The position numbers and the translations under genes were made by a program. Positions 1-33,995 of a stretch of 33,995 nt of DNA are shown here, one piece after another. The stretch lies in the NCBI GenBank assembly GCA_031362565.1, contig JANLSU010000021.1, positions 1 to 33,995 on the forward strand, written 5' to 3'. The stretch's first letter is position 1. Each line of letters opens with the position of its first letter. A model generated the notes under the pieces. That model was not told the origin of the DNA, made no database searches, and was given only the letters and a program-made list of their open reading frames with translations. This DNA comes from a bacterium. Lineage in GTDB: Bacteria > Krumholzibacteriota > Krumholzibacteriia > G020349025.

Positions 1-173
1 CGGTTGCGGCAGTTGCTTCGGGCCGCCCCATGGCACGCCACGACGGCGCGCCGGCGCCGGAACTTGCGCATCTGCCACCGGCAGCGGTGCGGCCTTCGTA
101 ACGGGCATCGTCCCAACACGCCCGATCGCCTTCGCGTAAGCAGCTTCTTCAATGCAATTGCTGGGGCGTGGGG

Positions 174-297
174 GTCTTCGGGGGCGTGCGACCCCCCGCC
201 GACTCAAACAGAACGGGCCGCGCCGCGCGCTTCGCGCGCAATATTAGATGCGCGAGCCCGTTAACTCGCAGTCGGGGGGTCGCACACCCCCGAAGAC
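174..297. repeat. Pair of 24-bp REP-like palindromic elements in inverted orientation (174-197 and 274-297)
   Basis: GTCTTCGGGGGCGTGCGACCCCCC (174-197) is the reverse complement of GGGGGGTCGCACACCCCCGAAGAC (274-297) with 1 mismatch; each arm folds on itself (GGGGG-N7-CCCCC). Confidence 0.75.
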
Positions 298-347
298 GTG
301 CGACTAGCCGGAGCGGGCTCCAAACCAGCAAGTCCAAGAGACCGCTG

Positions 348-449
348 GACTCCTAACCAACGACTCCGAGAAACCAACCGACTCCACGCCAACGACGACC
401 ACCCGACTCCAAACACGCTGACGTCAAATCGCGGGACTCCAACGACTGC
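348..449. repeat. Degenerate tandem repeat with GACTCC core (GGAGTC on minus strand)
   Basis: GACTCC at 348, 362, 380, 405 and 435, usually followed by CCAAC/CAAAC; A/C-skewed tract with no convincing ORF. Confidence 0.65.
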
Positions 450-561
450 GCGGCGAAGCGGCTGGACCGAATCGATCTTGGTGTCGCGCAGGGTGCAATC
501 CTTGGTGGGGGACTTTGGGGTCGTATCGGGAACGATGCGGTATGTGTGGTGTGAAATACTT

Positions 562-593
562 TCTGGCGGGGTGGCGGTTGGAGCAGATATACT
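562..593 (+). promoter_or_regulatory. Putative promoter of secreted paralogue 1 (TCTGG-N21-TATACT)
   Basis: TATACT -10-like hexamer at 588-593; the same TCTGG-N21-TATACT arrangement occurs upstream of the paralogue at 5926-5957. Confidence 0.5.
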
Positions 594-758
594 TGTACTA
601 ACGTTCGAGCGGCTGCTTTTTGCTCGACGCTCCAAATCCTCGCCACTCTGATCCACGAGTGGATAGCGGACTTCAGTCGACCGACTCGCCGTGCGGTTCT
701 TCTTCAAGACTTCGAGAGTGCGCGGCAGCTCCGTTTGATGCCTTCATGGAGGAGAGCA

Positions 759-1343
759 ATGAACTCGCGTGCCATTACAGCATGGGTCCTGGCCTTGGGG
801 GTCGCGGCCGGAACCGCGCAGGCTTCGTCTATTGGAGTGTTCACGGCCGATAATGGAACCGACTGCGATGCGGACGTCGTGCCATTCGCGCCATTCTTCA
901 CGTACATTGGCGCGGTGTTGGGCGGCGACGCGGCCGCCAGCGGCATTTCCGGCGCCGAGTTTCGCGTCGATGGCTACGATGCGGCGTGGTTCAATACCAG
1001 CACGCCGAATGCGGCGTCGAATCTGGCGCTGGCAAACCCGATCACGGGCGGCGGGAACATCGCATTTCCGACCTGCCAGACCGGGACCGGTGGTTTCGTG
1101 TTGCTCTATACCGTTCAGAGCCTCGCGTTTACAACGGTTACGCCGCACACGCTGCACGTCGGCAAACACACGACGCCGAGCAACGTCAACTTCGAATGCC
1201 CGCTCGTGACCATTTGCGATTCCCCGACGTTCACCAAGATCTGCGTGCCGGGTGGCGAGGCGTTCCTGAACACGCCGGATCGCTCCTGCACGGTTGGTGT
1301 CGAGCAGAAGAGTTGGACGGCCATCAAGCGCCTGTACCACTAA
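759..1343 (+). CDS. Secreted Cys-rich beta-rich protein with C-terminal 'SWxxIKxLY' motif (paralogue 1)
   Basis: GGAGGAG RBS at 748-754; signal peptide ending AQA-S; 6 Cys in the mature part; ends CTVGVEQKSWTAIKRLYH; clearly paralogous to 6129-6719. Confidence 0.9.
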   Translation: MNSRAITAWVLALGVAAGTAQASSIGVFTADNGTDCDADVVPFAPFFTYIGAVLGGDAAASGISGAEFRVDGYDAAWFNTSTPNAASNLALANPITGGGNIAFPTCQTGTGGFVLLYTVQSLAFTTVTPHTLHVGKHTTPSNVNFECPLVTICDSPTFTKICVPGGEAFLNTPDRSCTVGVEQKSWTAIKRLYH

Positions 1344-1347
1344 GCCG

Positions 1348-1968
1348 TCAGGGCTTGGCCGCTTGCGGTACCGCGGTGGCCGGCGCCGGTGCCGGACGCA
1401 GGCCTCCGAAATCGACCTTGGGCGTTTGCTTGGCTTCGGTGGAAACCGGATAGAACGGCTCGGCCTTGAACCCCAGCATGTTGGAAAAAATGTTGGTGGG
1501 GAAACGCCGGATCAAAGCGTTGAAGTCGCCGACCTTCTCGTTGTAACGCGTGCGTGCGACCGAGAGGCGATTCTCCGTCCCCGACAGTTCGTCCTGCAGG
1601 CGTGCGAAGTTCTCGCTCGAACGCAACTGCGGATAGTTCTCGATCACCACGAGCAAGCGTCCAAGCGCCGAGTCCATGGACTGGCCGGCGGCGATCTTGT
1701 CTTGTGGGGTGCGTGCCCCGGCCATTTGCGCCCGGGCGTCCGCAATCCGGCCGAAGACCTCTTGTTCCTGCGCCGCGAACCCCTTCACGGTCTCGACGAG
1801 ATTCGGGATGAGGTCGCTACGTCGCTGGAGCTGGTTGTCGACTTCGGCGAAGGCGGTGTGCACTTCGGTCTGCTTGTTCACCAGGCCGTTGTAGCTGCCC
1901 ATGAACCGCCCCACGATGATGAGGAGCAGGACGACAACCACCAACAGAACCATGACACTGCGTTTCAT
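1348..1968 (-). CDS. lemA: LemA family protein
   Basis: N-terminal TM anchor; motifs YNGLV, QLQRRSDLIPNLVETVKG, ENYPQLRSSENF, LQDELSGTENR, RYN, FPTN; GAAGGAG RBS. Confidence 0.96.
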   Translation of the reverse strand: MKRSVMVLLVVVVLLLIIVGRFMGSYNGLVNKQTEVHTAFAEVDNQLQRRSDLIPNLVETVKGFAAQEQEVFGRIADARAQMAGARTPQDKIAAGQSMDSALGRLLVVIENYPQLRSSENFARLQDELSGTENRLSVARTRYNEKVGDFNALIRRFPTNIFSNMLGFKAEPFYPVSTEAKQTPKVDFGGLRPAPAPATAVPQAAKP

Positions 1969-2040
1969 CGCATCTCCTTCGTCGTAACCCAAGGGCTGGC
2001 TCGGTGCCAGCGGCGGTGCTTGGGCACCGCCAGGAACTGA

Positions 2041-2949
2041 TTACCAGCTGCCGGACGCCCCGCCGCCTCCGGAGGCACCGCCTCCAAAGCCACCGAATCC
2101 GCCACCGCCAAATCCGCCCCCGCCGCCGCCCCCAAAGCCGCCGCCCCCGAGGCCGCCACCGTACCACGCCCCGCCCCCGCCGCCCCAGGGCCCGCCCCTG
2201 CCGTGGCCGCCGCGCGAGCGCGCCATCGCCAGACCCAAGAACATCACCACGAAAAACAGCGCCATCGGGTTGATCCCGGTGCTCCGGGTCCGGCGCGGTC
2301 GCGCCACCCTTCCCGTCGGCACGGGCGGCGGCACGTGCCGTTCTTCGGCGATGAAACGCGCCGCTTCGGTCAGGCCCGCAAGGATTCCGCCGGCCATGTC
2401 GCCGGCTTTGAATTGCGGCGTGATTTGGCCGCGAATGATGCCGCCCAAGCGTCCATCGGGGAGGGTGCCTTCCAATCCATAGCCGGTTTCGAAGTGCAGG
2501 GCCCGGTCTTGCAAGGCGATGCAGAGCAGCAGTCCTGCATCGTTCTTGGCGCCGCCGATGCCCCACTTCTGAAACAGTTGGACCGAGTATTCCTCGATCG
2601 TCTGCGGGGCGACGGTCGGCACGATCACGACCGCGAACTGCACCTGCAACGCGCGTTCGACTTCGCCGAGGTAGGCTTCGATGCCGGCCGTCTCACTCGG
2701 GCCGAGAGCGCCGGCGGTGTCGGTCACATAGCCGGCCGGTTTGCCCAAATCGGCCGGACTGGCTGCGACTGCGGCGTCGAAATCTGGCGCCGGTGACAGC
2801 GCGACCGTTGCCGGCAGCGCGCTCGCGGCGCGCGCCACAGCCACGGGTGCCGCCATCGCGATCGGTGCGTGCAGGAGGAAAACGGCCCCTATGGCGGCCA
2901 CCGCGAACCGGCGGCGCCATCGGCCGAGGTCAATCGGCGGGAATTTCAT
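2041..2949 (-). CDS. TPM-domain (YgcG-like) membrane protein with Gly-rich tail
   Basis: GYVTDTAGAL, WGIG...NDAGLLL, ETGYGLEGTLPD motifs; TM helix; terminal GGFGGFGGGASGGGGASGSW; typical partner of lemA. Start approximate. Confidence 0.93.
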   Translation of the reverse strand: MKFPPIDLGRWRRRFAVAAIGAVFLLHAPIAMAAPVAVARAASALPATVALSPAPDFDAAVAASPADLGKPAGYVTDTAGALGPSETAGIEAYLGEVERALQVQFAVVIVPTVAPQTIEEYSVQLFQKWGIGGAKNDAGLLLCIALQDRALHFETGYGLEGTLPDGRLGGIIRGQITPQFKAGDMAGGILAGLTEAARFIAEERHVPPPVPTGRVARPRRTRSTGINPMALFFVVMFLGLAMARSRGGHGRGGPWGGGGGAWYGGGLGGGGFGGGGGGGFGGGGFGGFGGGASGGGGASGSW

Positions 2950-3700
2950 CGACCTTGCCAATGAGAGATTCGAGCGCCGCCACGTGGGCGGCGAAACGCT
3001 CCCTGGCGACCGCATCGGACGGCGGCTTGGCCGCGCGCCGCGCCGTGACCGGTACGGTGAGCCCTGCAGCATCGACGCCGAACGATTCGGCGACCGCCCC
3101 CAAAAGTTCGTCGGGGTCCTCGGGTGCTTGGGTGACATCGTGCAGCGCCAGCAGGCCGCGCGCGGTAGCGGCGATGCCGCCGGCGGCGCGCGCCATCAGT
3201 TCGTGCGCCACGCCCGGCCGGCCGCCGGCGCGCAGGAACCCTTGGCGCAGCCCCACGAGTTTGGAACGCAGCTCCCATTCGCACTGATGCCGCAGATTGC
3301 GCCCCTCGAGCTCCAGCTCGGCCACGAGATCGGTGCCGTAGACGAGCCCGCGCCGCGTCAGCAAGTCCAGGAATTCGACGGGAAAGACGTCGGTGGAGTC
3401 GCGCAACTGATCGGCCGTCATGACCAGCGGCGTGACGCGCTGTTTATCGCGGCGCGCTTGCGCGGCGAGGGCGACCGCCAGCGCCTCCAAGCGGGCGTGC
3501 GACAGATCGTTCATGACGATCAACAGATTGATGTCGCTCTTGGTGCGGTCGAAGCGCGGACCGAGCGCACTGCCATGGACGTAGATGGTGCCGCATGCAT
3601 CGCCCGCCGCTTCACGCACCACCGCCACCCAGGGCGTAATGGCGTCTTGGATCGCGACGGGCACGGTGTGCGGTGCCGTAGCACGCAGGGGCTTCTTCAT
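2930..3700 (-). CDS. Nucleotidyltransferase-like protein (pol-beta fold) associated with lemA/TPM
   Basis: YVHGSA...SDINLLIV motif, DVFPVEFLDL and NLRHQCEWELRSKL; overlaps the TPM start. Confidence 0.85.
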   Translation of the reverse strand: MKKPLRATAPHTVPVAIQDAITPWVAVVREAAGDACGTIYVHGSALGPRFDRTKSDINLLIVMNDLSHARLEALAVALAAQARRDKQRVTPLVMTADQLRDSTDVFPVEFLDLLTRRGLVYGTDLVAELELEGRNLRHQCEWELRSKLVGLRQGFLRAGGRPGVAHELMARAAGGIAATARGLLALHDVTQAPEDPDELLGAVAESFGVDAAGLTVPVTARRAAKPPSDAVARERFAAHVAALESLIGKVDEIPAD

Positions 3701-3724
3701 GCCGGCATGGTAATCGGCGCGCCG

Positions 3725-4252
3725 TCAACCGTCAACGAGCCCCGTCCGACGCAAGAGATCGACATAGGCGACGGCCAGGTGCGCGTCCGGCGTGACGCCG
3801 CAACATTCGAGCAGCCGTTGCGCGGCTCTGGCGCACTGGCCGGCGTCGTGCGCGGCATCGACCACGGCTTCGAGCTCGAGAAACGATCCCAAATCCTCGA
3901 CGTCATCCAAGTGCACCCGCACATTGTCGACGAAGTACAAGTGCCGAGTTTTGCGGACCTCGCCGGCCGTTTCGAGCACCGAATCGAGCCCCCGGCAGAG
4001 CGCGTCCGGGTCGGCGATGCGCACCAGTTCGTAGGTCGAGCCGCGCAATGCGGCGCTGTCGGGGCGCGCGTAGGCGATGAGCGTTGCACCATCGCGGCTC
4101 GAAACCCGCAACTTGAGCCTGCCCCGCGGCACACCCCAGAAGCGGTCGTGCTGCGTTTCGACACCGGCGTCCCGGGCCCCGAGCCGCCGGAGTTCGGTTT
4201 CGACGTGCTGCCGGTCGTCGAGCCGCGCTTTGATTTCGATGTTGTGGCCCAT
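3725..4252 (-). CDS. CYTH-domain protein (class IV adenylate cyclase / triphosphate tunnel metalloenzyme family)
   Basis: N-terminal NIEIKAR, QHDRFW, RLKLR, VRKTR, RVHLDDVEDLGSFLELE and C-terminal AYVDLL motifs. Confidence 0.92.
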   Translation of the reverse strand: MGHNIEIKARLDDRQHVETELRRLGARDAGVETQHDRFWGVPRGRLKLRVSSRDGATLIAYARPDSAALRGSTYELVRIADPDALCRGLDSVLETAGEVRKTRHLYFVDNVRVHLDDVEDLGSFLELEAVVDAAHDAGQCARAAQRLLECCGVTPDAHLAVAYVDLLRRTGLVDG

Positions 4253-4279
4253 GCGCCCTTCACGAAATGCCGGCCGCCG

Positions 4280-5713
4280 TCACTCGAGCGGCCCCAGCCA
4301 TGGCGGCGTGCCCCAGGGCAATGCCACACCGGCGCGCCGGAACAAGGCGAACGACGCCCGATGCGCTTGGGCGGCGATTTCGTCTTCGTCGACGGTCGCC
4401 AGACGTCCGTCGCGCACCACGACGCGGCCGTTGACGATCGTCGCGTGCGCCCGGTGCGAGATGCCCGTGAACACGAGTGCCGCGAGTGGATCCGAGAGCG
4501 CCCCGGCGCGGTCGAGCCCGGAGACATCGAACAGTACGAGATCGGCCGCCTTGCCGACTTCGATGCTGCCGAGTTCCGATTCGCGTCCCAAGAGCCGGGC
4601 GCCGCCACGGGTCGCGAGCCCGAACGCTTGCTCGGCGCTGAGCGCGCCGGGCCCGTGGCCGGCGCGCGCCAAAAGGATGGCTTGGCGGACTTCGGCGAGC
4701 ATGTCCGAAGAGTCGTTGCTCGAACTACCGTCCACACCGAGCCCAACCGGTACCCCCGCCTGCAGCAATTGCGGAACGCGCGGCATTCCGGACCCTAAAC
4801 GCATGTTGGACGACGGACAGTGCGCGACGCCGGTTCCGGTGCGGGCGAGCAACGCCATCTCTGCGGCGTCGAAGAAGATGCCGTGCGCGTACCACACGTC
4901 GTCGCCGACCCACTCGAGGCGTTCCATGAGTTCGAGCGGCCGGCAGCCGTAGCGCTCCAAGCAATACGTGTTCTCGTCCTCGGTTTCCGCCAGGTGCGTA
5001 TGACAGCGCACGCCTTTGGCGCGCGCCAGGCGCACGGTTTCGAGCAGCAGGCGTTGGCTCACCGAGAACGGCGCACAGGGCGCGAGCGCGATGCGCCGCA
5101 TCGCGAACGGCGCCGGATCGTGATAGCGGTCGAGGACGCGTTCACAGTCGGCGAGAATCACGTCCTCGTCCTGGACGATCGAATCGGGCGGCATGCCGCC
5201 TTGGGACCGGCCCATCGACATGCTGCCGCGGGTCACATGGGCGCGAATGCCGAGCCGCGCTGCGGCCTCGAGCTGCGCGTCCAGCAGTTCTGCCGGCGCG
5301 CCGCGCGGGAAAAGATAATGATGATCGGTCGTCGTCGTGGCGCCGGTGAGCAGTAGTTCGGCGCCCCCCAGGAGGGTGCTCCAGTAGACGGTCTCGGCAT
5401 CCAGGTACTGCCACACCTCGTAGTTCGTCGCCAGCCAATCGAAAAGCTTGGCGTTCTGCGCCGCCGGGGCATTGCGGGTCATGGCCTGAAACAGGTGATG
5501 GTGGGTGTTGACGAGGCCCGGAACGACCACGCACCTGGAGGCATCCAGGGTCTCGCGGGACACGCCGGCGGCGGGTGGGTTCGTCCGCGCCAAACCCGGG
5601 CCCACGGCCGCCACCCGGCCGTCCCGCAGGAGCACGTCGGCGCCCCGGAGCCGGTCCCCACGGCTGTTGAACGTCGCCAGGTGGAAGATGTCCTGGACGA
5701 GAACTTCGTGCAT
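4280..5713 (-). CDS. Amidohydrolase, 8-oxoguanine deaminase / AtzB-like
   Basis: PGLVNTHHHLFQ, DHHYLFP, APCAPFS, HTHLAET, AHCPSSNMRLGSG and GVDGSSSND metal/catalytic motifs; GAGGAG RBS before the ATG. Confidence 0.92.
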   Translation of the reverse strand: MHEVLVQDIFHLATFNSRGDRLRGADVLLRDGRVAAVGPGLARTNPPAAGVSRETLDASRCVVVPGLVNTHHHLFQAMTRNAPAAQNAKLFDWLATNYEVWQYLDAETVYWSTLLGGAELLLTGATTTTDHHYLFPRGAPAELLDAQLEAAARLGIRAHVTRGSMSMGRSQGGMPPDSIVQDEDVILADCERVLDRYHDPAPFAMRRIALAPCAPFSVSQRLLLETVRLARAKGVRCHTHLAETEDENTYCLERYGCRPLELMERLEWVGDDVWYAHGIFFDAAEMALLARTGTGVAHCPSSNMRLGSGMPRVPQLLQAGVPVGLGVDGSSSNDSSDMLAEVRQAILLARAGHGPGALSAEQAFGLATRGGARLLGRESELGSIEVGKAADLVLFDVSGLDRAGALSDPLAALVFTGISHRAHATIVNGRVVVRDGRLATVDEDEIAAQAHRASFALFRRAGVALPWGTPPWLGPLE

Positions 5714-5925
5714 GGGCACTCCTCGCGCCGGTTCGCACTCGCCCGAGCATCGTAACGGATCAAACCGCGGCCGGGGGGATTCGGCGGCGCCGCGACCGCC
5801 GGGGATTCTGCGCCAAATGCCCCGTTCGACGCGGTGTTTGCACCGCCGCCGGGGCCGTTGGAGCAGCCGACGCACACTAAGGCCCGCGTTGTGGCACCAT
5901 GCGGCAGGCTGAGGACGAAAAAGCC

Positions 5926-5957
5926 TCTGGAAAAAACCCCGGCTGCGGACGTATACT
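5926..5957 (+). promoter_or_regulatory. Putative promoter of secreted paralogue 2 (TCTGG-N21-TATACT)
   Basis: TATACT at 5952-5957 and TCTGG at 5926-5930, same spacing as 562-593. Confidence 0.5.
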
Positions 5958-6128
5958 CAGCTCCGGAACCGAGTTTAAGGGACTTGCCCCCTCGACGCTC
6001 GTTAGTCGTCCCACTCTGGCCAGGAGGGGGATTGCGGACGATTCCGTGCATCGCGTACCGTGCTCGTGCAACCCTTGAATACACCGTGGATCACGGCAAC
6101 ATCGGTTGACATCCTTTGGGGAGGAAAG

Positions 6129-6719
6129 ATGAAAGTCCGCGTTATCGCTTCGCTCGTCATGGCTTCGTGTCTCGCCGTTGGTTCCGCCAACGCCTCGTCG
6201 ATCGGTATTTTCTTCGCGCCGGACGCGAGTAGCTGCAGTGGAACGGCTGCACCGTTCACGCCGTTCTTCACCTACATCGTCGCCGTCCTCGGTGGCGACG
6301 CTGCAGCGACGGGCATCACCGGCGCCGAATTCCGTGCCGATGGCTACGACTGCGCTTGGTTCAACACCCCCACGCCGGCGCCGGCCTCGAACCTGTCGCT
6401 CGGCAATCCGCTTTGCCCGCAACCGACGGGCAACGGCGTCAACATCGCGTTCCCGTCGTGCCAGAGCGGTTCTTCGGTGCTGCTCTTCACGATCCAGAGC
6501 CTCGCGCTTGGAGCGGTGACGCCGCGGACCTTGTCGATCAAGCAGCACACGGTCCCGAGCAATCCGAATTTCCAGTGCGCATTGTTCACCCTGTGCGATC
6601 AGTCGTTCTCGAAGATCTGCGTGAGCGGCGGCGAGGCTTTCCTGAATCAGTCGGGCGCGCCCTGCACCGTTGGCGTCGAGCAGAAGTCGTGGTCCGGCGT
6701 CAAGTCGCTGTACAACTAA
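6129..6719 (+). CDS. Secreted Cys-rich beta-rich protein with C-terminal 'SWxxVKxLY' motif (paralogue 2)
   Basis: GGGGAGG RBS; signal peptide ending ANA-S; 8 Cys in the mature part; ends CTVGVEQKSWSGVKSLYN; followed by a terminator. Confidence 0.92.
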   Translation: MKVRVIASLVMASCLAVGSANASSIGIFFAPDASSCSGTAAPFTPFFTYIVAVLGGDAAATGITGAEFRADGYDCAWFNTPTPAPASNLSLGNPLCPQPTGNGVNIAFPSCQSGSSVLLFTIQSLALGAVTPRTLSIKQHTVPSNPNFQCALFTLCDQSFSKICVSGGEAFLNQSGAPCTVGVEQKSWSGVKSLYN

Positions 6720-6749
6720 GCTGAACGACGGACGATCGAAGTTTGAATG

Positions 6750-6783
6750 ACGAAGGCCCCGGCACCACCGGGGCCTTCGTTTT
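6750..6783 (+). terminator. Intrinsic terminator after paralogue 2 (may also serve convergent dsbD)
   Basis: 13-bp perfect stem ACGAAGGCCCCGG / CCGGGGCCTTCGT, loop CACCA, followed by TTT. Confidence 0.85.
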
Positions 6784-6808
6784 GCCACCGCGAATCCTGC
6801 CGAGGATC

Positions 6809-8614
6809 TCAGGGCGTGCCGGCGCGTGACCCGCCGCCGGCGGCGAGCGCGGTTTGCATCCGCGTTAGCATGGGGTCCGCTGCGAGGAAGCCGGTGACCG
6901 TCAGGTCTTGCAAGATCGTGCCGTCGGGCCGCACGAAGGCGACCCACGGCAGGCCGCGAATCCCGTACTTCTGCATGAGAGCCTGCGTTTCAGGCGTGTT
7001 CTGCTTGGTCGCGTCGATGCGCACGGGCACGAAGCGGCGGGCGAGTTCGATGACCCGCGGATCGCTGAACGTGAAGCGCTCGAGTTCTTTGCAGGCGACG
7101 CACCAATCGGCACTGAAATCGATGAGCATCGGCTTCGATTCGGCGCGGGCGCGCTCGAGTCCTTGGCTTTCAGATGCGAGCCAGGGCGGATTGACGATCG
7201 CCCGGCCCTGCGATCCGGGGAGCCACGGCACGATCAGTCCGTAAAGGCCGGCAATGACGGCGGCGCGCCCGAGCGCTTTGCGCCAGCGTTTCGCGGTCGG
7301 CTCGCTCTCGATGATTTCGCGCCCGGCGCCGAGCCCCAGTCCCAAGACGACGAGCGCCGCGCCCACCGGCAGCAAGGCGCGTGTGTGCGGCAAGTGCGGG
7401 TGCAAGTAGTAGAGCGCGAGCGCCAGGAACACGAGCCCGAAGGCGATCTTGACGCGGATCATCCAGGCGCCGGATTTCGGCAAGCTCGTCAGCACGCCGG
7501 TAAATGTGCCGAGCACGATGAACAACAAGCCGAGCCCGAGCGCGAAGGTGAAAAAGAGCCCGAATCCGAGTGCCGCGCTGCCGGTCGCGGCCACATAGGC
7601 CAACATGGCGACGAGCACCGGGCCGACGCAGGGCGAGGCCACGACACCGGCAATGAGGCCGAACAAGAAAGCGCCCGGATAACCGTTGCCCTGAACGCTG
7701 TTCAATCGCCCCGCGAGCGCCGGCGGCACCTGCATCTCGAACGCGCCGAACAGGCTCATGGCCATGACGATGAAGATCCCCGCCACCCCCATCACGACGA
7801 ACTTGTTCTGCAACACGCTGCCAAAGAGCGAACCCGTGAGCGCCGCACTCGTGCCGAGCGCTGAGTACGTGACGGCGATGCCGAGCACATACAAGAGCGA
7901 CAGCGTGAAGCCCTTCGAACGCTTGCCGGCGCTCCGCGCGCCGATGATGCCGATGGTGATTGGAATCATCGGATACACGCACGGGGTGAAACTGGTCAGG
8001 ATGCCGGCCGTGAAGGCGAGCAGGAAGAGCCAGAAGAGGCCGCGGCTGGCGGCTTCGCGCAGCCGTTTTTCGGGGGTCGTCGGGCCGGCCGGGGCCGCGG
8101 GCGTGGCCGCCACCGCCGTCCCTCGCACCAAGTCGCCGCCTTGGCTGCCAAGGACGGTCAACCGGGCCACCAGCGTATCGCTCTGCGGGAAGTAGCAAAA
8201 CTTGCTCGAGCAGCCCTGGGTGCCGAACACGAGCCGGACGCTCGCCGACTGTTGAACGCGCAGCCGCGCCGCGAACTCGGTGTCGTGCTTGAAGACCTGC
8301 ACTTCCGCCTCGAGGAACGGGTCCATCTTGGTTTCCGGATGCGGCCGGTCGGTGCCGGCGAGTTCGACTCCGGGCACCGCCAAGACCTCGAGCGTCGTCC
8401 GCTCGTCGTAGATGTAGTGCCCCGCCGGCACATGCACCTGCACGCGGAGCGTCGCAATCGTGCCGGGGGAGAGAGTGTCGGCCGGGACTGCAAGCGTCGC
8501 GGTAAAGGGGGAGCGCACCGGGGCCGCGCTGCCGGCGTCGGCGAAGGGCGAATCGGCGGCCTTCGCGCCCGCCGCCAACAGAATGAGCAAGGCAACGATC
8601 CAGAGGCGGCGCAT
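6809..8614 (-). CDS. dsbD: Thiol:disulfide interchange protein DsbD
   Basis: Signal peptide; N-domain QGCSSKFCY; TM domain FTPCVYP and ASPCVGP, LPKSGAWM; C-terminal thioredoxin DFSADWCVACK. Confidence 0.95.
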   Translation of the reverse strand: MRRLWIVALLILLAAGAKAADSPFADAGSAAPVRSPFTATLAVPADTLSPGTIATLRVQVHVPAGHYIYDERTTLEVLAVPGVELAGTDRPHPETKMDPFLEAEVQVFKHDTEFAARLRVQQSASVRLVFGTQGCSSKFCYFPQSDTLVARLTVLGSQGGDLVRGTAVAATPAAPAGPTTPEKRLREAASRGLFWLFLLAFTAGILTSFTPCVYPMIPITIGIIGARSAGKRSKGFTLSLLYVLGIAVTYSALGTSAALTGSLFGSVLQNKFVVMGVAGIFIVMAMSLFGAFEMQVPPALAGRLNSVQGNGYPGAFLFGLIAGVVASPCVGPVLVAMLAYVAATGSAALGFGLFFTFALGLGLLFIVLGTFTGVLTSLPKSGAWMIRVKIAFGLVFLALALYYLHPHLPHTRALLPVGAALVVLGLGLGAGREIIESEPTAKRWRKALGRAAVIAGLYGLIVPWLPGSQGRAIVNPPWLASESQGLERARAESKPMLIDFSADWCVACKELERFTFSDPRVIELARRFVPVRIDATKQNTPETQALMQKYGIRGLPWVAFVRPDGTILQDLTVTGFLAADPMLTRMQTALAAGGGSRAGTP

Positions 8615-8807
8615 GCGGCTCCCTTCGAGGGGTAGGGCGGTGTCCCGAGTCACTTGAACCCGCGGCGCGGGACGGAGATTCCAAGCCCAGCGCCCAGACT
8701 ATCGGCCCCCGGCCTCGGGCGTCCAGTCACCTCGGCCCGGCCGGGCCGGTTTGTGTAACTATGTGTCGGCGCGTTATTTGTCCCAGCCCATTGGGGCCAG
8801 GCCCGGC

Positions 8808-8837
8808 TTGACGCTGTAGAGTGGATTTGGCATAACT
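8808..8837 (+). promoter_or_regulatory. Possible sigma70-type promoter for the uppS operon
   Basis: TTGACG at 8808-8813, 17-nt spacer, then CATAAC(T); the -10 match is imperfect. Confidence 0.35.
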
Positions 8838-8865
8838 AACCGTCTTGCCGGAGGGCCGGTCTGCC

Positions 8866-9630
8866 ATGGTGGTCGACACGCGCGTCGAAGTCCTCGAGTC
8901 CGAAGTGCGTGGCGCTGGGCGCTTGCCCCGGCACCTCGCCATTATCATGGACGGCAACGGCCGCTGGGCCAAACAGCGGCACTTGCCGCGCATCGCCGGA
9001 CACACGTCGAGCCGGGAGACCGTCCGCCGCGTCGTCCGCCTCTGCGCCCGCCTCGGCATTCCGACGCTGACGCTCTACACGTTCTCACAGGAAAACTGGA
9101 AGCGTCCGCAGCTCGAAGTGCGGGCGCTCATGAAACTGCTCGAAGAAGTCTTGCAGAGCGAATACCTCGAGCTTGCCGAGAACAACATTCGGCTGACCGC
9201 CATGGGTTCGGTGGACGCTCTCCCCGCGAGCACCCGCAAACACTTGCTGGAAACCATGCAGCGCTTGTCGGTGAACACGGGCATGATCCTCAACCTGGCG
9301 GTCTCCTACGGCGGACGGCGCGAGATCGCCGACGCCGCGCGGCGCGCCGCGGCCGATATTGTTGCGGGCCGCCTCCGTCCGGAGGATCTCGACGAGACGC
9401 GGTTCGCGACCTACCTCTACCGGCCCGAACTGCCAGAACCCGATTTCCTCATTCGCACCAGCGGCGAAAAACGCCTCAGCAACTTCTTGCTGTGGCAGCT
9501 TGCGTACACGGAGCTGTACTTCACCGACGTCCTCTGGCCCGATTTCTCGGAAGCGGACTTGCTCCTCGCGCTGCGGGATTTCCAGAGCCGCGAGCGGCGT
9601 TTTGGCGGCACCACACAGATCGAGCGGTGA
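8866..9630 (+). CDS. uppS: Undecaprenyl diphosphate synthase (cis-isoprenyl transferase)
   Basis: HLAIIMDGNGRWA, FSQENWKRP, YGGR, IRTSGEKRLSNFLLWQ and LWPDF motifs. Confidence 0.97.
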   Translation: MVVDTRVEVLESEVRGAGRLPRHLAIIMDGNGRWAKQRHLPRIAGHTSSRETVRRVVRLCARLGIPTLTLYTFSQENWKRPQLEVRALMKLLEEVLQSEYLELAENNIRLTAMGSVDALPASTRKHLLETMQRLSVNTGMILNLAVSYGGRREIADAARRAAADIVAGRLRPEDLDETRFATYLYRPELPEPDFLIRTSGEKRLSNFLLWQLAYTELYFTDVLWPDFSEADLLLALRDFQSRERRFGGTTQIER

Positions 9631-10514
9631 ACGTGAAGACACAGGTCCGCCTGGCGCCGGTCGCGGATGCGGCCCCGCCACGCAGCCGTTTCCGCGGCCT
9701 CGGATCCCGAGTCGCAGCGGCGCTGGTGTTTCTGCCGTGTTTCTTGATCATCGCCTGGCGCGGCGATGTGTACTTCGTGCTGTTGGTCAATTTCATCTCG
9801 GTCGCTGGGACGTTCGAATTCATCCGCATGCTCGAGGCCAAAGGACTGAAGCCGCAGCGCGTCGCGGCGCTCGTCGCGGCGTTCGTGTTGCCGTGGCTCG
9901 CCTTCTGGCGCGGCGGCATCTATATGGATTGCGGGCTGGCGATCCTCTTGGTGAGCGTGTTGACAACGGAACTCGTGCGGTCCACGGGGCAAGCCCTTGC
10001 CCAGGTTTCGGGAGCGGTGTTCGGCGTCATGTACGTGGCCTGGTTGTCGAGCCACTTGGTGGCGCTCCGCGAGCTGCCGTTGCAGGTCGGCCAGCCCTAC
10101 GGGCTTGGCTTCCGGGCGGTCGGACTCGTGTTCATCACCACGTGGATGGCCGATACCGGCGCCTATCTGGTCGGCTCGCTCGTCGGCCGTCACAAGCTCG
10201 CGCCGCGAATTTCGCCCGGGAAATCTGTCGAGGGTGCACTGGGTGGCTTGGCCGTCGCCATTGCTTCGGGCGCCGTTTATGCGCACCTTTGCATGCGCCA
10301 GGAAATGTCGATGGGCGCCGGCGCCTGGATCGGGGCGCTGGCAGCGGTAGCGGGGCTGGCAGGTGATTTGGCGGAGTCGCTCATGAAGCGCGATGCGGCG
10401 GTGAAGGACGCATCGGGAGCGATTCCCGGCCATGGCGGCGCGCTCGACCGCTTCGACAGTGTGCTCTTCACGGCGCCGTTGATATACTACGCCTTGCGTT
10501 TCGTCGTGCTCTGA
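9627..10514 (+). CDS. cdsA: Phosphatidate cytidylyltransferase
   Basis: Multi-TM; DTGAY, ISPGKSVEG and GDLAESLMKRDAAVKD...IPGHGGALDRFD signature; GTGA overlap with the uppS stop. Confidence 0.96.
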   Translation: MNVKTQVRLAPVADAAPPRSRFRGLGSRVAAALVFLPCFLIIAWRGDVYFVLLVNFISVAGTFEFIRMLEAKGLKPQRVAALVAAFVLPWLAFWRGGIYMDCGLAILLVSVLTTELVRSTGQALAQVSGAVFGVMYVAWLSSHLVALRELPLQVGQPYGLGFRAVGLVFITTWMADTGAYLVGSLVGRHKLAPRISPGKSVEGALGGLAVAIASGAVYAHLCMRQEMSMGAGAWIGALAAVAGLAGDLAESLMKRDAAVKDASGAIPGHGGALDRFDSVLFTAPLIYYALRFVVL

Positions 10515-10555
10515 AACGGTCTCCCGAACGCGTCCCGGTTCCTCATGGGTGGTTG

Positions 10556-11740
10556 ATGAAACGAATCGTCGTCTTGGGTTCGACCGGCTCGATCGGACGC
10601 CAAGCACTCGCGATTGCCGCCGACAATCCCGCCGCGCTCGCGGTGGTCGGCCTGGCTGCGGGCCGCAACGTGGAGTTGTTGCGGACGCAGCTCGAAGCGT
10701 TTCCGGCCGCGGTCTTTGCGGTTGCCGATCCGGCAGCGGGGGCGCGCCTTCTCGACGCGGTTCCCGCCTGGCGCGGCCGCTGTGTTGGGTTCGGGCCGGA
10801 GGCGGTCTGTGCGGTCGCACGTCTGGCGGCGGATGTGGTGTTGAACGGGTTGACGGGCTATGCCGGTTTGCGTCCGTCGCTCGCGGCGCTCGAGGCCGGA
10901 ACGCATTTGGCGCTCGCCAACAAGGAAAGCATGGTGGTCGCCGCCCACCTGATGCGCGCCGCCGCCCGGCGGAGCGGTGTGGAGATTCGTCCCGTGGACA
11001 GCGAGCACAGTGCGCTCGGGCAGTGCTTGCGCGCCGGCTCCACATCGGAAGTGCGGCGCCTGTTGCTGACTGCTTCCGGCGGCCCGTTTCGAACCTGGTC
11101 CCGCGACGCGCTCGCGCAAGCCACACTCGCCGATGCGCTGCGGCATCCGACGTGGTCCATGGGCGCCAAGATCACCATCGACTCCGCGACGCTCATGAAC
11201 AAGGGACTCGAAATCATCGAGGCGCATGGACTCTTCGGCGTCGAGTATGACGCCATCGACGTCGTCGTCCATCCGCAGTCCATCGTGCACTCGTTGGTCG
11301 AATTCGTGGATGGCTCGGTGGTGGCGCAACTCGGGACGCCGGACATGCGTCTTCCCATCTGGATCGCTTTGCACGCCCCGGAGCGCGTGGCCGCCGACTT
11401 TGGGCGTTTGGATCTGGCCCGGGCCGGCACCCTGACCTTCGAGCCCGTGGATCAGGAGCGTTTCCCGTGCGTCGGGCTGGCAGTGGCGGCGGGGCGGCGG
11501 GGCGGCACGTTTCCAGCCATTTTGAACGCCGCCAACGAAGTCGCGGTGGCGGCCTTCCTGGACGGCCGGATCCGCTACCTCGAGATCGCCGCCGCCGTCG
11601 GCGCCGTTCTGGAAGACGCGGCCGGCTGGGCGCCGGGCGGGGAACCGGACCTCGAAACCATCGCGGCCGCCGATACGCGGGCGCGGCATGAAACCCGCAC
11701 CAAGACACACGGGTCGGGCACGCCGGCGAGCATTGTCTAG
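10556..11740 (+). CDS. dxr: 1-deoxy-D-xylulose-5-phosphate reductoisomerase
   Basis: GSTGSIG, LANKES, PVDSEH, TASGGPFR, HPTWSMGAKITIDSATLMNKGLE and NAANE motifs. Confidence 0.97.
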   Translation: MKRIVVLGSTGSIGRQALAIAADNPAALAVVGLAAGRNVELLRTQLEAFPAAVFAVADPAAGARLLDAVPAWRGRCVGFGPEAVCAVARLAADVVLNGLTGYAGLRPSLAALEAGTHLALANKESMVVAAHLMRAAARRSGVEIRPVDSEHSALGQCLRAGSTSEVRRLLLTASGGPFRTWSRDALAQATLADALRHPTWSMGAKITIDSATLMNKGLEIIEAHGLFGVEYDAIDVVVHPQSIVHSLVEFVDGSVVAQLGTPDMRLPIWIALHAPERVAADFGRLDLARAGTLTFEPVDQERFPCVGLAVAAGRRGGTFPAILNAANEVAVAAFLDGRIRYLEIAAAVGAVLEDAAGWAPGGEPDLETIAAADTRARHETRTKTHGSGTPASIV

Positions 11741-11785
11741 ACCGTCGGCCCCTTTTTCGACCGGCGCGCTCGGGGCGCGAGGAGA

Positions 11786-13216
11786 ATGCACATGCTGACA
11801 ACGCTGCTCGCGGCCGTGATCGTCCTGGGGCCGGTCATCGTCATCCACGAACTGGGCCACTTCCTGGTCGCCAAGTTGTCCGGGATCTACGTCAAGACGT
11901 TCTCGGTGGGATTCGGTCCCAAGTTGCTGCGGCTGACGATCGGCGAAACGCAGTACGCGCTGTCGGCGATTCCGCTCGGCGGCTATGTGCGGATGGCCGG
12001 CGAGTCCGGCGCCGAACGGACGGCGTCAGCGCCCGACGCCCCGGGCGCCCACCTGGTCGATGTCGCCCCGGCGGAGAAGGCGAGTGGCGAAGCGGCGTTG
12101 TACCCGCGCGACGAAGTGAGTGACGACGACATTCCGCCGCATCGCTGGTTTCGCAACAAACCGATTCCGACCCGTCTCGCGGTCGTGACCGCCGGCCCCA
12201 TCGCCAATTTGGTGCTCGCTCTCGTGGTCATGACGAGCGTGCTGTGGCACGAAGGCATGGCGATTGCGCCGACCACCGTCATCGCCGGCGTGACCGACAC
12301 GAGCGAAGAATTCAAAGCCGGTTTGCGCAACGACGACAAGGTCATCGCGGTCGCCGGCGCGCCCGTCACGAACTCGCTGGAAGTCGAGACCGCACTCGCG
12401 GCGCGCGAGGCGGGGCCGTTGGAGCTGCGCATCGAGCGCGCCGGACGTGACACGACCCTCGTGCTCGCCGGGGTGCGGCGCGAAAAGGCGGCGATTGTTT
12501 TTCCGCGCTGGAGCTATCGTTTCGACTCGCGTATCGGACACGTGAAGCAAGAGGGTCCGGCGGCGCGGGCTGGAATTCTGCCGGGCGACCGCATCGTCGA
12601 AATCGACGGCCAACCGATTCGCTACTACGACGAGATTTCCGATCACATCAACCCGAACATCGGCAAAGCCGTAAGCGTCACCTGGGAACGCAACGGTGAG
12701 CGCCGCACGGCCAGCCTGACGCCCGAAGCCGAGGAAGTGCAGGCCAGCAAGAATTCGAACGACATCAAGAAGATCGGCCGCATTCAGATCGAACTTTTCA
12801 CCCTCACCGCGCCGGTGAGCCTGGGGCGGGCGTTTTCCGAAAGCGTCCAGCGGACCTGGGCGTTCTCGAGCGACACGCTGCACTTCTTGGGACAACTCGT
12901 GACCGGCCACGGTTCGCGTGACGCGGTCGGCGGCCCGATTCGCATCGGACAAGTCGCGGGTTCGGCACTGCGGTGGGGCTATTCGACGCTGTTCACCTTC
13001 ATGGCTTTCTTCAGCGTCAATCTCTTCCTGCTCAACTTGCTGCCGATTCCAGTGTTGGACGGCGGGCACGTGGTGTTCTTGCTCGTCGAGGCGGTGCGCG
13101 GCGAAGCCCTTTCACTGCGGGTGCAGGATCTCCTGCTCAAGGTCGGTGTGTCGGCGCTCATCGCCATCATGGGGTACGTGGTGGTTCTGGATTTTTGGCG
13201 GGTCCTGCATGGTTGA
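11786..13216 (+). CDS. rseP: RIP metalloprotease RseP (site-2 protease, two PDZ domains)
   Basis: HELGH, FSVGFG, PLGGYVRM, AGPIAN and NLLPIPVLDGGH motifs; canonical position after dxr. Confidence 0.96.
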   Translation: MHMLTTLLAAVIVLGPVIVIHELGHFLVAKLSGIYVKTFSVGFGPKLLRLTIGETQYALSAIPLGGYVRMAGESGAERTASAPDAPGAHLVDVAPAEKASGEAALYPRDEVSDDDIPPHRWFRNKPIPTRLAVVTAGPIANLVLALVVMTSVLWHEGMAIAPTTVIAGVTDTSEEFKAGLRNDDKVIAVAGAPVTNSLEVETALAAREAGPLELRIERAGRDTTLVLAGVRREKAAIVFPRWSYRFDSRIGHVKQEGPAARAGILPGDRIVEIDGQPIRYYDEISDHINPNIGKAVSVTWERNGERRTASLTPEAEEVQASKNSNDIKKIGRIQIELFTLTAPVSLGRAFSESVQRTWAFSSDTLHFLGQLVTGHGSRDAVGGPIRIGQVAGSALRWGYSTLFTFMAFFSVNLFLLNLLPIPVLDGGHVVFLLVEAVRGEALSLRVQDLLLKVGVSALIAIMGYVVVLDFWRVLHG

Positions 13217-13568
13217 GAGCCCCATCCAGGTGGCGCAGCGCCACCCGCGGTGAGGGTTCCTTCTCGAGTTCATGCAACCGTTTGGCGATCGTGTCGAAGA
13301 CCGTTTCCCAGCGTTCCGGATCGGCATCGAGACCGGCGAGCGCGGCGCGCACCGCGGTCGAATCGTAGCTCGCCGCCAGACGATCGAGCGCCGGACCGAC
13401 CGAATCGGGTTCGTCGGCGCGCCAGGCCTCGAGGACCGAGATGCGGACGTACGCGTCCACGAGCGCCCGCTCTTGCGGCGTGAGCGATGGGCCGGACTCC
13501 GATCCTGGACCACATCCGGCAACCGCGATCCAGACGCTGAGCACGAGGGTCAACCGACGCACGAACAA
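13167..13568 (-). CDS. Hypothetical small helical lipoprotein
   Basis: GGAGG at 13579-13583 before TTG/GTG starts; RR plus hydrophobic stretch and lipobox-like VAG-C; helical mature region; fills the gap between rseP and the Omp85 gene. Confidence 0.7.
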   Translation of the reverse strand: MFVRRLTLVLSVWIAVAGCGPGSESGPSLTPQERALVDAYVRISVLEAWRADEPDSVGPALDRLAASYDSTAVRAALAGLDADPERWETVFDTIAKRLHELEKEPSPRVALRHLDGALNHAGPAKNPEPPRTP

Positions 13569-13689
13569 GGGTTTGACACCTCCGGGACCGGCGAGCTTCG
13601 AGGTTGCGGCACCTCCAGCCGATACCCTAGTGTCTAGCGCGGGTGCGGGCAAGCGGCGAGCGTCCGGCACGAGCGGACCGGGGGCACAG

Positions 13690-15663
13690 GTGCCGGGACT
13701 GGGCCGATGGAGCATTACACTCACCCTGATGTGCGGGCTGATTCTGGGCGCCGCATTTCCGGTGTTCGCTGACGAATTCGACCGCGACCTGCCCCGGATC
13801 GACAAACCCCAATTCCACGGCAACAAGACGTTCAGCGCCGACGATCTCCTCGCCGGATCGTTCCTCAGGTTGCGGCCTTTTTGGCAGCCCTGGGCGGGCA
13901 GCACACCCTATCGCAAGAATACCTTCGCCAAGGAACTCCGGCGCATCGAGGAAGTGTACCGGGCGCGCGGTTTCGGGAGTGCCTCGGTGCACCTCGACTC
14001 TGTGGTGGTGACCGGTCCGCATCGCGTCAAACCGGTGGTCGGGGTTCACGAGGGGCCACGGACCCGGATCCGCGAAGTCCGTTTCTTGCCGCAAGACGTT
14101 TTCAGTCTCGACGAGCTGCGGTCCCTCATGCCGTTTCACGACGGGGATCCCTATCCTTTCAGCGTTCAAGTTCAGGGTCGCGCCACGCTGGCGTTGCGGC
14201 TCGCTTTCCTGTCCCGCGGCTACCTCGGAATCGTCGTTCAGGACAGCACGGCGCTGAGCGCCGATTCCACCTCGGCGCTGGTCGTGTATCAGATGTCTCC
14301 CGGCGAGCGGTACTCGGTGCATTCGCTGCGCATCTCCGGCAACACGACCACGCGCCCGGAGCTGGTACGGCGCGAACTGCGCATCGATGCCGGTGACACG
14401 TACTCCTACGACAAGATCGCGCAGAGCCAGCGCAATCTCTACAGCACCGGATTGTTCAAGAGTGCGACGATCATCGAGGACAGTTTGGACGTCAGAACCC
14501 ACACGGTGGATCTTTCGGTGCGGGTCGCAGAACGCAAGATGGCGTACTGGGAGGCCGGCGTCGGTGTCGGACACCGTGATCAGTACGAGGCGCGCGCTTC
14601 CGCGGCCTGGGGCCACCGGAATCTTTTCGGACGCGGCCATGCGGTGGAACTGCGGAGCACGCTCGCCTACAACGTCGAGAAACGCGGCCGGAACTATTTC
14701 GCGGAACAACGCCTCGGCTATGCACAACCGCACTTCCTCGGTACGAACGTGCGCTTTTCTCCGGCGCTCTCGTACGTCATCGATCGTCGCGTCGACGACG
14801 TGCAACTGCGCGGGCCGAAATTCGAAGCTCCGGCTAGCCTCGACGTGTCGAAGTTCATCTCGGTGGCCGGAGTGTTGAGCGTGACGCAGACGACGACCGA
14901 AATCGCCGGACAAAAGGTCTTGCCGGGACAGGAGTTGCTCTCCGATCGCGAACTCCAGACCCGCGCCATCTCCGCCACCGTGACCCGTAAGGCCTCCGAC
15001 AACCCCTTCGACCCGCACCGGGGAAGCGTTGCGGCGGCGACCGTCCAGCGGGCCGGATTCGGTGGTGACAACCAGTTCACGAAGGGCTTCGGCAGCTACG
15101 GCCATTATCTGGCGTTCGGGAATTCGGTCCTGGCGCTTGGCGTGCGTGCCGGCTGGGTGGAGCCTTTCGGGGGCCGCCAGCTCAATATTGGAATTCGGGG
15201 CGTGCCATTCGAGTATCTGTTTCAGGCCGGCGGCGCCTCCAGCGTGCGCGGCTTCGATCTCAACTCTCTCGGCCCCGAGGTTTTACAGCGGATCCGCGAG
15301 ACGAATCCCGATGGGGGAGTGACGGCGTCCGTGAAGCCGACGCAGAGGCACGCCGGGACCATCCTCCTGGTGACCAACATCGAACTGCGCCGCCCTATGC
15401 CCTGGCTGCCGGCGCGCTGGAATCTCGGCTGGGCGGCGTTCGTGGATGCCGGCAACGTCTGGGAATCGACGGCGGAATTCCGCCGGGCGCGCTTTGGGCC
15501 GCGCGTGGAATCGCACGATTTCGAGATCACCGATGTGCGCTACGGCTGCGGACTCGGGGTGCGCTGGATGGCGCCGTTCGGCCCGATTCGCATGGATCTC
15601 GGTTTTCCGGCCAAGCCGCACTACAAGGGCAAAGTCGCGTTTGCAGTCGGTCACGCGTTCTAG
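13690..15663 (+). CDS. Omp85-family outer-membrane protein, TamA-like (3 POTRA domains plus beta-barrel)
   Basis: Signal peptide ending VFA-D; three POTRA-like repeats (YRARGF, LSRGY, LYSTGLF); HRNLFGRG barrel start, loop-6 SVRGF, PFGPIRMDLG and terminal Phe; directly upstream of a TamB gene. Start uncertain (13690 or 13729). Confidence 0.9.
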   Translation: MPGLGRWSITLTLMCGLILGAAFPVFADEFDRDLPRIDKPQFHGNKTFSADDLLAGSFLRLRPFWQPWAGSTPYRKNTFAKELRRIEEVYRARGFGSASVHLDSVVVTGPHRVKPVVGVHEGPRTRIREVRFLPQDVFSLDELRSLMPFHDGDPYPFSVQVQGRATLALRLAFLSRGYLGIVVQDSTALSADSTSALVVYQMSPGERYSVHSLRISGNTTTRPELVRRELRIDAGDTYSYDKIAQSQRNLYSTGLFKSATIIEDSLDVRTHTVDLSVRVAERKMAYWEAGVGVGHRDQYEARASAAWGHRNLFGRGHAVELRSTLAYNVEKRGRNYFAEQRLGYAQPHFLGTNVRFSPALSYVIDRRVDDVQLRGPKFEAPASLDVSKFISVAGVLSVTQTTTEIAGQKVLPGQELLSDRELQTRAISATVTRKASDNPFDPHRGSVAAATVQRAGFGGDNQFTKGFGSYGHYLAFGNSVLALGVRAGWVEPFGGRQLNIGIRGVPFEYLFQAGGASSVRGFDLNSLGPEVLQRIRETNPDGGVTASVKPTQRHAGTILLVTNIELRRPMPWLPARWNLGWAAFVDAGNVWESTAEFRRARFGPRVESHDFEITDVRYGCGLGVRWMAPFGPIRMDLGFPAKPHYKGKVAFAVGHAF

Positions 15664-15702
15664 GTGGCGTATTCTGCCTTGGGGCGGCGAGGGAGTTCGA
15701 AC

Positions 15703-18700
15703 GTGCGCATTCGCAAACATCAGATCGTGACTTTGGCAGCCCTCGCAGCGGCGGCCGGGACGATCGTGGTGCTGTGGAACTACACGTCGATCGTGTCCCA
15801 ACAGGTGAGCCGGCGCTTCACCGACAACCTCCTCCGTGAGCATGGCTACCAACTCGAAATGGATGCCGTCCGTGGTTCGGCGCGCGGTGAGATTCTGCTC
15901 TTGCACCCGCGCATTTCGACCGTCGGGGACTCGAGCCGCGTCATACTGCGTGCCGATGCAGTGCGCATCGGCGTGCGGCAGTTGCGGGCCCTGTTCGAGG
16001 GCCGGGTGACGATCGCCACGCTGCGCATCGAGCGGCCGCGCATCGAATGGTCGCCGGGGATGCTGGCGGCGGGCAAACCGGCCGACCCGACCGTGCCGCG
16101 GCGCTTCCCACGTTTGGCGATCGACGCGTTGGAAATCGTCGACGCGCGGATCACCCGGGCGGGGGCCCGCCCTGACGAACTCTTGGCCGATCACGTCGAT
16201 CTGCGAGCGCGCATCGATGCGAAACCCGAACAACTACACGTCGTCATCGAAAGCGGCCGTGCCGTGCTGTCGGCTGACAGCTTGGAAGTCAAGGCGCTGC
16301 GCGCCGAGGCCATTGTCGAAGGTGACAGCCTCCGGGTCGAGAACTTGCAAGTTCAAACGGGTGCTTCGGAACTCGAAATCAAAGCTGGCGTGGCACTCGG
16401 TACCGGCATGGTGCACGCGGTCGTGCAAGCGCGCCCGATGGATTTGGGTGAGCTCGCGCGCTTCGTGCCTGCGGTCCGGTCGCGAGGCCGGGTCCAAGGC
16501 TCGGCCCGCGTTGTGGGTACGGCGCGCGAAGCACATCTCGAGGGCACGGTGGGTGGAACCATCGACCGGTGGACGCTGACCGGTGTCGCGGTCGATGCCA
16601 CGGCCGCACCGGGTCACGTCGTCGTGCGGCGCGCGCATGGCACCGTCAACGGATGCAGCCTCGATGCGCGTCTCGAGACGCACGGCGAGGCCTGGTCGGG
16701 ACGCGTGCAGCTCGAGAACGTCGACCTGCACGGTATCGACTCGCTCGCGACGGCGGCGCTGCCGCCGCATCAATTGAACGGCACCGTCGACTTCCAACGT
16801 CAAGGCCCCACCGATTCGCTGCGGCTCGAGGTGAATTTGGCCGCGAGCCGGTTCGGAACGCTGCCGATCGACCGGGTCCGTGGCCGGGTTGTCGTGCTCG
16901 GTACGGCCGTGCGCGTCCAGGGCGCCGAGGTCGAAAGCCCGCTCGGCAACCTGCGCACCGACGGACGCGCCGACGCTCAAACCGTCGACGCCACCTTCGA
17001 TCTGGAGACCACCGCGCTCGACGGCGTGTTGGCGGCAATCGGCCGCTCGGGAATCGCGGGCGGCCTCGCGGGAGATTGGACGGCGCAAGGCCGGGTGTTC
17101 GGTCCGCGGCAGGCGCTCCGGCTCGAAGCCGATTCGAAATTCGCCACCTGGACCCTCCGCGGTGCGACTGCGAGCCATGGCACGCTTGCCGCGTGGGGGC
17201 GTGACTTGGGGCCGCACGCGGCATTCGATTTGGAGTTGCGAGTCGATTCGCTCTTGGCCGGCGGCCATGCGCTGCGCGATCTGAGTGCCGACATGTCCTG
17301 GGCGAACGAAATGCTGCACATCACCCGCAGCCAAGTGACGGCCGGTGACACGCTCGTCGCTGCCGCCGCCTCGGTCCAACCGCTCAAGCGCGATTGGGCC
17401 GGCACGGCCGGCGCTTCGACGCGGGTGCGGCTCGAAACCGCACTGGTGCGCCTGGGCGCCACGGAAATTCGCGTCGAGGACCCGGGCACCATATGGTGGC
17501 GCCAGGGTGCGGTACGCGTCGATTCACTGCATTTTGTCACGCGCGGCGGGACCTTGGGGCTCGACGGCACCGCCGATTGGCAGGCGCGCACGGTCGATGC
17601 GCGCGCCAAATTCGAAGCAGTCGACTTTGTTCTCCTGCGCGAACTGGCCCGCGCCCATTGGCCGGTGCAGGGCGCGGCCTCCGGCTTCGTGACAGCGCGC
17701 GGCAGCCTGGATCGGACCCAGTTGGATGCGGTTCTCGACGTCCGAGAGGGCCGCTGGGATTCGCTCGCCCTCGACAGTTTGCACGTCGTGATCGCCAGTG
17801 ACGACGCCGGGATCGCGTTGCGTTCGTTGCGGGTTGCGACACCCTTTGGCAGGCTCGCGGCGACGGCGCGTCTCGGAGCCCTGCCGGCGCTCGGACTCGC
17901 CTGGGACCGCGCCCATCCGGGCGCGCTGCGGGATCGACTCGCGGGTGCCACGTTGGTTGCCACCATCCGGGCCGACAGTGTCGACGTTGCGCGCTGGGCG
18001 GCGCTCGGGCGGCCCGCGGCCTTGCCGCGCTGGGGCGGCAAGATCTCGACCGTGATCACCGCGGACGGCACTTTGTCGAAACCCCACTTGCACGCCACGG
18101 GAGGAGCGGAGCAGGTGCATGTCGGGCCGCGCGATATCGGCGCGATTACCTACACGCTCGACTATGCCGGCGACAAGTTGGCGGTGCGCGACATGGAGGT
18201 GCGCAACGGCAACCAGGTCGCCACCATCCATGGCATGGTGCCGGTGCACATCGACGGCAGTCGCGGCGTCGTGTGGCTGCGCGACCAGGCTGTCGAGGGT
18301 GACCTCGTGCTGCCGCAGAGCTCATTTGCGATCGTCCAGCGCTTCTTGCCGGTGATCGAAGCGGCGCCCGCGCCGCTCGCGCCGGGTGACATCGAGGGGC
18401 ATCTCAAAGTCGGCGGTACACTCGGCTCGCCGCTCGTCACGGGTGGGTTCACGGTCGATGGTGCGGCATTCAGCCTGCGTGATATGGAGGAAGTGTATCG
18501 CGACGTGCATGCGGTCGGAAAGTTCGAGGGCACGACTCTGACGTTGACGGAATTGCGCGGTTCGACCGGGCCGCAGGGGCGCGTGACGGGTACAGGCAAG
18601 GTCGAACTCAAGAATTGGGTCCTGGACAGCTTTACGTACAACGTCGATTTGGTTCGCGTCCCGGTCTACTCGTTGCCCGAAGTGAATGCGATCGTCAACG

Positions 18701-19653
18701 GCCACTTGGAGATCAAGAGCCAACGCGTCGTGGCCGGACGTCCGCCGGTGCCGGACATCCATGGCAACCTGGTGATCGTCGAAGCCCGCATTACCCAAGA
18801 GTTCACGTCCAATGCGTCTGGCTCCAACGCGCTCATCGATACCGACGCGCCGCCATGGCTTGCGACGATCCCCGGACTGACACTGCAAGCCGAGGATGGC
18901 AACGTGCGGCTCGACAACTCGCTCGTTGACGCCGAGTTGGCCGGCACGCTGGTCGTCCGGCGCACGCGGCAGCGGCTCGATTTCGTGGGTACGATCCGCA
19001 TCAAGCGCGGCCGCTATTTGGACTACCTGCACTATTTCACGATCAAGGAGGGGAATCTCGAATTCGGCCAGTTTCCCGGTTTCAACCCGCAACTGGACGT
19101 GCGTGGCGAAACGGGGCGGCCGGGGCAGCGCATCTATGTCACTTTGACCGGGACGGCCTTGCAGCCCGAACTGCGCTTTTCGTCGGAGTCGGCGGCCGTC
19201 AGCGCCGAGGATGCGGAGCGCTCGGCGATCGGGCCGCAGGACGATGTCTACGGCCCCGGAGCGGCGTACTTGGGCACTCGCGCCCTCCAAGAAACCCGCA
19301 AGCTGGCGCAAGGCGTGCCGATCGTCAAGGAACTGGATCGGCTGCGCGACATCTCGATCGATCCGGGGCAATCGCAATCGAACGACCCCACCAACCCGAC
19401 GACCCAGAATGCCAACCGGTTCTCCAACTTGTCCCTCAACCTGAGTGCCGGTTTGCCGCTCAGTGACCGCCTGTACCTCATTTACACGCACGGCGTGGGC
19501 AGCGACATCCAGGAACGCGTCGCGGTCGAACTGGGGCTGTCGCAGCGTTTGCTCTTGGAAGCCAAGTACGAACGCCGCAGCATCACCGAAGGCGGCACCG
19601 ACCAGTCACAAAATGCCTTCGATCTCGACTTCAAGTTCCGGCACGAGTACTGA
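15703..19653 (+). CDS. tamB: Translocation/assembly module TamB-like (AsmA-like, DUF490) protein
   Basis: N-terminal membrane anchor; ~1300 aa of beta-strand repeats; DUF490-like C-terminus (RGRY, NPQLDVRG, VTLTGT..PELRFSS) ending DFKFRHEY; GGGAG RBS before GTG 15703. Confidence 0.88.
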   Translation: MRIRKHQIVTLAALAAAAGTIVVLWNYTSIVSQQVSRRFTDNLLREHGYQLEMDAVRGSARGEILLLHPRISTVGDSSRVILRADAVRIGVRQLRALFEGRVTIATLRIERPRIEWSPGMLAAGKPADPTVPRRFPRLAIDALEIVDARITRAGARPDELLADHVDLRARIDAKPEQLHVVIESGRAVLSADSLEVKALRAEAIVEGDSLRVENLQVQTGASELEIKAGVALGTGMVHAVVQARPMDLGELARFVPAVRSRGRVQGSARVVGTAREAHLEGTVGGTIDRWTLTGVAVDATAAPGHVVVRRAHGTVNGCSLDARLETHGEAWSGRVQLENVDLHGIDSLATAALPPHQLNGTVDFQRQGPTDSLRLEVNLAASRFGTLPIDRVRGRVVVLGTAVRVQGAEVESPLGNLRTDGRADAQTVDATFDLETTALDGVLAAIGRSGIAGGLAGDWTAQGRVFGPRQALRLEADSKFATWTLRGATASHGTLAAWGRDLGPHAAFDLELRVDSLLAGGHALRDLSADMSWANEMLHITRSQVTAGDTLVAAAASVQPLKRDWAGTAGASTRVRLETALVRLGATEIRVEDPGTIWWRQGAVRVDSLHFVTRGGTLGLDGTADWQARTVDARAKFEAVDFVLLRELARAHWPVQGAASGFVTARGSLDRTQLDAVLDVREGRWDSLALDSLHVVIASDDAGIALRSLRVATPFGRLAATARLGALPALGLAWDRAHPGALRDRLAGATLVATIRADSVDVARWAALGRPAALPRWGGKISTVITADGTLSKPHLHATGGAEQVHVGPRDIGAITYTLDYAGDKLAVRDMEVRNGNQVATIHGMVPVHIDGSRGVVWLRDQAVEGDLVLPQSSFAIVQRFLPVIEAAPAPLAPGDIEGHLKVGGTLGSPLVTGGFTVDGAAFSLRDMEEVYRDVHAVGKFEGTTLTLTELRGSTGPQGRVTGTGKVELKNWVLDSFTYNVDLVRVPVYSLPEVNAIVNGHLEIKSQRVVAGRPPVPDIHGNLVIVEARITQEFTSNASGSNALIDTDAPPWLATIPGLTLQAEDGNVRLDNSLVDAELAGTLVVRRTRQRLDFVGTIRIKRGRYLDYLHYFTIKEGNLEFGQFPGFNPQLDVRGETGRPGQRIYVTLTGTALQPELRFSSESAAVSAEDAERSAIGPQDDVYGPGAAYLGTRALQETRKLAQGVPIVKELDRLRDISIDPGQSQSNDPTNPTTQNANRFSNLSLNLSAGLPLSDRLYLIYTHGVGSDIQERVAVELGLSQRLLLEAKYERRSITEGGTDQSQNAFDLDFKFRHEY

Positions 19654-19693
19654 GGGCCTCGACAATCCCCACGCCCTATGGAATGATGCGCCG

Positions 19694-21997
19694 GTGGAAG
19701 ACTCACTCGCGCACTTGAATCCAGAACAACACCGCGCCGTCACGGCGGGCGACGGCCCGTGGCTCATTCTGGCCGGCGCCGGCAGCGGCAAGACGCGCGT
19801 TCTCACGTCGCGCATCGCCCACTTGATTCAAAACCGCGGCGTGGCACCGTATCGCATTCTGGCCTTCACGTTCACCAACAAAGCGGCACGCGAGATGCGG
19901 AGCCGGGTCGAAGGCATGCTGGCCGGCACCTCCGGGGATTGCTGGCTCGGCACTTTCCATTCGATCGGCGTGCGCATTCTGCGGCGCGAGGCGGAGCGGC
20001 TCGGCTGGCAGCGCAATTTCGCCATCTACGACACCGAAGACACCGAATCGGTCTACAAGAAGCTGCTCGAGGGACGCACGGTGGCGCGCCATGTGAGCGC
20101 CTCGGAGGCTCGCAATGTCGTCAGCGCTTGGAAGAACGGCCGCGTGTCGCCGGACGCGGCGCACCGCGCCGCCGGCGACGAGCGCGAGCGGTTGCTGGCG
20201 GAGCTGTTCGTGGACTACGAGAAGGCGCTCAGGCGCAACAATGCCTTCGACTTCGACGACCTCATCGGCAAACCGGTACAGCTCTTCGAATCGGATCCGG
20301 AAGTCCTGAAATCGTATGCCACCCGGTTCCAGCACGTCCTCGTCGACGAGTTTCAGGACACCAACGACATCCAGCTGACCTATATCGACCTCCTGTCGAG
20401 CCACTACGGGAACCTGTTCGTGGTCGGCGACGACGACCAGTCGATCTACGGATGGCGCGGCGCCAAGATCGAGAACATCCTGGAGTTCGACCGCCGTTTG
20501 CCGCAGACGCAGACGGTGCGGTTGGAACAGAACTACCGATCGACGGCGCCGATCCTGAATGCCGCCAACCATGTGATCGCTCATAACCGTGGCCGCCGCG
20601 GCAAAACGTTGTGGACGGCACGCGAGGGCGGTGAGGCGCTGCATCTGAGCTTTCACACCGACGAGGAAGAGGAAGGGCTGCGGGTGGCGCAGGTCGTCCA
20701 GGAATGGACGGCCGCCGGGCGGTCGCGCAACGAGGTCGCGGTGCTCTATCGCACGAACGCCCAGTCGCGAGCCCTGGAAGATGCCCTGCGCCGCGCCAAC
20801 CTGCCCTACCAGATCATCGGCGGAACACGCTTCTACGAGCGGCGCGAAGTGCGCGATGTCGTGGCCTATCTGAAGGCGGTGCACAATCCCGCCGATGCCG
20901 TTTCACTGCAGCGCATCCTGAACGTGCCGCGCCGCGGCATCGGCGACACGACCATCGATCGCCTGAACGAGGCCGCGGCGGCCGCCGGTTCGACGCTTGG
21001 GGCGGTGATCGAGCATCCCGGAGCCGCCGGACTGAATGCCGGCGCGCTGCGCAAGATCGCCGAGTTCGGCAAACTGTTCGCGGAATTGCAGGCGCTCGCG
21101 GCGACCGGCAGCTGCGTCGAGGTCGTGCAGGCCGTCGTGGATCGCACCCGCTACTTCGAATACCTGAAGGAGAGCGATCCGGCCACCTTCCAAGCGCGGC
21201 GCGAGAACGTCGAAGAACTCGTTTCGGCGGCCCAGGCCTTCACGGAAGAGTCGACCGACGACCCGAGCCTGCGCGCCTTCTTGGAAGAGATCGCCCTCGT
21301 CTCCGACATCGACCGCCTGGACGAGAAGGCCGAGATGGTGACGTTGATGACACTGCACATGGCCAAGGGTCTCGAGTTTCCGGTCGTGGTGCTGACCGGG
21401 CTCGAGGAACGCCTGCTGCCGCACGCTTCGAATATGGAAGATCTGGCGGGACTCGAGGAGGAGCGCCGGCTCTTCTACGTCGGCATGACGCGCGCTGAAG
21501 AACGCCTGTACCTGATGTCGGCCAGCAACCGGCGCCGCTACGGCAATTACGAGCCCATGATGCAATCGCGTTTCCTCGCCGACCTGCCGGAAGATGGGGT
21601 GATCGTCGAAACGCCGCGCCAAGGGCCGCCGCGCCGCGCCGCCTGGTCGTCGCGCCAAGACTCGTGGCGTTCGTATCGGGAAGGCGATCCCGATACGTTC
21701 TGGGGCGCTCAGGGCCTGGATCCGAATACCTTCGAATCGCACGGCCTCAAAGCCCGTAACGCCGCCGCCCGCGCGGCAGTGCCGCCGGCCCGTCCGCTCG
21801 GCTGGGCCGAAGGGGAGGAGTCGCAGGAATCCACCACGCTCGAGGTTGGGATGCGCGTGCGGCACGAAAAGTTTGGCGAGGGCCAAGTTTTGCGGCTCGA
21901 AGGGCACGGCGACATGATGAAAGTGACCGTGATGTTCGGACGCAACGAACAAAAGAAATTCGTGGCGCGCTATGCGCGGCTCGTGCCGGTGTCGTGA
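19694..21997 (+). CDS. uvrD: UvrD/PcrA ATP-dependent DNA helicase
   Basis: AGAGSGKT, TFTNKAA, VDEFQDTN, VGDDDQSIYGWRGA, LEQNYRS, LYRTNAQS, TLHMAKGLEF and EERRLFYVGMTRA; C-terminal Tudor-like VGMRVRHEKFGEG. Confidence 0.97.
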   Translation: MEDSLAHLNPEQHRAVTAGDGPWLILAGAGSGKTRVLTSRIAHLIQNRGVAPYRILAFTFTNKAAREMRSRVEGMLAGTSGDCWLGTFHSIGVRILRREAERLGWQRNFAIYDTEDTESVYKKLLEGRTVARHVSASEARNVVSAWKNGRVSPDAAHRAAGDERERLLAELFVDYEKALRRNNAFDFDDLIGKPVQLFESDPEVLKSYATRFQHVLVDEFQDTNDIQLTYIDLLSSHYGNLFVVGDDDQSIYGWRGAKIENILEFDRRLPQTQTVRLEQNYRSTAPILNAANHVIAHNRGRRGKTLWTAREGGEALHLSFHTDEEEEGLRVAQVVQEWTAAGRSRNEVAVLYRTNAQSRALEDALRRANLPYQIIGGTRFYERREVRDVVAYLKAVHNPADAVSLQRILNVPRRGIGDTTIDRLNEAAAAAGSTLGAVIEHPGAAGLNAGALRKIAEFGKLFAELQALAATGSCVEVVQAVVDRTRYFEYLKESDPATFQARRENVEELVSAAQAFTEESTDDPSLRAFLEEIALVSDIDRLDEKAEMVTLMTLHMAKGLEFPVVVLTGLEERLLPHASNMEDLAGLEEERRLFYVGMTRAEERLYLMSASNRRRYGNYEPMMQSRFLADLPEDGVIVETPRQGPPRRAAWSSRQDSWRSYREGDPDTFWGAQGLDPNTFESHGLKARNAAARAAVPPARPLGWAEGEESQESTTLEVGMRVRHEKFGEGQVLRLEGHGDMMKVTVMFGRNEQKKFVARYARLVPVS

Positions 21998-23169
21998 GCC
22001 GGCGCCGTCAACGGGCCGGCGGGGCCGTGGCGCACCTTCGCCCGACCTGTCGTGTTGCGGGCGGCGCGCCGGCGTTCGGCAGTCGCGAGCAGTCCCACCG
22101 CGACCAAGATGAATCCCAATGACGCCCAGTCTTCGCGCGCCGGGGCCTTGCCCTCGAACACGATCCAGAAGATGAGCGTCGCCGTCGTCCCGGCGATGAG
22201 CGAGGTCAGGCGGTTCACGAGTCCCGAGAACGTCGCCGTGCGGCCCTTGAAAATGAACAAGAACACCGAGAAAAAGGCGACGATACCGTAGGACGTGCCC
22301 GCCAGTGCCGCCTTCGGCCAGTCGGCGTGCGGGGTGCGAATCGCACCTTGAATCTGTCCGATGGCGTTCATCAGGCCGGTCGCATCCGGAGCCACGCGCC
22401 AGGCCAGAATGACCACGGTGACCAGGACCAACGTCGTGAACGCCGCCATCTGCTCGACGGCGAAGAATCCCTTGTCGTTCATGCGGATGCCTGGCCCGCG
22501 GGTGTTCTTGTAATAGTTCATGATGTAGATGCGCAGCCCATAGGCCACCACATAACTGCCGAGGATGCCCATGGCGGCCGTCGAGTGCAGGAAATCGAAC
22601 GCCCCATTGGTCGACGGCGCGAAGAAAAGTGTCGTTGCAACGGCGAGTAACGCGAAAAACACTGCCCAGTTCTCGAGCGGATGCACCCGCTTGTGGAGCA
22701 GCCCTTGGCGGATTTGAATCGCATCGACGATGCGGCTGACGATGATCACCGCGCCGCGCATGATCACCATGGCCAGCATGACCGTGATCGGCAGGCTGAA
22801 CATGAGCGTCGTGGCCGGAATGATGATCGCCGTCAGCACCCCGGATGGCAAAATGTAGAGCCACTCGGACGGGAATCGGAACCGGCCCCACTGGATCGGT
22901 CGGTTCGATTCGAGGCGATACCAGCGCAGTCCAAGGCAGACAATCAGCGCGATGACCGAGCCGCCAATCGTGCTGTAGGCGAGCCACTGCATCGGGCTCA
23001 AGCCGGGGAAGCCCTGCTCGGCTTCGGCCTGGAAGTACTTGACCGCCGTGCCGTACACGACGTACGAAGCGTAGTAGCCTAGGCAGTACTGCAGCAGTCG
23101 CCCGGTGCTGCCCTCCGGCGTCCTCCATCTCACGTCAGGCCTCCGGTCGCCGCGAGTCCTCACGCGCAT
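21970..23169 (-). CDS. Hypothetical ~10-TM membrane protein, DMT/EamA-like topology
   Basis: About ten hydrophobic segments in two halves; start uncertain (23169 ATG or 23133 GTG). Confidence 0.8.
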   Translation of the reverse strand: MRVRTRGDRRPDVRWRTPEGSTGRLLQYCLGYYASYVVYGTAVKYFQAEAEQGFPGLSPMQWLAYSTIGGSVIALIVCLGLRWYRLESNRPIQWGRFRFPSEWLYILPSGVLTAIIIPATTLMFSLPITVMLAMVIMRGAVIIVSRIVDAIQIRQGLLHKRVHPLENWAVFFALLAVATTLFFAPSTNGAFDFLHSTAAMGILGSYVVAYGLRIYIMNYYKNTRGPGIRMNDKGFFAVEQMAAFTTLVLVTVVILAWRVAPDATGLMNAIGQIQGAIRTPHADWPKAALAGTSYGIVAFFSVFLFIFKGRTATFSGLVNRLTSLIAGTTATLIFWIVFEGKAPAREDWASLGFILVAVGLLATAERRRAARNTTGRAKVRHGPAGPLTAPAHDTGTSRA

Positions 23170-23240
23170 GATAGGCTCCCGGAGCGGACGCCGCCAGTCT
23201 GCAGTGCAGCTTCTTTCGTCGAGCCGAAGGGAAACCCGCC

Positions 23241-23891
23241 GTGTCCGAGAATCCGACCCTCGTGACCGCCGAACATTTTCGCTATGTCGCCGCCCGCACG
23301 ACGCAGGAGGACGCGTTCTTGCGCGAACTCAAGCAAGCGGCACGTGACGCCGGAATTCCCGCCATCTGGATCGCGCCGGAGCAAGCGAGCTTCATGCAGA
23401 TTCTGCTGAAGCTGCACAGCGCGCGCCACGTCGTGGAAGTCGGCACTCTTGCCGGCCTGTCGGCGATTTGCATGGCCCGCGCCCTGCCGGCCGATGGGCG
23501 CGTGCATACCATCGAACTCGACCCCAAGCACGCGGACTTCGCCCAGCACTGGATCGCCAAGTCGGACGTTGCGGGGCGCGTGCTCTTGCATCGCGGCGCC
23601 GGCCAGACCGTGCTGCCGACCTTGCCGAGTGACTGGGCGGACGCGGTGTTTCTCGATGCCGACAAGGCGGGCTACAAGGACTACCTGCGGGAATCGATGC
23701 GAATTCTGCATCGTGGCGGCTTGGTCATGGTCGACAACGCGTTCGCATTCGGCCAGTTGCTGCAAGCGAATGCCACCGACCGCGAGGTTGCGGCGGTGCG
23801 CGACTTCAACGAACACATGGCACATTTCCCGGGCCTGCACAGCGTCATCGTGCCGCTGGGCGACGGCCTGTGGGTCGGCGTGAAGAACTGA
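23241..23891 (+). CDS. SAM-dependent O-methyltransferase (caffeoyl-CoA OMT / Methyltransf_3 family)
   Basis: VVEVGTLAGLS, FLDADK and GGLVMVDN motifs, ending PLGDG. Confidence 0.93.
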   Translation: MSENPTLVTAEHFRYVAARTTQEDAFLRELKQAARDAGIPAIWIAPEQASFMQILLKLHSARHVVEVGTLAGLSAICMARALPADGRVHTIELDPKHADFAQHWIAKSDVAGRVLLHRGAGQTVLPTLPSDWADAVFLDADKAGYKDYLRESMRILHRGGLVMVDNAFAFGQLLQANATDREVAAVRDFNEHMAHFPGLHSVIVPLGDGLWVGVKN

Positions 23892-23941
23892 CGCGCGTCG
23901 GCGCGCGTCGCATTTCTAACCGGGGTTGGAGGAACGAGACG

Positions 23942-24211
23942 ATGAGTGACACACCACCGGATCGCGTCGCAGCCGATCCGCGGAGCCCATTCTACAATGA
24001 AGCTGCTTTGGAACGCGGCGTGGGCATCCGCTTCAACGGCGTCGAAAAGACGACGGTCGAGGAGTACTGCGTCAGCGAAGGTTGGATCCGCATCCCGGCG
24101 AGCAAGAGCCTCGACCGCTATGGCCGGCCGCTGTTGGTCAAACTGACCGGCAAAGTCGAAGCCTACTTCCGCGACATCGTCGACGGCGCGAAGCCCAACA
24201 CGCCGGCGTGA
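23942..24211 (+). CDS. DUF3297 family protein
   Basis: PPDR...DPRSPFY, GIRFNGVEKT.VEEYCVSEGW and DRYGRP...LTGKVEAYF pattern; GGAGG RBS. Confidence 0.9.
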   Translation: MSDTPPDRVAADPRSPFYNEAALERGVGIRFNGVEKTTVEEYCVSEGWIRIPASKSLDRYGRPLLVKLTGKVEAYFRDIVDGAKPNTPA

Positions 24212-25097
24212 TCAGGCGCCGAGCGCCGGCCAATCGGCGGCGGTGGACCCTGGACGGCACGGGCTGCCACGGCCCGAGCACCGTGTGCTCTAAGGTCGCG
24301 GTGGGATGTGCGGCGTCGAACCAAACGGCGTGCAGCGTCGGCCCCTGGCCGGGATTGACGGCGAGGGTGGCACCGACGTATTCCGCGAAGGCGCCGCCGC
24401 GATGCTCGACTTCGGTGACGTGGCCGTGCAGCGAGATTGCCGGCTCCGACGTTTCCAAGAAAGTGCGCAGTGCGTGGCTGCCTGTGTGCCGCCCGTACGC
24501 GAGGTCGAGCCCGGTATTGCGCGGCGGACAGTGCGACACAAAGATGCTCCGGCCGCGCCGGACCTCGGGCGCCAGTGCCGCGAGATCCATTTCGATCGAC
24601 TCACTGCCGTCGGTCGGCAACGTGACGCTTCCCGGCGTCCCACCGCGTGTCCCGAATCCGGACGCAACCCCGTCCAGCACGGCGCTCTTCGCCGGGCTGA
24701 AATGGTCGAGTCGCTCATGGTCCTTGGCGCAAAACGGCGTCAACGGGACGTAGGGATAACCGAGAACATGAATCTCGGACCCGAGCTCGACGGGCGAATC
24801 CGCCAGCCAGCGCACGAAGTCCGGCGCCGTGCGCGCGCGGAGCACGTCCAGCGCCACTGCCCAGTCGTCGTTGCCGGGCACGATGCCTACCGCTTCGACG
24901 CCCGCATCACGGAGCCGGCCGAGAGTCTCCAGAAAGGTGCCGCGCGCAAAATGAGTCTGGGTGGCCGGATCGCCCGCGAAGAGGTCGCCGCCGAAGACGA
25001 CCATCGCCGGGCGCAAGCGTTCCACCCAGCGTACGAGCTCCGTGTAGAGCTCGCGCCGGGCCTGCAGATCGGACGTGAAGAGGATGCGGGATGGCAT
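24138..25097 (-). CDS. Calcineurin-like (Icc-related) metallophosphoesterase
   Basis: ILFTSDLQ, GGDL, PGNDD, SHCPP, LHGHVTE and VNPG motifs. Confidence 0.85.
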   Translation of the reverse strand: MPSRILFTSDLQARRELYTELVRWVERLRPAMVVFGGDLFAGDPATQTHFARGTFLETLGRLRDAGVEAVGIVPGNDDWAVALDVLRARTAPDFVRWLADSPVELGSEIHVLGYPYVPLTPFCAKDHERLDHFSPAKSAVLDGVASGFGTRGGTPGSVTLPTDGSESIEMDLAALAPEVRRGRSIFVSHCPPRNTGLDLAYGRHTGSHALRTFLETSEPAISLHGHVTEVEHRGGAFAEYVGATLAVNPGQGPTLHAVWFDAAHPTATLEHTVLGPWQPVPSRVHRRRLAGARRLITPACWASRRRRCRGSRLRLCRSV

Positions 25098-25260
25098 CAA
25101 GTCTCCGTACGGCCCGTGTCAGGTTGGCGGCTAGGCCGCACTCGGACCGTATGCTACTCTCGGCCCGCCGGACAACTGAAAATGCCACCGCCGTCCGGAC
25201 GCCGTCCTTGGCGGGCCGCCCCGCGGGAAGGCTATTCGAGGTCCTTTGGGACAGGAATCC

Positions 25261-25566
25261 ATGCGAATTTCCGATCAGGACGTGCGGCATTTGGAGGCTC
25301 TGGCGGCGCTCCGGTTGGCGCCTGCCGACCGGGAACCGATGCGCGTCCACCTCGAACGCATTCTCGAATATATGGAACAGTTGAACGCCGTCGACGTCAC
25401 CGGCGTGCCGCCGACCTCGCACGTGCTCGACGCGGGCAACGTCCTGCGGGACGACCAGGTCGTGGCCTCGCTTCCCGTGGCCGACGTCTTGCGCAATGCT
25501 CCGGACGCCAGCGGCTCCTTCTATCGCGTGCCGCGCTTCGTCGGTGAAGCGGAGGCGGAGGCGTGA
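25261..25566 (+). CDS. gatC: Asp/Glu-tRNA amidotransferase subunit C
   Basis: V.HL..LA.L, ILEYMEQL..VD..GVPPT, LRDD, NAP and YRVPR motifs; coupled to gatA. Confidence 0.95.
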   Translation: MRISDQDVRHLEALAALRLAPADREPMRVHLERILEYMEQLNAVDVTGVPPTSHVLDAGNVLRDDQVVASLPVADVLRNAPDASGSFYRVPRFVGEAEAEA

Positions 25567-27014
25567 ATCCGGCGCTGCTCACTATCGAAGAGCAGGCGCG
25601 TTTATTGCGCAGCCGCGAATTGGCGCCGCTCGATCTCGTCGACGCGGCGCTCGGGCGCATTGCCACACTCGATCCCCAATTGCACGCCGTGCCGCAAGTG
25701 TTTGCGGCCGAAGCCCGCGAACGCGCCAAGCAGCTCGCGAACGAAACACCAGGCGGCCCGCTCTGGGGCATTCCGTGGCTCGCGAAAGATGTCCTCACGA
25801 CGCGCCTGGGCCGGACGACCTGTGGGTCGCGGATCCTCGAGAATTTTCGTTCGCCGTATGATGCGACCGTGGTCGCACGGCTCGAGGCGGCGGGCGCCAT
25901 TCTCCTCGGCAAGACCAACATGGACGAATTCGCGATGGGTTCCTCGACCGAAAACTCGGCCTGGGGCCCGACGCGGAACCCCTGGAATCCGGAGTGTGTT
26001 CCGGGTGGGTCGAGCGGCGGTTCGGCCGCCGCGGTGGCCGCCGACTTGGCGTCGTTCGCGCTCGGCACCGACACCGGCGGCTCCATTCGCCAGCCGGCGG
26101 CATTCTGTGGCGTCGTCGGGTTCAAGCCGACTTACGGGCGCGTGTCGCGCTACGGACTCGTGGCATTCGCGAGTTCGCTCGACCAGGTGGGACCGCTCAC
26201 GAAGACCGTCCGCGACGCAGTCCTCGTGTATGAAGCGATTGCCGGACACGATGCACACGATTCCACCAGCTTGGACAAGCCCGTCGACCGGCTGGCGACG
26301 GACGGGCCAGCGGCGTTGCGTGGGGTGCGGGTCGGCGTGCCGCGCGATTTCGTCGCCCAGGGCATGGATGCGGCGGCGGCGGCGGATTTCGACGCCACGC
26401 TCCGGGCCGCAGTCGCGGCCGGCGCCACCCTCGTCGATGTGCGGCTCGAGCGGGCCCCGGCCAGCATCGCGGTGTACTACATCGTGGCGACGGCTGAAGC
26501 GGCCGCCAACCTGTCGCGTTTCGACGGGGTGCGTTACACGCATCGCACCGCGCAGGCCGGCGATCTCGCGACGCTCTTCGCAGCCTCCCGCACCGAGGGT
26601 TTCGGCGCCGAAGTCCAGCGCCGGATTCTGCTCGGTACCTATGTCCTGTCGTCGGGGTACTACGACGCTTACTATTTGCGGGCCCAAAAAGTGCGCACTC
26701 TCATTCGGCGCGATTTCGAACGAGCGTTTGCCACCTGCGACGTGATCGCCATGCCGACGTCGCCGACGCCCGCCTTCCGGATCGGCGAGCGCGCCGCGGA
26801 TCCGCTGCAAATGTATTTGTCCGACGTGTTCACGGTGCCGGCCAACCTAGCGGGGTTGCCGGCGATTTCGATTCCGACGAGTACGGTAGGCGGTTTGCCG
26901 CTTGGAGTGCAGTTGTATGCGCCACCGCTCGGCGAAGCCCGGCTCTTGCAGGCGGCCGAGGGACTCGAAGCCGGGCTTGGATTTCAGCGGCTGGGACAAC
27001 GCGGCGCGGTCTGA
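25563..27014 (+). CDS. gatA: Asp/Glu-tRNA amidotransferase subunit A
   Basis: Amidase signature GKTNMDEFAMGSSTE, PGGSSGGS, GTDTGGSIRQPA, and RRILLGTYVLSSGYYDAYY. Confidence 0.97.
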   Translation: MNPALLTIEEQARLLRSRELAPLDLVDAALGRIATLDPQLHAVPQVFAAEARERAKQLANETPGGPLWGIPWLAKDVLTTRLGRTTCGSRILENFRSPYDATVVARLEAAGAILLGKTNMDEFAMGSSTENSAWGPTRNPWNPECVPGGSSGGSAAAVAADLASFALGTDTGGSIRQPAAFCGVVGFKPTYGRVSRYGLVAFASSLDQVGPLTKTVRDAVLVYEAIAGHDAHDSTSLDKPVDRLATDGPAALRGVRVGVPRDFVAQGMDAAAAADFDATLRAAVAAGATLVDVRLERAPASIAVYYIVATAEAAANLSRFDGVRYTHRTAQAGDLATLFAASRTEGFGAEVQRRILLGTYVLSSGYYDAYYLRAQKVRTLIRRDFERAFATCDVIAMPTSPTPAFRIGERAADPLQMYLSDVFTVPANLAGLPAISIPTSTVGGLPLGVQLYAPPLGEARLLQAAEGLEAGLGFQRLGQRGAV

Positions 27015-27049
27015 GGCGCGGCCCTGAACGACACGCGAGGAGTGGCAAC

Positions 27050-27280
27050 ATGACACAAGCGATGCGCTGCATGAAGTGCGGCGGACCGATGGAAGAGGGA
27101 TTCGTGCGCGATCTCACCCATGGCGGCACCGCGCAAGCGGCTTGGGTCGGGGGCAAACCGCAGCGCAGCTTTTGGGTGGGAATCGTCACCCGCGGCCGCG
27201 ATCAGTTCCCGGTCGTTTCGTACCGTTGTGAAGGCTGCGGCTATCTCGAGTCGTATGCGCGCGTCGAAGGTGACGAGTAG
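27050..27280 (+). CDS. Small CxxC...CxxC zinc-ribbon protein (DUF6487-like)
   Basis: CMKCGGPMEEG ... YRCEGCGYLESYA; GAGGAG RBS; sits cleanly between gatA and gatB. Confidence 0.88.
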   Translation: MTQAMRCMKCGGPMEEGFVRDLTHGGTAQAAWVGGKPQRSFWVGIVTRGRDQFPVVSYRCEGCGYLESYARVEGDE

Positions 27281-27292
27281 GGAGCGAGCGGC

Positions 27293-28723
<1,431 letters not shown>

Positions 28724-28788
28724 GACGCTGCAGAGCGCGCGGCGTCGCGCGGTGTGACGCCGCCGGGCTATTCTGGCGCGATGCAGCC

Positions 28789-28990
28789 CCGTGCGGCCGC
28801 CCAACGACGACGGGCGGCCCTTGGTAGGGGCCGCCCGGTCGATGAGGAGTGGGCGCGTCGCGGGTGAGGGCCAGCGCCAGCCGAGCCTGCCACGGCGAAC
28901 GACGCCCATCCTGAGTCGAATACACCAAGACCTGCCGTGCATCAGCCTGCACGGTCCGCAAACCACTTCTTCGTCCAGACGATTCTAACA
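28789..28990 (-). ncRNA. Candidate structured ncRNA (family unassigned; 6S-like possibility) with minus-strand extended -10 promoter
   Basis: TGTTAGAAT on the minus strand (28990-28982); extensive self-complementarity over 28789-28954; GC hairpin 28811-28837; no convincing ORF. Confidence 0.3.
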
Positions 28991-29138
28991 CGTCCTCATT
29001 GTTTCCGGAAAGCCCTTGATTGCAGTCTTGTGAGACAAATCCTTCAAGCGTTGTCCGAAGTGCGTCTGGGGACCTCCGGGCCCACGAGTTGCTGTCCTGC
29101 CGCCGCAAGGGATCCGAACGGTGACGGGGGGCACAGCA

Positions 29139-29495
29139 ATGGACCTGCTCGTTCAATGTGACCGGTGTGGCCGGAGTTATGGCCGGGTCTTTCTGCAGCC
29201 GGGCCGGGAGTCCGCATGCCGGTGCGGGACGGCGCTGCGCCCCGGCGTGGCGCCGCGCTTCGTGGATCGCGAGGCAGTAGTCGTCGAGGAGCGGCGCTTG
29301 GACGAGATTTCGCGGGCGGCGGACCGCCTGTGTTATCTCATCGTGGCCACCGACTGTCCGCGCATCGATGTCGAAATCGAGCGCGGCAATCTCCGGCGCC
29401 GTTGCGCCAAGCTTTTTCCCGACAAGATGGATCTGTACGAGATGGTCTACGAGAGCCGCTTCCGGCGGCTCTGGGCCCAGTTCCGCCCCACCTGA
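29139..29495 (+). CDS. Hypothetical protein with N-terminal CxxC...CxC motif and helical C-domain
   Basis: CDRC...CRCG, then a protein-like helical region ending [23 protein letters not shown]; high-GC3 codon pattern. Confidence 0.8.
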   Translation: MDLLVQCDRCGRSYGRVFLQPGRESACRCGTALRPGVAPRFVDREAVVVEERRLDEISRAADRLCYLIVATDCPRIDVEIERGNLRRRCAKLFPDKMDLYEMVYESRFRRLWAQFRPT

Positions 29496-30136
29496 TCGCG
29501 GCGGCGGGGCGCGGTCGCGAGCGCGACAAACCGTTCGTGGGGCCGCAGATCGGTTCCGAGTTCGGGATGGAACGTCGTCGCCATGACGCGTCCCTCTTCG
29601 ACCCAGACCGGATCGCCGTCCAGTCGCGCCAACACGCGCACCTGGGGTCCAACCCGCACGATGCGCGGCGCACGAATCAGCACGGTTTCGATGTCGTCGG
29701 CGGGAATGGTCGCGCGCCATCCACGGGTCCGGCCCGCCGCCGGCGGGGCATCCGACCCAAGTGTGGCGTGTCGAACGGTACTCTGCGTTTGGCGGCCGTA
29801 CGCATTGCGCTCGACCGTGAGATCCAAGAGCCCGAGTCCGACGCCGGCTGGATTCCGCACTTCGCGCGCCAGCAGGATGGCGCCCGCACACGTGCCATAG
29901 AGGGCGCCGCCGCCGCCGGCGAAAGCCCGCAACGCCGCTTCGAGTCCATCCTGCCGGAGGAAATGCCACATCGTCGTGCTCTCGCCCCCGGGCAGCACGA
30001 GGCCGTGGAGGCCCGTGAGGTCGGCGGCGCGCCGCACATCACGCCACGCGAGCCCCAAGCGCTCGAGGACCCGTCCATGGGCCGCGTAATCGCCCTGCAC
30101 GCACAAGATGCCGAGGCGGGCCGAACGCACGCTCAC
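29447..30136 (-). CDS. pdxT: PLP synthase glutaminase subunit
   Basis: GIL.VQG, PGGESTT, GTCAG, RNAYGRQ, IRAP and FHPE motifs; GTGA overlap with the pdxS stop. Confidence 0.95.
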
Positions 30137-31119
30137 CAACCGCGGGTTTGCAGCAGGTCCTTCTCGTCCAGGCGGCGGATGTCGAGTCCGGGCATCGCTT
30201 CGCCCAGGGCTTCACTGGCGCGCAGGACTTCCTTCGGCTCGCGGAAATGCAGCACCGCATGGACGATGGCGCGAGCCCGCTTTTCGGGATCGGTGGATTT
30301 GAAAACCCCCGAGCCGACGAAGACGGTCTCGGCACCGAGTTGCATGAGAAGCGCCGCGTCCGCCGGCGTTGCGACGCCGCCGGCGGCGAAGTTCGGCACC
30401 GGCAGGCGCGGGAATTCCGCATCACGATTGTGATCGCGGATCCAGCGCACGAGTTCGACCGGGGCGCCGAGTTCTTTGGCTTCGTGCACGAGTTCGGCAT
30501 CCGAGAGCCGGGTCACGCGCCGCATTTGGGTCGAGATGGTGCGCAGGTGGCGCACCGCTTCGACGATATTGCCGGAGCCTGCTTCACCCTTGGTGCGAAT
30601 CAGTGCGGCGCCTTCGGCGATGCGCCGCAGTGCTTCGCCCAAGTCGCGCGCGCCGCAGACGAACGGCACCGTGAAGGCCCACTTGTCGACGTGGTGTTCG
30701 TCGTCGGCGGGAGTCAGGACCTCGCTCTCGTCGATGAAGTCGACTTCCATCGCTTCCAGAACCTGCGCTTCCGCGAAATGGCCGATGCGGCACTTGGCCA
30801 TGACTGGAATGCTGACGGCTTTCTGAATCTCGCGCACCTTCGAGGGTGAAGCCATGCGCGCCACGCCGCCGTCGCGCCGGATGTCGGACGGCACCCGTTC
30901 GAGCGCCATGACGGCAACCGCGCCGGCGCGTTCGGCGATGATCGCTTGCTTGACGTCGGTGACGTCCATGATGACGCCGCCCTTCAACATTTCGGCCAGT
31001 CCGGTTTTGACGCGCAGCGTCAGTGCCGCCGGCCGCGGCGCGGCGGCGCTGCCATTCGAACCAGTGCGAACCACGGCGCGCTTCGCGGCGGTGGCCGTCG
31101 GACGAGATTTCGGCTTCAT
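30133..31119 (-). CDS. pdxS: PLP synthase lyase subunit
   Basis: [51 protein letters not shown] and FVGSG motifs. Confidence 0.97.
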
Positions 31120-31164
31120 GTCGGATTCCTTTCGTGATCGCGCCTCGCTGCGGATCGTCTTGGT

Positions 31165-32676
31165 TCACACATAGGGCCGCAGTGTACGCGCGGCGGCGCC
31201 GCGGGTGTCACTGCGAAGTGCTTTCAAGTGCCGTCCCAGGATTTCGATGCCGGTTTCGATCTCTTCGTTGCCGACCCGGCTGATGCTCATGCGGAAACAG
31301 CCGTACGGCGCCTCGCCGTTGAAAAAGTGCCGTCCGGCGGTGACGTGCACCCCGTCGGCGACGAGCCGCGCTTCGAGGGCGCCGAAGTCGATCTCGGTCG
31401 GCAGTTCGACCCACAGGCAATAGCCGCCTTGCGGCACGCGCCAGCGCACGTCGGCGGGCATGTGGGTCGTGAAGGCGTGCTGCGCCGCCGCCATCCGGCT
31501 CCGATACGTGCGGCGCAAACGCCGCAAGTGCGCATCGTAGTCACCATGCCGGCAGAACTCCGCCAACGCCGCCTGCAGCACCAGCGACGTGTGGTAATCG
31601 GTGTTGCGCTTGAGCGTCGCCAGGTGCACGAGCAGGTCGCGATGCGCCACCAGCCAGCCGACCCGGAAGCCGGGGACGAGACCCTTGGAAAACGTCCCCA
31701 AGTAACAGACGCGGCCCGATGCATCGAGCGCCCTGAGTGGCAGCATCTCACCGCCACCCCACCGCAAGTCCTCTTCGTAGCCGTCTTCGAGGATCGTCAG
31801 TGCGTGCTGTGACGCGATCTCCAACAGGCGCCGGCGATGCGCCAGCGTACTGGTGATGCCGGTCGGGTTCTGAAAATGCGGCATCGTGTACAGGAACTTG
31901 ATACGGCGCGATTGCAATACGCGCTCCAGCCGGTCGAGGTCGAGCCCGTCGGGCGTCATCGGGATGGTGACGATCTCGGCACGGTGCAAACGCAAGACCG
32001 GGAGCAGATTGGCGTACGTCGGCGACTCGACGGCCACGGCGTCGCCCGGATCCAGCAGCGCCCGGCAGAAAAGGTCGAGCCCCTGCTGCGCGCCATTCAC
32101 GACGAGCACGTCCTCGGCGTCGACGTGGACTCCGACCAGCCGCATGCGCTGCGCGAGCACGGCGCGAAATATCTCGTAACCCGCCGGCGGGCCGTACTGC
32201 AACAGCGTCGCGCCATCTTGGCGCAGCACGCCATCGAGGCAGCGGCGCAACCGCTGCACTGGGAAGAGACGCTCGTCCGGCACGAGACTCGTGAAGTCGA
32301 GACGGCCGGCGGCGCGTTCGCGCGGCGCGAAGGCATCGCTTTGCGGCGTGCGCCGCTCCAGGACTTTGGAGAGAATGCTCGGCCAATCGGGGCCGGCTTC
32401 GGTCGAGCGCGGCAACGCGTGGCCGTTGGGCCGCGCCCCGCGGTCCACGACTTCGGTGCCGCGCCCGACGGTGGCCTCGACGATTCCGGCGGCGGCGAGC
32501 GCGTCGTATGCGGTCGTCACCGTGGCGCGGTTGACGCCGAGTGCTTGGGCCAATTGCCGGCTGGGGGGCAGCCGGCTGCCGATCTCGAGCGCCCCCGACT
32601 CGATCAGGTCGCGAATCTGGGCTTCGATCTGACGGTGCAAGGCCTGCGACGCACCTCGTTCGAGCTGCAACTGCAC
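31165..32676 (-). CDS. MocR/GntR-family PLP-dependent regulator, probable PdxR
   Basis: wHTH (RLPPSRQLAQALGVNRATVTTAY..L..G) fused to a fold-I aminotransferase-like domain (QNPTG, EDGY, GTFSK, RVGW); GAGGAGG RBS before GTG; directly upstream of pdxS. Confidence 0.93.
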   Translation of the reverse strand: MQLQLERGASQALHRQIEAQIRDLIESGALEIGSRLPPSRQLAQALGVNRATVTTAYDALAAAGIVEATVGRGTEVVDRGARPNGHALPRSTEAGPDWPSILSKVLERRTPQSDAFAPRERAAGRLDFTSLVPDERLFPVQRLRRCLDGVLRQDGATLLQYGPPAGYEIFRAVLAQRMRLVGVHVDAEDVLVVNGAQQGLDLFCRALLDPGDAVAVESPTYANLLPVLRLHRAEIVTIPMTPDGLDLDRLERVLQSRRIKFLYTMPHFQNPTGITSTLAHRRRLLEIASQHALTILEDGYEEDLRWGGGEMLPLRALDASGRVCYLGTFSKGLVPGFRVGWLVAHRDLLVHLATLKRNTDYHTSLVLQAALAEFCRHGDYDAHLRRLRRTYRSRMAAAQHAFTTHMPADVRWRVPQGGYCLWVELPTEIDFGALEARLVADGVHVTAGRHFFNGEAPYGCFRMSISRVGNEEIETGIEILGRHLKALRSDTRGAAARTLRPYV

Positions 32677-32690
32677 GCCAGCCTCCTCGG

Positions 32691-32809
32691 TTTGGACCAG
32701 GCCAATACGGGCAGTGATGGCCGTCCACGCTGCGAAGAGAGCGTATTGGATTAAATCTCCCGGGCACAAGAGCCAAGCGGGTTCCGATATGAACCAGCCA
32801 ATTTGGACC
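32691..32809. promoter_or_regulatory. Putative MocR/PdxR operator region
   Basis: Perfect inverted repeat CCAATACG (32702-32709) / CGTATTGG (32742-32749); direct repeats TTTGGACC (32691, 32802) and GCCAAT (32701, 32797). Confidence 0.5.
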
Positions 32810-32992
32810 CTTCGGCGGGAGAGGGCATTGGCCACCGAGGGTGTCGCATCGGTAGACACGCCACCGTCTGCAGCGTGGGCAATGGGGTTGCGGCACCCGG
32901 CCGAGGTGCCGGGCCAGGGCCGCACCGCGGCCATGGTGCGCGAATTGCGGCTCGGAAGGCCGTGCCCCGCGCCTCCCGACGTGAGGTTCATC

Positions 32993-33658
32993 GTGTTGCA
33001 AGTGCGTTCGGTCTTGGCAGCCGGCGTTCTGCTCAGCAGTTCGCTTGGGGTCGCGTTCGTCGCGCCGCCGTGTGGGGCGCAAATCGTCGTCAATGAAATC
33101 CTTGGCGATCCCGGTGCCGACTGGGATGGCAACGGCACCTTGAGTTCGCGAGACGACGAATGGGTCGAGATCTACAACGCGAGTGGCGTCCCGCAAGTGC
33201 TCGACAACTATCGCCTCTCCGATGGCGGCACGATCCGGCTCTTGCGCTACGGCTTCAGCGGCACTCTGGCGCCCGGGGCGCGCAAGTTGGTGTACGGGAG
33301 CACGAGCGTCGCCTGGGAAACCGCCAACGGGATTTCAGCCGTCGGCTTGTCGCTCAACAACGCCGGCGACACGGTGCGTCTGTGGCAAATCGCCGCCACC
33401 GACACGGTCCTCGTCGACAGCTACACGTACGCCTCATTCGAGGTCTTGAACGACCGCTCGGTCGGACGTTTCCCCGACGGTGGCAGCGAATGGCGGCTGT
33501 TCGACCATCGCGCTCCCTACACCGGCACGACGCCGCCGCTCGGTACGGGGTGCGAGCCGACCCCGGGTTCTCCGAACCAGTGTCCGACCGCCGTCGAACC
33601 CGCACCGTGGAGCCGCATCAAGCAGATCTACCGCGGACCCGCCGCGGATTCGCGCTGA
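32993..33658 (+). CDS. Secreted lamin-tail-domain (LTD) protein with C-terminal 'PWSRIKQIY' motif
   Basis: Signal peptide; LTD motifs IVVNEI, DEWVEIYN, LAPG, LNNAGDTVRL, SVGRFPDG and PTPG..N; DWDGNG Ca-loop; tail CPTAVEPAPWSRIKQIYR. Start uncertain (32933-33002). Confidence 0.9.
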   Translation: MLQVRSVLAAGVLLSSSLGVAFVAPPCGAQIVVNEILGDPGADWDGNGTLSSRDDEWVEIYNASGVPQVLDNYRLSDGGTIRLLRYGFSGTLAPGARKLVYGSTSVAWETANGISAVGLSLNNAGDTVRLWQIAATDTVLVDSYTYASFEVLNDRSVGRFPDGGSEWRLFDHRAPYTGTTPPLGTGCEPTPGSPNQCPTAVEPAPWSRIKQIYRGPAADSR

Positions 33659-33689
33659 CCAAGGTTGCTCAGCCCCACAAGGAGGGGAC

Positions 33690-33773
33690 ATGGAACATGC
33701 CGTCCGGCTGGCCCTTCAGTTCGTAGCTGAGGTCTACGCTCTAATGCACTGTGTTTTGGGCCTGTTGCGCTGA
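33690..33773 (+). CDS. Putative 27-aa small protein MEHAVRLALQFVAEVYALMHCVLGLLR
   Basis: Strong AAGGAGG RBS at 33679-33685; hydrophobic helix; motif shared with the next micro-ORF. Confidence 0.5.
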   Translation: MEHAVRLALQFVAEVYALMHCVLGLLR

Positions 33774-33817
33774 CTTGCAACAATCCCCGCACGTGCCTCC
33801 AGGTCGGAGCCAGGAAA

Positions 33818-33931
33818 ATGATCGTACCGCCGGGCACCGTCATCGTAGCCGCCTGCTGGTTCATCAAGCATGCAGTGGAGTTCGTGGCCGTGGTGATGCG
33901 TCTGTATCCCGACATTCCGCGCCCCTTCTGA
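33818..33931 (+). CDS. Putative 37-aa small protein MIVPPGTVIVAACWFIKHAVEFVAVVMRLYPDIPRPF
   Basis: GGAG/AGGA RBS-like sequence before the ATG; mostly G/C third positions; hydrophobic; motif shared with the previous micro-ORF. Confidence 0.5.
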   Translation: MIVPPGTVIVAACWFIKHAVEFVAVVMRLYPDIPRPF

Positions 33932-33995
33932 GCGCGGAACCGCGGCGGCCCCCCCAGGGCCGCCCCCCCCCCCGAAACACCCCCAATTAGGGCCC

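Follow-up and report, generated by a model that had tools for sequence, protein, structure and literature searches.

Three exported proteins of two folds share a short C-terminal tail

The window analysed here, a 33,995-nucleotide stretch of a contig from an uncultured Krumholzibacteriota bacterium, raises the question of why exported proteins of unrelated fold should end in the same short sequence. The gene at 759..1343 encodes P0001, a 194-aa exported protein made up of a signal peptide (residues 1-22), a cohesin-like beta-sandwich body (residues 23-176) and the tail TVGVEQKSWTAIKRLYH (residues 178-194; 1290..1340), so that its translation closes with CTVGVEQKSWTAIKRLYH. P0002 (6129..6719), which adjoins a DsbD gene on the opposite strand (6812-8614), is a 196-aa paralogue with 60% identity to P0001, ends in CTVGVEQKSWSGVKSLYN and carries the tail TVGVEQKSWSGVKSLYN (residues 180-196; 6666..6716). 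P0003 (32993..33658) is an exported protein of 221 aa that has a Lamin Tail Domain and the C-terminal end CPTAVEPAPWSRIKQIYRGPAADSR, in which the tail PTAVEPAPWSRIKQIYR (residues 198-214; 33584..33634) is followed directly by the seven-residue extension GPAADSR (33635-33655). All three genes and their tails lie on the plus strand.

Each N-terminus has a basic residue, a hydrophobic stretch and an A-x-A-like site. P0003 matches the Lamin Tail Domain family PF00932 over residues 29-147 (46.9 bits against a gathering cut-off of 34.3), no Pfam match was found for P0001 or P0002, and the two kinds of protein fall into separate blastp clusters that are unrelated by sequence. Of the 25 further gene calls in the window, none has the tail at its end. 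The translations agree exactly with the three tails described in the initial annotation, whose further observations, that all three proteins have signal peptides, that they represent two unrelated folds and that no cytoplasmic or membrane protein of the window has the tail, also stand. Homologues keep the feature: among 36 metagenomic homologues found for P0001, the tail is present in all 27 that were aligned, and it lies near the C-terminus in 109 of the best 120 homologues of P0003.

Structure prediction placed the tail outside the folded body in both cases. The AlphaFold2 model of P0001 has a body pLDDT above 90, with ten-residue blocks from residue 171 at 75, 55 and 54 and a helix at residues 186-193; in P0003 the blocks from residue 201 score 70, 68 and 48, with a helix at residues 206-212. 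In two different folds the tail is modeled at low confidence as an extension whose two-turn helix begins at the Trp, and neither model packs it confidently against the body. The predicted architecture is a flexible linker and, beyond it, this helix with [ST] as its cap; the start at the Trp matches the helix that had been proposed from the sequence. For the body of P0001, the top 40 Foldseek matches were all cohesins (E from 6e-6, TM 0.5-0.68, ~10% identity); the cohesin family PF00963 gave no Pfam match to P0001 or P0002, and the nearest named ESM Atlas cluster (score 0.88) has PF00963 on 16% of its members.

The tail is a modular, strictly C-terminal feature of exported proteins

The pattern W-x-x-[IVLM]-K-x-x-[YF] matched 133 times in the 50,604 six-frame ORFs of the genome, and 114 of these matches lay within 12 residues of a stop codon compared to 1.7 expected from the internal match rate, the C-terminal enrichment that the initial annotation had suggested looking for. 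Two of the 114 were TonB-like false matches, and the 19 remaining matches occurred in cytoplasmic or membrane contexts and resembled chance. In a profile search of the genome, all 124 of 124 matches at 12 bits or more sat at the C-terminus. The tail is strictly C-terminal.

The consensus of the 17-residue tail is [C]-[TP]-V-[AG]-V-[EQ]-x-x-[ST]-W-[SG]-x-[VI]-K-x-L-[YF]-R-stop. Only positions +2 and +5 vary freely, while W, V/I, K, L, Y/F and R are kept, a pattern that fits a peptide held in a protein groove. Six of the nine helix positions are conserved across phyla, as are the capping [ST] and the small residue that follows W. Arg is the final residue in 80/115 tails, while 44/115 have 2-13 residues beyond Y/F, and C-terminal extensions of 1-25 residues are tolerated. 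The Lys is near-invariant, with K-to-R variants in 5 profile matches and in 2/27 of the aligned P0001 homologues, which weakens the case for Lys as a covalent attachment site. Synonymous codons vary at the conserved residues (Ser AGC and TCN, Leu CTN and TTG, Arg CGN and AGG), showing that conservation acts at the protein level and ruling out a DNA-level repeat as the origin of the tail. A Cys stands at -9 or -10 in 44/115 tails, and in many domains the tail comes after the last Cys.

Tail carriers of this genome form 66 blastp clusters, 50 of them singletons, and 20 of 59 carrier representatives matched unrelated Pfam domains, including fn3, beta-helix, NHL, PD40, phosphoesterase, CHRD, trypsin-like, alpha/beta hydrolase, ice-binding-like, Kelch, thioester and LTD domains. 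The motif thus extends well beyond the families of P0001-P0003, and the tail is modular across passenger families. With a home-made signal-peptide heuristic and home-made gene calls, 80/114 tail genes scored positive, compared to 35/80 bona fide T9SS-CTD genes and 732/3927 other genes, so the anticipated enrichment on signal-peptide proteins was found (odds ratio 10.3, p 9e-32). Judged from these searches, the Krumholzibacteriota genome would encode roughly 115-130 tail carriers, putative signal-peptide proteins from at least 60 unrelated families. Carriers are cysteine-rich (Cys content 2.3% vs 1.0%) and small (median 232-244 aa vs 920 aa for CTD cargo). Lipobox-like starts occur in 5/114 carriers and are not enriched, and a lipoprotein link was rejected.

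Beyond this genome, the tail is found throughout the phylum Krumholzibacteriota, and MAGs that bear the labels Eisenbacteria, Gemmatimonadota and Fibrobacteraceae have it as well, in keeping with the suggestion in the initial annotation that similar tails exist in FCB-related candidate phyla. Nine genomes from another phylum each contained 12-40 pattern matches. No Pfam or NCBIfam model covered the tail when P0001-P0003 and 59 representatives were searched, again as had been supposed, and the main-text literature searched on Krumholzibacteriota and Eisenbacteria secretion, T9SS, sorting signals, choice-of-anchor proteins and the tail hexapeptides yielded no description of it.

The tail stands in the place of known sorting signals

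Homologous passenger domains carry either the tail or an established signal. The 118 choice-of-anchor N homologues include 33 with the tail at the end, three more with a variant that has F for W, and 67 with a PEP-CTERM-like end, and the tail and PEP-CTERM join the domain at the same ..PFSHD[GA] boundary. The tail protein of this genome (contig C37, 95-628) matches choice-of-anchor N model NF038141 with 118.4 bits (cut-off 40), whereas the PEP-CTERM form is found in G001 and G003, relatives from the same family. The body domain of P0001 behaves in a similar way within this genome: it is found in 25 small tail proteins, which make this cohesin-like family the largest tail-bearing family, and in eight large proteins that end in a T9SS C-terminal domain (CTD). 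On homologous passengers the tail is thus interchangeable with PEP-CTERM and the T9SS CTD. Since it stands where relatives carry known surface-sorting signals, the tail is likely an undescribed address label, and we consider it probable that it is a sorting or anchoring tag on exported proteins.

The tail differs from described C-terminal signals

Among known systems, the tail shares most of its context with the T9SS type A CTD (TIGR04183/PF18962). Both stand at the C-terminus of proteins that Sec exports and that belong to many unrelated families, both occur where a full T9SS is encoded, and the two alternate on one passenger domain. A conserved basic residue close to the end and tolerance of C-terminal extension are further points in common. 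However, the tail has 17 residues compared to about 50-100 for the CTD, and it has a predicted helix in place of the beta-sandwich or sheet and lacks CTD motifs B, D (GxY) and E. TIGR04183 and PF18962 gave no match to P0001-P0003 at E up to 1, nor to the 59 representatives at E up to 0.001 (Pfam) or 0.01 (NCBIfam). The tail is also not the start of a CTD, as no internal motif match precedes a CTD and the CTD entry region in this genome differs, containing no W-x-x-V-K motif. The initial annotation had stated that T9SS CTDs are often preceded by T[AG]VE-like linkers. Such linkers were seen, but rarely: the tail-type linker motif is present in 6/80 CTD proteins, five of them paralogues (1.2 expected), compared to 33/114 tails with the same strict regex, which is too weak for a cleavage site common to both kinds of protein.

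T9SS signals themselves can shrink, as in the 'short' CTDs of Prevotella intermedia, to a three-stranded sheet that is still modelled on PorV (PMC11969387), and work on Porphyromonas gingivalis describes a T9SS C-terminal motif with a conserved Lys and tolerance of C-terminal extension, along with a T9SS signal of HBP35 that maps to the last 22 residues (PMC11285876). The near-invariant Lys of the tail and the extensions found beyond it are parallels to that motif.

The likeness to PEP-CTERM/exosortase (PF07589, TIGR02595, PF09721) is that both are short C-terminal tags that begin with a short Val/Pro/Glu-rich motif and share an identical choice-of-anchor N boundary. Unlike PEP-CTERM, the tail has no transmembrane helix and no Arg cluster; PF07589 and TIGR02595 did not match the tails, no hydrophobic stretch was found past the motif, and homologues with a genuine PEP-CTERM are plainly different. 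LPXTG/sortase, GlyGly-CTERM/rhombosortase and MYXO-CTERM signals are likewise portable C-terminal tags on secreted proteins of mixed families, all with a membrane-spanning helix, whereas the tail is portable in the same way without one. The C-terminal amphipathic membrane-targeting helices of PBP5, MinD and FtsA are rich in W/L/K/R, poorly conserved in sequence and confined to single protein families. The tail resembles them in being short, terminal and amphipathic but spans at least 60 exported families. Nor does it correspond to the outer-membrane beta-signal, a terminal aromatic residue on a beta-barrel: most tails end in Arg, and the bodies are soluble domains.

Candidate readers of the tail

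The explanation we favor is that a T9SS component reads the tail, a real possibility that we place somewhat below an even chance. In this scheme, a carrier would be exported by Sec and disulfide-folded in the periplasm, where the tail would be bound by a receptor in the envelope; the most likely candidate is a part of the T9SS, for instance the translocon or the PorV shuttle. Small cargo (median 232-244 aa) could then be exported or attached via the tail, and large cargo (median 920 aa) would instead use the full CTD. This genome has a PorV gene (contig C85; 1279-2262 of locus L185, minus strand), and T9SS accompanies the tail in every tail-bearing genome examined. PorU is present in 40/40 genomes of the phylum and in 4/4 outside MAGs with 9-30 pattern matches, and is absent from a MAG with a single match. 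Abundant CTD cargo also occurs in all 40 phylum genomes, with at least 109 TIGR04183 matches and more than 100 CTD proteins in this one; about 36/484 neighbours of tail genes are CTD proteins. Because T9SS is universal in the phylum, this co-occurrence does not discriminate, and with tails and CTDs side by side in the same genomes, two separate routes are an equally good reading. The exchange with PEP-CTERM, moreover, shows a generic anchor slot rather than a T9SS-specific one. Two features of the tail point away from T9SS, the lack of likeness to CTD motifs and a helix rather than a beta-strand core. An extra PorU paralogue as a dedicated sortase was rejected: this genome has three PorU genes, almost every relative has a single one whatever its number of tails, and PorU copy number does not track tail abundance.

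Phylogenetic profiling within the phylum has little power, since pattern-poor genomes carry dialect tails (..WGAIKEMYKD, ..WSAVKALF-stop) that the DNA pattern misses, and no truly tail-free genome was identified within the phylum.

A broader reading, which we put forward tentatively, is that the tail represents a third class of C-terminal sorting, distinct from both transmembrane tripartite tags and folded domains, with its own envelope machine, and that several phyla of the FCB group (Krumholzibacteriota, Eisenbacteria and relatives) use it for ~3% of the proteome. If so, it would amount to a new pathway of secretion or surface anchoring. How bacteria dress their surface is set by C-terminal sorting signals, and to our knowledge each such signal so far (LPXTG, PEP-CTERM, T9SS CTD) has led to a new enzyme or secretion machine. 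With ~3% of the proteome in several little-known soil and sediment phyla bearing a tag that databases do not annotate, more than 100 proteins per genome are currently called soluble hypotheticals. A minimal T9SS signal would redefine how little information T9SS needs; otherwise, a sorting machine awaits discovery. In either case, a profile of the tail would improve exoproteome annotation in these phyla and could provide engineering with a very small tag for export or display.

That a dedicated non-T9SS machine reads the tail as a sorting or attachment tag seems rather doubtful on present evidence. Such a reader might be, for example, a peptide-binding receptor in the periplasm or outer membrane, a TPR-bearing transferase acting to modify the carrier, or a sortase-like enzyme that cuts the [TV]-[AG]-V-E linker. 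The conserved helix positions fit a specific protein reader, the tail has no motif in common with T9SS domains, and its coexistence with more than 100 CTD proteins suggests a separate address. In two other genomes, genes for TPR-fused transferases of the GT-C (PMT_2) and sulfatase families and for an AglB-like oligosaccharyltransferase adjoin tandem tail-gene arrays. This genome, however, has no sulfatase-family genes, and its 17 PMT_2 genes are no closer to tail genes than chance (five within 5 kb vs 3.7 expected, P 0.32), leaving the GT-C, sulfatase-TPR and AglB-like neighbours unsupported here as tail machinery. No conserved machinery gene recurred beside tail genes in the neighbourhoods searched. 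Exosortase was also rejected as the reader: it is present in 9/20 pattern-rich genomes vs 13/20 pattern-poor ones, and is thus absent from 11/20 pattern-rich genomes, including 10/10 of family f7. This genome does have an exosortase, with only two PEP-CTERM matches vs about 130 tails.

The absence of machinery in these searches could instead mean that no reader is needed, and that an amphipathic helix tethers proteins through the membrane leaflet interface or lipopolysaccharide, with W, V/I, L and Y/F proposed to line one face and K and R to flank it. A helix is predicted in two unrelated proteins, the hydrophobic moment of the tail is 0.41 as a helix vs 0.24 as a strand, W, Y, K and R are typical of interfaces, and the tail replaces transmembrane-type PEP-CTERM in homologues. 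We nevertheless consider this unlikely. Nine residues are very short for stable binding by a monomer, and anchors of this kind usually keep amphipathicity alone, whereas the tail holds specific residues constant across phyla, together with its [ST] cap and the small position behind W. Nor would this reading account for the V-x-V-E linker conserved upstream.

The cohesin-like fold of the largest tail family, with its 25 paralogues, and the position of the same module at the head of eight large T9SS-anchored proteins raise the idea that the tail, as a kind of mini-dockerin, fits into cohesin-like modules (the P0001 and P0002 bodies, for example) and so builds surface chains or a lattice, the latter an option named in the initial annotation. 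This is very improbable: the likeness to cohesins is moderate (TM about 0.5, 10% identity), and the family (E 1e-8 or better) was not detected in 10/10 pattern-rich f7 genomes and is present in pattern-poor ones, so it cannot be a general receptor. Least credible is that the tail has no sorting role and is a folding cap, a protease protection or a degradation or quality-control tag spread among secreted proteins, which the position after the last Cys of many domains would fit, since the models show the tail unpacked on the domain, it occupies the exact slot of PEP-CTERM and T9SS signals in homologues, and 66 unrelated clusters and several phyla have retained it.

A shared C-terminal tail in the window and across the genome

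The initial annotation had read a common C-terminal tail of ~17 residues on three secreted proteins, and the translations of P0001 (759-1343, + strand), P0002 (6129-6719, +) and P0003 (32993-33658, +) end exactly as it gave them, each with a signal-peptide-like N-terminus at the other end; all remaining gene calls in the window end without the tail, as it had stated for cytoplasmic and membrane proteins. P0001 and P0002 are paralogues (60% identity, ~195 aa each) for which Pfam and NCBIfam gave no family, and P0003 is a Lamin Tail Domain (LTD) protein (PF00932, Pfam).

The motif W-x-x-[IVLM]-K-x-x-[YF] matched 133 times in the 50,604 six-frame ORFs of at least 60 aa in the genome (5.41 Mb, 133 contigs, 65% GC), of which the window forms contig C27. 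Matches within 12 residues of the stop numbered 114, compared to 1.7 expected from the internal match rate, with 4 more at 13-30 residues and 15 deeper inside the ORF. Two of the C-terminal matches are TonB-like false positives; no type IX secretion system (T9SS) domain follows any of the internal matches, which look like chance. A profile built from 113 tails found 124 ORFs at ≥12 bits, every one at the C-terminus, in line with the predicted placement. Among its weaker C-terminal matches are variants with T or A in place of V, five with R for K and one with M for W; the tail tolerates K-to-R.

The tails conform to the consensus [C]-[TP]-V-[AG]-V-[EQ]-x-x-[ST]-W-[SG]-x-[VI]-K-x-L-[YF]-R-stop. 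The stop falls one residue past Y/F in 71 of 115 tails and after 2-13 further residues in the remaining tails, and the residue right after Y/F is Arg in 80 of 115. Many synonymous codons are in use for the conserved residues, indicating selection on the peptide and ruling out a DNA-level repeat as the origin of its conservation.

Tail carriers are exported and diverse

A crude home-made gene caller predicted 4177 genes and called 103 of the 115 tail ORFs. A loose signal-peptide heuristic was positive in 97/115 tail ORFs and 1654/4018 other genes, and a stricter one in 80/114 tail genes compared to 732/3927 remaining genes (odds ratio 10.3, p = 9e-32), an enrichment the initial annotation had anticipated; the stricter heuristic has limited sensitivity, scoring 35 of 80 unmistakable T9SS C-terminal domain (CTD; TIGR04183/PF18962) proteins used as a positive control. 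Carriers tend to be short, at a median of 232-244 aa, and are rich in Cys (2.3% versus 1.0%), with no lipobox enrichment (5/114).

Clustering the 115 carriers by blastp after removal of the final 25 residues gave 66 clusters: 50 are singletons, and the P0001/P0002 family is the largest with 25 members. Domains were scanned in 59 of the 66 representatives, omitting four stubs below 50 aa and two TonB-like false matches, with the LTD protein scanned separately. At E ≤0.001, 20/59 matched Pfam and 39/59 did not. The domains found, as unrelated as the proposal of a modular signal had implied, were fn3, beta-helix (two), NHL (two), PD40, phosphoesterase, Temptin_C, DUF4082, Kre9_KNH, trypsin-like, CHRD, alpha/beta hydrolase, ice-binding-like, Kelch, thioester domain and a few DUFs; NCBIfam added choice-of-anchor N (118 bits, cut-off 40) and DNRLRE (47.7 bits, cut-off 34). 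No Pfam or NCBIfam model aligned to the tail itself in the 59 representatives or the window proteins, which places it outside characterised models, and our literature search found no description of it.

The tail exchanges with two established sorting signals

In predicted fold the P0001 body is like cohesin modules, which fill its top 40 Foldseek matches (E from 6e-6, TM 0.5-0.68, ~10% identity), with no Pfam Cohesin match for the family. Its look-alikes in the ESM Atlas are Krumholzibacteriota hypotheticals; the nearest named cluster, with Cohesin on 16% of members, offers a lead only. A profile of this body found 35 ORFs in the genome: 25 small proteins with the tail, two others, and eight large proteins (502-2589 aa) with the P0001-type domain near the N-terminus and a T9SS CTD at the end. 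None of the 27 aligned P0001 homologues lacks the tail, which is still last in one that has an extra ~70-aa domain inserted ahead of it. As a general receptor for the tail the cohesin-like family was rejected, since it was undetected at E 1e-8 in all ten genomes of family f7 of the phylum.

A second exchange involves PEP-CTERM, the exosortase-linked C-terminal tag. Among 118 homologues of the tail-bearing choice-of-anchor N protein (the closest 37 are ~217 aa long), 33 end ..PFSHDGQVPVQxxTW[ST]xVKALY.., three show F in place of W, another is degenerate, and in 67 the identical ..PFSHD[GA] boundary leads into a [V]PEP motif, a hydrophobic helix and then an Arg cluster. Most of the 17 classed as 'other' by regular expression, less the F variants and the degenerate tail, and one false positive of the expression (P0143), are PEP-CTERM variants. 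Within the phylum, where the endings of 5 of 15 loci were parsed, G070 as well as G001 and G003, both members of the family of the genome under study, have copies with PEP-CTERM, often with an exosortase gene adjacent, and the copy of the genome under study has the tail. By coordinates, the two genes directly adjoin in at least nine relatives (G070:C3:184383-186034, G052:C5:57804-59472 and G047:C9:43457-45134, among others), an arrangement suggestive of a dedicated exosortase-substrate pair. Of the best 120 homologues in the LTD family, 109 retain the tail, usually with a Pro/Arg-rich extension of 5-25 residues after it.

Distribution of the tail

A degenerate DNA pattern encoding W-x-x-[VIM]-K-x-L-[YF]-R-stop matched 38 times in the genome (reversed control, 0) and in 183 of 208 genomes of the phylum (controls, 2 matches in all). 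Genomes with few matches still have tails that the pattern misses, P0001 homologues there having ends such as ..TWGAIKEMYKD or ..SWSAVKALF-stop. Comparison of loci L206-L211 (G050, G052, G047, G015, G007, G042) showed such dialects: one genus uses ..TWGAIKEMY[KR][DN], and in another family tails stop right after Y/F, making the terminal Arg dispensable.

Across 185,579 species genomes, a stricter pattern found at least 124 loci. The 80 among the matches listed come from MAGs labelled Eisenbacteria/Eiseniibacteriota, Krumholzibacteriia, Gemmatimonadota, 'uncultured Fibrobacteraceae' or unclassified bacterium, with a few odd labels, and all 80 read [ST]-W-[GS] at positions the pattern leaves free, which makes them true tails. 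A small phylum reached via one such MAG had 12-40 matches in 9/9 genomes. Many tails together with PorU also occur in MAGs labelled Gemmatimonas sp. (L104/G212), Verrucomicrobiia (L065/G208) and Methylomirabilota (L108/G209). The sample for the phylum of G212 includes the window's own relatives, and G230 there has the same matches as G001, so the public label of at least G212 looks wrong.

Candidate readers of the tail

The tail is genuine. It is a modular, strictly C-terminal and uncatalogued element of exported proteins that trades places with two known sorting signals, and it is therefore most probably a sorting or anchoring signal.

We tentatively favour the T9SS, which would read the tail as such a signal, because it is the sole envelope machine found in every tail-bearing genome, co-occurrence being weak evidence, and because a passenger domain switches between tail and CTD. 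PorU was found in 40/40 test genomes of the phylum, all with abundant CTD cargo (30 to at least 109 matches each), and in 4/4 outside MAGs with 9-30 pattern matches; it was not found in a 'Thiobacillus' MAG whose single match lies on a 2.9-kb contig. CTDs can also be small: 48 of 80 in P. intermedia are described as 'short', typically one three-stranded sheet, yet are cleaved, glycosylated and modelled on PorV like long ones (PMC11969387). The motif at the extreme C-terminus of CTDs, which includes a conserved Lys, is reported to matter, residues added beyond the C-terminus are tolerated, and the signal of HBP35 was located to its final 22 residues (PMC11285876). On these accounts, tail and CTD share a near-terminal basic residue and tolerance to C-terminal extension. 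Unlike them in sequence, the tail contains none of the CTD motifs, and its V-x-V-E motif is not generally common to the linkers ahead of CTDs in this genome; a dedicated separate machine could read it instead, a less likely reading.

Other partners were considered and rejected. Exosortase was present in 9/20 pattern-rich genomes (0/10 of f7) versus 13/20 pattern-poor ones, and is not a required partner, missing as it is from 11/20 pattern-rich genomes including 10/10 of f7; the genome under study has exosortase and just two PEP-CTERM matches. It has three full-length PorU genes, two in tandem beside PorV (G000:C85:54727-63600) and a third elsewhere (G000:C131:37991-41272; loci L185, L188-L190), versus one in 35/39 relatives tested. 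Extra PorU copies were dismissed as the reader, PorU copy number being independent of tail abundance.

About 36 of 484 neighbours of tail genes in the genome under study are CTD proteins and the others are generic families. Tandem arrays in two other genomes hold seven tail genes each, one (L212, G214:C1:3003000-3022999) flanked by TPR-fused PMT_2 (GT-C) and sulfatase-family transferases, the other (L213, G215:C6:3000-22999) by an AglB-like oligosaccharyltransferase and a small OMP beta-barrel. No sulfatase-family gene was found in the genome under study, which has seventeen PMT_2-type GT-C glycosyltransferase paralogues in 5.4 Mb; these lie no closer to tail genes than chance, and linkage of the kind seen at the arrays is not supported there.

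Predicted structure of the tail

AlphaFold2 models of P0001 (27 homologues; body residues 23-175 at pLDDT >90) and P0003 (33 homologues; confident LTD body) place a short helix in each tail, at 186-193 (WTAIKRLY) and at 206-212, beginning at W206. Tail pLDDT is low in both (55 and 54 in P0001; 70, 68 and 48 in P0003), so the tail lacks confident packing on either domain and does not appear as an integral part of the fold, the alternative the initial annotation had raised. The [ST] ahead of W would fit a helix N-cap role.

W, +3, +4, +6, +7 and +8 are kept and +2 and +5 vary, a pattern that by inference would suit a helix with most of its surface bound by a partner. Taken as a helix, the tail has a hydrophobic moment of 0.41, compared to 0.24 as a strand; that an amphipathic helix anchors the proteins without any reader is an unlikely alternative. 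A docking peptide is a very improbable role for the tail, and the lack of any sorting role is the least credible reading.

Other features of the window

The other window genes are housekeeping: LemA, TPM, amidohydrolase, DsbD, UvrD, gatCAB, pdxST, GntR-aminotransferase and uppS-cdsA-dxr-rseP-Omp85-TamB. The last form a conserved envelope-biogenesis row at 8866-19653, comprising uppS, cdsA, dxr, rseP (M50 with PDZ), an Omp85/POTRA protein and a 1316-aa TamB-like protein. Two well-scoring gene calls at 2933-3700 (-) and 21973-23058 (-), of 256 and 362 aa, match no Pfam family at E 1e-5. The Cys-rich P0002 gene is followed, after 93 bases and on the other strand, by a full DsbD (DsbD_N, DsbD_TM, thioredoxin) at 6812-8614 (-).
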